From a virus: 64,000 nt of DNA. The notes beneath the pieces were generated by a model that ran no database searches, was not told the origin of the DNA, and saw only the letters and a list, made by a program, of their open reading frames with translations. The translations under genes were made by a program, and so were the position numbers. Position 1 is the first letter of the stretch; the number at the start of each line of letters is the position of its first letter. Below, in pieces: positions 1 through 64,000 of this stretch. The DNA lies in IMG/VR virus record IMGVR_UViG_3300047335_000043; one strand, 5' to 3'.

Positions 1-2
1 CG

Positions 3-128
3 CAGCACCGACAACTCATGATCGCGATCATCTTCGCCGGATTGATCACACTCGGTAACTATTCTGAGGAGTCCGCGATGCGCGACGCCGAACGACTCGT
101 TGATCTAATCCAACCCCGTCATACTTGA
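3..128 (+). CDS. Hypothetical protein, 5' truncated by the window
   Basis: Open frame QHRQLMIAIIFAGLITLG...PRHT ending at TGA just before the AGGAG SD of the next gene. Confidence 0.5.
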   Translation, partial: QHRQLMIAIIFAGLITLGNYSEESAMRDAERLVDLIQPRHT

Positions 129-140
129 AGGAGAATTCTG

Positions 141-347
141 ATGCCCCTATTTGAAATCGCGATTGTTCAATCTCAAACGAAGAAAGAAGCCGAGGACGGC
201 GTTGGCGGCGAGAAGCTGCTGTTTGGACCTAAGTTCATCCTGGCGAAGGACGGCCAGACTGCCGCGCTCTCGGCGATGATGGGCGCGGATGCGCCGAAGG
301 ACATCGACATGAACCGCGCGCAGGTACTCGTTCGCCCTTTTGCGTGA
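141..347 (+). CDS. Hypothetical phage protein
   Basis: AGGAG SD, ATG start, stop overlaps the next GTG. Confidence 0.75.
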   Translation: MPLFEIAIVQSQTKKEAEDGVGGEKLLFGPKFILAKDGQTAALSAMMGADAPKDIDMNRAQVLVRPFA

Positions 348-586
348 CGCCTGCGAAGCAGCCCAAAGCGGTGACCGTGAAGGCGCCGCCGGCTCCGCAG
401 GTGATCGAGCAGGGGCAAGCGTGGATCAATGACCTCACGAAGCTGTATGGCAACCAAGCGGTAGCGGCGAGCTACGACGTCAGCGCCGCGCCGTTCTTCA
501 CGACGACTGCGACGGGCGTGAACTATCTCGCGCCGATCTCAGGATCGGCGACGTACTCGGCGTCGTCGCTAGCGACGGGGCGGTGA
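344..586 (+). CDS. Hypothetical protein
   Basis: GTGA coupling at both ends. Confidence 0.55.
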   Translation: MTPAKQPKAVTVKAPPAPQVIEQGQAWINDLTKLYGNQAVAASYDVSAAPFFTTTATGVNYLAPISGSATYSASSLATGR

Positions 587-834
587 CGAGGTTGAACGCG
601 ATGATCGATTCCCAGCCTAAGCGCAACCTGAGAATTGCCGAGGTGAGTCATCGTGTGGGATTAAGCAAGGCAACGATCTACCGAATGATCAGCCGGGGAT
701 CGTTTCCCCGGCCGCATCGGCCGACCAACGGTCACGCAGTTCGTTGGGCAGAGTCCGAGATTGACGACTTCATGACGGCGGTCTTGGAGGACCGGCCATG
801 GATCGCGACAACCTTGCCGCCGTCGCGGAGCTGA
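583..834 (+). CDS. alpA: AlpA-family excisionase / regulator
   Basis: LRIAEVSHRVGLSKATIYRMISRGSFPRP...VRWAESEIDDF AlpA signature, next to the integrase. Confidence 0.9.
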   Translation: MTRLNAMIDSQPKRNLRIAEVSHRVGLSKATIYRMISRGSFPRPHRPTNGHAVRWAESEIDDFMTAVLEDRPWIATTLPPSRS

Positions 835-2003
835 TCGAGGTAATCGCTGTACTGCTGCATCATCTCGCGCCGCGCGTCAAGCCGCTCAGCACGATTGTAG
901 ATTCCGCGAACCTTGTTCTGGTCGCCATGATGAAGCTGCAGCTCGATGTCGCGGTCGAGATGACCGAGATCATGTAGCAACGTGCTCGCCGTGCTGCGGA
1001 ACCCGTGCGGCACATGGACGTCGCTGGTATACCCGAGTCGATGTAGCGCCTTCCCGAGCGTGTTCTCGCTGATCGGTCGATCCTTGTAGCCGATCGTCGG
1101 AAACATCCACTCCTGCTTCCCGGTGCGCTGGTGAAGATCCTTGAGGATCGCCATTGCTTGCCGGCTGAGCGGAACGATGTGTTCAGTGCGCTTGTTGAGC
1201 TTGCCCTTCATGCGTTCCGCCGGGATGAGCCAGTGCTTGTTGTCCCAGTCGATCTCGCTCCACTTGCCGAATCGGAGTTCCTTTGATCGTAGGAAGACAT
1301 GAGGCAGTAGTCTGAGCGCTGCATGGGTCACGGGCTGCCCGCTGTAGTCCTCGATGTCGCGCATGAGCTGGCCCACCTCGGCTGGCTTCGTGATCGCGGC
1401 GTAATGCTCATCAGGGCGTGCCTTCAGCGCGAACTTCAGATCGGCGGCAGGGTTGTGCGTAACTCCAGGGACGCCTTCGGCGATCGCGAACATGAACACA
1501 CGACCCGCCAGCTCCTTCGACTTGTGCGCCGTTTCGAGGTGACCCGTTTTCTCGATTTGACGAAGCGCTCCGAGCAACTCGGGAGCGGTGATCTCGTTGA
1601 TTGGTCGGTCACCGATCACGGGGTTCAAATAGTCGCGCAGTTGCCATCGCGCCTTGCTGAGGGTTCGCGGCGCGAGGTCGGTTCTCGTTTCGAGATACGC
1701 CTCGGCGCAGGCAGCGAACGTGCTGATAGTTGCGCGCTTTGCTTCGCGACGAATTGCACCTGGGTCCTTGTTGTCGGCGATGAGTTTGCGCGCTTCATCG
1801 CAGCGCTTTCGCGCCATTGCGAGTGACACGTCGTCGTAGACGCCGAGCGCAAGATGTTTCTCGCGACCACCGAAGTGATACTTGAGACGCCACAGCTTTG
1901 TGCCACTCGGTTCTATCCGAAGATAGAGGCCCCTTCCGTCGAAGATCTTGTAGACCTTCTCGCCCGGTTTCGCGGCCTTGATTTTGATGTCAGTTAACTG
2001 CAT
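732..2003 (-). CDS. int: P4-type tyrosine integrase with arm-binding N-terminal domain
   Basis: DGRGLYLRIEPSGTKLWRLKY arm domain; catalytic-type motifs LRSKELR, HGFR and HGDQNKVRGIYN. Confidence 0.97.
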   Translation of the reverse strand: MQLTDIKIKAAKPGEKVYKIFDGRGLYLRIEPSGTKLWRLKYHFGGREKHLALGVYDDVSLAMARKRCDEARKLIADNKDPGAIRREAKRATISTFAACAEAYLETRTDLAPRTLSKARWQLRDYLNPVIGDRPINEITAPELLGALRQIEKTGHLETAHKSKELAGRVFMFAIAEGVPGVTHNPAADLKFALKARPDEHYAAITKPAEVGQLMRDIEDYSGQPVTHAALRLLPHVFLRSKELRFGKWSEIDWDNKHWLIPAERMKGKLNKRTEHIVPLSRQAMAILKDLHQRTGKQEWMFPTIGYKDRPISENTLGKALHRLGYTSDVHVPHGFRSTASTLLHDLGHLDRDIELQLHHGDQNKVRGIYNRAERLDARREMMQQYSDYLDQLRDGGKVVAIHGRSSKTAVMKSSISDSAQRTA

Positions 2004-2005
2004 TT

Positions 2006-2050
2006 GGATACCCCCAGACGTGTTTTCGACACCCCCAAGGATACCCCTGA
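2006..2050. repeat. Integrase arm-type binding sites, left cluster
   Basis: GGATACCCCCAG, GACACCCCCAAG and GGATACCCCTGA direct repeats immediately upstream of int. Confidence 0.7.
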
Positions 2051-2188
2051 GACCCCTGCGCTTGCAAGATCTTGCTTGATCCCGGCAGATTCCGCATGAG
2101 ACTCATAAAACACTGGAAAAATAGGGGTTTGCGCGTCGTTAGAGGCGACTTTTGTGAGCGCAAACAGGGGGTTGAAAGAGGGTGGGAT

Positions 2189-2209
2189 TGCCCCGGGCCG
2201 GAATCGAAC
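2189..2209 (-). other. attP core, matching a tRNA 3' end (probably tRNA-Leu)
   Basis: Minus strand GTTCGATTCCGGCCCGGGGCA = T-loop, T-stem 3' strand, acceptor 3' strand and A73; flanked by arm repeats; no full tRNA present. Confidence 0.85.
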
Positions 2210-2257
2210 AATTCTGAAAAGAGCTTGTTTTTAAGGCTTTTTCGACACGTGAAAAAT

Positions 2258-2384
2258 TGATACCCCCACGTCCACCCCCACGGGACACTCGCTTTGTGTT
2301 ATCAATGACTTACGCGCGAGATGCCTCCCCACGGAAAAAATCCTCGGTTTTGTAGGCAATCCGCCCGACTTCGATACCCCCAAG
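2258..2384. repeat. Integrase arm-type binding sites, right cluster
   Basis: TGATACCCCCAC (2258), TCCACCCCCAC (2271), CGATACCCCCAAG (2372). Confidence 0.65.
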
Positions 2385-2518
2385 CAGTTTCGCAGACGCC
2401 GCTTGGGGATATCGAAGTCGAGTTCGATGCCCCGCGTCGCAGCGCCCTCCGTGCGCCACCGAACTTGCGCATCCCGCGAATAAGAGTACTGTCGAACCTT
2501 CGCAAATTGTGGGTGTAA

Positions 2519-2734
2519 TTGATGCGCTCACTGACCGCACGGCAGCAACAAGTTCTGGAGGCGATCAGGCTCGTGATCCATCGCGACGGCACCGCTCCCA
2601 CCCGCGTTGAACTCGCCAAGATCTTTGGCTGGAAGTCGCCGAACTCGGCCGAGGATCACTTACGCATTCTTGCCCACAAGGGTCACATCAAACTCATTCG
2701 CGGCACGAGTCGCGGCATCCGCCTGACGCGATGA
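2519..2734 (+). CDS. LexA-like repressor, DNA-binding domain only
   Basis: LTARQQQVL...[31 protein letters not shown]...RGIRL winged helix; stops before any peptidase domain. Confidence 0.9.
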
Positions 2735-3036
2735 GCGAGGTCGGCAAGTACGGCAAGAGCATCGGCGTGCCTCATCCGCGCGACGTGCGGCGCGCACCCG
2801 CGATGCCTGACCGTGCCACGCCAGCGATGTCGGTCAAGCACGTCGTGCCGAAGCCGTGGGGCTACTCGTATCGGTTCGCACACCCGTGGCGCATCGGCAA
2901 GTCGCGACCGATCCTCGCCTGGTTCAAGACCGAGGCCGCGCGCGACCAATCGATGCAGCAGCTCATCCGCAAGAACGAGACCGCCACCTCGCTGTACCGC
3001 GCGATGTACTCCGACATCAGGACGATCAACCCGTGA
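2731..3036 (+). CDS. Hypothetical protein
   Basis: ATGA coupling with the lexA-like gene. Confidence 0.65.
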
Positions 3037-3200
3037 CCTGCTTCTGGCGCCATCGCTGGGCACGCTGGATCGACCTTGGGGTTTATAAGATCATCGACGT
3101 GACGACCACGGCTAGCCGTGAGGCGCTGTTGCAGGAGCGCCGCTGCGAACGCTGTAACCGGTGTGAGCGTCGCTACGTCGATGGATGGTTGCATGTATAG
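3033..3200 (+). CDS. Small Cys-rich hypothetical protein
   Basis: GTGA-coupled start; RRCERCNRCERR. Confidence 0.6.
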   Translation: MTCFWRHRWARWIDLGVYKIIDVTTTASREALLQERRCERCNRCERRYVDGWLHV

Positions 3201-3423
3201 CTACCCGCACATGTGTAACTGCGATCACATCGAGATCGGCCACGCCGACACCGAGCACGAGCTGTGCCCGCTGTGTCGCATGATCAATCAACGCGACGAG
3301 CTGATGCATATGAATCGCAGCTTGCGGATCGCGGTGACATCTGCAGCCGGCGTCATCGAGGCGATGGAGGATGAGCGCCGCGATCTGCTGATTCGTATTG
3401 AAGGCTATCGAAACGCAAACTAA
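3193..3423 (+). CDS. Hypothetical protein with Cys/His motif and coiled coil
   Basis: ATG 3193 overlaps the upstream gene; CNC...CPLC. Confidence 0.6.
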   Translation: MYSYPHMCNCDHIEIGHADTEHELCPLCRMINQRDELMHMNRSLRIAVTSAAGVIEAMEDERRDLLIRIEGYRNAN

Positions 3424-3434
3424 GGGGAACGATC

Positions 3435-3851
3435 ATGTCACTTCGAGATGAATGGCAATTTGAATACACCGCAGGCTCGCTCGCCATGGCCGCCGCCGCG
3501 CAACGCGACTTTCGTATCGGTCGCATCGAAGTATGGGAGGGCAAGAAGAAGGAAGTGATGGAGCGGATCAAAGACTCAGGGCTTACCGTCCACGAGAGCA
3601 TCGCCTCGGGCATGAGCGGTAGCAACAACGTTAACGCCCTGAAGTACCAAACGACCACGAGCAGCGACTACGGGCCGCAGGTGCTCATCGATCCCATGAT
3701 GCAGAAGGACTTGAACGAATGCTCGTCGAAGATCCGCACTCACACCGAGCTGCGCAATCAATACGCCGCCTGGGAACAGGTGCTCTCTGCGAACAAGGAG
3801 TCGCGCGTGAAGCTCGACCACGACGACTGGATGTTCTTCTTCGGGAAATGA
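3435..3851 (+). CDS. Hypothetical phage protein
   Basis: SD-like AAGGGG then ATG; 138 aa. Confidence 0.75.
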   Translation: MSLRDEWQFEYTAGSLAMAAAAQRDFRIGRIEVWEGKKKEVMERIKDSGLTVHESIASGMSGSNNVNALKYQTTTSSDYGPQVLIDPMMQKDLNECSSKIRTHTELRNQYAAWEQVLSANKESRVKLDHDDWMFFFGK

Positions 3852-4156
3852 GTGTGACAGTTCGCGAGATCCCAATCCCGGCCGACGTGGCCGAGATGCT
3901 CGACATTCGCCACCGCGACGGCTGGACCAATCCGTTTACACGTCGGCAAGCCCCGCAGGCGCTCTACAAGAACGGCAGTCGCGTGCGCAAGGTGCGCCAG
4001 GACGAAGGCGGCGATGTCACGCCGCTGGGCGTTGAGGGCGAAGTGTTGGGTTCGATCTGGTTTCCCGGCGGCGGTGCCGGCTACTTCGTCGAGTGGGACA
4101 ACAAGCCGCGCGTCGCGATGTTCACGGCCGAATGGAAGATTGAGGCCACGCCGTGA
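3848..4156 (+). CDS. Hypothetical protein, possible SH3-like fold
   Basis: ATGA coupling; GSRVRKV...GEVLG...YFVEWD. Confidence 0.65.
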   Translation: MSVTVREIPIPADVAEMLDIRHRDGWTNPFTRRQAPQALYKNGSRVRKVRQDEGGDVTPLGVEGEVLGSIWFPGGGAGYFVEWDNKPRVAMFTAEWKIEATP

Positions 4157-4434
4157 CAACCCGAGCCGAATCGCTCGCGCGCCTAATCCACATCGCGATG
4201 AAGGACATCGTGACTGACGTGGACGGGTATCGCGTCTGGTGGCCGACCAGCAACCAGGGCGGCTTCCCAGCGTGGGCGTTGCGCGCCATCGCCGACGAGC
4301 TGGATCGATTGAACAGGCCGATGGACGATGAGATCGCCGCGTTCTTCGCGAGCCAGGATGCTGCTACTAATTCTGTTTCAGTTAGTAGTGAATTAGTAGT
4401 TGACCCAGATGGGAACCGGGGAGGAGAGCCATGA
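4153..4434 (+). CDS. Hypothetical protein
   Basis: GTGA/ATGA coupling. Confidence 0.65.
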   Translation: MTTRAESLARLIHIAMKDIVTDVDGYRVWWPTSNQGGFPAWALRAIADELDRLNRPMDDEIAAFFASQDAATNSVSVSSELVVDPDGNRGGEP

Positions 4435-4637
4435 TTTGCGTGACGTGCCGCCATTGGGACAAAGCCGCTTACCCGAAGAATCCGAAGTTCGGGCAATGTA
4501 CCGTGCCGCTTCCGGCGATGCCGATATGGGCGGTGCGGCAGATTTCCACGAGCTACCGAGCCATCGACATGGCTACCAAAGATTGCGAAGCGCATGAGCC
4601 AACGCAGAACCGGGGAGCGGAGCATGAGCATAAATGA
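4431..4637 (+). CDS. Small Cys-rich hypothetical protein
   Basis: CVTCRHW...GQC...C; coupled. Confidence 0.65.
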   Translation: MICVTCRHWDKAAYPKNPKFGQCTVPLPAMPIWAVRQISTSYRAIDMATKDCEAHEPTQNRGAEHEHK

Positions 4638-4798
4638 CCTACTGTGATCGCGGACGCTTCGTCGGCAAGGTGTTCGGCGTTCCCGACATCGACGGCGCCG
4701 ACAGCTTCCCGCGCTACTACATGGACATCGATCGCGCGAAGCTCGAAATGGCCGAATGCCTCGACTGGCGACTCTTCGGCTCACAGAAATTTCGGTGA
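4634..4798 (+). CDS. Small hypothetical protein (54 aa, not in the ORF track)
   Basis: ATGA-coupled; MTYCDRGRFVGKVFGVPDIDG...QKFR. Confidence 0.55.
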   Translation: MTYCDRGRFVGKVFGVPDIDGADSFPRYYMDIDRAKLEMAECLDWRLFGSQKFR

Positions 4799-4802
4799 CC
4801 CA

Positions 4803-4997
4803 ATGACTGAATACGAATGCTGCTTCTGCCACGACGGCATGCTGCCTGCGGAGACGACCGCGCTGATCGTCGTGCTACATTGGGCGTTTGAGGCCAAGCA
4901 GAAGGAACAACAGTACTTCTGTCACCGCGCGTGCTTTGAGCGAATCACGAGCGAGACCATTGACGTTGACCATGGCGACGAGGAGGAATTACCGTGA
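4803..4997 (+). CDS. Small Zn-finger-like protein
   Basis: CCFC...CHRAC; start reassigned to ATG 4803. Confidence 0.6.
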   Translation: MTEYECCFCHDGMLPAETTALIVVLHWAFEAKQKEQQYFCHRACFERITSETIDVDHGDEEELP

Positions 4998-5221
4998 CCA
5001 CCGATGATGAGTTCTCGACCACGGCGACGGCGCTCTCAGCCCGTATTTCGGAAGTTATAGACGGTCAGGACCTTAGCGTCGTGGTGGCCTCTCTCGGGTC
5101 GCTGTTCGGCATGGCGTTGGCGGAATTCGGTCCCCAGTTCATTGATAGCATCCTGGACGAGCATCTAGCCATGATTCGACGACTGGTCGCTGCAACCGTC
5201 GCTGAGAAGGCGACGCATTGA
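4994..5221 (+). CDS. Hypothetical protein
   Basis: GTGA coupling with GAGG SD. Confidence 0.6.
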   Translation: MTTDDEFSTTATALSARISEVIDGQDLSVVVASLGSLFGMALAEFGPQFIDSILDEHLAMIRRLVAATVAEKATH

Positions 5222-5267
5222 TGTCCCCTACTCCGGGCACTCCCGCCCGCAGCCAGTGGAGACGACG

Positions 5268-5528
5268 ATGCGACGATTTCAAATGGACCGCCCTATCATG
5301 GTCAAGCGGTGGCGACAGGAATGGTTGAATCACGGTGGGGACTTCGGTGCCTGCCATTGCGGGTTGGGTATGGGCACGATGAGAAAGCACCGACCGAACG
5401 AGGGGCATCCTGCGAGCAGTTGCGGGCTTTGCGCAAGGGAGCAGTACTGGGCGCGACAGGTCCGTCGGCAGCTCCGCTACGGCGCCAAGGCGGCTATCGC
5501 CGAGGGTTTGACAGATGAGCCGCAGTAG
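5268..5528 (+). CDS. Hypothetical protein with Cys motifs
   Basis: GGAG SD before ATG 5268; CHC...CGLC. Confidence 0.6.
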   Translation: MRRFQMDRPIMVKRWRQEWLNHGGDFGACHCGLGMGTMRKHRPNEGHPASSCGLCAREQYWARQVRRQLRYGAKAAIAEGLTDEPQ

Positions 5529-5742
5529 ACGCCGAACGCCGGTCATGCCGCTCACCACCGCCAAGAGCGACAAGCCGTACAAGGTGGACGAGCACCGCTC
5601 GTTCCGACGCACCTGCCGCACGCTGATCGCGAGCCAGCGCTACGACGAGCTGCCGCACCCGATCCACTACGGCGACCCGTGGCTTGCGCCGAAGGACGGC
5701 AAGCAGTGGATCGATCCCCACTCCAAGTGGATGCGCAAATGA
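5515..5742 (+). CDS. Small basic hypothetical protein
   Basis: MSRSRRRTP...DPWLAPKDGKQWID...KWMRK. Confidence 0.7.
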   Translation: MSRSRRRTPVMPLTTAKSDKPYKVDEHRSFRRTCRTLIASQRYDELPHPIHYGDPWLAPKDGKQWIDPHSKWMRK

Positions 5743-5754
5743 GAGTGCTCAGGT

Positions 5755-5829
5755 GTGGCCGTAGCTCAATTGGTAGAGCGTTGGGATGTGGCCCCGAAGG
5801 TTGCGGGTTCGAGCCTCGCCGGTCACCCC
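5755..5829 (+). tRNA. tRNA-His: tRNA-His(GUG), atypical
   Basis: Full cloverleaf: acceptor GTGGCCG/CGGTCAC, D-arm GCTC/GAGC, anticodon stem TTGGG/CCCGA with loop ATGTGGC, T-arm GCGGG-TTCGAGC-CTCGC, C73. Confidence 0.92.
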
Positions 5830-5857
5830 TGAGCGCTTTCGACACAGAGGCAGCCAA

Positions 5858-6217
5858 ATGAGCGACTACGAAGCTATCTACGGAGCCGATAACGCGCTGT
5901 TCGAGGATAAGCCGCACGGTTGGATTCAATGGAAGGGTACCAAAGTCTGCATTGATCTGCATTGCGTTTGCGGCGCGCACGGGCACGTAGACGCGAAGTT
6001 CTTTTATCACTACGAATGCGCGGCCTGCCATCGTAAATACGCGCTTGGCCTGAATGTGCCGCTCATAGAGCTAACGCCAGAACAGGCCGCAGGTATTGCC
6101 GAAAACGGTTGCGCCTTTATAACCGATACGTCCGTGCTGGATGACGAAGATTCACAGTCCGATGGACGTGCTGACTATATCGTGTCGCGCGTGAATCGCT
6201 GGCCGAGGTCGGTATGA
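5858..6217 (+). CDS. Hypothetical protein with Zn ribbon
   Basis: GAGG SD; WIQWKGTKVCIDLHCVCG...CAAC. Confidence 0.7.
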   Translation: MSDYEAIYGADNALFEDKPHGWIQWKGTKVCIDLHCVCGAHGHVDAKFFYHYECAACHRKYALGLNVPLIELTPEQAAGIAENGCAFITDTSVLDDEDSQSDGRADYIVSRVNRWPRSV

Positions 6218-6432
6218 AGGTCAAGCGCTTCGCCAGGGTGTCACGACCGCATGGGCCCGTCGTGCATCGCTATTACGGCAATCGGTTCGTCGAGGGCGAT
6301 CTGACGGCGTGCGGGATTCCGATGCGGGCGGGCTGGGCGTTTTGGATCGGCAACCAGGGGCACCCAAAGTGGGGCGACCTATTGGGGCGACCGTGCAAAA
6401 GATGCGAATTGAGCAAAGGAGACGGCAAATGA
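6214..6432 (+). CDS. Small Cys-containing hypothetical protein
   Basis: ATGA coupling; TACG...CKRC. Confidence 0.6.
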   Translation: MKVKRFARVSRPHGPVVHRYYGNRFVEGDLTACGIPMRAGWAFWIGNQGHPKWGDLLGRPCKRCELSKGDGK

Positions 6433-6863
6433 GCGACGTTCGCTACACGCCTGACGAGCTGCGGGCGCAACTAGTGTTGATGCATCCAGGCGCGTACGAA
6501 CGCGGCATCAACGATCCAGGTTGGCAACTGCAGGTAGGTAAGGGCGCCGGCATGCTCAGTGTCGCAGCTGATCAGATAGAGCGGCTGGAAGCGGCGCTAC
6601 GGTACTGGATGCCAGACTATGTTGACGAAGCGTCATTCGGCGCAGAGCAATGCGCCCACTGGAAAGCGGATCGTGAACTGCTGTCGCCAACTACTAATTC
6701 TGGGCTGACGCCAGCTCGATGCACCGGGTGCGGCAAGCGCTGGTGGATTGAGCCGCCGCCGGTCGCGCCTGGGCATTGCATGTGCTGTCAGGGAGCGCTT
6801 CGGTTTCTGGTCGCGTCTGTGTCAAATGAGTCTTCTACGAACCGGAAAGGTGAGCCTACGTGA
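6429..6863 (+). CDS. Hypothetical protein with C-terminal Zn ribbon
   Basis: ATGA coupling; CTGCG...CMCC. Confidence 0.6.
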   Translation: MSDVRYTPDELRAQLVLMHPGAYERGINDPGWQLQVGKGAGMLSVAADQIERLEAALRYWMPDYVDEASFGAEQCAHWKADRELLSPTTNSGLTPARCTGCGKRWWIEPPPVAPGHCMCCQGALRFLVASVSNESSTNRKGEPT

Positions 6864-7033
6864 GCATCCTGTGTACCAAAGCGAACCCCTGGAAGCCCGA
6901 GATGGGCACGCCGGTCGAGCATGAGGGCTGTTACGAGATCGGCGAACAAGAGGACGGCTGGCCCGGCGGCGACATCATCCGTAGGCGCTGCCCGAATTGC
7001 GGTACTGAATGGACCGAGGAACTGCCGCAATGA
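6860..7033 (+). CDS. Small Zn-ribbon protein (57 aa, not in the ORF track)
   Basis: GTGA coupling; MSILCTKANPW...RCPNCGTEW. Confidence 0.6.
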   Translation: MSILCTKANPWKPEMGTPVEHEGCYEIGEQEDGWPGGDIIRRRCPNCGTEWTEELPQ

Positions 7034-7254
7034 AGCGGGAAAGCGACAACATTCCTTGTCCACGGCATTCGCTAGGCCATTGCTGGCACTCCAATGGGGC
7101 GGTCGGGTTTACCGGCAAATACGAGTCTCGAACCCCGGTGCGATGCTGCCACTGCGGCGGCACTGCGATCCAAGTCGATGTGTCAAAACCGTCTCGGATC
7201 GAATGCTATGCGTTGACCGCCGCCCCAACCGCCGACATAGAGGCGAAGCAATGA
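7030..7254 (+). CDS. Small Cys/His-rich protein
   Basis: ATGA coupling; HCWH...RCCHCG. Confidence 0.6.
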   Translation: MKRESDNIPCPRHSLGHCWHSNGAVGFTGKYESRTPVRCCHCGGTAIQVDVSKPSRIECYALTAAPTADIEAKQ

Positions 7255-7442
7255 TGGTGATTGATGGCATAAGGTGTCGTGCGCCCATGAACTCTGACGG
7301 CTCTTTTACTCACATCCGAATTGACTGGCCTGAGGGTCATGAGATTTTGATTACAAGAGAACATGCAGCCGTTTTGAGAGATTGGCTCATTAAGACGCTG
7401 GGGCAATCCTTGCCTGTCGATGGAGGATCAGAGCATGGATAA
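7251..7442 (+). CDS. Hypothetical protein
   Basis: ATGA coupling; lower GC than neighbours. Confidence 0.55.
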   Translation: MMVIDGIRCRAPMNSDGSFTHIRIDWPEGHEILITREHAAVLRDWLIKTLGQSLPVDGGSEHG

Positions 7443-7641
7443 GCCAACAGAGGAAGAGTTCGTCAACAGATACGTGGGCTATGTGCATCGTAAAGTGGCG
7501 CGTGATCTGTATCGCGCGACGTACCCCGCAGGGATGCACACGAACGGCCCCTGCTATGTGCGGGTCGAGGCGTCTCACCTGATGCACTTGTTGAACGGTG
7601 CGCCGACTTACTCAACTCCCAGCGGAGAAACAAAGCCGTGA
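7435..7641 (+). CDS. Hypothetical protein
   Basis: GGAGG upstream; overlaps the previous stop. Confidence 0.6.
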   Translation: MDKPTEEEFVNRYVGYVHRKVARDLYRATYPAGMHTNGPCYVRVEASHLMHLLNGAPTYSTPSGETKP

Positions 7642-7853
7642 CGTTAATCGAACGATTAGAAAAAGCGGCCAGCGTCCATTACGAAGCCGACAATGCTTTG
7701 CGTATGGCCGCCGCCCGCATCCGCGAGCTTGAGGCGGCGATAGTAAAGTTCTGGGACTACGCCAAATTGGTGCTACCAATGCCGGTGCATCCTGCGGTCG
7801 GTGCGATCATGCGGATCGGGCGAGATCTTGAGTCACAATCTGACAGACAATGA
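7638..7853 (+). CDS. Hypothetical protein
   Basis: GTGA coupling with GGAG SD. Confidence 0.6.
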   Translation: MTLIERLEKAASVHYEADNALRMAAARIRELEAAIVKFWDYAKLVLPMPVHPAVGAIMRIGRDLESQSDRQ

Positions 7854-7864
7854 GACGACAAGAC

Positions 7865-8157
7865 ATGACTCCTGATTGGACCCCAGAGTTTCGCGCGCGG
7901 TCGAGTCGCGACCCGAGGGCATCAAGAAGCTCTGCTACGAATTCCCTATCGGCATGACCATTGACCTCGAAGGAACGGTGCATCACTTGCTCGGCTACAA
8001 CGAGGGTGAGATGCTGATCTTGTCTCCGATCGACCCGTATCTCGACTACGACGGCGCGAACGAATCCAAGGTGTATCTCTGCGCGCAGCACATTCGTGAC
8101 GCCATGGCCTCGCAACCTGATAGACAAGGAGACGACGATGCCAGCCGGCCCCGGTAA
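7865..8157 (+). pseudogene. Hypothetical gene apparently split by a 1-nt frameshift near 7897
   Basis: ATG frame MTPDWTPEFRAR joins the frame VESRPEGIKKLCYEFPIG if one base is restored. Confidence 0.5.
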
Positions 8158-8347
8158 GTACGACGACGAATGCACGCTGGTGCGCGAACGGCTGAAAGCT
8201 CGCGGCGTGGTGCTCCTGGTCGCGGGCGGCAAGCATGGCGACGGGTTCAGCGCTCAGGTCGTCGGCCAGGATCTGCTGAGTTTGCCCTCCGTACTGCGTA
8301 CGATGGCTGACGCGATTGAGCGCGATGTCGCGAGGATGGGGCATTGA
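8138..8347 (+). CDS. Hypothetical protein
   Basis: AAGGAG SD; MPAGPGKYDDECT... Confidence 0.75.
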   Translation: MPAGPGKYDDECTLVRERLKARGVVLLVAGGKHGDGFSAQVVGQDLLSLPSVLRTMADAIERDVARMGH

Positions 8348-8583
8348 AGTTTCGCGAGCATCTGAAGTTTCGCGAGCATCGCTTCAGTCTCGCCGACTCG
8401 CTCGAAACTCAAGTCGAAATCACGGACCTGGATGATCTGCTGCGCCACCTTCGCACCATTGTGGAACCCTGGCCGACAGTTCCACCGATCAACGAAAAGA
8501 CCGTTCACATCAAACCGTACTACGATGACGATCAGATCGTCACGCTCGACGATTATGGCGTGTTGGGCTTTCTCACGAAATAA
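8344..8583 (+). CDS. Hypothetical protein
   Basis: TTGA coupling; last gene of the plus-strand run. Confidence 0.65.
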   Translation: MKFREHLKFREHRFSLADSLETQVEITDLDDLLRHLRTIVEPWPTVPPINEKTVHIKPYYDDDQIVTLDDYGVLGFLTK

Positions 8584-8595
8584 AGGAGCCGCCGC

Positions 8596-8739
8596 CTACT
8601 TACGCAGACGGCAGCTCACGACCACGACTGCCTGCACGGCGAGCCACCGTGCGACAACCGCAAACAAATGCACAGCCGAGTGCCAGTAGAGGGGCACCCA
8701 GCCGGCGATAACCGACTCGGTGAAATCCTCGAACGTCAT
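8596..8739 (-). CDS. Possible small hydrophobic protein (47 aa)
   Basis: AGGTG SD, ATG; MTFEDFTESVIAGWVPLYW...; fills the convergent gap. Confidence 0.35.
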   Translation of the reverse strand: MTFEDFTESVIAGWVPLYWHSAVHLFAVVARWLAVQAVVVVSCRLRK

Positions 8740-8813
8740 GACACATCACCTGGCACCCTTTGCTGAATTTAGCAGGGCGCGAAGGATACCGATGGATCTC
8801 GCGAAGTGCAAAT

Positions 8814-9146
8814 TTAAATATGCAGGCGACGCGCAATTTGCCAAAATTTAAGTGCCGCTTCCGCCGCTTGCCGCCGCGTGAGCTTAGGATCATCGCCGCA
8901 CGTGGCGCCGGGCACGTAGCAGGAACACTTGCGCTGCTGGTGCGCGACGGAACCTAAGATGCCGCGCAGGTGACAGGCATGATGATAGGGCACTTCACGC
9001 GCTTCACCATCGTAGTACGGAATCATCCAACCGCAATCGCCGGCCCGGATCGGCTCGCCGCAGCGCTGGCACGGAACGTCAACGGGCGTCTCGGAAAAGA
9101 GCACCTCGGGGTCGTCATCGATCCGCGTGCGACCGAAATATCTCAC
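8814..9146 (-). CDS. Cys-rich hypothetical protein
   Basis: GTGA-coupled start at 9146; CQRC...HHAC...CSC. Confidence 0.65.
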   Translation of the reverse strand: MRYFGRTRIDDDPEVLFSETPVDVPCQRCGEPIRAGDCGWMIPYYDGEAREVPYHHACHLRGILGSVAHQQRKCSCYVPGATCGDDPKLTRRQAAEAALKFWQIARRLHI

Positions 9147-9420
9147 ACCCAGCTCTCCAGGATGCACGGGTCGTCTCCGGGGGAGCGTGGCAGGCGCGTG
9201 AGACCCATGTTCCGCATCGCGCCGCGCACATACTCCAGTTGCGCGTGGTTGAAGTGAAGCGCCAGCGGTGCTCCACGCTTCGAGCTGAAGGGCCGCACGA
9301 CATACTCCGCAGGGAAGTCGCTGGGGTGCTCGTAGATCACCCAGATCAGGAGATCGCCGCCAGCATAGGCATTTGCCTGGAGCTGCTGAATCCCGCGCCT
9401 ATTGAGGCGTACAGACTCAC
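9143..9420 (-). pseudogene. Hypothetical gene apparently frameshifted near its start
   Basis: GTG coupled to the csrA stop is out of frame with the body (IWVIYEHPSDFP...DDPCILESWV), which has no nearby start codon. Confidence 0.5.
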
Positions 9421-9599
9421 ATAGCTGCACGGCGCCGCTCCTCCGCGATCTTCGCGTAGATCTCCTCGCGATGCACGGTGACATCGGGCGGCGCCTTGAT
9501 CCCGAGGCGCACTTGCGCGCCCTGGACGCCCATGACCGTCACCTCAACGGTGTCGCCGATCATAAGCGTCTCCCCCACTCGCCTCGTCAGAATCAGCAT
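9417..9599 (-). CDS. csrA: Carbon storage regulator CsrA homolog
   Basis: [16 protein letters not shown]...[19 protein letters not shown]; GAGGAG SD. Confidence 0.95.
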
Positions 9600-9635
9600 C
9601 GCGATTCTCCTCAGGCGGCCCGCAGCGGGTCGTCG

Positions 9636-10340
9636 TTACATTTTGCCTTCAAGTGTATGCAGCACGACCATGGCGATCGTATGCACGGGATCATTCATGT
9701 TGATCACGCCGCGTATGGTCTTCAGTAGCGCGATCGAGCTGGCGACGGACTTCTCCAACGGGCGATCAGTGCCCGGCATGGGTGGCACCGGCTTCTTCAC
9801 GTAGGCGCGCTTCGCTTTGAACTTCTTCTGCCACGCACTGATCATCGAGGCGTGAGCGCCGATGCTCGCCGCCACCATGACTTTCTGCTCACCGTCCGCG
9901 ACGCGCTGCACAGCCGCGAGCTTCTCCTCATCGCTCCAGACTCGTCGTTCGTGATAAGGCTTAACGCGCGGCTTGCCCTTCACGATCGATGAGCCCTTGG
10001 GCGTTTTCTTAGCAGCCATCGTTTGGCTCCTCTCAGCGCCATCGGCCAATTGGTGCTTCCAAACCGTAATGGTGTGCATCGAAACGCCGGTCTCCTTGGC
10101 GACATCCTTGCGCTGCTCGCCTGCCTCAACCCGAGCAACCACAGCCCGCTTGGTAGCATCGTCGTAAGTGGGGTGTGGTCGGCTCATCTTCACTCCCGCG
10201 CTACGCGCCCATTTGCGCAATGTAGATTTATCGACGTCGAGATCCTTCGCGACATCAACGGTTCTCTCGTTTGCTAGGCGGGCAATCGCCTTGCGCTTCT
10301 CCTCGTCACTGAAACTGCTCTGCGGTCCCGGTCCCCCCAT
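9636..10340 (-). CDS. Protein with three tandem transposase-like HTH repeats
   Basis: Three units of S/D-D-x-x-K...VA...G/D-V/A...I/L-x-x-W. Confidence 0.8.
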   Translation of the reverse strand: MGGPGPQSSFSDEEKRKAIARLANERTVDVAKDLDVDKSTLRKWARSAGVKMSRPHPTYDDATKRAVVARVEAGEQRKDVAKETGVSMHTITVWKHQLADGAERSQTMAAKKTPKGSSIVKGKPRVKPYHERRVWSDEEKLAAVQRVADGEQKVMVAASIGAHASMISAWQKKFKAKRAYVKKPVPPMPGTDRPLEKSVASSIALLKTIRGVINMNDPVHTIAMVVLHTLEGKM

Positions 10341-10342
10341 GG

Positions 10343-10585
10343 CTATTGCCTACGCACGGCGCGCGACACGGGATGGCGCGCTGCAGCTTGCACTTGATCG
10401 ATCTTGCGCTCGCCCACATGCTCTAAGCGAAACACGTTGCGGGTGAGCTTCTTCGTATACTGAATGATCTCGGACGCGCGACGCTTCGACCAGCGCCCCA
10501 TGTGGTGGCGACATTTGGCGCAGTAAAATCGTCGGCTGTGGGTGAGGAGCGTCTCGCCACAATTCGGTGTTGGGCAGATCGCCAT
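10343..10585 (-). CDS. Small Zn-ribbon protein
   Basis: CPTPNC...CAKC; AGGAG SD. Confidence 0.65.
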   Translation of the reverse strand: MAICPTPNCGETLLTHSRRFYCAKCRHHMGRWSKRRASEIIQYTKKLTRNVFRLEHVGERKIDQVQAAARHPVSRAVRRQ

Positions 10586-10741
10586 AGGCAGTCTCTCCTT
10601 CGCTGCGAGTAGTTATATTAACGAGTTAGACGAGGAATCTTCGCAAATTGCTAACTTTGGCAATTAGGCGCGTCCCCAGGACGACTGTCAAGCGGTCATT
10701 CATTCTGCAATATGTGCGTTACCGCACTTAGCGAAGGTGCG

Positions 10742-11179
10742 CTAGTTAGGCAGCTCGTCGAGCAGCCGGCAGTCACTTAAGGCGGTTTCGTACTTCCGCT
10801 CGAAGCCGTCGATGCGTCCCCTAAGATCGATTCCAGGTCCTGGGTTAACTGGCCGAGTGGCGGGATCTGCACCTGGGGCTTCGGCGGCGACGCTGGGCAC
10901 GGTACCGCTACATACCGGGGGGCTGTGGTACACGAACACAGGCACAGTGTGAATGCTAGGCAGAGCGAGGGTCTTAAGATCGTCAGCATGGTCGTCCTCC
11001 GCTTTCGTCACTTCGGCGAGCTGCGCCTGATCCGCCGTGTGCTCGGTGAGCACCGCCGTGGCAGTCGCCTGCGCCGCTTTCAACTTGTCGGCGTCCCACT
11101 CGTCTTGAATGCGCCACACGCCGATCTTGTAGCCGAACCACACGAGCGCTAAGGCGATGCCGATCTTCACGTAGGTCAC
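10742..11179 (-). CDS. Rz: Rz-like inner-membrane spanin
   Basis: N-terminal TM segment and Ala-rich coiled coil; follows holin and endolysin. Confidence 0.8.
   Translation of the reverse strand: MTYVKIGIALALVWFGYKIGVWRIQDEWDADKLKAAQATATAVLTEHTADQAQLAEVTKAEDDHADDLKTLALPSIHTVPVFVYHSPPVCSGTVPSVAAEAPGADPATRPVNPGPGIDLRGRIDGFERKYETALSDCRLLDELPN
10777..10989 (-). CDS. Rz1: Rz1-like outer-membrane lipoprotein spanin, nested in Rz
   Basis: Lipoprotein-type signal LCLCSC, Pro-rich, embedded in another frame. Confidence 0.8.
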   Translation of the reverse strand: MLTILRPSLCLAFTLCLCSCTTAPRYVAVPCPASPPKPQVQIPPLGQLTQDLESILGDASTASSGSTKPP

Positions 11180-11415
11180 GGCTTCTGCCCGCTCGGGTCT
11201 TCGGTGCGACTACGTGAGAACCAGAAGTGAACCACGGTGCCGAGCGCCGCCGTCAAGGCGCCTAAGATCGTCTGCAAACAATCGTGCCACTCGGGCTTGG
11301 TGTTAACGACGCCCACCATGAACGCCCAAAGCACGAAGAAGTAGCCGCCCACGAACGTGATGGAGAGCGCAATCTGCGCGCCCGCAATCACGTGCTTGGG
11401 CAGCACGGGGATCAC
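11176..11415 (-). CDS. Putative holin
   Basis: Two TM helices with a basic C-terminus (HFWFSRSR); GTGA-coupled start 11415. Confidence 0.7.
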   Translation of the reverse strand: MIPVLPKHVIAGAQIALSITFVGGYFFVLWAFMVGVVNTKPEWHDCLQTILGALTAALGTVVHFWFSRSRTEDPSGQKP

Positions 11416-11615
11416 ACCAGTTTCTTGATCAAGAGCCACGCAATACCCGACCAGCTCACCGCGTGACCCACGAGGCCGACGACGTTCGTCTTGAGCCACG
11501 TCCACACCGTCGTCACTTCCGCCTTCGCTGCTGTCTCCAGGGTAACCAGGCGCGCCTTCAACGCAGCCAGCTCGGTCTTCACGTCGGTCTCGATCGTCTC
11601 TAGTTCACTCATCAT
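11412..11615 (-). CDS. Lysis-region membrane protein (coiled coil plus C-terminal TM)
   Basis: AGGAG SD; lies between endolysin and holin. Confidence 0.7.
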   Translation of the reverse strand: MMSELETIETDVKTELAALKARLVTLETAAKAEVTTVWTWLKTNVVGLVGHAVSWSGIAWLLIKKLV

Positions 11616-11621
11616 CGTCTC

Positions 11622-12074
11622 CTATCGCAGTAACACGCCCGGTACGGGCACGTCGGCACAAACTTGTTTCACATAGCGCTGGGTCTCGCCGGGCATGTCA
11701 GCGAGGATGTAATGATCGGCGTTCACGGCGTACTCGTGATGCACGTTGCCGCCGCCCCAGTTGTAGGCCGCAATCGCCACCTGCCAATCGTTGAAGCGCA
11801 CGTACAAACTCTCGAGTAGCTGCGCCGCGTCCTCAATGTCGGCATCGGGACTTATGCCTGCGTTCGGGAAGTACTTCGGGTTCAACTGCATGATGCCGAT
11901 GCAGCCCGCTGGCGACACTTCGCTGCCGTCGATGACCTCAGGCAAAAAGCTACTTTCCTCATACGCGATGCGCGCAAGCAGGTTGTGCGGAATCTGGGAC
12001 ACCACTTCGGCGGCGTTCAACGCCGGTACCCAGAGGGGACCATCGTTCGCCTTCAGCCAGTCAGCGTTTGCCAT
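11622..12074 (-). CDS. Endolysin, lytic transglycosylase (SLT) family
   Basis: ARIAYEESSF (catalytic E-S), GIMQ and AAYNWG motifs. Confidence 0.9.
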   Translation of the reverse strand: MANADWLKANDGPLWVPALNAAEVVSQIPHNLLARIAYEESSFLPEVIDGSEVSPAGCIGIMQLNPKYFPNAGISPDADIEDAAQLLESLYVRFNDWQVAIAAYNWGGGNVHHEYAVNADHYILADMPGETQRYVKQVCADVPVPGVLLR

Positions 12075-12258
12075 TGGCCCTCTCTTGAATCTTTTCCAGT
12101 CGGCGCTTGAGCGCTTCGAGTTCGCGGATCAGGCGCTCCACCTCGATGAGCACGAACTCCGACGAGGAGCCAAAGTGCTGGCGCATGCCTTCGATTTCTA
12201 GCCGCAGTCCTTTCACGGCGACTTCGAGTTCGGCCAGCGTGGCGGCGACTTTCTTCAT
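12061..12258 (-). CDS. Small coiled-coil protein
   Basis: ATGA-coupled start 12258. Confidence 0.6.
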   Translation of the reverse strand: MKKVAATLAELEVAVKGLRLEIEGMRQHFGSSSEFVLIEVERLIRELEALKRRLEKIQERANGKR

Positions 12259-12611
12259 TGCTTGAGCCTCGCGATAAGCATCGCGACCAGTACGGAGGTG
12301 ACGGCAGTCGCAAAGTGGCTGGCGAACTGCTTCCAAAAGTTGCGCAGCTTGTCGCTGTCCTTGGCTTTTTCTTTCTGTTCGATCTGCTTGTTGACGAGCT
12401 TTGCCAGCTCCACGGGAGTGATGTGCGAGATGGATCGCTGCATCGTCTTTTGGTTCTGCACGATGGTCCGCATATCCACTTCGTGCTGCAAACGAATGCG
12501 ATCAATGGCCGCAATGAGTTCCAGGCGGAACGCAAGATCTCCAGGTGCCTGCGCGATCTGGCGCAGGTTTCGCATGGTGTCGCTGCCTGAAAGTTTGAAG
12601 TCATCGTCCAC
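12255..12611 (-). CDS. Coiled-coil protein with C-terminal TM (lysis-associated)
   Basis: FATAVTSVLVAMLIARLKQ tail. Confidence 0.65.
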   Translation of the reverse strand: MDDDFKLSGSDTMRNLRQIAQAPGDLAFRLELIAAIDRIRLQHEVDMRTIVQNQKTMQRSISHITPVELAKLVNKQIEQKEKAKDSDKLRNFWKQFASHFATAVTSVLVAMLIARLKQ

Positions 12612-12614
12612 ACA

Positions 12615-12971
12615 TCACGCGACGGCGCCCTCTAGTGGTTCCAGATGTCCGTCGCCATCGAACGAGCCGCTGTGCTCCGACTCAGGTAACTCGCCGTAGC
12701 CCTGTGGCATGCCGTAGAGAAAGAGATTCAGGATCACGGCGTCGGTGATCGCGATGACCGTGTGGCGCTTCCACCAATCGAACTGCAGCAACGCACCGGC
12801 ACTTGCGCGTGTCAATGCATCGAGGACCCGCAGGCCCACGTCGCCGGAGATCACAAACACGTCGTGAGCCCGATCAGCGTCGTGGGCATGCGTCGGCAGG
12901 CGTTCGCCCGCCGGGATGTCGTAGCGAATGCCGAAGAGCGCGCCCGACCGGTACCAGGAGTACTTGATCAC
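12615..12971 (-). CDS. Cupin-like protein
   Basis: LPTHAH...HDVFVISG...HTVIA. Confidence 0.6.
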   Translation of the reverse strand: MIKYSWYRSGALFGIRYDIPAGERLPTHAHDADRAHDVFVISGDVGLRVLDALTRASAGALLQFDWWKRHTVIAITDAVILNLFLYGMPQGYGELPESEHSGSFDGDGHLEPLEGAVA

Positions 12972-13684
12972 GCGAACCTCACGATGACTTGACCGGGCGA
13001 GCCACCCACGATGCCGATGTTCGCCGCACCGTAGCCGCCGCGACCGGCCGCGAGCCCCGTGCCGTTGATGCCAACGACACCGGCTCCTGAGAAGCCGCCA
13101 TCGTCGGTCGTGCCCGCGTTGCCCGCGTTGCCGGCATAATTGTGGGTGTTGCCGCCCGTGCCGATCGCGCCGGCCGTGCCGCCTGCGCCGGGGTGACCAC
13201 CATTGGCGGCGGTCCCGCCCGTGCCGCCCGTGTAGCCGGTCATGGTGGTGAGCGTGTAGGTGCCGCTCGTACAGGTCGTGTTGCCGGTGGGATTCGGGAT
13301 CGAATAGTTGAGGTAGTAGCTGCCGCTGTTGTAAGCCGTGACGTTGTAGATGCTGTAGGCATAACCGCCCGAGCCGGGGCCGCCGCCGCCCGCTTCAAAG
13401 CAGCCGGTGCCCGCGCCGTGACCGGGAATGCCGTTGGGTCCCCACACCTCCAGCTCCATCTGCGTGCAGTACTGCGGGATGTAGATCGTGCCGTTCGTGA
13501 AACCCGTGTTGTACGTGTACACGACCGGCGTGAAGGCGCTGTAGACCAGGCGCGCCACGCTCCCGGAGTCGCTCACGTAGATGAGCTTGATCAGGCGCAG
13601 TACGGACCCGGAATCGGAGGCGTAGACGATCTTGGCGTAGCGCGCCACATCGCCGGAATCCGACACGTAGAGTGCGGCCGTCAT
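12968..13684 (-). CDS. Glycine-rich tail fibre / receptor-binding-like protein
   Basis: Triple YxSDSGxV repeat then a GGGGxGGY Gly-rich domain. Confidence 0.7.
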   Translation of the reverse strand: MTAALYVSDSGDVARYAKIVYASDSGSVLRLIKLIYVSDSGSVARLVYSAFTPVVYTYNTGFTNGTIYIPQYCTQMELEVWGPNGIPGHGAGTGCFEAGGGGPGSGGYAYSIYNVTAYNSGSYYLNYSIPNPTGNTTCTSGTYTLTTMTGYTGGTGGTAANGGHPGAGGTAGAIGTGGNTHNYAGNAGNAGTTDDGGFSGAGVVGINGTGLAAGRGGYGAANIGIVGGSPGQVIVRFA

Positions 13685-13884
13685 CGCCAGGGAGCATCTT
13701 TATGGCGGCGCGCTTCCCAGTGCGGTCGAAAGAATTCGACAGCCTCGTCAGTGCTTTTGCCCTTGTCCTGAAATCCGCCGCGTATCCCTGGCAAAAATAG
13801 GTCTCGTACCCAGTGGCCCGACTCAACACCGAGCTTCCCAAATACGTCTTCCACATAAGGGTCTTTGTTGGTTGTGTTGCTCAT
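13681..13884 (-). CDS. Hypothetical protein (67 aa)
   Basis: TGATG-coupled start MSNTTNKDPY. Confidence 0.55.
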   Translation of the reverse strand: MSNTTNKDPYVEDVFGKLGVESGHWVRDLFLPGIRGGFQDKGKSTDEAVEFFRPHWEARRHKDAPWR

Positions 13885-14486
13885 CAGTAGTAGTACCAGA
13901 TCTGCCCAGGCGCAGTCGGCGTGGGAGCCGAACCGGGGTTCGCGGCGATCGTCACGCCAGGCCCTACGGCGGCGTTGGGCAGGCGCGCGTTCGCGACCGT
14001 GCCACTCGTCAGGTTCGTCGCGTTCGACGACGTGACAGCGGCTGCGGCGATTGCAGCGGCCTGCGCGACGGCGGCGACGCCTGCGGCGTAGGCGGTGTCG
14101 GCGTAACCCACATTGGTGCCGTCGGAAATCACGAGCGTCACATTGCCGGCGGTCATGATGAACGAGTTGCCGCCGGTAATCCCGAAGCTCAAGTTGTACG
14201 AGCCCGAGCACGAGTTCGACACCGACCAAATGCCGCCCACGCCTGCCGGCAGCACGTAGGTGAGATTGCCCGACAGCACGCCACCGAACTCCATGATGAG
14301 CGGTTGGTACTGCGAGAGCGTGAAGGCATACGTGCCGGCTGAGACGCCAGTCACGACGATCTTGACGACGCCACCCAAGGCGGTGTCGATGATCGCCCAG
14401 TCGGCATTCACCGGCACGTTCCAGTCGTTGTTGTAGGCGCCGGCAGCGGGCTGCTCGATGGACTTATTGGGCGTGTACGTGCTCAT
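13884..14486 (-). CDS. Tail fibre attachment / virion structural protein
   Basis: MSTYTPNKSIEQPAAG...WNVPVNADWAIID N-terminus typical of phage fibre adaptors (recall). Confidence 0.65.
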   Translation of the reverse strand: MSTYTPNKSIEQPAAGAYNNDWNVPVNADWAIIDTALGGVVKIVVTGVSAGTYAFTLSQYQPLIMEFGGVLSGNLTYVLPAGVGGIWSVSNSCSGSYNLSFGITGGNSFIMTAGNVTLVISDGTNVGYADTAYAAGVAAVAQAAAIAAAAVTSSNATNLTSGTVANARLPNAAVGPGVTIAANPGSAPTPTAPGQIWYYY

Positions 14487-16681
14487 AGATGTTCCTGGGC
14501 AATGTCGAGGGCGCGCGTGATCGCGGCGTCGGGTACGTTGAGTAGCGGCTTGGTGGTCTCATCGGTGGCGCGCTTGGCGGCCTGCCAGCGTCTCGTCAGG
14601 CGATTGACGAGCATGTCTTCGGTGACCTTGCCGCCGGAGGCGCGGGCGATCGGTGGCTGCGCGGGGTTCACGGCTCCTTCGAGGCCGGCTCCTGGCTTGA
14701 CGGCGTCGCGCGCGAATTCGAGCTTGGCGTCGCGCACTGACTGCAGCGCTTTTGCGTTCTTGGAGTCTTTCAGCTTCGAGTCGAGCATCTTCTTGCCGAG
14801 AACACCCACGGGACCAAAGTGCCCGGCGGCGGCGTCCGCGCCCACGTCCAACAGATGCGAGATCAACTGGGGGTCTTTCGGAAACACCGCGCCATGCCGC
14901 TCCAGCGCGAGCATCGTGTTGGAGCGGTTCACTGCCGTGGCTTTACCCTCCTCGTTCACGTAGCCCGCGACACGTTTCAGGCGCTGCACGTTCTCGATCG
15001 TCTCGGGATTTAAGAGCGATCCTACTTTCCCCTTGGAGTCGAGCTGTGTGACCGCCTTAAAGAACGGCGAATACTGAAAGCCAGTCTTGGCGTGTCCGAG
15101 CGCATCGACGCCAGCAGCATCGCGTAAGTGGTTCAACGTCGCTGCTTCCATCGCGGAAGAAAGCCCCTGATCGGGCACCGCTGCTTTCAGTCGCTTGATG
15201 AAGGCAGGAGCGGCGCTAACGCCGTCACCGAGCACGTAGCGATTCATGAAGTTCGCAGCGAGCGGCGACTCCTGGGTCAGGTCATGAAGACCGTCTTTGG
15301 TCTTCTCGACATTGTCTTCAATCGCCGCCTTATAAGCGGGATTTGCTTCAATCGTGTCGAACCGAGCCTTGGCCGCCGCGCGCGCGTCGTTCGCCAGGCC
15401 CTTCAAGTGCATCGCATCTTCCGTGAGCGGCATGTTCTCCAGCGTGTCGCGGATGATCCCCGCCGCCTTCTTTGTTGGCCCCTTGCCGCGCATCACCTCC
15501 GCGAGGTTGCTGCGCATGTCCTCAAAGGTTTCGAAATCGATCGGCTTGCCAGAGTTCAGCGTGTCCATGATCTCGGAGATCGTCGGGTCCGCTGCTGCCG
15601 CCTTGCTAAGGAGGCGCTTGCCAAGCTGCGACTTGATCGTATCGATGGCGGTGCCAGTGTCGATCGGCACGCTGCCGCCGTTGGCATCCGTTAGTGCCTT
15701 ATACTTGGCGCGGATATCCGTGAGAGCTTCGTTGTCACGCTGCTTGATCGCGTTGACCGCAGCCTGACCGTGATCCACGTTGTTGCGCTGTACGATGTCA
15801 GGATTGGCGCGCCGCTGGATCTCGCCAATACTTGAAGTAAGCTTCTTGTCCTGATCTTCGATCGAGGCAGTCAGGACTCCCTGCGTATCCGGGTCCGCGC
15901 GCAGGTTCTTCTCGTCCGAGATCTGCTGCGCATCCTGAGTGGCCTGCCCGCGCCGCAGACGCAGCGGTCCCTTGCCGTCGTCAGGGAGCGGGAGCTGCGC
16001 GGTGTCGAGATGGCGATCAAGCGCATCAAGATCTTCGATCTTCCCATCGTTGCTGGCCGCATGCCCCTCAATAGCCGAGCGCAGCCCAGGATCAGCCACG
16101 CTCAAGTCACGCGGTGTGGATGCGGCGCCCATGGACTGCGGCGCCGTGGAGTTCGCGAGCGCCTCCTCGGCGGTGTAGGTCTTCGCTGGTACGGGCGGCT
16201 TGAACTGATTCACCAATGAACGGGCTGGGCCTTTAAGAAGGCCGGCTGTGCCGGTGAGTGCAGCGATTGCTGTCGGCGCGGACTTAATTGCGGTCGATAC
16301 TCCGGGAGATGCGCCCCAATCGGCTGATTTGTCGGCGAGATAGTCAGCACCCTCTTGCGCGTAGTTCAGCGGGTTATACTTCGAGGTCATAGCCGACTTC
16401 AATGCAGAATCGGGTGCCTGGTAAGCCTTTGAGGTTTCGTCGTCAATCGCGTCAACGGCAGCGTTGAGCCCCTGCCAGGTGATGAGTTTGCCGATACCCC
16501 TGTAACCGCCCACGGCGCCGTGATACATGTTGCTGCCCGCTTCCTCCAGAAAGTTGCCGACGCTGTCGCCGATCTTCGGTTTCGCGAGCGCTGCTTCCGT
16601 CACTCGGTTGTACTTGTCCGGTGGCGGCAAGTCATCGAGCGGGCTGGGTGGCGCTAAGTCGTCGAGTGGATTTGCCATCAC
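14483..16681 (-). CDS. Large internal virion (ejection) protein
   Basis: 732 aa, helical and Ala-rich; last of the ejection cluster; RASGGKV motif near the C-terminus. Confidence 0.7.
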   Translation of the reverse strand: MMANPLDDLAPPSPLDDLPPPDKYNRVTEAALAKPKIGDSVGNFLEEAGSNMYHGAVGGYRGIGKLITWQGLNAAVDAIDDETSKAYQAPDSALKSAMTSKYNPLNYAQEGADYLADKSADWGASPGVSTAIKSAPTAIAALTGTAGLLKGPARSLVNQFKPPVPAKTYTAEEALANSTAPQSMGAASTPRDLSVADPGLRSAIEGHAASNDGKIEDLDALDRHLDTAQLPLPDDGKGPLRLRRGQATQDAQQISDEKNLRADPDTQGVLTASIEDQDKKLTSSIGEIQRRANPDIVQRNNVDHGQAAVNAIKQRDNEALTDIRAKYKALTDANGGSVPIDTGTAIDTIKSQLGKRLLSKAAAADPTISEIMDTLNSGKPIDFETFEDMRSNLAEVMRGKGPTKKAAGIIRDTLENMPLTEDAMHLKGLANDARAAAKARFDTIEANPAYKAAIEDNVEKTKDGLHDLTQESPLAANFMNRYVLGDGVSAAPAFIKRLKAAVPDQGLSSAMEAATLNHLRDAAGVDALGHAKTGFQYSPFFKAVTQLDSKGKVGSLLNPETIENVQRLKRVAGYVNEEGKATAVNRSNTMLALERHGAVFPKDPQLISHLLDVGADAAAGHFGPVGVLGKKMLDSKLKDSKNAKALQSVRDAKLEFARDAVKPGAGLEGAVNPAQPPIARASGGKVTEDMLVNRLTRRWQAAKRATDETTKPLLNVPDAAITRALDIAQEHL

Positions 16682-25030: not shown

Positions 25031-27156
25031 CAGATCTGGCCGTCGGGAGCGTAGCGATAACGAATGAGACCGATGCGCCAGAAACTCCCGAGATCGCTGC
25101 TCGCGACGCGGATCGAGACCAAGCGACCACGGAAGCGCGTGTAGAAGTAGTTCGTGGCCTGGGTCACGGAGTACGGGCCATACACGGTTGGCGTCTGACC
25201 GGGATAATCGACGACGTAGAAGGAGATCTGCACCGTGGCGCTCTGCGCGGCGTCGTACTGACCCCACTTCATGTCGGGCCAGATCCAGTCGATGAAACTC
25301 TTGTAGTCGCCTTCCGAGAGCGCGTAGTAGCCCGTCTGGAAGTACGGCTGCATCGCGACACCCGCCGCATCATTGGAGGTCTCGTGCTGGTAGAGCATGA
25401 GCGAACTGGGGTCGGCGCCGATCGGCGGCCCGAGCACCGACTGATCGACCCACGCGGTGCGCCCGAGGGTGCCGTAGTCCCACACCTCTAAGGTGGTATT
25501 GAACTTCACGTACGAGTCCACTTCGCCCGTGCCACTCGCCGACGGGTAGAACCACTGGATCTCATCGAAGCGCGAGTTCACAGCGACGCGGATCTTCGTG
25601 GTGTTCGGCTGCCCGATCGTGGAATCAATCGCGGTGTTCAAGTTCTGGAAGATCACGTCCCAGATCGGACACGGGATCGTCTGCACGCCGTCGCTGGAGA
25701 GCATGTAGAACTGCGAGAAGCCCATCCAGTAATAGATGCCGCGCACGGCGGCGGCGGCTTTACGCGCGATGAGGCCGCAGCCCGTGCCGATCTCGTTGAA
25801 CGAGTACACGTAAGGCGTGCCGATGTACTGCATCGACCAGACATCGATGTCGGTCCAGATGAGCGCTTGCTGCGGTCCTTGCAGACAGGACACGATTCGT
25901 GAGCCCTTCGGAATGCGATAGGAGCCCGCTTGATTGGTGACGAGCGCGATCCAGGTGTTGTAGTTGCCGACGTCGCACCAGTTGATCAAGAGCGGGTCTT
26001 GTATGCCGGTCTGCGTCGAGCCCCACGCAATGATCTGGCGCTGCGGCATCGCCACGAACACGCCGTCGTTCACGGGTGGCGCGTTGGTGATGATCGTCGC
26101 CTGCCCCGTGGTCTCGCTCCACTGATAGATCGGCTGGAACTGCGGCACGCCCGCTGCTTGATCGCGCACCGGACACGAGATCAACGTGGCACCATAGTTA
26201 TCGAGCGTCCAATCAATCGCATCGATCTCGGTTCCAGTCGTCGGCACCACCACGGAGCCCGTGCCGTAGCCGCCCTGGCCGTAGTAGCCCGAGCCATAGC
26301 CCGTGCCGCCAGGCAGCGCGCCCTGGCCGAACGAGTAGATGTAGTAGATGTTGCCGCCATTTAAGGTGCCGCTCGTGCTCGCGGTCGCGGGCGCATTTGC
26401 CAGGATCGTGAAGTGACTGGAGTCGGTGAGCGACTGCACGACGTAATTGCCGTAGAACGTGATGCCGCCGACCGTCGTCGATACGAGCACCGGGAAGGTC
26501 GTGCCGACCGTGTAGGTGTAATTCGCGAGCGTCACGGTGACCGTAGGAGAGCCCGAAATCGTCGTGAACACGGGTAGCGTCGGACTTGAGGATGTGGACG
26601 TCGCTGGCGTGAGCGTGCCTAAGATATTGCTCGCGAATACCGTGTAGGCGTTGACCCCTAAGAAGCCATCGGGGTCGCACATGTACAGGCCAAAGAGCAC
26701 CAAGCCGCCGATGCTGATCTGGGTGGCGATGTAGACCGAGTTGTACTGCGTGATGCCGGGCACTGCCGTGTCGGTGATCTGCACGCTCGCACTGCCCGAC
26801 GTCGTGCTCACCGTCGGCGTGCCGCCGCTGGAGATCCTTAGCGTGGGCGTGATGTCCTGATTGCTGCCGTTCGTGATCACGCAGAGCTGCGCGCTGCCGC
26901 TCGTCGCCGTTTGCGTGCCCCCGGCGAGATGCGCGTTCGAGTTCAAGTCCTCCCAAGCCCAAAGCGCTCGCACGGTCGCGACCATCGGGTTTCGGTAGAA
27001 CGCTTGCCAGCCGCCCAACTTCGCCACCAGGCTCAAGCCATTGGGGTCGTAGTAATAGCGGATCAGTTGCGTGCTGACGATCCCGCCGTTCTCGTTCTGC
27101 GCGGGCGTCTCGTTGCTGTTCGCGCCACCGAGGAGCTTAATCGCAGCGTGTGGCAC
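25030..27156 (-). CDS. Tail nozzle / stabilisation protein (tail tubular B-like)
   Basis: 708 aa, beta-propeller-like; WSD/WCD, WMG and WDYGTLGRTAWVD motifs; synteny. Confidence 0.75.
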   Translation of the reverse strand: MPHAAIKLLGGANSNETPAQNENGGIVSTQLIRYYYDPNGLSLVAKLGGWQAFYRNPMVATVRALWAWEDLNSNAHLAGGTQTATSGSAQLCVITNGSNQDITPTLRISSGGTPTVSTTSGSASVQITDTAVPGITQYNSVYIATQISIGGLVLFGLYMCDPDGFLGVNAYTVFASNILGTLTPATSTSSSPTLPVFTTISGSPTVTVTLANYTYTVGTTFPVLVSTTVGGITFYGNYVVQSLTDSSHFTILANAPATASTSGTLNGGNIYYIYSFGQGALPGGTGYGSGYYGQGGYGTGSVVVPTTGTEIDAIDWTLDNYGATLISCPVRDQAAGVPQFQPIYQWSETTGQATIITNAPPVNDGVFVAMPQRQIIAWGSTQTGIQDPLLINWCDVGNYNTWIALVTNQAGSYRIPKGSRIVSCLQGPQQALIWTDIDVWSMQYIGTPYVYSFNEIGTGCGLIARKAAAAVRGIYYWMGFSQFYMLSSDGVQTIPCPIWDVIFQNLNTAIDSTIGQPNTTKIRVAVNSRFDEIQWFYPSASGTGEVDSYVKFNTTLEVWDYGTLGRTAWVDQSVLGPPIGADPSSLMLYQHETSNDAAGVAMQPYFQTGYYALSEGDYKSFIDWIWPDMKWGQYDAAQSATVQISFYVVDYPGQTPTVYGPYSVTQATNYFYTRFRGRLVSIRVASSDLGSFWRIGLIRYRYAPDGQI

Positions 27157-27493
27157 GACGGCTCCGATAAGCAGTCAAGCGGGAATAAATGCGATATGCT
27201 GGAACGCCATCGCATTTGAGCGCGATAGCCTCTGGGGATACGCGCCAAATGACATGGCGACGGATACCGAGATACGCCTGCAACGATTGCCAATAACGAT
27301 GCATCGCTTCGCTCAAAGTGGGTGCTGCAACGTCGATGCGGTCCTCATAGAATCCGACGCGGGGGCCATCCGTCGTCACGACGACGTATTCATTGCCGCG
27401 CTGATCGTAGGGTCCGACAACCCCGGATTCCTGCGTGATGCCATGCTCTTTCAGCATGTTTTGTAGCCAGCGAGTGTCGTGGTGCGTAATCAT
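27137..27493 (-). CDS. Hypothetical protein inserted between tail genes
   Basis: ATG 27493 directly after the upstream stop; 118 aa. Confidence 0.5.
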   Translation of the reverse strand: MITHHDTRWLQNMLKEHGITQESGVVGPYDQRGNEYVVVTTDGPRVGFYEDRIDVAAPTLSEAMHRYWQSLQAYLGIRRHVIWRVSPEAIALKCDGVPAYRIYSRLTAYRSRRATRCD

Positions 27494-27495
27494 CG

Positions 27496-28281
27496 CTACC
27501 GCGTCGGCGTCGCGGAAGTTGGCGTCGCATACGCGCTCCACGCCGAGCCCATCTGTTTGCGGCGGTCCTCCTCGCCGATCGCCCCTAAGCGCAGCGCCTG
27601 GTATTGCTTCTCGTACGTCATGCCCATGTCGGGCGAGTCCGAGGTGGCGCTGAAGTTCCTCTGATACATCGTGATGTAGATCATCGAGGCGATCACGAGC
27701 AAGTCGGGGAAGTACGCGCTGATGTACGTGAACTCGGTGTCGGCAATGCCGCTCACCGCATTCTGGTAAAGCGATGGCGAACGTGCGGTACCCGTCACGC
27801 GCAGCGTGTAGGCGTAGTTCGGGCACGGCCCAAGCAGAATGTTGGTGTAACTGTCTTGCTCGTCGCCGAAGTTGTCGCCGTACATCGCGAAGTACTGCGG
27901 CTGGTTGGCCGAGGCGATGCCGCCGTAGCAGTTCTGAATGAACTCCTTCGAGGTGGGCAGCAGCGGTGTGGCGTTCACGACGGAGCCGCTCGATGTCGTG
28001 CAGATCTCCAGCGTCTGCACGGTGACGAAGTCATCGACCGGCAGCGCGAACACATTCACGCCTTGCGTGAGCGTGTAGGTGTTCGACGTGGTGCTCGCGA
28101 GCATGTTCATGTCGCGCTGGATGCGCAGCTCGGCGTAGTTCAGCATCTCCGGCGTCGAAGTCGCGAGCGCGGTATCGCTGAACGCCCACACGCCACCGGT
28201 CTCGGCGGCCTGCACAACCGCCATCGCAGCCATTTGCTGGATGTAGTTGTTGTACGAGAGTGGGTTCGTTGCGGCGGTCAT
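27496..28281 (-). CDS. Head-tail adaptor / tail tubular A-like protein
   Basis: [13 protein letters not shown]...PQYFA...[11 protein letters not shown]; synteny. Confidence 0.7.
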
Positions 28282-29105
28282 ATCAGCGAGTACGTGATCG
28301 TCCAATCAACGAGCACGGCCTTGGTGCCGCTGGCCGTCCAGGCGCCAGCGCCGCTCACAGAGCTGCCGCTCACGCTCGCGAGAGCCAGAGTCACCGTGCC
28401 GCTCGTCGCTGCCACTTGGGCGACACCCATCAGCCCCGTGGTCGTGTTGTTCTCCAACTGCGTGCACGGCAAATAGGACGTGGTCGTGGCCGGCTGGCAG
28501 GCGCCCGGCAACCCGGTGAAGGTGAAGCTCGTCGAGTTGGACGTGCCCGTGCCGGCGGTGGTCGCGACGAGCGTGCAGATGCTGCCAGCGATCGTGTAAG
28601 ACACCGTGAACGTGGGCGACGTCGTCATCCCCGTGCACGTCGCGGTGAACGAGCCGGTGCTGTATCCCGAGCCCGTGGGCCCGGTGGGTCCCGCCGTGCC
28701 CGTGGGACCCGTGCTGCCGGTGGGGCCAGTCCCTGATGGGCCAGTCGCACCCGTAGGCCCGAGCGCACCGACCGGCCCCGTCGGGCCCGTGGGACCGCTA
28801 CCCGTGGGCCCGGTAGGCCCCGTGGCGCCACCGCCGGTTGGCCCGGTGGGACCGGTGCCCGAGGGACCCGTGGGCCCGGTGGTTCCCGTGGGGCCAAACC
28901 CCGTGGGTCCGGTGGGGCCGGTGCCCGAGGGACCGGTTGGACCCGTGGTCCCAGTCGGGCCAGTCGTCAGTTCGGCGAGCAGCGCGGTGGTCGCGCGCAT
29001 CGAGCTGCCGTACACGCCCGTGGGTCCCACCGGCACGATCTCGATGAGTTCGTTGCCGGTGAGGCCGGTGACTTGCCCGAGCTGTGGGATCGTCGTATTG
29101 CCCAT
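28278..29105 (-). CDS. Collagen-like (GPT repeat) fibre protein
   Basis: About 100 aa of G-P-T triplets followed by a beta-rich tip. Confidence 0.85.
28675..28970. repeat. Collagen GPT coding repeat
   Basis: Degenerate 9-bp periodicity (GGCCCCACG-like on the minus strand). Confidence 0.85.
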
Positions 29106-29839
29106 TACGGCCCCACCACCGGGAGTTGGGTGTAACCGTAGGGGAGTCCGACGATCGCCGTCAGGATGAGCGTACCGGAGGTCAGGAGTGATTGTGCCGG
29201 GATGTTGCTGAGCGTCTGATACGTGAAGCTGTTCGCGGTCGTGACCGTCACGCTGTAGAAGCCGCACGCGCCCGCGACGTTCAAGCCCTCGATCGACACC
29301 TGCGAGTTGTTCTGCAAGCCATGCACCGCCGCGCAGATCACCGTGACGATGGTCGTGCCGGCGCCGTTGATGGCATTCACGGGCAGCGATACCGCATAGG
29401 TAGCTGTGCCGTTCCACGGCATGATCGCGTCTTGTGAGAGGCCTGCGGGCCCGCCAATGGGCGACTGCGTGAGGTTCAAGCAGTCCTCGGTCACCAGCAG
29501 CGTCGTCGGCGGGATCGGGATGCCCGTCACGGGGTCAGTGACCGGAACTGCGCTCACGGTGTGGTAGTCGGTCTCGTCCTGGGCGAAGTTCTCGACGCTC
29601 GGGAAATAGATCGGCACGGGATCGGCGGGCAGCGTGATCGCACGGAGCTGCTCCTGCGGCGTGTCGAGACAGGGCTTGCACACGAGCAGGTACTTGTTCT
29701 GGAGCTGCGCGCCGGCCCAGTCGAACTGGAACTGCAGATCAACGCGGTTGTACCAGAAGCCGCAGCGCATGCAGACCGCAAAGGCCTGCGGGTTTCGCAA
29801 CGAGGTGCGGGCGCGGCCGGATTGTGAGGCGTATGCCAT
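29105..29839 (-). CDS. Head completion / neck protein with CxxC motifs
   Basis: [10 protein letters not shown]...AVCMRCG...LVCKPCLD; GGAGG SD. Confidence 0.7.
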
Positions 29840-29867
29840 TACGCTGCCTCCGGGCACGCGCGGTTTG

Positions 29868-30578
29868 TCACCGGTAGTAGCCCCCCATCATTGGCGAAAT
29901 GTAAAAATTCGAGGTTTCTGTGTTCTGTTTGCTTGCTATCGCCCATGCCTCGTCAGCAAGGGGCTTTAAAACTGGTACTTGCGTGGGAGCCCAACTGAGA
30001 GCAAGACGATAGGCAAGTCCGAGAGCGTACGGCTCATAAAAATAGTAGGGAATCTCGACGTTCTGACCGTTGGCGAGATTGGCATCCTGTGTTTGTCGAA
30101 GGCGGTAGTACTTGAACGACGCCTGCTGACCATCTGGAGTGGGCCACAAAGTAACCGTTGGCGACAACAGTCTGTCAAACCACAGAACAGTGGGTGCCCC
30201 CTGCTGCGACTTATTCGGATAGCTCGCATATTCAGTTCGGCTGACCGGCGTCATGATCCGATCAATCTCCGCAGAACCCGTGTTGATCGTGTAGTACGCG
30301 TCCAACATTACGATAGTGTTTGACGGTACAGAGTACGTTGCGCAACCTTGAACTAAGGTGATGCACTGCAGATCAACCTGCCACAAATTCACACCATCGG
30401 AACTCCACCGCCCAAGCAGCATGTTCGTCGCCATCCTAGCGGTCTCGAAATGCTGCTGCGTCAATGCGGTCGCCCGAATTCCACACAAGCCGTAGGCGTA
30501 CAACACCGTCTCGCCCATCGACGGGGCGAATGAGTAGCTTTCTGAGGTGTTCGTGACGTTGGCGGCTGGAGTACTCAC
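29868..30578 (-). CDS. Head-tail connector protein
   Basis: ETVLYAYGLCG...NMLLGRWSSDGVNLW...SRTEYASYPNK; synteny. Confidence 0.7.
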   Translation of the reverse strand: MSTPAANVTNTSESYSFAPSMGETVLYAYGLCGIRATALTQQHFETARMATNMLLGRWSSDGVNLWQVDLQCITLVQGCATYSVPSNTIVMLDAYYTINTGSAEIDRIMTPVSRTEYASYPNKSQQGAPTVLWFDRLLSPTVTLWPTPDGQQASFKYYRLRQTQDANLANGQNVEIPYYFYEPYALGLAYRLALSWAPTQVPVLKPLADEAWAIASKQNTETSNFYISPMMGGYYR

Positions 30579-31633
30579 GCGACCTTCTGGCGCGCGAACT
30601 CTAAGTTCTGCCGCAGCCGTAAATCAGAAGGTGCGAGTTCAACAGCTTTTTTCGCGTGTTCATACGACAACTGGTAAAGCTCTAGATTCCACGCGGCGAT
30701 CGAGGCCCAGTCGTGCGGGAGCCAGCCCCACACTTCGGGGTCCACGGTGTACAGGAACTCACGGTGTGAGATCGCAAGACACGTGAGCGCCGCGCCCAAT
30801 GACTCGGCCCAGCGGTGCGTCAAGTAGCACTCCTTGGCAAGCTCGCACCAGGGCTCGCGCGTGTGCGGCGCCTCGGAGGCGGCACGCCGAAACCAAGCGA
30901 GCGCCTGGTCGTGCTGCCCCAGCTCCTGGTAGCTGCGGCCAATCACGCGCATGGCGTAACAGCGCTCGTTCGCCCATGTAGCGCGCGGCAGATCGAGGTA
31001 GCGCTTGCATTGCTCGATGGCTTCGTCCCAGCGGCTGTAGAACGAGAGTTCTCGGGCGTAGTAGAAGGCGTTCCGGGGATCGAGCGGGTCTTCCTCGATC
31101 GAGACCTTGAGCAAGTCCAAGTACTGGCCGCGCGACTTGGTGGAATCTGGCTGATGCACAACCATGAGCATGTCGGTGTCAGCCCATCGCTCACTGAGGC
31201 GCATGTCGGGGACTGGATATTCGTGGCACGGATTTTTCCACCGATACCCGTAGCGGGCGTGGATCTTCTCGTACTTGAAAGCGATGCCGCAGCCCCAGTC
31301 AAAGCCGTAACGCAGGCGCGTCGTGCCTTCCGTCCAGACGCGCTCGATCTCGGCGCGCCAGCCGGGCTGCAGCACTTCATCGAGGTCCAGGCTCACGCAC
31401 ACGCGAATGTCGTCCGGTAGCATCGCGAGCGCGGCGTTTCGCGCATCGTCGAAGCGCCAGGGCTTGATCGAGATCGTGGCGACCGTCGCGCCGTTGACCT
31501 TGAGCAGCTCGACCGTGTCGTCGGTCGATCCGGTGTCGGCGACGAAGATGAGGTCGGCGTCCTTCGCTGATTCGCAGAAGCGCGCAACGAACTGCGCCTC
31601 GTTCTTCGCAATCGCGTACACGGCGATCTTCAT
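30575..31633 (-). CDS. GT2 glycosyltransferase with C-terminal TPR repeats
   Basis: KIAVYAIAKNE...DTGSTD...RFDDARN...SLDLDE (DxD); TPR-like YYARE and ALAWFRRA. Confidence 0.92.
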   Translation of the reverse strand: MKIAVYAIAKNEAQFVARFCESAKDADLIFVADTGSTDDTVELLKVNGATVATISIKPWRFDDARNAALAMLPDDIRVCVSLDLDEVLQPGWRAEIERVWTEGTTRLRYGFDWGCGIAFKYEKIHARYGYRWKNPCHEYPVPDMRLSERWADTDMLMVVHQPDSTKSRGQYLDLLKVSIEEDPLDPRNAFYYARELSFYSRWDEAIEQCKRYLDLPRATWANERCYAMRVIGRSYQELGQHDQALAWFRRAASEAPHTREPWCELAKECYLTHRWAESLGAALTCLAISHREFLYTVDPEVWGWLPHDWASIAAWNLELYQLSYEHAKKAVELAPSDLRLRQNLEFARQKVA

Positions 31634-31755
31634 GAGCCCACGCCGAGCAGCATCAAGCTGCTGTTGGTGCCTGAGATAAAACTAAATAGCGTTGAGCCAT
31701 CCCAGGTGGAGGCGATCGTATCGAATGTGACGGTGATCTCGTCGAAGGTCCACAT
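31630..31755 (-). CDS. Small virion-associated peptide (41 aa)
   Basis: Coupled on both sides; MWTFDEITVTFDTIASTWDG...LMLLGVGS. Confidence 0.6.
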   Translation of the reverse strand: MWTFDEITVTFDTIASTWDGSTLFSFISGTNSSLMLLGVGS

Positions 31756-33590
31756 CAGGAGAGCCTGTACCAAGTCGTGCTGGCAGCGTCGTACCAGATG
31801 GCGATGCCTTGCTGCGCCGTGAGCGTGCTAGGCACCGTGGGTGCGGTCTGGCCCGTGTAGCCCACAACTGAGAACGTGGTGATCGTGCTGGTGTAGTTAT
31901 TGACGATCCGCACCACATCGCCGTCGATGGGGTGCTGCGGCGTCGTCAAAGTCATGGAGGTGGGCCCGTTGATGGATACGATCCCCGCCCCGTTACCGAT
32001 CGAGTAGGTCGTTCCGGCGGTCAGCGTGACGTAGTTCGTGCCCGTGCGCGTGCCGATGATGTACGGCGTGCCTGCGGCGATCGCGGTCGTAAAAAATGAC
32101 CCTAGCGAAAGCGTGGTTGCCGTGTTGCTGGAGATCGGCAGCGACTTGCCCGCATAGATTCCACCCAAGAAGGTCACCTGATAGCCGGCCCATTGGGCCG
32201 TCGTCCAGGATTTGGTGGCGTCGATAAGCGTGATGGGTCCCGTTCCCCCCACGCTGGTCGCTTGACCATCGGTCTGCGCCGTCGTCACGACGGGACTGAT
32301 GTCGTAGCCGACCCCCGCAGTCGTCGCAAAGCCCAAAGCGGCGAACGTCAGCACCGTGGAGGTGTTCGACGCGATGAGCGAGGAGTACGCGAGGTTGCTG
32401 TTCGGCGTCGTCGTACCGCCGCTCACGGTGGGCGCAAGACCCGTCGTGAACGTAACGTACTGCCCGGCGAACTGATTGGTCGCCCAAGTCTGCGTAGCAT
32501 CCGTCATCGTCGTGGTCGTGCCGGCGGCGCTCGACACACCGAAGCACCCAGGCGTCGTCGGTCGGTCACCCAACACCGAGTACAGCGTAACGATCGTGTC
32601 GTTGATCTTGGTGCCGCCGACGCGCGCCGGATCGCCGGTCTTATCAGCAGGCGTTGTGCCGACGTTGATTTCTTCGAGCGCGGTGTTCGGCGTCGGGATG
32701 TAGATCAAGTCGCAGATAAGGATCGACGCCAAATTGTCGTACTGGTTCGAGTTGGTCGTCGCGAACCCCGGCGTGTACGTGCCAGCCGCCGCCGTGGCAT
32801 AGGCGGTGGTGCTTTCGTTGCCAGAACTCCAATAGGTTGACCCGATCGTCAGAACCGGCGCTGCCGAGCCAACACCGGCTTGATAGTTATTCGAGACGTC
32901 AATGCTTGCTGCCCAGAAGAGCGCTTGCCCCGTCGTGGTCACCGAGTTGAATGGCAGGTTGGTCGGCTGCGATCCCAAATTGTTGACGGCTTGCCAAGCG
33001 GATGCCTGGAAACCATTCGATGTGACGAGACCCGAGATGTCTTGCGCAATGGCCGAACGCAGACGCGTGCTGCTGTCCGTTAGCACGATCGTGTTACTGC
33101 CAGTCGCCGTGGACACAGCGTCGTAGATGAACAGTCCCGTGCCCGTGCTGTAGCTCACCGTGGTCGTCGGCGTCCCGGTGAGCGCGGTACTCCAAGTAAC
33201 CGTGGCGCTGCCATTAGTGACAGAGGCGATGCGGAATTCGCCGTCGGAGAACTGGAGCAATAGGGTACCGGTTGACCCGCCGTAAGTGGTGGATAGCGTC
33301 AGAGCGGTGGCGCTCGCCGAGCTGGAACCGCCAGGCGTCCAGGGATTTGAGGCCAGCGTGAGCGTGAGTAGGGTCGGTCCACCGATTCCCGCTACCGCTT
33401 TGGGGGTATAGGTGAGTCCTTGCGTATCCGCGAAGGTGATGAAACCGCCCGTGAACGCGCCGATCGACGCATGCACAAGCACGCGAATTTTGTCGCCGAC
33501 GGCTGTGACGGTGAGTGCCGGGAGCGTGATCGTTCCGAGCCCCGTGGTGCTGCCCGCACTCGCGACGGTTTGGTTGATGGTATAGCCCAT
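31755..33590 (-). CDS. Tail / head fibre protein
   Basis: Thr-rich; internal INVGTTPADKTGDPAR fibre motif; two D-x-T-x-x-W-x-T-x-Q-(F/W)-A-G repeats. Confidence 0.75.
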   Translation of the reverse strand: MGYTINQTVASAGSTTGLGTITLPALTVTAVGDKIRVLVHASIGAFTGGFITFADTQGLTYTPKAVAGIGGPTLLTLTLASNPWTPGGSSSASATALTLSTTYGGSTGTLLLQFSDGEFRIASVTNGSATVTWSTALTGTPTTTVSYSTGTGLFIYDAVSTATGSNTIVLTDSSTRLRSAIAQDISGLVTSNGFQASAWQAVNNLGSQPTNLPFNSVTTTGQALFWAASIDVSNNYQAGVGSAAPVLTIGSTYWSSGNESTTAYATAAAGTYTPGFATTNSNQYDNLASILICDLIYIPTPNTALEEINVGTTPADKTGDPARVGGTKINDTIVTLYSVLGDRPTTPGCFGVSSAAGTTTTMTDATQTWATNQFAGQYVTFTTGLAPTVSGGTTTPNSNLAYSSLIASNTSTVLTFAALGFATTAGVGYDISPVVTTAQTDGQATSVGGTGPITLIDATKSWTTAQWAGYQVTFLGGIYAGKSLPISSNTATTLSLGSFFTTAIAAGTPYIIGTRTGTNYVTLTAGTTYSIGNGAGIVSINGPTSMTLTTPQHPIDGDVVRIVNNYTSTITTFSVVGYTGQTAPTVPSTLTAQQGIAIWYDAASTTWYRLS

Positions 33591-36500
33591 TAATTGAACT
33601 CCAGTTGCGAGATCGTGCCGGTCTGATTCGAGCCGTTGCCGAACATCACGTAGTTCGCACCTACGACGAGCGGCACGTTGTTGATGGTAGTCGTGCCGTT
33701 GGCGACGCTCACGGCACTAGAGACGAGCTGGTTGGCAGCGCCCACGCCGCCGACATTCAGACTCGTCGTGAAATTGGTCGAGACGCCTGCGAAGGTCGCC
33801 TGCAGGGTGTAGGTGCCTGCGGTCTCGCAGTTGATCAGGATCGGGATATAGTGGCCGTTGAAATAGCGCACCGCCGGGCCGCCACCGTAACCACCAGAAC
33901 TGAAATTGAGCGCCGTCTGCACGATCGATGCCGCCGTCGTGTTGACGTTGTTCACCGGGTTTGCGGGATTCCAGGTACAAAGCGAACTGCCCGAGATGAA
34001 GGTGACGTTACGGACTTCGCCCGTGCTGAACGTCACGGCGAGCACCTGGCTCGCATAGCCCCAGGCCTGCGCCGCGCCGCCTGCGCTCACGGCGAGCGTG
34101 GCGTTCACGGAGATGTACTGCACGGGGGCGGTCGTGAAGTAGATGTTCGCGACCGGCGGCGCGGTCGCGTTCACGTTGTCCACGAAGTTGTAGCCGCTGA
34201 CGATGGAGGCACCGCCTGGGGCGGTTACGACGTTCCGCGTCGGCGTTACGGTCGCCATGAACGATTGCAACGCTGCGAGCGTCGGCGAATTGCTGTTCGG
34301 GTTACCGCCGCCGATGAGGCCCGTGTAGTTGTTGGAGAGTTCGTCTTGCGGCGAGTTGCCGGTGATGAAGCCCGACACGCCGCCACTGAAATGCGTGATC
34401 CTGGAATAGCCGCTATTCAGGCACGCCTGGTAGTAGCTCTTGACCGGCGCGACCATGCCGGAATTGCCGAGCGCGGCACCTAAGTTCGTGACGTTATTGT
34501 ACGAGGCGCCAGTCGATGGCGAAGTGCCGTTGTACTGACCGCCGGACTCATAGGTCATCATCGGGATGCCGTAATAAAGGGCAGTCACCGCGATGTTCTC
34601 GGACGACGAGTCGAGCGCCTGCGACGGCCCGTTCACGCTGATATTCGATTCGATCGTCGCGATGGAATCGGAATTCAGCATCGGCGGATTCATGTACGGG
34701 GCGATCGCGATGTAATGCACATCGCTAGCGGGAGCGCCGTAGCTCGTTGCCATGTAAGAAAGCGCGATCGAGAAGAACGCGTAGCCGTTGCCGCTCGTCT
34801 CCCAAGCAAGGATCTGTTTCGCTTTGACGCCCCACCAGCCCGACGGAAGCACCGACTGTGCGAGCAGCGAAAAGGCGCGCATGCGATAGCCCATGTACTG
34901 CGCCTGATTGGTCTGACTTGTGCCGCTCGTGTAGCCGGCAAGCCCAGGAAGCACTTTCATCATGTAGGAGACTTGGTTGCCCTCCCACAGCTCGTTCGCG
35001 GTCTCGAAATACAGCGTGCCAGTCGAAGTCCAGGTATTCGCAAGGAGCGTGAGCACTTGCGATGAGTACGAGCCCGCCGCATAGCCCGTGCCGTCTTCGA
35101 CGATCGGCAGGTTAATGTAGAGACCAATGTTGCAGGCGTTTGCGAGACCGATGTACCAGTCGATCGGAAAGCCTTCGACGTCGTAAGAAAGCTGCGTACT
35201 CGCGTTGGCGGTGAGCGCCCCACCGCCGCTTGACCAGCTCGCCGACACGTTGCTCGTGCCGCTGCCCACGGTCACGATGCGCGAGTCGGTACCGCTCATG
35301 ATCATGCCGAAGATGCCGGCGCCCTGACTCCACGCAGAGATCGTGCCGGTGGTGGCACCAGAAGTTGGCGCGCTCGTCCAATTGATTCGCTGTACACCAC
35401 CCCAACCGCTGGTCGGCGATCCCGATTGGCGCGCCTGGCAGTTCGCAATACGGTGGCGATTGCTGCTCGTACCCTGCGCCGTGTTCTCTAGCGCATTCGA
35501 CGGCCACATGATGCGTAGGTGCCCGTACTGACTGTAGTGATTGATCGCGTCGGTGGTATATGCGCTCGCGGGTACGGAGTTCGCCGTGTAGTCGAAATCC
35601 ACTGTGGTCGCGGTATATGCGGGCAGATTGCAAAAGACCTTCGTGGCACCGCCCGTGGTGCCCGACACATTGAATCCGAATGCGGTCGCACTTGATGACA
35701 CGGTGAGCTGAAAGGTCGAATAAGCGCCGCCCGTGCCATGCACGATGTTGCTCACGGTGCAATTGACGGCGGCAATCGTTTCCGCCCCGGTCCCGACGAA
35801 GCCGCCGTACCACGTGCCAATTTGCCAGGGCTGCGGGTTACCGCCCTCGTAGAGCAGGCAACCGAAGTCCGCCGCCGGCCAGCCGTTACTTTGCACGGCG
35901 ACCATGACCTCAGAAAAGCTGCCCGACTGATACACCGTGAAGCCGCGCGATTCGCGCACGCGGTTCTTGAAGATCGGAAGTCCTTCGTAAGAGGTCTGCG
36001 CGGCGCCGCCGGCCGCGAAGTTGATGCCGATCGGATTGCTGCTCGGGGCCGCGGGAAGGTTGATCGGACGAACGGGGTTGACCGGATACGTCGCTTGCGC
36101 GGACAAAATGCCCGCATGAATGTACGTGCCCCAACTATTCTCAAACCGCTGGTCATCCGATGACCAGTAGCGATGGGTGGCCCCCGTATTCAAGAATGCG
36201 GTGGATGGCACGGGCGACGTGCCGTTCATCGCCTGCGCGATCTGCACGACGCCGGCACTCGTGAACGGGAAATCAATCGCAGGCGTCGTCGGGGTCGTGT
36301 AGAAGTAGCTCTGGCCGTTGCTGGGCTGCCCCGTCTTGCCACCGTAGTCGGGGGTCTGCACTTGCCCGAAAATCGGCATATACCCTTTTAGGTTGGTGCC
36401 GGACGGGGAAGTCGGTAGCGGCGTCGTGGCGCTGCCGACGCCGATCGCGGGGTTGATCCCCATAAAAGACTGAATGGAGTTCTGCGCGTTTGAATAAAGA

Positions 36501-37981
36501 TAATTCGCGTAATTGCGGCTCCAGTAGGAGCCAACCGTATCCGAGGTTCCAAGCGCGATGCCTTGGATCGCGGAGAGCCCCGGAATGCTGAGTGACGTCG
36601 TTGCCGCGAGCCAACCGTTCGTTGTATTGAACGCATTCACCCCGTCGGCGGTCCCGCTTGCGTCCGTGACACCAAAGGTCACGTTCGCACCCACCATCGT
36701 GTGCGGGAACGCCGCAGCCGCAGCGGTGGCCCAGGCGAGATAATTCGTCCAGTAGTGGGTCAGCGTGCAGGCATTCGATCCCGACCCGTTAACGGGATAA
36801 GGCCCCTGGTTGAAGCTGTAGGAAACCTCGTTGCCGTTCCAAACACATTCGACGAGTGGGTGCTCGTCGAGCGTGTACATGTTGCCGTCGCTATACGGCA
36901 GCTCCACAGTCGCGAGCCACTGCCAGAACTTGATCCAGCATGCATTGACGGCCGGGTCCCAAAATCCCGATGCACAGACCGCATACCCAGCCGCTGTTCC
37001 GTTGTAGCCCGAGTACCCATATCCATAGCCATTGGTACCCCCGTTGCCCACTTGCGCGGCCAGCGTGTAGACGGTGCTATTGACGGTAAGCGAGCCACCA
37101 CAAGTGGCGATGTACGCCGGCACGCAATTGGGCGTGCGACTCGGTAACAGATTAGTCGCCACATTGGAGTTGATGTCGCTGACCACATAGACGCCAAAAC
37201 GCAACCCTGGATTCGCGCTCTGCAATAAGTTGTAGGCGTTTTGAATCGGCGTCGCGTTATAGACGCCCTGCGCGGTCTCAATGGATGACCAAGCGAGCCT
37301 GAAGACAGCCCCAATGATGCCGCTCGCGGTCGATGCGCCGGAATCGAGCAGCGGTATTTCATTCGACCAACTGCCGGAACTCGTGTTGTAGGTATTGACG
37401 GAGATCAGATAGTCGCCGGGGTGGAACTTGTAACCCGTGGCAACCGGCGTGTTGATCGTGTACGCCGCACTGCCGACGGCGCTTTGGATGTAGCCCGTCG
37501 CCACCGCGATCGCTTTCACAGTCTCACTGACGCTCACGGCGATCGGACTCACGTAAAGCGTTGCCGACGTCGTGGGCGTCGTGCCGTTGGTCGTGTAGTA
37601 GATCGACGCGCCCGACGTCGAGGACGTGATCATGACGCTTTGTGAACTCGTGTACGTGCCGCCGGGGGGCGCGAATTGCGGCGTAGCGGCTACGGGCTCG
37701 ATCACGTAGCTCATGCTCGCGACACCGCTCACTGAGTAGCCCGGTGTCGCGCCGATCGCGTTCACCGTGGTGCTGACGCTTACGATGATCGGGCCGGTGT
37801 AGACGCTGCTCGCGGTGGTTGGCGTCGCGCCGTTGGTTGTGTAATAGATCGTAGAACTGGGGGTCGAGCACGTGATCGTCACGGTCTGCGCGGTCGAGTA
37901 GATGCCGCTCGCAGGCGAGATAGCGGGCGTCGCCGTGACCGGCGTTGAGCCACTCGTAACCGTGGCGACGAGGTAAGGCAT
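33590..37981 (-). CDS. Giant appendage protein: 2x CHB_HEX_C/Fn3-like domains plus two glycoside-hydrolase-like domains
   Basis: ATPxxxPxxGxYxxxQxVxI...TIYYTTNG repeats; GNE motif in the first domain; ETANELW and TYESGG in the second (clan GH-A-like). Confidence 0.75.
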   Translation of the reverse strand: MPYLVATVTSGSTPVTATPAISPASGIYSTAQTVTITCSTPSSTIYYTTNGATPTTASSVYTGPIIVSVSTTVNAIGATPGYSVSGVASMSYVIEPVAATPQFAPPGGTYTSSQSVMITSSTSGASIYYTTNGTTPTTSATLYVSPIAVSVSETVKAIAVATGYIQSAVGSAAYTINTPVATGYKFHPGDYLISVNTYNTSSGSWSNEIPLLDSGASTASGIIGAVFRLAWSSIETAQGVYNATPIQNAYNLLQSANPGLRFGVYVVSDINSNVATNLLPSRTPNCVPAYIATCGGSLTVNSTVYTLAAQVGNGGTNGYGYGYSGYNGTAAGYAVCASGFWDPAVNACWIKFWQWLATVELPYSDGNMYTLDEHPLVECVWNGNEVSYSFNQGPYPVNGSGSNACTLTHYWTNYLAWATAAAAAFPHTMVGANVTFGVTDASGTADGVNAFNTTNGWLAATTSLSIPGLSAIQGIALGTSDTVGSYWSRNYANYLYSNAQNSIQSFMGINPAIGVGSATTPLPTSPSGTNLKGYMPIFGQVQTPDYGGKTGQPSNGQSYFYTTPTTPAIDFPFTSAGVVQIAQAMNGTSPVPSTAFLNTGATHRYWSSDDQRFENSWGTYIHAGILSAQATYPVNPVRPINLPAAPSSNPIGINFAAGGAAQTSYEGLPIFKNRVRESRGFTVYQSGSFSEVMVAVQSNGWPAADFGCLLYEGGNPQPWQIGTWYGGFVGTGAETIAAVNCTVSNIVHGTGGAYSTFQLTVSSSATAFGFNVSGTTGGATKVFCNLPAYTATTVDFDYTANSVPASAYTTDAINHYSQYGHLRIMWPSNALENTAQGTSSNRHRIANCQARQSGSPTSGWGGVQRINWTSAPTSGATTGTISAWSQGAGIFGMIMSGTDSRIVTVGSGTSNVSASWSSGGGALTANASTQLSYDVEGFPIDWYIGLANACNIGLYINLPIVEDGTGYAAGSYSSQVLTLLANTWTSTGTLYFETANELWEGNQVSYMMKVLPGLAGYTSGTSQTNQAQYMGYRMRAFSLLAQSVLPSGWWGVKAKQILAWETSGNGYAFFSIALSYMATSYGAPASDVHYIAIAPYMNPPMLNSDSIATIESNISVNGPSQALDSSSENIAVTALYYGIPMMTYESGGQYNGTSPSTGASYNNVTNLGAALGNSGMVAPVKSYYQACLNSGYSRITHFSGGVSGFITGNSPQDELSNNYTGLIGGGNPNSNSPTLAALQSFMATVTPTRNVVTAPGGASIVSGYNFVDNVNATAPPVANIYFTTAPVQYISVNATLAVSAGGAAQAWGYASQVLAVTFSTGEVRNVTFISGSSLCTWNPANPVNNVNTTAASIVQTALNFSSGGYGGGPAVRYFNGHYIPILINCETAGTYTLQATFAGVSTNFTTSLNVGGVGAANQLVSSAVSVANGTTTINNVPLVVGANYVMFGNGSNQTGTISQLEFN

Positions 37982-38610
37982 CAGTTGTAGCTGATGTCCA
38001 CGACCACCGTGTTGGCCGTGATAGGCGTGTTGTCGTTGTAGGCGATCGCGCCCGTGACGACATACTTGATCGAGTTCACGTGCGAGCGCAGTTCGGGAAG
38101 CGGAATCACCGCACCCGCGCCCGCTGTGTTCGCGGGGATCACAAACTGGTAGGCCGCTGAGGTGGTCCCCAACGTGATCGTGCCAGCGGTGTCGAACAGC
38201 TTAAGAAAGGCTGCGTTTGACCCCACGTTGAACACGCGCACGGCAACAACGCTGCCTGCCGAGGACTTGACGATCTGAATGGTCGGCGTCGAGAGCGCGA
38301 TCAGGTTGCTGTAGGAGGCACCGCCGCTCGTTGCGCCCGACACTTGGGTCTGCAGCGGCGTCATGCTCGTGATGCCCTGGACCGAGAGCACGTTCGATGA
38401 CGGCGTGCCAGCGGTACCGCTCGCAACGCCGTTCTCAATGACGGTCTTTAAGTTCGCATTGACGTCCAGTTGGATGCTGTTCGCTTCACCCGTGGTGAGC
38501 GTCGGCGCGGACGTCTGATACGTGCCAGCAATGCGCAGCGGATTGCCGCTCGCTGTTGCGGCATCGGCCTGCTGCCCATTGACGACGTTGATACTTTCAA
38601 AGGTTGACAT
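37981..38610 (-). CDS. Virion structural protein
   Basis: Beta-rich, 209 aa; coupled. Confidence 0.65.
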   Translation of the reverse strand: MSTFESINVVNGQQADAATASGNPLRIAGTYQTSAPTLTTGEANSIQLDVNANLKTVIENGVASGTAGTPSSNVLSVQGITSMTPLQTQVSGATSGGASYSNLIALSTPTIQIVKSSAGSVVAVRVFNVGSNAAFLKLFDTAGTITLGTTSAAYQFVIPANTAGAGAVIPLPELRSHVNSIKYVVTGAIAYNDNTPITANTVVVDISYN

Positions 38611-38619
38611 GGCTTGGTC

Positions 38620-39740
<1,121 letters not shown>

Positions 39741-39743
39741 AGG

Positions 39744-40190
39744 TCACGGCAGGTTGATCTGGATGGCGTTCAAGGTGCCGTAGCCGGCGCAGGTGCCTGC
39801 GGAAAACGTGGCTTCAGCCACAAGGTACAGCGTCGTGGTCGAGGCGATGGTCAGGATCGTGGGACCGGCGATGTCGTTGATCGTGTCGGTCGTGATCGCT
39901 GGCGTGATCGGAAAGATCGAAGTGGGGTCAGGCCCAAGGCCAGAGCCGCCCGCTTGGCTTGCGAGTGTTGCCGAGGTCACGGAGACGCCGACGCGAAACT
40001 CGGTCGCCGTGATGCCCGTGAGCGCGAAATCGACGATGCCCCAGACGAGATAAGTGCCGGCGGTCAAGGACACGCTCGTGATGTTCGCGGGGGTCGCGGT
40101 GGTGAGCGACACCGCCGAGCCCAACGCTTTGGTCGTCTGCGTCGTGACGCCCGCGAGCGCGGTGGGCTGAATGTAGGCAAGGCCACCCAT
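39744..40190 (-). CDS. Virion structural protein (BclA C-terminal-like beta sandwich)
   Basis: SLTAGTYLVWG motif. Confidence 0.6.
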   Translation of the reverse strand: MGGLAYIQPTALAGVTTQTTKALGSAVSLTTATPANITSVSLTAGTYLVWGIVDFALTGITATEFRVGVSVTSATLASQAGGSGLGPDPTSIFPITPAITTDTINDIAGPTILTIASTTTLYLVAEATFSAGTCAGYGTLNAIQINLP

Positions 40191-40191
40191 G

Positions 40192-41124
40192 TCAGTACGG
40201 CACCACGCTCAACTGCGTGACGACCATTTTCACGCTGCCAGAGCCTGAGTTGAGGAGACAGCGCACGAACGTTGGCGCGAATTGGTAATTGGTCTGCAGC
40301 GACGCGGTGGCGTTCACCGCGCTCGTGTCGTTGGTGTTGATCCACACGAGGTTCTGCGGCAGCACGGGTGCGTAGGTGCTGTCGTCGTTGTCGAGCGTGG
40401 ACTGCACGGTGAAGTTCACGGTGCCCGTTACGTCGCACTGGATGCTGACCGGCCCTGGCGCCCAGGCGTCGAGCTTGACCCAGCCGGTGGCGGCAATCCC
40501 ATTCGTGCCCACCGTCACAGCGGCGGTCGCCAAGCCGTTGATGGCGATTGAGGTGACTTGGTAGAAGTCCTGCTGCGTGTACGCCGAGGTCGTGATGGGG
40601 CCAACCGTTTCGGTGATGAAGGCGCCCGTGGCGGTCAAGCCATTCACCGTGAACGTGTGTGTGGTGTCGGCCGTGGTGATGAGGACCCGCTGCGCGACGC
40701 CGAGCGAGGCGATCGCGACGGGACCCGCAACCAGTGAGCCGTTCAAAGCCACATAGCCGCCGTAAACGACCGACTGTGTGCCAGCGGCAGCGGGGAAGTA
40801 ATTCGGGAATCCTGGCGAGCCCACTGCGCTTGTGGTCATGACGATCGCCGTGCCGCCGTAGTTGCCGGAGACGGTGAGCGTGGTGCCCGACTGCGTCACG
40901 ACGTAATAGGTTTGACCGACGACCAGCGGATACGGCAATTGGCCCGTGGTCTTGAAGGAGATCGGCGCACCAACCACCAGCGTGTTCGTGACGGTGATCG
41001 TCGCGGAGGCGTTCGTGAACGTGCAGGTATAGGTGCTACCAGCAGCCGCAGGCGTCTGCGACGTCGCGATGTTAGTCGCGGAGACGGTGCCCACCGGGCC
41101 TACAGTGACGTCAACTGGACGCAT
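40192..41124 (-). CDS. Virion structural protein
   Basis: GAGGAG SD; Thr/Val-rich, 310 aa. Confidence 0.7.
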   Translation of the reverse strand: MRPVDVTVGPVGTVSATNIATSQTPAAAGSTYTCTFTNASATITVTNTLVVGAPISFKTTGQLPYPLVVGQTYYVVTQSGTTLTVSGNYGGTAIVMTTSAVGSPGFPNYFPAAAGTQSVVYGGYVALNGSLVAGPVAIASLGVAQRVLITTADTTHTFTVNGLTATGAFITETVGPITTSAYTQQDFYQVTSIAINGLATAAVTVGTNGIAATGWVKLDAWAPGPVSIQCDVTGTVNFTVQSTLDNDDSTYAPVLPQNLVWINTNDTSAVNATASLQTNYQFAPTFVRCLLNSGSGSVKMVVTQLSVVPY

Positions 41125-41140
41125 TCTTCAGTCTCCTCAA

Positions 41141-41168
41141 ACGAAAAGGGGTCCGCGATCGGACCCCC
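41141..41168 (-). terminator. Rho-independent terminator after the capsid block
   Basis: Minus strand GGGGTCCG-ATCG-CGGACCCC followed by TTTTCGTTT. Confidence 0.85.
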
Positions 41169-41195
41169 TCTCGCGCAATTCGCTGCGCTCGTTCG

Positions 41196-41510
41196 TTAAT
41201 CCAGGCTCTCGGACATTAGGCTGCGACCCTTCGGCACCTTGCCGCTGTGCGCGGTCGTGAACGGATTCGCCTCCGCCCCCGTGCGACCGCCGGCCTTGCG
41301 CGGCTTGCGATCGGGACGACCCATCGTCTTGCCGCCCTCTGCCTTGCCGATCAAGACGCCGCCGGCTGCTTTCTTGGCGCGACCGCCCTTCTTCAGTTCC
41401 TCGGCCTCGTCCTCGATGTCATTCGGCACCGTGCGCGACTTCGGCTTGTCCTTGATTTCGTCTTCGGCTTCGTTGACGCCGCCCGTGCCCTTACCTTTGC
41501 GACCCTTCAT
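41196..41510 (-). CDS. Small Lys-rich virion-module protein with four GG motifs
   Basis: KKGGRA, KAAGGV, AEGGKT and KAGGRT; start reassigned to 41510. Confidence 0.75.
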   Translation of the reverse strand: MKGRKGKGTGGVNEAEDEIKDKPKSRTVPNDIEDEAEELKKGGRAKKAAGGVLIGKAEGGKTMGRPDRKPRKAGGRTGAEANPFTTAHSGKVPKGRSLMSESLD

Positions 41511-41520
41511 TGCGCTACTC

Positions 41521-42105
41521 CTACGAAGCCAAGTTGATGGACGGGATGTACTCGACCGTGATGTTCGCCACACCCGATCCCGTGTTGGTTGACTGGATGA
41601 TGATCTGCACGTCCTGCGTGCCGACGTTGTCCCAGTTGCCGATCTGCGTGGCACCCGTACCCGGCGTCACGGTGATCTGCCCCAGTGCGCCCGAGGTCAC
41701 GACGGCATTCGCTGCGGTGAGAGCGGTGGCTGAGTTGTTGGTGCCAATGCCGAACGTAGTCGCCGCGCCCGTGAAAGCGGTCGTGACCATGATCGTGATG
41801 TGCAGGATCTGCGACTGCGCCGGGATCACGATCGCGCACGCGTACTGACCGGCGGTGCCCGTGTTGGTCGCTTGCGTGAACGTGTCGGTGCTCGCGACGA
41901 CCCCATACCCTGTATTGCACGTGCCCTGCGTCTCGCCGATGCCCGCGAGGTTGTTCGTGCCATCGCTCGTCAGCACGTTGCCCCAAATGACGGGACCCGT
42001 GAAGAACGTGCCGGGGAACGGCGGGTTACCGACGGTCTGCGTGAGCTGACCGCCGACGATGTCGGGGTACGCGTTGTTCGTGCCGGGGTTGTACGTCGTA
42101 GCCAT
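41521..42105 (-). CDS. Capsid-associated structural protein
   Basis: AAGGAG SD; immediately follows the MCP. Confidence 0.7.
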   Translation of the reverse strand: MATTYNPGTNNAYPDIVGGQLTQTVGNPPFPGTFFTGPVIWGNVLTSDGTNNLAGIGETQGTCNTGYGVVASTDTFTQATNTGTAGQYACAIVIPAQSQILHITIMVTTAFTGAATTFGIGTNNSATALTAANAVVTSGALGQITVTPGTGATQIGNWDNVGTQDVQIIIQSTNTGSGVANITVEYIPSINLAS

Positions 42106-42114
42106 GCTGACTCC

Positions 42115-43029
42115 TTACGACGTCGGGAACGCGGCATAGAGTGCGCGCCAGTTGAAGTAGTTGAAGCTGTACCGCTGGTAGCCCTTGACGAGCAGGTTGT
42201 CAGTGACGAAGTCCACCTGCATGTCGGTCTCGAAAGGGATGCGGCTCATGTACGCGAGGCCCGCGATGTTCGTGAGCAGGTACCAGGCGTAGGCTGACGT
42301 CAAGAAGTCCATGACCATGTAGCCTTCGGAGAGGCCACCTGCGGTCGAGAGGATCGCATTCACGTCGTTGTCGGCCGTGCCGGGGCGCAGCTCCGTCTTC
42401 GTGAGACGAATACCGGTGGGTTCCAACTGCGGCGGCAGAATGAGCTTGCGGCCACGCGCGAAGAGCTTCAGGCCCGCCTGGTCGCGGAAGTTGTAGCGGA
42501 TGTTGATCATCGCCGAGAGCAACGTCGCTTCGTTCAAATCGACCTGGGTCGTGAACGTGTTCGCGATCGTCTGGCCGTCGATCGGGTGCGCCGTCGAGCA
42601 AAGCGCGACACCGTCGCCGTTGACGCCCGCGTTGTAGGTCGTCGCGGTGTTCAAGACGTTCGCCGCGTACAGTTCCATCGTTTGATGGAAGGACTCCATG
42701 AGCCCCAAATTCGACGGGTGGAACTGCGTCTTGTAGAGGTTGTCGTCGATCATCTTGCGCGTGAGCGCATAGCCCAACGAGATTTCGTTGTGCTCTTGCA
42801 CGTACGTGTAGCGCTGGCCGGCGTTGTTATCGAACTGCGTCTGACCGCCGTCAGTCTTCAACTGAGCGAGCGGCAGGTAGCGCATTTCGATCGTGCGCTC
42901 TAGAGCAAGTTTGGAATCAAACTTGGTGAAAACCTTGTCATACTGGCTGGGAATTTGCTCATATTTTCCCGTCAAGCCGCGCAGGCCCGGCAGAAGGAGA
43001 TCTTTGATTGAGGCAAGATTAATAGCCAT
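42115..43029 (-). CDS. Major capsid protein
   Basis: MAINLASIKDLLLPGL...DGVALCSTAHP...LILPPQL...DFVTDNLLVKGYQRYSF; HK97-like, synteny. Confidence 0.88.
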   Translation of the reverse strand: MAINLASIKDLLLPGLRGLTGKYEQIPSQYDKVFTKFDSKLALERTIEMRYLPLAQLKTDGGQTQFDNNAGQRYTYVQEHNEISLGYALTRKMIDDNLYKTQFHPSNLGLMESFHQTMELYAANVLNTATTYNAGVNGDGVALCSTAHPIDGQTIANTFTTQVDLNEATLLSAMINIRYNFRDQAGLKLFARGRKLILPPQLEPTGIRLTKTELRPGTADNDVNAILSTAGGLSEGYMVMDFLTSAYAWYLLTNIAGLAYMSRIPFETDMQVDFVTDNLLVKGYQRYSFNYFNWRALYAAFPTS

Positions 43030-43549
43030 GAGTGACTCCTACAGACTCTGCATTCGCGGTGATGTGTGCCCAAGAGCGGCCAGTGCGGATACGCCAGACA
43101 TGCGTTTCGCGAATGCCGTAGTTCACAGCGGCGTCCTTCACGGGCGTCGCCGAAAACTTGATTTCTCTGGCCTGCTCGGCGGTCAGCTTCGACGTACCGA
43201 TCTGCGCGCCGCGCACGTCGCGACGACCACGAGCTTCGCGATCCGCCATGTTCTGTTTCACGGTTCCGACGCTTAGATGAGCAGGATTGATGCACGCAGG
43301 GTTGTCGCATGCGTGCAGAACGTGAAGCCCCGACGGAATCGCGCCGACGAACGCTTCATAGCTGACGCGATGCGCTTTGGTGTACCTGTTGGCGCGCGAG
43401 ATCATCCCGTAGCCGCCGGTATCCTTAGTGCCGATCCAAAGCCAGCAACCGCTCTCAGTGAGACGGCACTTATGAAACAGCCGCGCTTTCAGTAGATCGC
43501 TGTCGCTGACAGTCTCGAAAGGAACGTATTTGTCGATGGGTACGAACAT
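43019..43549 (-). CDS. Free-standing HNH homing endonuclease
   Basis: CWLWIG...GYG...AHRVSY...HVLHACDNPACINPAHL...N. Confidence 0.92.
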   Translation of the reverse strand: MFVPIDKYVPFETVSDSDLLKARLFHKCRLTESGCWLWIGTKDTGGYGMISRANRYTKAHRVSYEAFVGAIPSGLHVLHACDNPACINPAHLSVGTVKQNMADREARGRRDVRGAQIGTSKLTAEQAREIKFSATPVKDAAVNYGIRETHVWRIRTGRSWAHITANAESVGVTHGY

Positions 43550-44166
43550 CAGACGACCGCCGTCGTGACCTTCGTCTCGACGTTGTTGAAGGAGACGATC
43601 GCGTAGTTGTACGCACCGCTGGATGTGCCATTGGCACCGGGAGGATTCAGGTACAAGCCCTGCAGTCGGAACGGGTACGCCGCCGTGGTGACCGGCGTGT
43701 GCAACAGGTACGCGCCGCTCTTGCCGTTGGCTGCCGTGCCGGTGCCGATCGCGAAGTCGAAGTTGGCGCCGACCTGGGCCTGCGTGACGCCGGTCGAATC
43801 GCTCTGCACAAGGAACTGGGCGTTGGGATCGTTGATGATCCAGGCCGAGATCGTGGACTGGTTGCCTGAGCTGACCGGCGAGCCGCCAGGCCAGTAGTTC
43901 GACCAGACGGTGCGGCCGACGACGGTGGAAAGATATTTGCAGCCGATGAAAATGCCGGCCATGGTGACGGTGGAGCCTCCCGCAGAGCCTGCGGATTGCG
44001 CGATCGTGCCGTCAGAGGTGGAAACGCGGTTGACCGGGTCACCGTAGTAGATGACGGTCGCGTTGTAGTCGATGCCGCCGTTGCCCTGCTCGTACTGTTC
44101 GTACGTGGGCGAGGAGCCGAGGCCTGCCTGCTGAGAGAAACCGAACGGCGCGTTAGTGTTCGCCAT
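43549..44166 (-). CDS. Capsid decoration / minor capsid protein
   Basis: MANTNAPFGF...IYYGDPV...DPNAQFLVQ; upstream of the MCP. Confidence 0.75.
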   Translation of the reverse strand: MANTNAPFGFSQQAGLGSSPTYEQYEQGNGGIDYNATVIYYGDPVNRVSTSDGTIAQSAGSAGGSTVTMAGIFIGCKYLSTVVGRTVWSNYWPGGSPVSSGNQSTISAWIINDPNAQFLVQSDSTGVTQAQVGANFDFAIGTGTAANGKSGAYLLHTPVTTAAYPFRLQGLYLNPPGANGTSSGAYNYAIVSFNNVETKVTTAVV

Positions 44167-44195
44167 GACGAAGCTCCATTACGGAGGTCGTCATG
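44164..44195 (-). promoter_or_regulatory. Leader hairpin sequestering the SD and AUG of the first capsid gene
   Basis: CATGACGA...TCGTCATG 8-bp inverted repeat enclosing CTCC/GGAG. Confidence 0.7.
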
Positions 44196-44264
44196 CGCCA
44201 CCAGGGGCAGAGTGACCTTAAGTCATCAAGTCAAGACTCAACGCCGGGTTGAGTGGATGGGCCG

Positions 44265-44294
44265 ATTACAATGCTAAAAGTACGGGCGCGTCAA
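44265..44294 (-). promoter_or_regulatory. Sigma70-like promoter for the capsid block
   Basis: TTGACG-18 bp-TGTAAT. Confidence 0.6.
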
Positions 44295-44424
44295 GCGGCT
44301 GTTGGTTCTCATTGCGCACTTTCCGAAAATCGTAGCCGCCCAACTGCAAATAACACGAGAAACACAGGATATGCGGCTTCTGAGCGACGCGATACTCACA
44401 GCACGCGCAGAAATGATGTTTCAT
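44266..44424 (-). CDS. Small Zn-finger protein (52 aa, not in the ORF track)
   Basis: ATGA-coupled; CACC...CFSC. Confidence 0.5.
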   Translation of the reverse strand: MKHHFCACCEYRVAQKPHILCFSCYLQLGGYDFRKVRNENQQPLDAPVLLAL

Positions 44425-44561
44425 AATTTCATCGTGTCGATGAGCTGATTGGCGAGCGCGATCGACTGCATCACGTCAGGGGTTTTGCCAGACGCAATGC
44501 TCGCCGCCGTGAAGAGCGCGGCGAGCGCGAGGCGCAGCTTCACGACATCGTCGGCGTCCAT
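44421..44561 (-). CDS. Small hypothetical protein (46 aa)
   Basis: TGATG-coupled; MDADDVVKLRLAL... Confidence 0.5.
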   Translation of the reverse strand: MDADDVVKLRLALAALFTAASIASGKTPDVMQSIALANQLIDTMKL

Positions 44562-45148
44562 CAGTCTGGGATGCGCAAGCTTTCCGCTTCGCGCGTGGTG
44601 CGGATATTGTTGATGGGCTTGCCCTTGTTGTCGGTCGCGAACGGCGAGTTGGGGCCGGCCGGCGAATGCATGATCTGCTGTTCTTTGTCGCGCACCTGAT
44701 TGCGGGCTTTGAGCTTCTCGCGGTCGTTCGCCTCGTCGGTGATCTCCTTCGGGCGCTCCATGAGCATCTGGCCGTCGCGCTCGATGCACGTGCCGGTCCA
44801 GCCCTTCGGCATCAGTTCCGGGTGACGCGAGGCGGGCACCGGTTCCCAGCCGCCGCGCGCGGTCGCGATCTCATTCGCGGCGTTCTTGGCGCCCAGGACC
44901 GTCATGACCTTCCACTCGTACGCCCAGCCATCGGGAATGATGCGCGGGTCGATCGCGAACTGATCGGTGCCGTCGTTGAAGTCACCGCGATGTTCGCGCA
45001 GCTCGGCGGCGCGGCGCGACGCGCGCGAGCGCGGATCGTCCTCGTCAACGGGCGCGGCTTCCACGACCGGGGACTGCGGCAGTGGCGCGTGCAGACCTGC
45101 GCGGCGGCGCGGTTCGCCGATCAAAGGGGTTTCGGTTTCGGTAGCCAT
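44561..45148 (-). CDS. Head morphogenesis-associated protein
   Basis: IPDGWAYEWK...GWEPVPASRHPE...GQMLMERPKE. Confidence 0.7.
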   Translation of the reverse strand: MATETETPLIGEPRRRAGLHAPLPQSPVVEAAPVDEDDPRSRASRRAAELREHRGDFNDGTDQFAIDPRIIPDGWAYEWKVMTVLGAKNAANEIATARGGWEPVPASRHPELMPKGWTGTCIERDGQMLMERPKEITDEANDREKLKARNQVRDKEQQIMHSPAGPNSPFATDNKGKPINNIRTTREAESLRIPD

Positions 45149-45149
45149 A

Positions 45150-46058
45150 TCAATTCATTCCTTCGCGCTTGATCGCGATCTTCTGACGAGCGTATTCCTC
45201 AGGCTTCATGTCCATGAGCTTCGCGATCTCGACTTCGTCGGCGGTCAACGTGACGATGTTGGCGCGCTGGCCGCCGCCGTTGCCGCTGCGAGTGACCGGA
45301 GCCGAGGCCGGCGGGGCTGAACGGGTCGATTTCGGTCGAGCGGCATCGGACAGCGTGTCGTCCTGGAGCGCAGGATCGGCGCGACCGACGCCTAAGCGGT
45401 TCTCGACGTAGGCGAAGTACTCGGGCGTGTCGGCTTTGAGGCCCTCATCGACCGCGTCCTCGTGAGCGCGCACCATCTTGCGAGTCTTGGCGGGATCGCG
45501 CGCATATTCTGGATGCTGACGCACCCACTGCGCGCTCTGCGGCGACAAATCCTTGACGAAGTGCTCGACCACGTCGGGTTGCACACTCGGAGAGGGCTTC
45601 GGCGCCTTTTCGAGCGCCGTTTTGCTCCTTTCCAGCTCGACGAGCTTCGCCTGATTCGCCACCATCTGCCGTTGGATCTTCGCGGCGCCCGCAAAGTCCT
45701 GGTCAGAGAGCGCGGCGGCGTAATTCGCCTCCAAAGTGTCGTTTTGCGTCGTGAATTGCGTGATCGCATTCTTCACAAGGTCCAAATGCGTGCCTTGCAC
45801 CTCGGTTCGCGCTTGAACTTCGGCGAGCGAGGCCGCTTGCGCGCGTCGTTCAGCATCTTCACGGGCGGCATTCGCGGCGGCGAGGTCGTCTTGGAGCTTT
45901 TTGAGCCCTTCGTCGGGTGTAACGACCTTACTTTTCGGCTGCTTGACCTCAACGACGGGTAAATCGTCGTTTTTTTCCGTCTTTTTCGGCTTCGCTTCGG
46001 CCGCAAGTGCGTCAGCTTCGTCCAAATCGATCTGAATATCGTCGGAAGTTGTGCTCAT
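45150..46058 (-). CDS. Capsid scaffolding protein
   Basis: Acidic, coiled coil; C-terminal VTLTADEVEIAKLMDMKPEEYA. Confidence 0.75.
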   Translation of the reverse strand: MSTTSDDIQIDLDEADALAAEAKPKKTEKNDDLPVVEVKQPKSKVVTPDEGLKKLQDDLAAANAAREDAERRAQAASLAEVQARTEVQGTHLDLVKNAITQFTTQNDTLEANYAAALSDQDFAGAAKIQRQMVANQAKLVELERSKTALEKAPKPSPSVQPDVVEHFVKDLSPQSAQWVRQHPEYARDPAKTRKMVRAHEDAVDEGLKADTPEYFAYVENRLGVGRADPALQDDTLSDAARPKSTRSAPPASAPVTRSGNGGGQRANIVTLTADEVEIAKLMDMKPEEYARQKIAIKREGMN

Positions 46059-46060
46059 GA

Positions 46061-46513
46061 TCACCAGACCATGGCTGGGTGTGCGATTTTGGCGCGAATC
46101 ATGTCGTCCCAGATCATTCGGCACGGCACGTAGTCGGCCATGTCGAGCACCGAGGGGCGCATGTTGATGTCGAGTGCCCACGCGTCCGACGGCCGAATCA
46201 CAATCCAGTCGTGCAACTCGATCGGAATTCCGTAGGTGATGCCCTTGGTGGCGTGTTTGCGCACGAATTGACACGCAGAACCGATCTTGAGTACCAAATG
46301 CGCCTTCGCTTGGTACAGATCCTCCTTCAAATTCTGGTGCGGCAGCACGATGCCGCCCGGCGTCATCTCTTCGCGCCGGTAGATCGCGACGAGCAGCTCG
46401 TTGTTGGCGATCTCATAGCCGGAAAGATCGCCGACCTTGTCGATGATGGCTTTCCGCAGGCGCTGCGATTCCGCTTCGACCTCGCTGCTGATAGGTTTCA
46501 AGCGTGCGTTCAT
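46061..46513 (-). CDS. GroES/Cpn10-like protein
   Basis: ELLV...TPGGIVLP mobile loop...VLKIG...CRMIWDDMI. Confidence 0.7.
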   Translation of the reverse strand: MNARLKPISSEVEAESQRLRKAIIDKVGDLSGYEIANNELLVAIYRREEMTPGGIVLPHQNLKEDLYQAKAHLVLKIGSACQFVRKHATKGITYGIPIELHDWIVIRPSDAWALDINMRPSVLDMADYVPCRMIWDDMIRAKIAHPAMVW

Positions 46514-46517
46514 TCAG

Positions 46518-46709
46518 TTACCTGTTGTTGATCGTCGTGTTGATGTCATCGAGCGCGTCGGCGACGCGCTTCAACGCAAAGATCTGGCCGACGATGTGTT
46601 TGTAGTCCGCAATGTCCTGCACAGTGCCCGGCGTTTCCAGATTGTTCCGCAGTCGAATCAATTCCTCAGAGAGCCACTTGCGCAACTCCGTTTCAAACGC
46701 GGTATTCAA
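46518..46709 (-). CDS. Small helical head-module protein
   Basis: DIADYKHIVGQIFALK. Confidence 0.65.
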   Translation of the reverse strand: MNTAFETELRKWLSEELIRLRNNLETPGTVQDIADYKHIVGQIFALKRVADALDDINTTINNR

Positions 46710-47638
46710 CCGTAGGCCGCGATCTTTTCGAGGCGACCCAAGCCGCCGCCACCACCGGACTCAATCGGATACGTGCGACCGCCACGCTTACGCATCTGCG
46801 GCGGCGGCTGCATCGGCGCGGGCGCTGCAGCCGGCGGCGGTGGCGGGCTCTGGTGCATGCCCACGGGGCCTGCGCCTGGAGGCGGCCCACCCATCGGCGG
46901 TCCCATCGGCGGTCCCATCGGCGGCTTCGCGGGCGGCTGCGCGATGATGATGTTCACGTTCATGCCGCCCTTCTTCGTGCGGCCACCGGCTTTGCGAGGC
47001 ACGCGATCGCCCGTGGGGCGCGTGCCTCCCAAGGTGGCGCCGCCGGCTGCTTTCGCGACCTTGCCGCCGCTGCATTTGGCGCAAGTGCATTTCTCGTTGT
47101 GAACTTCGGACTTGACCTTGTTGAGTTCGCTCTTGATGAGCTTCTTGTCCTCGGCCTTATCGGCGTGAACCTTGCCGCCGGCCTTGCGCATCATCGGACG
47201 CGGACCCACTTGCGGGCGAATGCCGATGGGCGCGGCGCCTGTGCGCGCGGGCATCACGGGGCGCTCAGCAGGGCGACCCATCATCGGGCCGCCGACCATC
47301 TTGGCAACGCGTCCACCCTTCTTCAGGCCACCGTCTTGCTTGTCGCCGTCGCGCAGCTCGTTGGCCTTTTTCTGATCGACGTTGAAGTAATCATCGACGA
47401 TGCCGCCGCCCTTCGCGCGTGGTTTGCGATCAGCGCGCTGCATGGCTTTCTCGCCCATGACCTTGCCGCCTTTCTTGAACGCTCGGCGCGAGAGCACGCG
47501 CATGCCGGTCTGCACGTCGTCCTTCTCGGCGGGCGGGTTCTTCCAACCCGATGCATCGACGACGCCGACTTTGGCGCTCGTCAGTCGCGAAACTTTTTCC
47601 TTCGCGCGGGCGCGAGATTGTTCAGACATCGTGCTCAT
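46706..47638 (-). CDS. Lys/Pro-rich head-module protein with about ten GG motifs
   Basis: FKKGG, RAKGG, LKKGG, MVGG, RKAGG, CSGG, KAAGG, RKAGG, TKKGG, RKRGG; PPMG repeats. Confidence 0.8.
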   Translation of the reverse strand: MSTMSEQSRARAKEKVSRLTSAKVGVVDASGWKNPPAEKDDVQTGMRVLSRRAFKKGGKVMGEKAMQRADRKPRAKGGGIVDDYFNVDQKKANELRDGDKQDGGLKKGGRVAKMVGGPMMGRPAERPVMPARTGAAPIGIRPQVGPRPMMRKAGGKVHADKAEDKKLIKSELNKVKSEVHNEKCTCAKCSGGKVAKAAGGATLGGTRPTGDRVPRKAGGRTKKGGMNVNIIIAQPPAKPPMGPPMGPPMGGPPPGAGPVGMHQSPPPPPAAAPAPMQPPPQMRKRGGRTYPIESGGGGGLGRLEKIAAYG

Positions 47639-47708
47639 GGGTGCCTCTGTTTACGCTGTGAGTTACTTCATCGCAACTTTCAAAGGACTTCACTGTGAAG
47701 TACTGTGT

Positions 47709-50084
47709 TCACGACTCGTCGATCTTCTTATCGACCTCGTCGATGATCTTGTTCGCCTTCTGGCCCGCGCCCTTCACGCCGACCTGACTGCCGCGCTCGT
47801 TGACGGGCGCGCGGATCACGTCGCTTGCCAAACTGATCGCGCTCTCGCGCTCCTTGGCTTCACGGTCGCGATCGCGGTTGTCGTTCTCGACGGCAGCGGT
47901 GCGTTCTTTGAGCGCGAGTTCGCCCGCACGCGTGTGCGCGTCCATGACTTTCGCTTGCGCGGTCGCGAGGTCGAGCTGCGTCTCGGGTTCGGGCGGTTTC
48001 AGGCCGCCCTCGGTGGGTTTCGGGCCGTAGTGACCGGAGTCGATCTTTGCCTGCACGTCGGCGGCTTTGGCCTTCGCCTCGGCGGTGCGCGCGTTCGCCT
48101 CCTCGACCTTGGCATCGGCCGCCTTCGCGTCGTTTTTCATCTGCTCCTGCATTTGCTGGAGCTGCGGCGGTGGTGCCGCACGCGCAGCCGGCGGCACGAA
48201 GAACTGCTCGGGGTTGCTCCAGCCCATTGCGTGCAACGCAGCGGTGTCGATGGCGATCGGGTCGTAGAGACTCGGGGACGCCTGCTGGAGCTGCTTCAAG
48301 CCCTGGATCTTCATCACGCGCTGACCCATGGACGCCGTGTTAGGATCGGCCTGCGGGACCAGCTCGCAGTTGTTCGCCGCCAGCATGAACTTCTGCTCGT
48401 CCCAAGCGGTGCGGCTCTTGCACTTACGCATCCAGAAGGATTCCGGGTGCTCCTTGAACACTTTCACGAGAAGCTGGAATTCTTCGGCCTGCGCCGCGTG
48501 TAAGCGCTTGTGGACGGAGTTCATGACCTTGACGGCCTGGTCTATCAAGGCGAGCGTCGTGCCCACGGGCGCCTCCGCGCGGCCCTCGCCCACCTGCAGC
48601 TCACTCGTGCCGCCGACGCGCTGCCCGGTTTGCACCATGTCCTGCACGAGCGCCATCAGGGGGGCCATGTGCGCGCTCTCGTAAGGCAGCGGCATCACGG
48701 CCTGGGTGATCGGCATGCCCTGCGTGTCGATCGGTGCCCCGCCGCCGGGTGGCACGCGGAACACGTTGGTGTTCTGCCGCGCCCCGCCCTTCGCCATCAG
48801 GAAGCCGGGGAAGTTCGCGAACATGCCGTTGTCGAGCATCTCACGCCACGCGGCGGTGACTGCGTTCGTGGTGTTGCCCAAGATGTGCAACAAGCCGATG
48901 TCGTAGAAGCCGAAGCCCGGCACGAACGTGTACTTGACGTACAAGGTTTTTGCCGTTGGCAACACCTTGTCGTCCTCGTCGTAGTTACGCACGATGGAGA
49001 GCATCTGCCGGCTGGAGCGATCAATCGTCACCTTGTACGGAATCTCGAGCCCGCTCTCCTTGCCCTCGTGCTCGTGCTCAAAGCCTTTCAGGTCCAGCTC
49101 GCAGCAGATCTCGTAGATCTCGCGATCGCGATCATCGGGACGCGTGTCGGTGATCGTAATGCCTTGCTGCGCTTTCTCAGCTTCCTGCTGCGAGTCGAGC
49201 GCCGCTGGCGACGGGTCCGGTAGATCCACGTCGCGATACACGCCCAGGATCTGCAGACGCTTGATCGTGGACTTACTCAAGTACGTGCGATGTGTGACGC
49301 GCCGTGCGTTCCTTACGTTGATCGCGTTCTGATTGACGATGATGTCGCTCGCATCGACCGATTCACTCACCGGGCGATTCCTGATCGGGCAGAAATAGAC
49401 CTTCTTGAACGTCGTGCCGCCGAAGCCCAGCATTAGGAGCATGCGATCGGTATCGGGGTAGTACTCAGTCGCCACGGCGGTCAGGTAATGATTCATGTCG
49501 CGCTCGAAGGCGTTTGCGAGTTCGTCTTCCTTCAACTGCGCGTTGTTGTCGTCGTTGCGGATCTTGACCGGGCCGTCGGTTGGCAGCAGCTCGCTGCGCG
49601 CATTGGCCTGAAAGCGCAGCACCGCTTCGAGGAGCAGCGGATGGCGAACCTTCGACATGCCCTCGACGGGAGCGCCGTCGGTGCTGGAGCCCTGGACGTT
49701 TGGCAGTTCAATCTTGAGCCCCAAGAGCTTGATGCCCTGCGCGCGGTCCTCGATCCATTCGCGCCGCGACTCGATGTCGAGATCCACACCGCGCAAAAGA
49801 TCATCGGTGACTCGGCCGCGCTCATCGTCGGTGAGCTTGTCGACCAAGTTGCCGAACCATTCGGTCGGGCCTTCGTCTTCCGGCTTGACGTTACCTAAGC
49901 CCTTGCCGTCGAGCGAGATCGAGATCGAGCCATCGCCGTGCTTGATCGTGACGATGTTGCCGCGCTCGTCGATCTCGGGCTGATCGTCGGGCTCAGGCGT
50001 GAGTTCGACTTGAATTCCCGGCGGCATTTCTGGCTCGTCGGGGACGAGCCGCAGGTTCGCAAGCCCCAGTCCTGGCGGACTCAC
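47709..50084 (-). CDS. Portal protein
   Basis: AAGGAG SD with GTG 50084; RHPLLLEAVLRFQA, FGGTTFKKVYF, GFYDIGLLH; follows terminase. Confidence 0.88.
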   Translation of the reverse strand: MSPPGLGLANLRLVPDEPEMPPGIQVELTPEPDDQPEIDERGNIVTIKHGDGSISISLDGKGLGNVKPEDEGPTEWFGNLVDKLTDDERGRVTDDLLRGVDLDIESRREWIEDRAQGIKLLGLKIELPNVQGSSTDGAPVEGMSKVRHPLLLEAVLRFQANARSELLPTDGPVKIRNDDNNAQLKEDELANAFERDMNHYLTAVATEYYPDTDRMLLMLGFGGTTFKKVYFCPIRNRPVSESVDASDIIVNQNAINVRNARRVTHRTYLSKSTIKRLQILGVYRDVDLPDPSPAALDSQQEAEKAQQGITITDTRPDDRDREIYEICCELDLKGFEHEHEGKESGLEIPYKVTIDRSSRQMLSIVRNYDEDDKVLPTAKTLYVKYTFVPGFGFYDIGLLHILGNTTNAVTAAWREMLDNGMFANFPGFLMAKGGARQNTNVFRVPPGGGAPIDTQGMPITQAVMPLPYESAHMAPLMALVQDMVQTGQRVGGTSELQVGEGRAEAPVGTTLALIDQAVKVMNSVHKRLHAAQAEEFQLLVKVFKEHPESFWMRKCKSRTAWDEQKFMLAANNCELVPQADPNTASMGQRVMKIQGLKQLQQASPSLYDPIAIDTAALHAMGWSNPEQFFVPPAARAAPPPQLQQMQEQMKNDAKAADAKVEEANARTAEAKAKAADVQAKIDSGHYGPKPTEGGLKPPEPETQLDLATAQAKVMDAHTRAGELALKERTAAVENDNRDRDREAKERESAISLASDVIRAPVNERGSQVGVKGAGQKANKIIDEVDKKIDES

Positions 50085-50347
50085 TGCAGCTCCTTCGCGA
50101 TCGCGGTGAGCAGCAATTGCGTGGGGCTCATGTCGCGCTGGAAGCGCTGCATGCCGAGATGCGCGGCGGTCTCCTCGCCGTAGGCGACCACTTCGTAAAA
50201 CATCGTGAAGGCGTGCGGCGGCTCGCCCCACACGGTCACGAGAAAGCGGTAATTAGGTTTGCGTATCGATCCCGGCGCACGACCGAGTAAGTCCACCACG
50301 CACTGGCAGCGGACATTCGGCTCGTCGGATTTGAAAATCGCGCTCAA
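50081..50347 (-). CDS. Hypothetical protein between terminase and portal
   Basis: GGAG SD before TTG 50347; GTGA-coupled to portal. Confidence 0.5.
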   Translation of the reverse strand: MSAIFKSDEPNVRCQCVVDLLGRAPGSIRKPNYRFLVTVWGEPPHAFTMFYEVVAYGEETAAHLGMQRFQRDMSPTQLLLTAIAKELQ

Positions 50348-50450
50348 CGTCTCTCCAGATCGGAGATCGTCGTGCGCCGGGCAGAGCAATCCGAGTTTTC
50401 AGGGGGCCAGCTTGAGCCCGAGCCCAAGCAGCCCGAGAATAACAAAGCAA

Positions 50451-52076
50451 TCAGACCGGGTACAGCGGCTGATTCTGGTTGCGTGGGTAGATCTTGAAAG
50501 ACTCCATTTCTGCACGGCGCTCGACCGCGCGCGAGATGAGCCCTCGATCCCGCAGGTAGCGCAGGCCCATCGAGGTCAAATCGACGTATTCGTCGTGCTT
50601 GCCGCGCGGGAATTGCCCGACTTGGGTCATCACGGCGTCGGCCCAGGCGCGCTCGGGTGCGTAGATGAGGCCTTCCTGGAACAAGTGCTGCACGGACACC
50701 AAGCGCGCGAATTTGTCCTGCGATTTGGGATCGAAGAGCTGCACCGAGAACTTTTCGTTGCTGTAGAGGCGCCGCAGCTCCTGAGCGACCGAGATGCCGG
50801 CCGCTTTGTTTTCGATCAGGAGGAGATCCACCTTCATGTCGATGCAGGTTTTCGCGGTTTTTCGGATCAACTCGTGGAATTCGTAGCGATCGGTCCAGGC
50901 GTGCGCGAGCATGACCTTCGGTGCTTCTTCGGAATAGGTGCGATCAAGCGAAATGATGCGCCCGTCCTTGTCGATGATGCGCCGCTCCTGCGCGCTCGCG
51001 GTGCCCGAGAAGATTCCCCACACGATCATGCCCGACGGGTCGTTCATTTGCTCCAGCGTGTAGGCGGTGTCGAGCGTACCCAAAATGAAATCCATCGGCG
51101 GATACAAATCAGCCTCCCAGAGCTGCCACCAATCGCGCTTGATGACGCCGCCGCCGCGCGGTTCGGGGCGCTGCTGGAGCTGACCGGCCGCGCGCCAGTC
51201 GCCGAGCCACGTCTTTAAGCCCGCGACCTCGTCGGGGCCGAAGCGTTCCGGCCAGAGCAGTTCGCCGGGCGTGGTGCGCGGATCTTTCCAGCCGATCGAG
51301 GTCGAGGTGCTGTAGATACGCTCCGGTTCGTACTCCATCGGCAGGCACAGGTGCGTCCATTCGCCGTGACTCTTGCTCAAGATATGACCAGTCAAGTCGT
51401 TTTCGCCCAAACGCTGCTGAATTTCGATCACGGCGCCCAGTTTTTGGTTGTTGAGGCGCGTGCCCAACGTGCCATCGAACCATTCGAGCGTGGAAGCGAT
51501 CACGGCCTCGGATTCAACCTCTTTGGCGCTGTTGATGTCGTCGAGCACGATGATGTTCGCGCCGTCGCCCGTGGCGCCCTTCGATTCCACCGACGTGATG
51601 AGCCGGTAGCCGCCCTTGTCGTTGTTGTAGCGGCTCTTGGTGTTCTGATCGTCGGCCAGCGAGAAGCGATTCCCCCAGCGATCCTGGTACCACTTGCTCT
51701 CGATCACGCGCCGGCTGTTGACCGAGTCGCGCCGCGAGAGATCTTCGCGAAACGACGCGTACAAAAACGACACGCCGGGGCCGCTTGTGTGCGAATGCGT
51801 TTGCTGCGCCCAAGTCCAGCCAGGCAGCGCGACCGAGCACAGGCCGCTTTTTAAGCAGCGCGGCGGGATGTTGATGATGAGGCGGCGGATCTGCCCATCG
51901 ACGACCGCCTGCAGGTGCTCGCAGATCGCGTCGATCGCCCAACCATCGACCCATGGCGCTGAGTCGAACACGTGGAAGCACGATTTGGTGTAGACGTAGA
52001 GGGAATCTTCGCAATCAGCTCGACTTAAATCGAGGAGCTGACGCTGGGGATCGATGGCGGTCCCGTCGAAAAGCAT
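50451..52076 (-). CDS. terL: Terminase large subunit
   Basis: INIPPRCLKS Walker A, IIVLDD Walker B, LDTAYT and HDEYVD RNase H-like nuclease motifs. Confidence 0.95.
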   Translation of the reverse strand: MLFDGTAIDPQRQLLDLSRADCEDSLYVYTKSCFHVFDSAPWVDGWAIDAICEHLQAVVDGQIRRLIINIPPRCLKSGLCSVALPGWTWAQQTHSHTSGPGVSFLYASFREDLSRRDSVNSRRVIESKWYQDRWGNRFSLADDQNTKSRYNNDKGGYRLITSVESKGATGDGANIIVLDDINSAKEVESEAVIASTLEWFDGTLGTRLNNQKLGAVIEIQQRLGENDLTGHILSKSHGEWTHLCLPMEYEPERIYSTSTSIGWKDPRTTPGELLWPERFGPDEVAGLKTWLGDWRAAGQLQQRPEPRGGGVIKRDWWQLWEADLYPPMDFILGTLDTAYTLEQMNDPSGMIVWGIFSGTASAQERRIIDKDGRIISLDRTYSEEAPKVMLAHAWTDRYEFHELIRKTAKTCIDMKVDLLLIENKAAGISVAQELRRLYSNEKFSVQLFDPKSQDKFARLVSVQHLFQEGLIYAPERAWADAVMTQVGQFPRGKHDEYVDLTSMGLRYLRDRGLISRAVERRAEMESFKIYPRNQNQPLYPV

Positions 52077-52112
52077 AGGTTCTCCACTCGGAGATCCTCA
52101 TGCGCCGGGCAC

Positions 52113-52727
52113 TTACGATCCGATCAGTAATCCAAGACCAGCACCGGGCTGGCTCTGCGCAGAATCCTCTTCCTCGGCGGGCACGTCAACCGCGTCAGTT
52201 CTGCGCATCGTCGCTTCGATCATTTCGCGGAGCTGCTGACGCTGCTCAACGGTAAGCAAGCTCGAATCGATGACGCGCGCATCGGTGTCGCCGGCCTCGA
52301 CCTCGACTTTGCTGCTGGAGCGGAAGTTCTTGTTCACGCGGCCTAAGAAATCCATGCCCACCTTCGCCGCATCCTTGTCGGTGGTCGAGGTGGCGATCCT
52401 GACCATGTTCTCGGCGATCTTGAGCTTCACGTGCGCGGCGCCCAAGGTGAGATCGTCCTCGTAATGCAGCATGAGCACCGAGTACGGAATCATCAGCATC
52501 TTCGCGATCACGGTCGGTTCCAACTGCATGCCGGCGTAGTGCTGCACGAGCTGGCCGAAGAGCGGCATCGGGTGTTCGCCCATGGTGCGCGCGAGTTCGA
52601 CGCGAAGGTCCGCAGCGCGCTTGATCTCGGCGATCTGGTCCTGCATCCAGGCGACCATCGTCGCGCGCTCGTCCAGGGGCACCGAATCGGCTTCCGGCGG
52701 CAGGAACTTACGTGGCCGGCGGTTCAC
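52113..52727 (-). CDS. Probable terminase small subunit
   Basis: HTH-like core (IAKMLMI...HYEDDL...G.A.VKLKIAENM); directly upstream of terL. Confidence 0.6.
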   Translation of the reverse strand: MNRRPRKFLPPEADSVPLDERATMVAWMQDQIAEIKRAADLRVELARTMGEHPMPLFGQLVQHYAGMQLEPTVIAKMLMIPYSVLMLHYEDDLTLGAAHVKLKIAENMVRIATSTTDKDAAKVGMDFLGRVNKNFRSSSKVEVEAGDTDARVIDSSLLTVEQRQQLREMIEATMRRTDAVDVPAEEEDSAQSQPGAGLGLLIGS

Positions 52728-52890
52728 GATCGTAACCGTTGCGCTGCCACTTGCCGCGCTGTGCGATCAGGTCGCGCACATACTGCGTGAGCGGCACGTT
52801 CTCACGCCACGCCTCCATTTGCAGTTCAAGCTTTAAGAAACGTGGCACCTGCAGGTGTAGCGCCACAAGATCATTGGGCGACGGCGTCAT
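52708..52890 (-). CDS. Ribbon-helix-helix-like protein
   Basis: LHLQVPRFLKLELQMEA...LTQYVRDLI. Confidence 0.55.
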   Translation of the reverse strand: MTPSPNDLVALHLQVPRFLKLELQMEAWRENVPLTQYVRDLIAQRGKWQRNGYDREPPAT

Positions 52891-53059
52891 CGCGTACCTT
52901 CAGGAGGCTCGCTTGCTGCTCGATGCCAAGCCGCTCGCGCAGATGATCGATCTCGTCATCGATGACGATTAGCTCGTTCATCAGTTCCTCCCGGCGCTGG
53001 GCCGCGCGAGCTTTGCGCTCCTTGAGCATCTCGATGTAGGCCGCGCGCGTATCGCTCAT
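52871..53059 (-). CDS. Small coiled-coil protein
   Basis: Coupled; heptad pattern. Confidence 0.6.
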   Translation of the reverse strand: MSDTRAAYIEMLKERKARAAQRREELMNELIVIDDEIDHLRERLGIEQQASLLKVRDDAVAQ

Positions 53060-53244
53060 GCAGATTCTTTCACCACTTCCACGTCACGCCACTCGCCCTC
53101 GTTGCCGCGCATGTAGGCGGGAGCGTTCAACGTGAACCACTGCTGCAGGATTTTGACCGTGTGCGGCGGGGGACCGCCCTCGATGCTCTGCACGGTACGC
53201 TCAACGAAGCGCAGACGTTCGCTGGGGACTAGGGCATCACTCAT
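53056..53244 (-). CDS. Hypothetical phage protein
   Basis: LRFVER...KILQQWF...EWRDV; coupled. Confidence 0.7.
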   Translation of the reverse strand: MSDALVPSERLRFVERTVQSIEGGPPPHTVKILQQWFTLNAPAYMRGNEGEWRDVEVVKESA

Positions 53245-53438
53245 GGGGGACTCGCTTCAGATTGTGGCTGTGGCTGCGGCTGCGGCTGCGGCTGCGGCGT
53301 GCTCTTCAAGCGCGCCTGGTCAAGCTTACGCCCGATCCAGGCACTCATCGAGCGATCGTCCTGGGCAGCCCAGCGCTGTACCCAAGCGTAGAGTTCATCG
53401 GAGCAGTAGATCGTGATGGGGCGCGACTTGGCTTGCAT
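53241..53438 (-). CDS. Arc/CopG-like RHH protein with PQ repeat
   Basis: ITIYCSDELYAWVQRWAAQDDRSMSAWI; (PQ)5. Confidence 0.7.
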   Translation of the reverse strand: MQAKSRPITIYCSDELYAWVQRWAAQDDRSMSAWIGRKLDQARLKSTPQPQPQPQPQPQSEASPP

Positions 53439-53480
53439 TGGCGCACCGTAATGCTAATGACGCGGTCGCGTCCAGAGAAA

Positions 53481-53730
53481 CTACTGTTTCGTCAGTTTCT
53501 CGACGTGCAGCGTGCCGCAGGCTTCGAGAATCTGCACGACCTCGTCGGCGCTCATGCCGCTCGCTTCGCCCTCATCAGAGCCGCAGAACATCTCGAACTC
53601 CACTCTGGGGTGCGCCGCACGGCAGCTTCGTGGCCTCGTCCTGCCACTGCGCCTTGTCCGGTTCGTTGTTCCAGGGCCCTTCGCCCCACGTGGACTTATC
53701 GACGACGTTGCGGTACTCGATGGTGTTCAT
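53481..53730 (-). pseudogene. Probable deletion scar fusing two gene remnants
   Basis: MNTIEYRNVVDKSTWGEGPW...KLPC frame stops at 53575; a second frame HPRVEFEMFC...LTKQ runs to 53481 without a convincing SD-supported start. Confidence 0.45.
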
Positions 53731-54107
53731 CACAACTCCTTGCCGGCAATTTCCAGAGCAATCACCACTTTGATACCACGGCCTTCAGCCATCGAAGCCA
53801 TGTGGGCGGTGCCGCGCCCGCCGGGAAATACGACGACCAGATCCGGCTCCAGCGCCGCCATGGCGATATTGCGCATGATGCCCGCGAGGCGCACTTGGTC
53901 TAGGCCCCGATAGTAGTCCCAAAGCGCGCGACATGCGACCGGTTGCACGCCGCTCGTGTTGCACCACCCGTCAGCGATCGCGTCGGCGCCGAACGCATTG
54001 CCGTGGATCAAGTGCGAGAACACGTGTTTGGCGTGGAGCTTGTCGAGCACGTGATATACGAGCGTGCGATCCACGAAGGTGCGGCCGCCGGTCACGAGCA
54101 GTTTCAT
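53730..54107 (-). CDS. YspA-like SLOG (DUF2493) protein
   Basis: LLVTGGR, LIHGNAFGAD, AGIMRN, VFPGGRGT. Confidence 0.85.
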   Translation of the reverse strand: MKLLVTGGRTFVDRTLVYHVLDKLHAKHVFSHLIHGNAFGADAIADGWCNTSGVQPVACRALWDYYRGLDQVRLAGIMRNIAMAALEPDLVVVFPGGRGTAHMASMAEGRGIKVVIALEIAGKEL

Positions 54108-54373
54108 TTGGGGAACATGATCAATTCGCTGCCGGGATGCGCCGCGACATACTCGTTGAGCTTCGCGTATTCAGCCGCCCACCAGGCCTCGCTGGGGTTG
54201 GCGTACCAGAAACTAAAGCTCGGGCCGTACTCAGTTAGCAGCGGGTTATCAGTTACCAGCGGGTGATCGGCGAGCGAGAGCGGCTTCCAGGGCGGCAGGA
54301 AGATCTTGCGCTCAGGCACGATGATCGTGGCGGCCGCGCCGGCCATGAGGCTTACGAAGTCACGGCGTTTCAT
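54104..54373 (-). CDS. Small protein with a twin-arginine-like N-terminus
   Basis: MKRRDFVSLMAGAAATII. Confidence 0.7.
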   Translation of the reverse strand: MKRRDFVSLMAGAAATIIVPERKIFLPPWKPLSLADHPLVTDNPLLTEYGPSFSFWYANPSEAWWAAEYAKLNEYVAAHPGSELIMFPK

Positions 54374-54579
54374 CCACTACCCCCAACACCTGTGTGCGTC
54401 ATGATCTCACTCGCGATAGCCTCTTCGGTCTCGCCGTACATGATGATCACGTCGGAGGCGAGCCCAAACGGGCGACCGTCGAACACGATCGGCAGACCCT
54501 CCTTCAGCTTGGCGATGTTCATCGCTGAGAGGCCGAGCAGCAGCGCGCCGTTGGAGAGCTCGGCTTTGATCACTGCCAC
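54370..54579 (-). CDS. Hypothetical phage protein
   Basis: LLLGLSAMNIAKLKEGLPI...IMYGETE. Confidence 0.7.
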   Translation of the reverse strand: MAVIKAELSNGALLLGLSAMNIAKLKEGLPIVFDGRPFGLASDVIIMYGETEEAIASEIMTHTGVGGSG

Positions 54580-54818
54580 TGCTCCCTGAGCCTGTCCATG
54601 ATCTTGTTGGCGAGGCGAAGATTCTCGTCGGAGTGGCGATTATGCACCGTCACGTCGATGAACGCCTTGCGCTCGGCGTAGGTCGTTTCGTGATTCCAAA
54701 TGTGATTCATGCGGATCATGATCGGCGAATCGTCGGGCGCGACCTTGCCCGTCGTCGCATCGAATATTGCGGGCCGACAGCCTGGGCAGTGATCACAGAA
54801 TTCGTGGGCGAAGCTCAT
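54570..54818 (-). CDS. Hypothetical protein with CxxCxxC
   Basis: ATGA-coupled start 54818; CDHCPGC. Confidence 0.6.
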   Translation of the reverse strand: MSFAHEFCDHCPGCRPAIFDATTGKVAPDDSPIMIRMNHIWNHETTYAERKAFIDVTVHNRHSDENLRLANKIMDRLREQWQ

Positions 54819-55003
54819 CGCGCGAAGTACCAGATGCCGAGGGACGCGCAGCCGAGATTGAACAAAGCGGCTCCCACGTTCAACTTGACGAGCCGATAGT
54901 AACGCAGTCCGTAACACTCATACGCCATGTGGCAAGACGCGCCGAAGAACGCGAACCCAATCGCTACGCAGATCGCGTTCAACGGCGGGATGACGAGGAT
55001 CAT
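54815..55003 (-). CDS. Small two-TM membrane protein
   Basis: Two hydrophobic segments. Confidence 0.55.
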   Translation of the reverse strand: MILVIPPLNAICVAIGFAFFGASCHMAYECYGLRYYRLVKLNVGAALFNLGCASLGIWYFAR

Positions 55004-55019
55004 GGCAGGCGGGCCGCGT

Positions 55020-55346
55020 TCATCGAGTAAACACGACGACCAAGACGATGGCGCCGAGTCCGAGCGCGGGCTTCCACGCGTAGCGCATGATGAGCCAGAC
55101 AATGCCGCCCAGCAGCGCCGATGGGATCACGCCCACACCGAAACCCATCAGGTAGCCGTACTGGAACATGCAATAGATCCAGCTTGCGAGGAACGCGATG
55201 CCGCCGAAGCCCCACGCAAGGAGCCAGCCAACGCCGCTAGAGTCAATGTCACTCAGCTTCAACCCAGGAGCACCGGGACTGTCCGTGAAGAGCCACGCCG
55301 CACCGAAGAGCAACACGGCTACCCCGAGGCATGCGAGGTAGATCAT
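55020..55346 (-). CDS. Multi-TM membrane protein
   Basis: Three to four hydrophobic helices; coupled to the upstream gene. Confidence 0.7.
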   Translation of the reverse strand: MIYLACLGVAVLLFGAAWLFTDSPGAPGLKLSDIDSSGVGWLLAWGFGGIAFLASWIYCMFQYGYLMGFGVGVIPSALLGGIVWLIMRYAWKPALGLGAIVLVVVFTR

Positions 55347-55957
55347 CGGCGCCTACGCATCACTGCCAAGCCACCGAGCAGCAACGTGAGGGCTGCGGGC
55401 AACGAGGCGGTGTTGATCTCAGGCGCCGCCGCGACCTCGGTGAACGTGCCTGAGGGCTCGGAGCCTGAGAGCGTGTAGCAGTAATAATCGCACACCAGGC
55501 TCGACCACGTGTCACCGCCTGTGGAGGACAAATTGACCAAGTCTAATTCGCGATTGCTTTCTTCAATGCCCGCGCCACCGTCGAGCTGGATGTTCCAGGC
55601 GACGATCTGGTTGTTCGCGACCGTGAAGTCGAAGTAGCCGTTGATACCGCTGCCATCCGTGTTGTGGAAGTCCACCGTATCGATGTAGGACTGCGCGCTG
55701 CTGAAGGTGTTCTGGATGCCAGGATAGCCGTAGGGGTAGAGCGGGAGGCCGGGCGACGTGAACACCCAAGAAGTGGTGTTGAAGGTGGTGCCGAATCCAT
55801 TAGGACCCGTAGCCTCACCGTAGTCGGTCGCGAGCTGGTTATCGCCATTCGTGAGCGGCGCTAAGAAGCTGATCTGACCTGACACCACGCCATCGGTGAA
55901 GTCGTAAGTTTGGGCACAGGCCGAGCCCGCGAGAAGGCATAACAGTAACACGCGCAT
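55343..55957 (-). CDS. Secreted protein with a PEP-CTERM-like sorting tail
   Basis: GGAGG SD; signal peptide MRVLLLCLLAGSACA; C-terminus APEINTASLPAALTLLLGGLAVMRRRR. Confidence 0.85.
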   Translation of the reverse strand: MRVLLLCLLAGSACAQTYDFTDGVVSGQISFLAPLTNGDNQLATDYGEATGPNGFGTTFNTTSWVFTSPGLPLYPYGYPGIQNTFSSAQSYIDTVDFHNTDGSGINGYFDFTVANNQIVAWNIQLDGGAGIEESNRELDLVNLSSTGGDTWSSLVCDYYCYTLSGSEPSGTFTEVAAAPEINTASLPAALTLLLGGLAVMRRRR

Positions 55958-56242
55958 GATTTCCCTCCATGAGAACTGTAAGAACACAACATCTCGGAGT
56001 ATACGCAGGATGCGAAAGAATGGGACCCAAATTGCGATACGAAGACCCGGCAAAAGGCAAAAACCTGCCAGAGGTGCGGCGGGGAAGAGGCAGCAGCACC
56101 CAATTTATGCTGCGGGCCTAAATCGCCTAATAACCGTATAAAGCCCAGGAGGCGGCGTTGCTGCCTAAGGTGTCAGGCTACGACACCGAGTACCCCCTAC
56201 GGGGCCGGTTCGGACAGCAACGACGCGGGTGGACTGTAGCAT

Positions 56243-56267
56243 GGGGCTGGGTGGGGACTGGGTGGGG
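56243..56267 (+). other. G-quadruplex-forming motif in the non-coding gap
   Basis: GGGGCTGGGTGGGGACTGGGTGGGG: five G-tracts with short loops. Confidence 0.6.
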
Positions 56268-57063
56268 ACCCAACGCTGGGCGGGAGCGTTTGTGCCGATT
56301 CAACGCGCGGGACCGGTACATCGGGTCCCAAAACCTGGCGCGCGGGGGGTGCCGGGTGGGGTAAAAACCTGCCCACTGGTGCGGCGCGATTACCCTCCTT
56401 GCGAACCTTTCGTGGGGTATTTGGCGGGGTATGACAGCGCTGCGCCGTCGTTTATTCGTTGTATATCAATTACTTACACTGCAGTTCGATCCCTGACTCA
56501 GCCATCGAACTAGCGGTATGGCCGGAAGCGGTGAGTTGATCAAATAGTGTGCAACAATTGGAGTTTCTCCAGTTGTGGCCCATAGCTTGCGTTTCCTGTC
56601 AAGTCCGTTATACTTGCCTTGCAACGAGTTCACCAAACATTCACCCAACAACGCCCTAGCCTACACCACCAGGCGACAGGACGACGACACGACACCTCAG
56701 TCTGTCAACCACAACACACACACTGTCACACTAGCAATGTGACACCACGTTTTCGCCGCTTCCGACTCTCCCTCCTCCTTCTCGCCGAACTTCCGGTCTT
56801 CTCCGCACTGCTGCTACTGCTCGCGTTGCAGGTGCTGCTGATCGACTCGTTGGTGCTCGTTCGACTAGGCGCCCAGTTGCCGCCCAGGTCATAAGGCAGC
56901 AATGCCCCTCGTTGCCGCCCAGGCGCCTACTAGTTGATCAATAATTACGCGCGCGTAGGGCTGCGCTCGTGGCCGCTCATTGCCGGCCATGTGCTCGTAG
57001 GGGTTCTTTGTAATCGCCGCACTGTGACGCACTGTGTGGCTCGTAGCCGCGCTTGAGAGCGGC

Positions 57064-57357
57064 TCAGTGGGTCATCTTGGCGCTACGCTTGGCGCGCTTC
57101 GCCAGCGCCTTCTCCCAGCCAGCCGGGTCGCGCTTCATTGAGTCGCTGATAGCCGCATCCATGAGCGCGTCGATGTCACGTTTCACTTGAGCCTGCGTCG
57201 TGCCAAAGCTATGAGCCGTGATCGCGACCACGGCGTCGAGCCGCCCTTGAACCATCGGCCCGATAATCCGGCGCCGACCATCTGGCCTCACGACCGCACC
57301 GAGCATCATTCTGACGATGCCCTCGACGCCACGCTTGTAGGCCGCGCTGCGCTTCAT
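57064..57357 (-). CDS. Hypothetical protein
   Basis: ATGA-coupled start 57357. Confidence 0.6.
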   Translation of the reverse strand: MKRSAAYKRGVEGIVRMMLGAVVRPDGRRRIIGPMVQGRLDAVVAITAHSFGTTQAQVKRDIDALMDAAISDSMKRDPAGWEKALAKRAKRSAKMTH

Positions 57358-57677
57358 TCGCTGCGCCCCTCGGGGTGTTCGCCCAAGTACTTGAGCGCGA
57401 GTTCCACCGTCTTTGGCGTGGGCTTCTCGCCGAGCACGTAGCCGCGCATGGTGCGCTCGTGGATCTGCAGCTCCTTCGCCGCCCTGCGCTGTGACAGCCC
57501 AGCACGCTCCAGGAGCGCCGCAAGCTTCCGGGGATCGATTGGTATGGCCTTCGCCGCAAGTCGTGCCTGCGCCTTCCTGAAGCAGCGAGGATGCCATCGG
57601 GCCTGCTGTCCATCAAGCCACTGTGCCTCAATGCCGGTCGCGTCCTTGCCGCACTCGGGACAGGTGCGCGTCGTCAT
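57354..57677 (-). CDS. XRE/Cro-like HTH regulator with an N-terminal Zn motif
   Basis: CPEC...HPRC; LERAGLSQRRAAKELQIHERTMRGY. Confidence 0.8.
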   Translation of the reverse strand: MTTRTCPECGKDATGIEAQWLDGQQARWHPRCFRKAQARLAAKAIPIDPRKLAALLERAGLSQRRAAKELQIHERTMRGYVLGEKPTPKTVELALKYLGEHPEGRSE

Positions 57678-57753
57678 GTGTGATTCTCCATCGTTTCAGT
57701 GTACCGAACTGCACACCCCAGTGCATCCCGCAGGGACGCACCAGGCTGGGCGC

Positions 57754-57945
57754 TCAGGCCGCATCGGTCTCCGCGAACGAGCCGTAGTGGTTCAGGTTCG
57801 CGCAGAGGTTCTCGGCTTGCTCGTGGCCCTGACACTCGATCGTCACGGTGTGAAAGCTCGCGTCCTCATGCCGCGCCTCAAACTTCACGGCATACGCCCA
57901 GCTCCCGTCGGTTAGCTGACGCTTCGTCACTCTCAGGTTCATCAT
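57754..57945 (-). CDS. Hypothetical protein
   Basis: AAGGAG SD. Confidence 0.65.
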   Translation of the reverse strand: MMNLRVTKRQLTDGSWAYAVKFEARHEDASFHTVTIECQGHEQAENLCANLNHYGSFAETDAA

Positions 57946-58196
57946 GTCGTTGCTCCTTGGTTGTTGGTGTCATCGAATGCGGTGCTCGGGCACGGGTCGC
58001 TGGTCTTCGCCCAGTTCGCATTGCCGAGCCGGTCTAAGTGGCGCGCGGTGACCCAGCCGGCGAGCGTGCCCACTGAGTTGATCACCGCGATCTCGGTGAG
58101 GGCGTCGATGCCCACGATGTAGAGCTTGCCCACGCGAATGATGGGCTGACCCTCGGCGGCTTTGCGCGCCGCGCCGTAGCGCTTGTAGGCCTTCAT
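57942..58196 (-). CDS. Hypothetical protein
   Basis: ATGA-coupled. Confidence 0.65.
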   Translation of the reverse strand: MKAYKRYGAARKAAEGQPIIRVGKLYIVGIDALTEIAVINSVGTLAGWVTARHLDRLGNANWAKTSDPCPSTAFDDTNNQGATT

Positions 58197-58384
58197 AGCC
58201 GCACCTTCACGAGCCACTCGGGGCCGAAGTTGTTGCGCAGTTGCTGGAGCGCGGGCTCGTAGCCTGCGACTCGTTGCCCGGCGACCATCCAGGCGTCGTT
58301 GAGCTTCGCCTTCCAGGTGCGACCGTTCGCTTGCCGCCAGCGCTCAAGCGCTGCGAGCTGTTCGGGTGTGGGTTGTGCGTTCAT
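58193..58384 (-). CDS. Hypothetical phage protein
   Basis: GGAG SD; GRTWKAKLNDAW...LQQLRNNFGP. Confidence 0.7.
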   Translation of the reverse strand: MNAQPTPEQLAALERWRQANGRTWKAKLNDAWMVAGQRVAGYEPALQQLRNNFGPEWLVKVRL

Positions 58385-58448
58385 CGTGGTCTCCGTTGGT
58401 TGCTGTGTCATCGCGTAGCAGCCCTGGCTGGGAGCCGCTACAGGCTGA

Positions 58449-58676
58449 CTAGGCGTTGTCCCGGTAGTAGCGAGCGTCGGCCTGCCGATCCGCCCACACG
58501 CTTGCCACGCGGTGGAAGATGTTCCACACGCTGGCCTCGTCCTCGTGGTCGCCCACGAACTCAGCCCACTCCGCATCGTCGTAGCACTCGACGTAGGTGT
58601 CGTAGCCCTGGTCGTAGTGCTCGATCGCGTATTTCTTGAGCGCGGCGATCAGCGCGAGTTTGGTGGTCTCATCCAT
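58449..58676 (-). CDS. Hypothetical acidic protein
   Basis: YAIEHYDQGYDTYVECYD. Confidence 0.7.
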   Translation of the reverse strand: MDETTKLALIAALKKYAIEHYDQGYDTYVECYDDAEWAEFVGDHEDEASVWNIFHRVASVWADRQADARYYRDNA

Positions 58677-58891
58677 CAGTGTTGCTCCTTGTGAGTGACA
58701 GAAACGAAGTTGCTGGCATCGACGACCTGGGGCGTGCCGTGCTTGCCGCCGACGTTGATGACCACGTGGTCGGGGAAGAGCAGCAGCCCCACTGCCGTGC
58801 CGGTCTTGACCTGCCCCTGCGGCGTGCGGTAGGTCACGCGATCGCCGCTCCTGATGCCCTTGAAGTTGCCGAAGCCGTCCCAGTTGACCAT
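58676..58891 (-). CDS. Small SH3/KOW-like protein
   Basis: IRSGDRVTYRTPQGQVKTG. Confidence 0.65.
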   Translation of the reverse strand: MVNWDGFGNFKGIRSGDRVTYRTPQGQVKTGTAVGLLLFPDHVVINVGGKHGTPQVVDASNFVSVTHKEQH

Positions 58892-59373
58892 CACAGCACC
58901 TCCTCGATCAGGTCCGCATCGGCGTAGCAGCTCTGCGGCTGTTTCTTGAGCTGCGTGATCCGCGCGTTCATGGCCTTGATGTCGGTGTTGACCAGGGCGA
59001 CGAACTCCTCGATCGTGCCCAGCTCCACCTGTTGAGCCGCGTGTGCCGGGATCTTGTTGGTCGTGCAGCCGCAGTGGATCGCTCCCACCTTGACCTGGCC
59101 GTCGCCCGCGTGCCGGAACACGATCCGGTAGATCCACTCCACGTCCCCGTGCACGTCGGTCGTGATCTCGTAGACGGGCACCGCGTCCCGGAAGCTCGTG
59201 GGCGCGTCCTTCTCGCTGAGCAGGTTTGCGATGAATGCGCTGCAGTTGTTGCCGCAGGCCTTCAGGTTGATCGCGAGATCCTTGCCGGTCTCTGCGGGGT
59301 AGCCGTCCCAATGCCGATAGAGCACGAGCTTCGTGCTCCCGAAGTTGACGATGATGTTGGCTCTTGTTCCCAT
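58891..59373 (-). CDS. Hypothetical phage protein
   Basis: AAGGAGG SD; MGTRANI...LYRHWDGYP. Confidence 0.8.
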   Translation of the reverse strand: MGTRANIIVNFGSTKLVLYRHWDGYPAETGKDLAINLKACGNNCSAFIANLLSEKDAPTSFRDAVPVYEITTDVHGDVEWIYRIVFRHAGDGQVKVGAIHCGCTTNKIPAHAAQQVELGTIEEFVALVNTDIKAMNARITQLKKQPQSCYADADLIEEVL

Positions 59374-59410
59374 CTGACCCTCCTTTCGCCCGGCGGAATT
59401 ACCGGGCAGG

Positions 59411-59451
59411 AGTATGGTGGCATAAGCGCCTATAGGGCGTCAAGCCCTATG
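59411..59451 (-). promoter_or_regulatory. Promoter/operator copy 1
   Basis: TTGACG...CATACT (21-bp spacer) with ATAGGG-N7-CCCTAT palindrome over the -35. Confidence 0.55.
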
Positions 59452-59683
59452 TGGTGCTGGCCTTGTCGAGGATCTTCTCCAGGCGCCGCACCGCCTTCTG
59501 CGCCCGCTCGTAGGCGTGGAACGCGCGCCGCATCTTGGCGTCGGCCGCGCGCAGCTCATCGAGCGCCTCGGCGTACTGCCGGCCGACCTTGTCCATGTCG
59601 CGCGGCTTCTTGGTCCGCTTGTCCGGGAACTCGGGCATGAACTTGAGCCACTCCTCCGTGGCGCGTTGGTTGTCGTCGTTCAT
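59447..59683 (-). CDS. Small coiled-coil protein
   Basis: ATGA-coupled start 59683. Confidence 0.6.
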   Translation of the reverse strand: MNDDNQRATEEWLKFMPEFPDKRTKKPRDMDKVGRQYAEALDELRAADAKMRRAFHAYERAQKAVRRLEKILDKASTT

Positions 59684-60159
59684 AGCAGCCCCCGCTCCGC
59701 GAACGAGAACGTTCCCTGCGCGGCGATGATGATGTGGTCGAGCACTCGCACGTCCACGAGCGCGAGAGCCTCCTTGAGCCTCTTGGTGATCAGCTCGTCG
59801 GCGTTGCTGCTCTCGCAGATGCCGCTCGGGTGGTTGTGGAACAGGATGACCGCCGCCGCGCCCTCCCGCAGCGCGTTGGTCACGACGACCCTCGGGTGCA
59901 CTGAGGCGCCGTCGATCGTACCGTTGAAGAGCACGTTCACGCTGATCACCTTGTGGCGATTGTCGAGGTACACCACGCCGAATTGCTCGAACTCCAGGCC
60001 CGCCTGGGCGCGCAGGAACTCGCGTGCGGCGCTGGGGGATGCCAGGCTCGTGCGCTGCCTGGCCGCTTGCTGGAAGAGGTAGGCCGAGGCCTGCTCGCAC
60101 ACCTCGCTGGGCCGCGCCTTGCGGTAGCGGCTCCCGGTTTTGATCATGAGGTTGCTCAT
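59680..60159 (-). CDS. radC: RadC-family JAB domain protein
   Basis: EQFGVVYLD...GTIDGASVHPR...ILFHNHPSG...SNAD...LDHII. Confidence 0.93.
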   Translation of the reverse strand: MSNLMIKTGSRYRKARPSEVCEQASAYLFQQAARQRTSLASPSAAREFLRAQAGLEFEQFGVVYLDNRHKVISVNVLFNGTIDGASVHPRVVVTNALREGAAAVILFHNHPSGICESSNADELITKRLKEALALVDVRVLDHIIIAAQGTFSFAERGLL

Positions 60160-60395
60160 GATTCCACCCCCTTTGCGCACTTGCAAACCCTGACCCATCG
60201 CTTGCCGACCAGTTCGGGGCTGAGGTCATCGCCCTTTTCTACCTCCATCGCGACGCACTCATCGAACGCCGGCTGGAGAGCGGTGGCATCGAGGTCGAAT
60301 GCCACCTTGCCGGTGGTGCTGATTGCAGCGGGGCAGTCGGCGGCATGCACCGAGTACTTCCCGCTGAACAGGTTGTACGTGGCTTTGAATTTCAT
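60156..60395 (-). CDS. Hypothetical protein
   Basis: GGAGG SD; coupled. Confidence 0.6.
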   Translation of the reverse strand: MKFKATYNLFSGKYSVHAADCPAAISTTGKVAFDLDATALQPAFDECVAMEVEKGDDLSPELVGKRWVRVCKCAKGVES

Positions 60396-60670
60396 GTGGC
60401 CTCCTTGGCGAGCGCCGCGACCACTTCGCCGAACAGCGCGTCGGCATCGACCCCCTTGCCCTTGAGCCTGGCGAGGCAGGTTCTCGCCCAGCCCGCGTCG
60501 TAGAGCGCACCCGTGTCGCTTAGCGAGTTCTCCTCGCCAGCCAGGTCGTAGCACTCGGCGCACAGCCCCGTGAACTCGTTGTCGCCCCGCCCCGTCTGCC
60601 TGGTCAGCCGCTTGCAGCAACCGCAGGCATACACCCCGCTGCCGCGTTGGAACCTATTTGCTTGCCTCAT
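60392..60670 (-). CDS. Zn-finger-like hypothetical protein
   Basis: FQRGSGVYACGCCKR...LCAECYD. Confidence 0.75.
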   Translation of the reverse strand: MRQANRFQRGSGVYACGCCKRLTRQTGRGDNEFTGLCAECYDLAGEENSLSDTGALYDAGWARTCLARLKGKGVDADALFGEVVAALAKEAT

Positions 60671-60709
60671 CTACCTTCTCCTCATCCCGGCCCCATTGCC
60701 GGCAAGGAG

Positions 60710-60747
60710 AGTATGGCATAGCTGCCTATAGGGTTTCAAGCCCTATG
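60710..60747 (-). promoter_or_regulatory. Promoter/operator copy 2
   Basis: TTGAAA-18 bp-CATACT, extended -10 TGC, same ATAGGG-N7-CCCTAT palindrome. Confidence 0.7.
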
Positions 60748-62538
60748 CCGTATCACCGGTCTCCAATAGCGGCTCTTGTCGCGTTTCTGCACCCAGCCGG
60801 CCGCCCGCAGTATCCCGGCTACGCGCCACTTCTGGGTCATTTCCTGCTGCCACAGGGGTATGTGCAGCGCATTGAGCAGGATACGGCTCGTCGTGATGTC
60901 GATCCGCACCTTCGTGCGGCAGCTCTCGGCCCACACGCTGTTGGCGTAGTCCATGACGGTGGACGCCCACTCGTCATCGAGCACCGGGTTCTGCGCCTCG
61001 ATGCGCCGGGGTGGCACCTGGGTAAAGGGTGTGCGCGCTTTGTAGGCGACGTAGGCCTCGGCGAAGAGCTGCTCACGCTGCAGGGCGAGCGCCACCATAT
61101 CCACCGCGTGACACTCCACGCCCCAGCAGTGCGGGCCGCTCGGGTAGCTGTCGCCATCGGCGAGCGCGGCGAAGAGCGTGGTGCGGAGGTACGCATTGGC
61201 TTCGAGTGCGCCGCGCTCGCGGTAGATGTCGGTGCGGGTCGAGACCACATCGCGCAGCAGCTCGCTGTGCTTTTGCGTGATGCCGTTCATCGTAGGTAAC
61301 ACCACGAGCCAGTGCCCCTTGATCTTGCGCCCGAGGTCCTCATCGTTCGCGTTGAACGCGCCATTCCAGGGGCTTGCGAGTTTGCCGAGCGCCTCGGCGC
61401 CTAAGTTCGGCGCCAGGCCTTCGAGGATCAGCATGGCTGGCATCGAGCACCCAGGCTCGAAGGCCCGCGCCACCATGGCAGTGAGCCAGTTCTTCGCGAC
61501 CGCCTCCGTGTAGGGTGTCTTCTCGACACTGAAGATGTCGGCGAGCCAGTGTGCCAGACGCTCGGTGCGGTCCCAGGTGAGGCTTTCGAGCCACTCCCGC
61601 AGCGTGTGCCTGGGCACGCGGCGCGCCGCCCACAGCACGCCCTGCGCGACCACCGAGGCGCTGAACGTGGGCGCCCGCAGCCGCGCCTGCATGAGCACCG
61701 AAAGATCCAGCGTGTCCTGTGCCGACCAGTAGCGATGCTTCGTGCCCAGGCGCTCCATGACGCGCCCGGTGAACTCATCGTAGCTCAACGTGTCCGACCC
61801 ACCGCGCAACAGCTTCGCCACGTTCGCCACATTGCCGTGCGGTACGCCACTGCGGTTCAAGTCCACGGTGAACGCCTCCCAGCCCATGCGGAGCACCCAC
61901 TCCCAGTGGGCAGGATCGAGCAACTGACTCGTTGCCTCGCGCGCCTCGATGACCGGCGGTTTGAAATCCTCGGCGGCGATCAGGTGCTCGGTCGCGTATT
62001 TCACCACCGCTTCAGCGCTCAAGCCTTGAGCCTGCGCAGCGGCGATGTTGACGAAGGCGGCCTCGTCTGCCGCCGTCACGATCCGCAGTCGCGAGGTCGT
62101 CAACAATAAGAGTTCCACCAGTTTCACATGAAACCGACCAGCATCCGGCCAGAGGATCACATCGCGCCCTTTCAGCACGCTCCAGTCGTTGTCCATGAGG
62201 CAACTCTCGCCGCCCGCCCAGCTCACCACCACGTAGGGTGGCAGGAGCACACGCGCCACGTGCGCGTTGTCCTCGTCATCGACCACGAGTACGGGGTCAG
62301 TCGGGCGCTTGACGAGTAGCTCGCGGCCATAGATGGGCCGGGGCGCCGGATACGGCTTGAACGTCCAGCGACCCTCGCGCCAGGTGAGCTGTTCGGTGTG
62401 GCTGCCGTAGGCCGCCACGGCGAAGGCGTAGCCATAACGCACTACGCCGGTCGCAGCGCCGTGCAGGTAGTGGTCTGGCACATTGGGTGGGAGCGGCGGG
62501 ATCTCCTCTGGTGCGTCGTCTGGCGGCGCGCCAATCAC
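60736..62538 (-). CDS. TOPRIM plus VapE/VirE primase-helicase-like protein with degenerate catalytic motifs
   Basis: DWSVLKGRDVILWPD TOPRIM; LSYDEFTG, HTLREWLESLTWDRTERL, NWLTAMVARAFEPG and REQLFAEA VapE blocks; GTGA start 62538. Confidence 0.85.
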   Translation of the reverse strand: MIGAPPDDAPEEIPPLPPNVPDHYLHGAATGVVRYGYAFAVAAYGSHTEQLTWREGRWTFKPYPAPRPIYGRELLVKRPTDPVLVVDDEDNAHVARVLLPPYVVVSWAGGESCLMDNDWSVLKGRDVILWPDAGRFHVKLVELLLLTTSRLRIVTAADEAAFVNIAAAQAQGLSAEAVVKYATEHLIAAEDFKPPVIEAREATSQLLDPAHWEWVLRMGWEAFTVDLNRSGVPHGNVANVAKLLRGGSDTLSYDEFTGRVMERLGTKHRYWSAQDTLDLSVLMQARLRAPTFSASVVAQGVLWAARRVPRHTLREWLESLTWDRTERLAHWLADIFSVEKTPYTEAVAKNWLTAMVARAFEPGCSMPAMLILEGLAPNLGAEALGKLASPWNGAFNANDEDLGRKIKGHWLVVLPTMNGITQKHSELLRDVVSTRTDIYRERGALEANAYLRTTLFAALADGDSYPSGPHCWGVECHAVDMVALALQREQLFAEAYVAYKARTPFTQVPPRRIEAQNPVLDDEWASTVMDYANSVWAESCRTKVRIDITTSRILLNALHIPLWQQEMTQKWRVAGILRAAGWVQKRDKSRYWRPVIRHRA

Positions 62539-62780
62539 GATGTGGGCTCGATGCGGAATCCTCGGAAGCAGATCCCGGCGTTGTTGATCGAGATGCCGCG
62601 CGTGTTCACGGCGGCCTCGAAGGCGCGGTAGTCGGCGCTGCTCACGACGATGCGCTTCACCTCGGGCTTGTGGGCGCGATACCAGGCGGCGAGTGGCTCG
62701 ACCCGATCGATGGCATCGGCGATCTTGGCAGTTTTCTTCTTCGCCTTCGGTAGCGGAATCCAAGTCGTCTGCTCGCTCAT
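62535..62780 (-). CDS. Hypothetical protein
   Basis: ATGA-coupled. Confidence 0.65.
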   Translation of the reverse strand: MSEQTTWIPLPKAKKKTAKIADAIDRVEPLAAWYRAHKPEVKRIVVSSADYRAFEAAVNTRGISINNAGICFRGFRIEPTS

Positions 62781-63061
62781 GACACGCACTTCCGAATCTG
62801 CCGCTCACGATCGCGGTAGGTTTTACCCAACCGCCCCTCGATGCGCTCGATCTCGGCGCGGGCGCGCTTCACGACGCCGCCTAAGTTGGAGGACGTGGTG
62901 CCCAGCTCCAGCGCTTTGCCGGTCATGTTGCCGATGCGCTGCTTCGCCTCCCACCAGCAATACAGCTCCCACAGCTCCTGGTCGGACCAGTAGTGATAAT
63001 CGCGCGCCGGCACGTCGGGCGCGTTCAGCAACTCTTCGGCCGATAGCTCAGTGCCTGTCAT
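62777..63061 (-). CDS. Hypothetical protein
   Basis: ATGA-coupled start 63061. Confidence 0.6.
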   Translation of the reverse strand: MTGTELSAEELLNAPDVPARDYHYWSDQELWELYCWWEAKQRIGNMTGKALELGTTSSNLGGVVKRARAEIERIEGRLGKTYRDRERQIRKCVS

Positions 63062-63435
63062 CGCGTCCACCCCCGTGCGGTAAGTAACTGCATCGTCAAG
63101 TTGATCGCTGTGCCGTCCTTCACCAAACTCTGATCGAATCGCAGCACATTCCAGCCGATGATCGTCGCGGTCGCGTACTTCACGCAGTCTTCCCGGAACC
63201 CTTTGCTCGATGCGTGTCGGCCGCTCACCACCGGCTTGCCGTCCTTGAAGCGCACGACCAGGCCCTCGATCTCGACGGCGACCCAGTACTCGCGCCAACT
63301 GAAGTCGAAGCGCCAGAGCCGATCGTGAGTCTCGGTCGCGAACATGTGCTCGCGCACGACCGGCGGCAACCCTTCAGCTCGGCAGTGAAGCGCGAACAGC
63401 TCCTCGCTGCTGCTGAGCTTCTTCGGGCGCTTCAT
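63058..63435 (-). CDS. Vsr/DUF559-like PD-(D/E)XK endonuclease
   Basis: REHMF...WRFDFSW...VAVEIEG...GRH...D...GWNVLRF. Confidence 0.85.
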   Translation of the reverse strand: MKRPKKLSSSEELFALHCRAEGLPPVVREHMFATETHDRLWRFDFSWREYWVAVEIEGLVVRFKDGKPVVSGRHASSKGFREDCVKYATATIIGWNVLRFDQSLVKDGTAINLTMQLLTARGWTR

Positions 63436-63448
63436 TTTCGGATGCCGC

Positions 63449-64000
63449 TCACGCATCGATCGTGGCCTTCGCGACGTAGGACGCAGGAAATGGCGCGCGA
63501 CCATCGGCCGAGTTCGCCATCTCGCGGTAGCGCTCCAGGCACTCATCCGTGATCGGGCCGCCGATGATCTTCAGGCGCGCGACCCAACGCCGCAGGAACT
63601 CGCGCGGCGTGGCGAGAGGCTCGCCTTCGAGGATATAGGCGCTGAACTCATCGGCCAGCTCGTCGCGGGCTTTGAGGCAGGCATTGAGTTCCGCAGACGG
63701 TTTACCGGGCGTCGAGCCCAAGCCCTGCCGCGTCATCAAGTGCATGAGGAGCAGCCGATTGGCAAAAAGCGGCAGCGAGTCGGCCGGCGCGCTCGGCGCT
63801 GCGACTGCGTGGCGCGCTCCAGGGGCTCGCAGGCGATTGCGCATCTGCCAGAGCCCGGCGATGGTCGGCATCCGTTGGCTCGCCCCTTCCGTGAAGGCCT
63901 GATCGACCATGCGCGAAAACTCAAGTAGCGAGAGTTTGTTGAACGCGATCCAGTACGCATCGAGCGTGGGCTGTTTCGCCGGCACGTTGTAGCCCGCACA
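63449..64000 (-). CDS. Replication / helicase-loader-like protein, 5' truncated by the window
   Basis: TLDAYWIAF..LSL.EF..MV...MPTIAGL; frame stays open to the window end. Confidence 0.55.
   Translation of the reverse strand, partial: CAGYNVPAKQPTLDAYWIAFNKLSLLEFSRMVDQAFTEGASQRMPTIAGLWQMRNRLRAPGARHAVAAPSAPADSLPLFANRLLLMHLMTRQGLGSTPGKPSAELNACLKARDELADEFSAYILEGEPLATPREFLRRWVARLKIIGGPITDECLERYREMANSADGRAPFPASYVAKATIDA

Follow-up and report, generated by a model that had tools for sequence, protein, structure and literature searches.

Five open reading frames on the minus strand of a 64,000-nucleotide viral sequence (IMG/VR record IMGVR_UViG_3300047335_000043; the whole stretch is called the window here) encode proteins in which the motif x-[AKD]-x-G-G recurs. 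The question was whether these Gly-Gly sites are cut by a protease, as a first-pass annotation had proposed alongside internal-capsid targeting, or act in proteins that stay whole. The coordinates and strand given there were right for all five frames.

Motif counts and enrichment

Copies were counted with a strict regular expression, which bore out the recurrence (30 copies; about 27 had been estimated): 9 in 46706-47638, 4 in 41196-41510, 4 in 21534-24683, 10 in 16678-20988 and 3 in 14483-16681. Composition-preserving shuffles within each protein (n = 5000) gave 10.1 ± 3.0 copies with a maximum of 23 (pooled P < 2e-4). Position P4 was A, K or D in 30/58 GGs of the five proteins, against 15/115 in the other window ORFs (Fisher, 1e-7). 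Only three proteins were individually significant, namely those of 310 aa (P < 0.002), 1436 aa (P = 0.004) and 104 aa (P = 0.01); the 1049-aa and 732-aa proteins were not, yet their motifs are kept in homologues. No excess was found in the other Gly-rich proteins of the window (12968-13684, 38620-39378, 41521-42105, 43549-44166) or in its remaining ORFs. The same families showed the excess in five other genomes, where other proteins matched expectation; the pattern was repeated in five complete relatives and in MW202675.1.

An accident of Gly-rich, high-GC coding sequence could be suspected, as a motif this loose has a prior of about 25% at any GG and two of the five proteins are singly non-significant. 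It is extremely improbable, and is already refuted by the pooled and Fisher tests, the flat Gly-rich proteins, the reproduction of the pattern in six genomes, the invariant GG columns, the retention of the motif in relatives of 33% GC and the absence of any match to a control pattern. The enrichment over a Gly-rich background thus holds, as does the restriction to virion-type proteins that had been claimed: the motif is real, conserved and specific to head-internal and ejection proteins. In homologue alignments, GG columns were invariant or nearly so, flanks varied, and linkers differed in length and sequence. Every synonymous combination of Gly codons was used at GG, no DNA tandem repeat was found beneath the motifs, and the motif is not a DNA-level feature.

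A basic portal-adjacent protein and its paralogue

The 310-aa basic Gly/Pro-rich protein (46706..47638, minus strand) is encoded directly downstream of the portal gene (SU10_portal family; 47709..50027, minus strand; start probably ATG 50027, not GTG 50231). It carries about 10 motifs of the form [KR]-[KA]-x-GG-[KR]-[VAT], including FKKGGKV (47459-47479), RKAGGKV (47168-47188), RKAGGRT (46976-46996) and RKRGGRT (46772-46792). Profile searches placed it in no Pfam or PHROG family; more than 2000 homologues were nevertheless found, with GG columns invariant and about 10 motif positions in register. Its net charge is +35 (family median +30, pI 10.7), and AF2 predicted three helices in a mostly disordered chain (mean pLDDT 51; 186/310 residues < 50).

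The 104-aa basic protein (41196..41510, minus strand; LKKGGRA, KAAGGVL, KAEGGKT, RKAGGRT; net charge +8) is paralogous to the central part of the 310-aa protein (BLASTP, 1e-6), so the five sequences, described earlier as unrelated, are not all so. Short members of its type occupy the equivalent position in 18 related loci. The major capsid gene (42115..43029, minus strand; phrog_371, a core family in 6/6 genomes) places both basic genes inside the head module. Of the suggestion that Lys-rich pieces condense DNA, the strong basicity stands, and it makes DNA contact plausible.

T7 gp6.7 and gp7.3 are likewise small or disordered and basic, are encoded next to the portal gene and bear basic-x-GG-basic motifs (gp6.7, VEFGGSS and SAFGGKK; gp7.3, KARAGGKK and SSGGGINI). 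They bridge portal, gp14/gp15 and nozzle, with docking loops that begin at or just after GG. In 3-Å structures, gp7.3 docks on the nozzle through residues 84-98, which directly follow GG83, and touches the DNA end with K84/K85; the gp6.7 loop 34-50, from FGG, binds the gp15 ring, and both proteins are intact and uncleaved in virions (Zheng et al., 2024; PMC11784390). No homology to either was detected for the window protein (hhalign probability < 1%; their Pfam families unmatched), so the analogy draws on composition, motif and gene position. The 310-aa protein also differs in length, being 3-4 times longer, and in features: it has about 10 motifs, a CxCxxC motif and a Pro-rich tract, and its C-terminal tail is conserved. 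The gene order (nozzle, small protein, carrier, GNAT as gp13-like gene, large ejection proteins, with small basic genes adjoining the portal) mirrors T7 genes 6.7/7.3/8 and 12-16.

By this analogy, the motif carriers would be packaged within the capsid of this short-tailed, T7/SU10-like phage, and the disordered, strongly basic 310-aa and 104-aa proteins may take the role of gp6.7 and gp7.3. Each GG in them would form a flexible hinge beside K/R residues together with short docking loops; these could touch the DNA in the capsid, or its end, and hold the symmetry-mismatched portal, core and nozzle parts together.

Paired modules in the large ejection protein

For the 1436-aa ejection protein (16678..21039, minus strand; phrog_4287/6121, PF13884), the layout runs from an N-terminal ejection domain through an internal Peptidase_S74 and four paired GG modules to a long C-terminal part, and is shared by more than 225 homologues. 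The first canonical start is GTG 20988; from the conserved N-terminus (M)GGKTS, translation is expected to begin further upstream, at ATC 21037-21039. Most of 120 homologues begin with (M/V/L)GGK[TS][AS], 48 of them with MGG and others with VGG or LGG.

The Peptidase_S74 intramolecular-chaperone, self-cleaving domain (19960..20106, minus strand; aa 295-343; PF13884, E = 6e-8) shares its PF13884 match and SDKRLK cleavage-site context with the endosialidase or tail-fibre type. Unlike the C-terminal domain of that type, this one is internal, and more than 1000 residues follow it. One possible cut is accounted for by this domain; the GG motifs are not.

The four paired modules, all minus strand, are conserved copies of the consensus A-[KR]-R-GG-h-h-x-R-[RK]-G-Y-D-D-GG. 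Module 1 (FYAGGLARAAYADGG, 19846..19890) lies at the end of the S74 domain and adjoins an optional segment (aa 386-490; given as 115 aa), its first GG being 98% conserved in 41 homologues; module 2 (LAGGGRIRKDSGGG, 19468..19509; GG columns 85-95% conserved) closes that segment, which therefore has modules at both edges. Module 3 (AKRGGLMRANYDTGG, 18793..18837) and module 4 (VARGGLIRRGYDDGG, 18550..18594) have GG columns conserved at 98-100% and 95-100%. In the AF2 model, a helix stops at the first GG of module 3, with coil after it, and another just ahead of the module 4 GG; the confidence was low (mean pLDDT 53.9), so these structural statements are weak. Spacing within a pair is fixed at 8-10 residues, the Tyr is conserved and conserved residues flank GG on both sides, which is more than a P4-P1 protease site requires.

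The strict core GGR[LIVM]GYxDGG matched 107 IMG/VR contigs, against 0 for a reversed-codon control. All fetched matches were in frame, and the proteins, large internal or "polyvalent" ones, belonged to at least 14 families unlinked by BLAST; carriers spanned 33-71% GC, and selection on the core module acts at the protein level. Domains in the module-bearing relatives were InPase, ART-PolyVal, LPD23, lysozyme and NUDIX, and the ART-PolyVal domain of one relative has KASGG on either side. T7 ejection proteins lack paired modules, save for an LRGGAGGMGY stretch at the gp15 N-terminus.

Two forms of the motif thus seem to exist: the basic one above and one that is paired and lies between domains, GG-R/L-h-(x)-G/R-Y-x-D-GG. 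Within the three ejection proteins, paired modules may be conserved inter-domain hinges or docking points that would let multidomain cargo proteins pack around the portal axis and later thread through the tail channel, a role in which every inserted cargo domain would have a module on each side.

The gene directly upstream of the ejection gene, also in relatives, encodes a 161-aa GNAT-like protein (21049..21534, minus strand; phrog_1249 acetyltransferase, E = 2e-4) in the T7 gp13 position; it is context, not a motif carrier. Together with the common GGK[TS] start, it raises the idea that the Lys/Gly motifs or the (M)GGK[TS] N-terminus are acetylated or acylated by this neighbour. We consider this very unlikely: the GNAT assignment is weak, with no Pfam match, T7 gp13 at the equivalent position is known only as an assembly factor, and nothing connects the enzyme with the motifs inside head-module proteins.

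Motifs bracket inserted cargo

The 1049-aa protein, termed the carrier (21534..24683, minus strand; PF17338 and alignment with relatives), consists of an N-block (about 24309-24578) and a C-block (21537-21731) that match a 149-209-aa protein of relatives, with about 870 aa inserted between them (GP88 and a second domain). The junctions carry MADGGKV (24318-24338), FYAGGGSV (22704-22727) and KADGGAA (21711-21731), then VAAGGEY (21675-21695). Cargo in this family (GP88, NUDIX or a Gly-rich domain) varies among relatives at one fixed insertion point and is always motif-bracketed. With the optional segment of the 1436-aa protein, this upholds the earlier view that motifs sit at segment boundaries. 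The blocks hold many invariant His and Asp residues.

For the 732-aa third ejection protein (14483..16681, minus strand), one copy, RASGGKV, had been reported; the regular expression found three, of which only RASGGKV (14624-14644) is conserved. From it to the stop runs a C-terminal module (14486-14644) that was also found in 4 further relatives with differing N-terminal parts. Motifs also stand 2-3 residues from a terminus, as HARGGVAK-COOH in MW202675.1 and FKNGGKK-COOH in HTVC027P, and the (M)GGK[TS] start of the ejection family is likewise terminal. The SLT domain, which forms a gene of its own in the window (11622-12074), is fused within the ejection protein of MW202675.1.

Passive joints would account for part of this: uncleaved flexible linkers (helix cap plus turn) that lack a specific partner and are kept because they tolerate domain insertion and serve as recombination joints for cargo shuffling. 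The predicted coil at helix ends, the nearness of indel-rich alignment regions, the mobility of SLT and the cargo exchange at one fixed point all fit. A generic linker, however, would not keep an invariant GG, spacing, Tyr, Asp and basic residues over 33-71% GC and in at least 14 unrelated families, nor produce 107 core matches against 0, nor hold about 10 motif positions in register across the 310-aa family; and the varied Gly codons make DNA-level recombination sites unlikely. Overall, joints of this passive kind seem rather doubtful.

Search for a protease

Gly-Gly cleavage has precedents: in adenovirus, the basic core proteins VII and mu have precursors that are cut at xGG-x sites, an analogy that the first-pass annotation had drawn. 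Adenovirus pVII and pX/mu (cut by adenain) and the ASFV pS273R polyprotein sites resemble the present case in involving basic, DNA-associated internal proteins with several xGG-x sites. Unlike those viruses, the present one is a tailed phage whose head genes are of the HK97 fold and whose scaffold is separate. No clan CE protease was found in its relatives (no Peptidase_C48; C5 also gave none, as in controls), and P4 is A, K, D or R, whereas adenain sites have hydrophobic P4 (M, L or I). The capsid-targeting sequences of T4 and propeptides of phiKZ/SPN3US are N-terminal and are cut at LxE or S/A/G-x-E by an S77- or S80-type protease. They are short signals that direct internal or ejection proteins into the prohead, where the prohead protease removes them; the motifs here are instead internal, repeated and GG-based, and no prohead protease was found (S77 controls were also blank).

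When nearly all ORFs of the window were scanned with Pfam and PHROGs, the only protease-type matches were the self-cleaving S74 and a RadC-JAB protein (59680-60198) that is not conserved in relatives, which confirmed the annotation's statement that no standard prohead protease is recognisable. RadC, Prok-JAB, S78, S49, C48 and C39 were absent from five complete relatives; C5 (adenain) and S77 matched neither these nor control genomes and are uninformative. HExxH occurred in no called ORF of the window or four relatives. Scaffold and capsid protein are separate in the head module, the former a coiled coil and the latter 304 aa long, an arrangement also seen in the T7 and P22 assembly pathways, which use no protease.

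A processing code, in which a protease cuts after GG, would turn the 310-aa protein into a set of basic peptides and free cargo from ejection or polyvalent proteins. The enzyme could be a host one, one acting after ejection, or an unrecognised phage fold, with the carrier blocks rich in invariant His and Asp or the 195-aa head protein at 44561-45148 as candidates. The adenovirus precedent, the bracketing of every optional or inserted domain and the paired KASGG of the relative's ART-PolyVal domain favour such a code. So does pelagiphage HTVC027P, in which about 10 small basic ORFs (one weakly matching the middle of the family profile) replace the 310-aa gene, as if pieces can work separately. 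Yet no recognisable enzyme emerged, P4 does not suit, conservation continues far on the P' side and spans the pair, terminal motifs leave little to cut, and minimal 149-aa carriers retain motifs with nothing to release. JAB domains of the RadC type are believed to have no groove for a ubiquitin tail (PMC5512222), and T7 proteins with like motifs are uncleaved (PMC11784390). We regard processing as unlikely. Of the first-pass interpretation, the motif, its junctions, the basic proteins and the missing prohead protease therefore stand, and the protease sites are not supported.

Polyvalent proteins of phages and conjugative elements are large, virion-delivered and join diverse enzymatic domains in one chain (Iyer, Burroughs, Anand, de Souza and Aravind, 2017; PMC5512222). 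The module-bearing relatives are similarly multi-enzymatic, and the carrier combines GP88 with a second inserted domain; unlike polyvalent proteins, the window proteins are built on conserved ejection-protein scaffolds. Their description mentions neither a linker nor a glycine motif (either word 0 times), and proposes proteolytic processing by a zincin MPTase (PMC5512222), which is absent in this phage (no HExxH). Module carriers nonetheless include the polyvalent-protein domains InPase, ART-PolyVal and LPD23, a class for which processing has been proposed, and this counts for cleavage.

A possible role as uncleaved hinge or docking elements

The best explanation, a tentative one and a real possibility rather than a probability, is that the Gly-Gly motifs serve internal virion proteins as hinges or docking elements and are not cleaved. 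The data show the enrichment, the conservation, the predicted disorder, the positions at junctions, the lack of recognisable proteases and the wide distribution; presence in the virion, docking or DNA contact, and the absence of cleavage are what we infer. Motifs at extreme termini, where cutting would be pointless, count for the uncleaved reading. Against it count the lack of homology to T7 gp6.7 and gp7.3 and the low AF2 confidence. Motif-bracketing of every inserted cargo domain is also how release by cleavage would be expected to look, and polyvalent proteins with the module have been proposed to be proteolytically processed (PMC5512222).

No cultured members were found; tblastn against isolate phages matched only the metagenomic MW202675.1. 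The Gly-Gly motif of these phage internal proteins appears not to have been described before, and its conservation extends over thousands of related short-tailed phages, all uncultured.

Genomic context

The motif-bearing genes lie in the structural module of a short-tailed phage, which gene calls and PHROG/Pfam assignments placed at ~12.6-52.7 kb on the minus strand. The large terminase (50451-52076), a portal of the SU10_portal family (47709-50027), a GroES-like protein (46061-46513), a coiled-coil scaffold assigned by composition (about 45150-46040), the 304-aa major capsid protein (42115-43029), SU10-type adaptors with a 708-aa nozzle-like protein (25030-27156) and three large internal or ejection proteins (14483-24683) were all found on that strand. 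An integrase (732-2003) and regulators are present and point to a temperate lifestyle. The nearest GenBank record was the metagenomic MW202675.1 (portal identity 67%); the cultured relatives, pelagiphages HTVC027P and HTVC023P, Caulobacter RW and roseophage CRP-901, were distant (portal identity 29-32%).

Read from GTG 50231, the portal ORF gains a 68-residue Arg-rich extension without a counterpart in relatives, and the ATG at 50027 (MPPGIQVE...) is the likely start. The GroES-like co-chaperonin, which has a GGIVLP loop, was a core gene of the head module (6/6 genomes), and a GroES annotation was also present in HTVC027P, RW, DSL-LC04 and Pag-Yong1. An HNH homing-type endonuclease (PF13392, 43019-43549) sits between the major capsid gene and the gene of a 205-aa protein (43549-44166), for which a cement- or decoration-like role is a weak lead; in two relatives' loci (L083 and L084) the ejection module is likewise interrupted by HNH or NUMOD genes. 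The tail-appendage genes contain collagen-like Gly-x-y tandem repeats (28800-28950 and 38900-39270; periods 9, 18, 33 and 66 nt), near which lie a GT2-TPR glycosyltransferase (30575-31633) and a 1463-aa protein with CHB_HEX_C/Fn3_assoc repeats (33590-37981).

Enrichment and conservation of the GG motif

Strict x-[AKD]-x-G-G motifs were counted in five minus-strand proteins, with 9 copies in the 310-aa protein (46706-47638), 4 in the 104-aa protein (41196-41510), 4 in the 1049-aa carrier (21534-24683), 10 in the 1436-aa large ejection protein (16678-20988) and 3 in the 732-aa third ejection protein (14483-16681). These 30 copies compare with 10.1 +/- 3.0 expected from within-protein residue shuffles, and 0/5000 shuffles gave more than 23. 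Given GG, the position two residues before it (P4) was A, K or D in 30/58 cases in the five proteins vs. 15/115 in all other window ORFs (Fisher 1e-7). The recurrence described in the first-pass annotation, at about 27 copies, was thus borne out, and the Gly-rich background that could have accounted for it was examined: other Gly-rich proteins of the window showed no enrichment. The same families were enriched 2-6-fold in four complete relatives and in MW202675.1, while the ~80 other proteins per relative genome were at expectation. All synonymous combinations of Gly codons were used at GG and no DNA tandem repeat was found beneath the motifs, so selection acts on the protein.

The motif is real and conserved. 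It is apparently without earlier description; a full-text literature search with the motif strings turned up nothing relevant, nor did one on GG cleavage in phage heads. What had been taken for one motif in five unrelated proteins proved, however, to be two distinct forms, a basic repeat and a paired module, and the 104-aa protein is paralogous to the central part of the 310-aa one. Likewise, RASGGKV, formerly listed as the single motif of the 732-aa protein, is its sole conserved copy among the three strict ones.

The basic repeat and the comparison with T7

The 310-aa protein, whose gene abuts the portal gene, belongs to no Pfam or PHROG family and has >2000 homologues in metagenomes; the 104-aa protein had no Pfam-A match, and a ~105-aa paralogue follows the capsid gene in 18 related loci. 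Across 27 homologues of the 310-aa protein (49-70% identity), GG pairs 57/58, 103/104, 108/109, 218/219 and 286/287 were invariant and most others were >=90% conserved, with spacers that differ in both sequence and length. The basic form has [RK] at -3 and [K/A] at -2, and GG is followed by [RK] and then [A/V/T]. Median net charge of the family was +30 (pI 10.7), and the window proteins carry +35 (310-aa) and +8 (104-aa). AF2 with the alignment gave the 310-aa protein a mean pLDDT of 51 and three helices only, every motif falling in low-confidence coil.

A PDB profile search with the 310-aa family gave no match, and MW202675.1 was the sole match by tblastn against isolate phages. In five distant isolates (Caulobacter RW, CRP-901, Pag-Yong1, HTVC027P and DSL-LC04) both a match to the family profile and overall enrichment were absent, with motif traces in HTVC027P and DSL-LC04 only. 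In HTVC027P the post-portal slot of the 310-aa gene (28689-31460) is filled by ~ten ORFs whose small, very basic products (K+R 20-33%) bear motifs of the KKGG type; one of them, gp47, gave a weak match to the central part of the family profile (E=7e-4, tiny database). On this arrangement, the ten ORFs and the single 310-aa gene may be related by gene fission or fusion.

Motifs of a similar kind occur in T7 (V01146), as VEFGGSS and a C-terminal SAFGGKK-COOH in gp6.7 and as KARAGGKK and SSGGGINI in gp7.3. In 3-A structures, gp7.3 residues 84-98, right after GG83, dock on the nozzle while K84/K85 contact the DNA end, and gp6.7 places a loop (34-50, from FGG) in the gp15 ring and another (2-15) on the portal barrel; outside these segments the two proteins are disordered, and the virion contains them intact (PMC11784390). 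The 310-aa and 104-aa proteins resemble them functionally in being small, basic and largely unstructured with GG-basic motifs, and the 310-aa gene lies beside the portal. hhalign of the 310-aa family against gp7.3 and gp6.7 gave probabilities of 0.3% and 0.07%; there being no sequence homology to the window proteins, the likeness is one of analogy and not of membership. The N-terminus of T7 gp15 (aa 14-28, LSRLRGGAGGMGY) loosely resembles the paired module (LARGGVAGRRGY), which may be coincidence.

The reading favoured here, although held at somewhat less than even confidence, is that the GG motifs are not cleaved and act in internal virion proteins as hinges or as docking and DNA-contact elements.

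The paired module in the ejection proteins and the carrier

The 1436-aa protein begins with an ejection domain (phrog_4287), which is followed by an internal Peptidase_S74 domain and then by four modules of the form A-[KR]-R-GG-h-h-x-R-[RK]-G-Y-D-[DA]-GG. In 41 homologues the GG columns of the modules were 85-100% conserved, with one exception: module 1 has its second GG in an alignment-poor stretch, where conservation was ~38%. Flank identity was 0.17-0.69. Modules stand at borders between conserved blocks and indel-rich stretches, and modules 1 and 2 bracket an optional 115-aa segment present in ~28% of homologues. A low-confidence AF2 model of the region placed the first GG of each module at a helix end, followed by coil. 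The Peptidase_S74 domain (PF13884, aa 295-343) scored 33.3 bits against a cut-off of 22 and has the Ser-x4-Lys context SDKRLK; self-cleavage is predicted. The module region had no match in isolate phages by tblastn.

The carrier has conserved N- and C-blocks. Its minimal form in relatives is 149-209 aa, and the 1049-aa window protein is this carrier plus inserts. These always enter at the same site, which lies between ...PYGMAxGG and ...xGGxxSGVPIVAAGGEYV. In the window the insert is GP88 (PF17338) with a second domain; three relatives carry NUDIX there and another a Gly-rich domain, and every insert is flanked by a GG motif. Sequence and profile searches of the PDB with the 310-aa family, capsid protein, portal and carrier matched the NUDIX insert alone. 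Both carrier blocks follow P-I-x-V-x-x-G-x-Y-V-h-P-x-x-V...G-x-G-N/D, which suggests a duplicated small beta unit. Invariant residues include H8, H13, D21, H22, D37, E45, E102, D117, D119, H122 and D126 (numbering of the relative L083); so many invariant His, Asp and Glu would be unusual in a purely structural protein.

What members of the 732-aa family have in common is limited to a C-terminal block, which opens with RASGGKV. A stand-alone SLT lytic transglycosylase (150 aa, 11622-12074) is homologous to a domain of the MW202675.1 ejection protein (aa 605-715), and the domain thus moves between free and fused states; in the relative L085 the third ejection protein also carries an N-terminal SLT-like motif.

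That the motifs are passive linkers or joints was ranked after the hinge or docking reading and is regarded as doubtful.

Relatives of the large ejection protein start with (M/V/L)GGK[TS][AS], MGG in 48/120 and many more with VGG or LGG. The window counterpart of this start codon is an ATC (21037-21039) preceded by AAGGAAG, for which reason a non-canonical start is likely. The G-G-K-T-S N-terminus would match the GxxxS/T pattern of animal-virus N-acylated penetration proteins. Directly upstream, here and in relatives, is a 161-aa GNAT-like gene (21049-21534; phrog_1249, E=2e-4), and a link between this neighbour and the motifs is a minor possibility.

Distribution of the paired module

A strict back-translated GGR[LIVM]GYxDGG matched 107 IMG/VR contigs, and a control of reversed codon order matched 0. 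All 80/80 fetched matches were in frame, in ORFs of 132-2112 aa that form at least 14 families with no BLAST link between them. A nozzle, carrier, GNAT or portal was common to the window and 67/80 loci, and GC ranged from 33 to 71%. Representatives carry GH108, Phage_lysozyme2, InPase, ART-PolyVal and LPD23 domains, which are typical of polyvalent proteins, and in one relative an ART domain has KASGG on both flanks.

Polyvalent proteins join disparate domains in one virion-delivered polypeptide (PMC5512222). The window carrier holds GP88 and a second, unassigned domain; relatives with the same module fit the pattern clearly (ART-PolyVal with lysozyme, InPase, LPD23 or NUDIX). Linkers and glycine motifs go unmentioned in that survey.

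Search for a GG-directed protease

Nearly all window ORFs were scanned with Pfam and PHROGs, and the only protease-related matches were the S74 domain, predicted to be self-cleaving, and a RadC-type JAB (PF04002, E=2e-40; 59680-60198) in the replication module, where it adjoins a VapE-like primase/helicase (60736-62808). No prohead protease was found in the window head genes, in agreement with the first-pass annotation. The JAB was rejected as the GG protease, PF04002 and Prok-JAB PF14464 being missing in 5/5 complete relatives that keep the motifs. In the same five relatives, C39 (PF03412) and prohead proteases S78 and S49 (PF04586 and PF01343) were absent (0/5 each) with positive controls; clan CE protease PF02902 (C48) was absent as well (0/5), and no such Pfam match occurred among window ORFs. 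For C5 adenain (PF00770) and the prohead protease S77 (PF03420) the 0/5 is uninformative, as control genomes also gave no match.

Candidates within the module were likewise set aside. The 195-aa head protein (44561-45148) had no Pfam/PHROG match, lacked a named Atlas neighbour and showed no invariant pattern of a catalytic type, and neither it nor the 205-aa protein, both conserved, showed a Ser/His or Cys/His pattern. The products of 45150-46274 and 46061-46513 are the coiled-coil scaffold and the GroES-like protein. HExxH occurred 0 times in called ORFs of the window and four relatives, which speaks against the zincin-like MPTase of polyvalent proteins; one distant locus had a weak DUF6782 match only. 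Double-glycine leaders with C39 export were rejected, since the five relatives are without the peptidase and the motifs are internal and repeated. RHS/YD and KGG repeats (no RHS_repeat or KGG match at E<=0.1) and AT-hooks (GRP core 0 in motifs) were also rejected.

Sites of adenain, C48-like and ASFV C63 proteases have a hydrophobic P4 ((M/L/I)-x-G-G), whereas here R or K stands at P4 in 55% of 310-aa family sites, and A, K, D or R does so in the others. With its separate scaffold and 304-aa capsid protein, the head module is like those of T7 and P22, which assemble protease-free.

Protease sites, ranked after passive linkers, are an unlikely reading of the motifs: the protease families whose searches were informative are absent from relatives that keep them, and motifs at extreme termini in the lineage are better explained as tags or hinges than as places of cleavage. 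What still speaks for this reading is that motifs strictly bracket cargo domains and that processing has been proposed for polyvalent proteins (PMC5512222). Improbable too, in our estimate, is a broader form in which the paired module (GG-R-h-G-Y-x-D-GG) and the basic single form would together encode, throughout the lineage, how podophage internal proteins are packaged and processed. One element would tag segments for the capsid interior and also be cut or acted on by an unrecognised enzyme, with cargo enzymes and DNA-condensing peptides released from polyprotein-like precursors; the universally conserved His/Asp-rich carrier or a host protease would be candidates for that enzyme.

Implications for putative internal virion proteins

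Short-tailed phages have to pack large ejection proteins, often with anti-host enzymes, into the capsid and then thread them through a narrow tail. Here a 12-16-residue module is conserved across at least 14 otherwise unrelated ejection or internal families, and in a >2000-member disordered basic head family. The module predicts points of domain insertion or swap in internal proteins, which could be used to engineer phage-delivered cargo, and offers a mutable handle with which to probe cleavage, docking and DNA contact. A cleavage or targeting code would explain polyvalent-protein processing; if true, the packaging and processing code would be a bacteriophage counterpart of adenovirus/ASFV GG-directed maturation, and would also provide a general principle of polyvalent-protein construction. 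If the motifs are docking hinges, as favoured here, the principle seen in T7 gp6.7/gp7.3 would extend to a large, environmentally abundant phage lineage.
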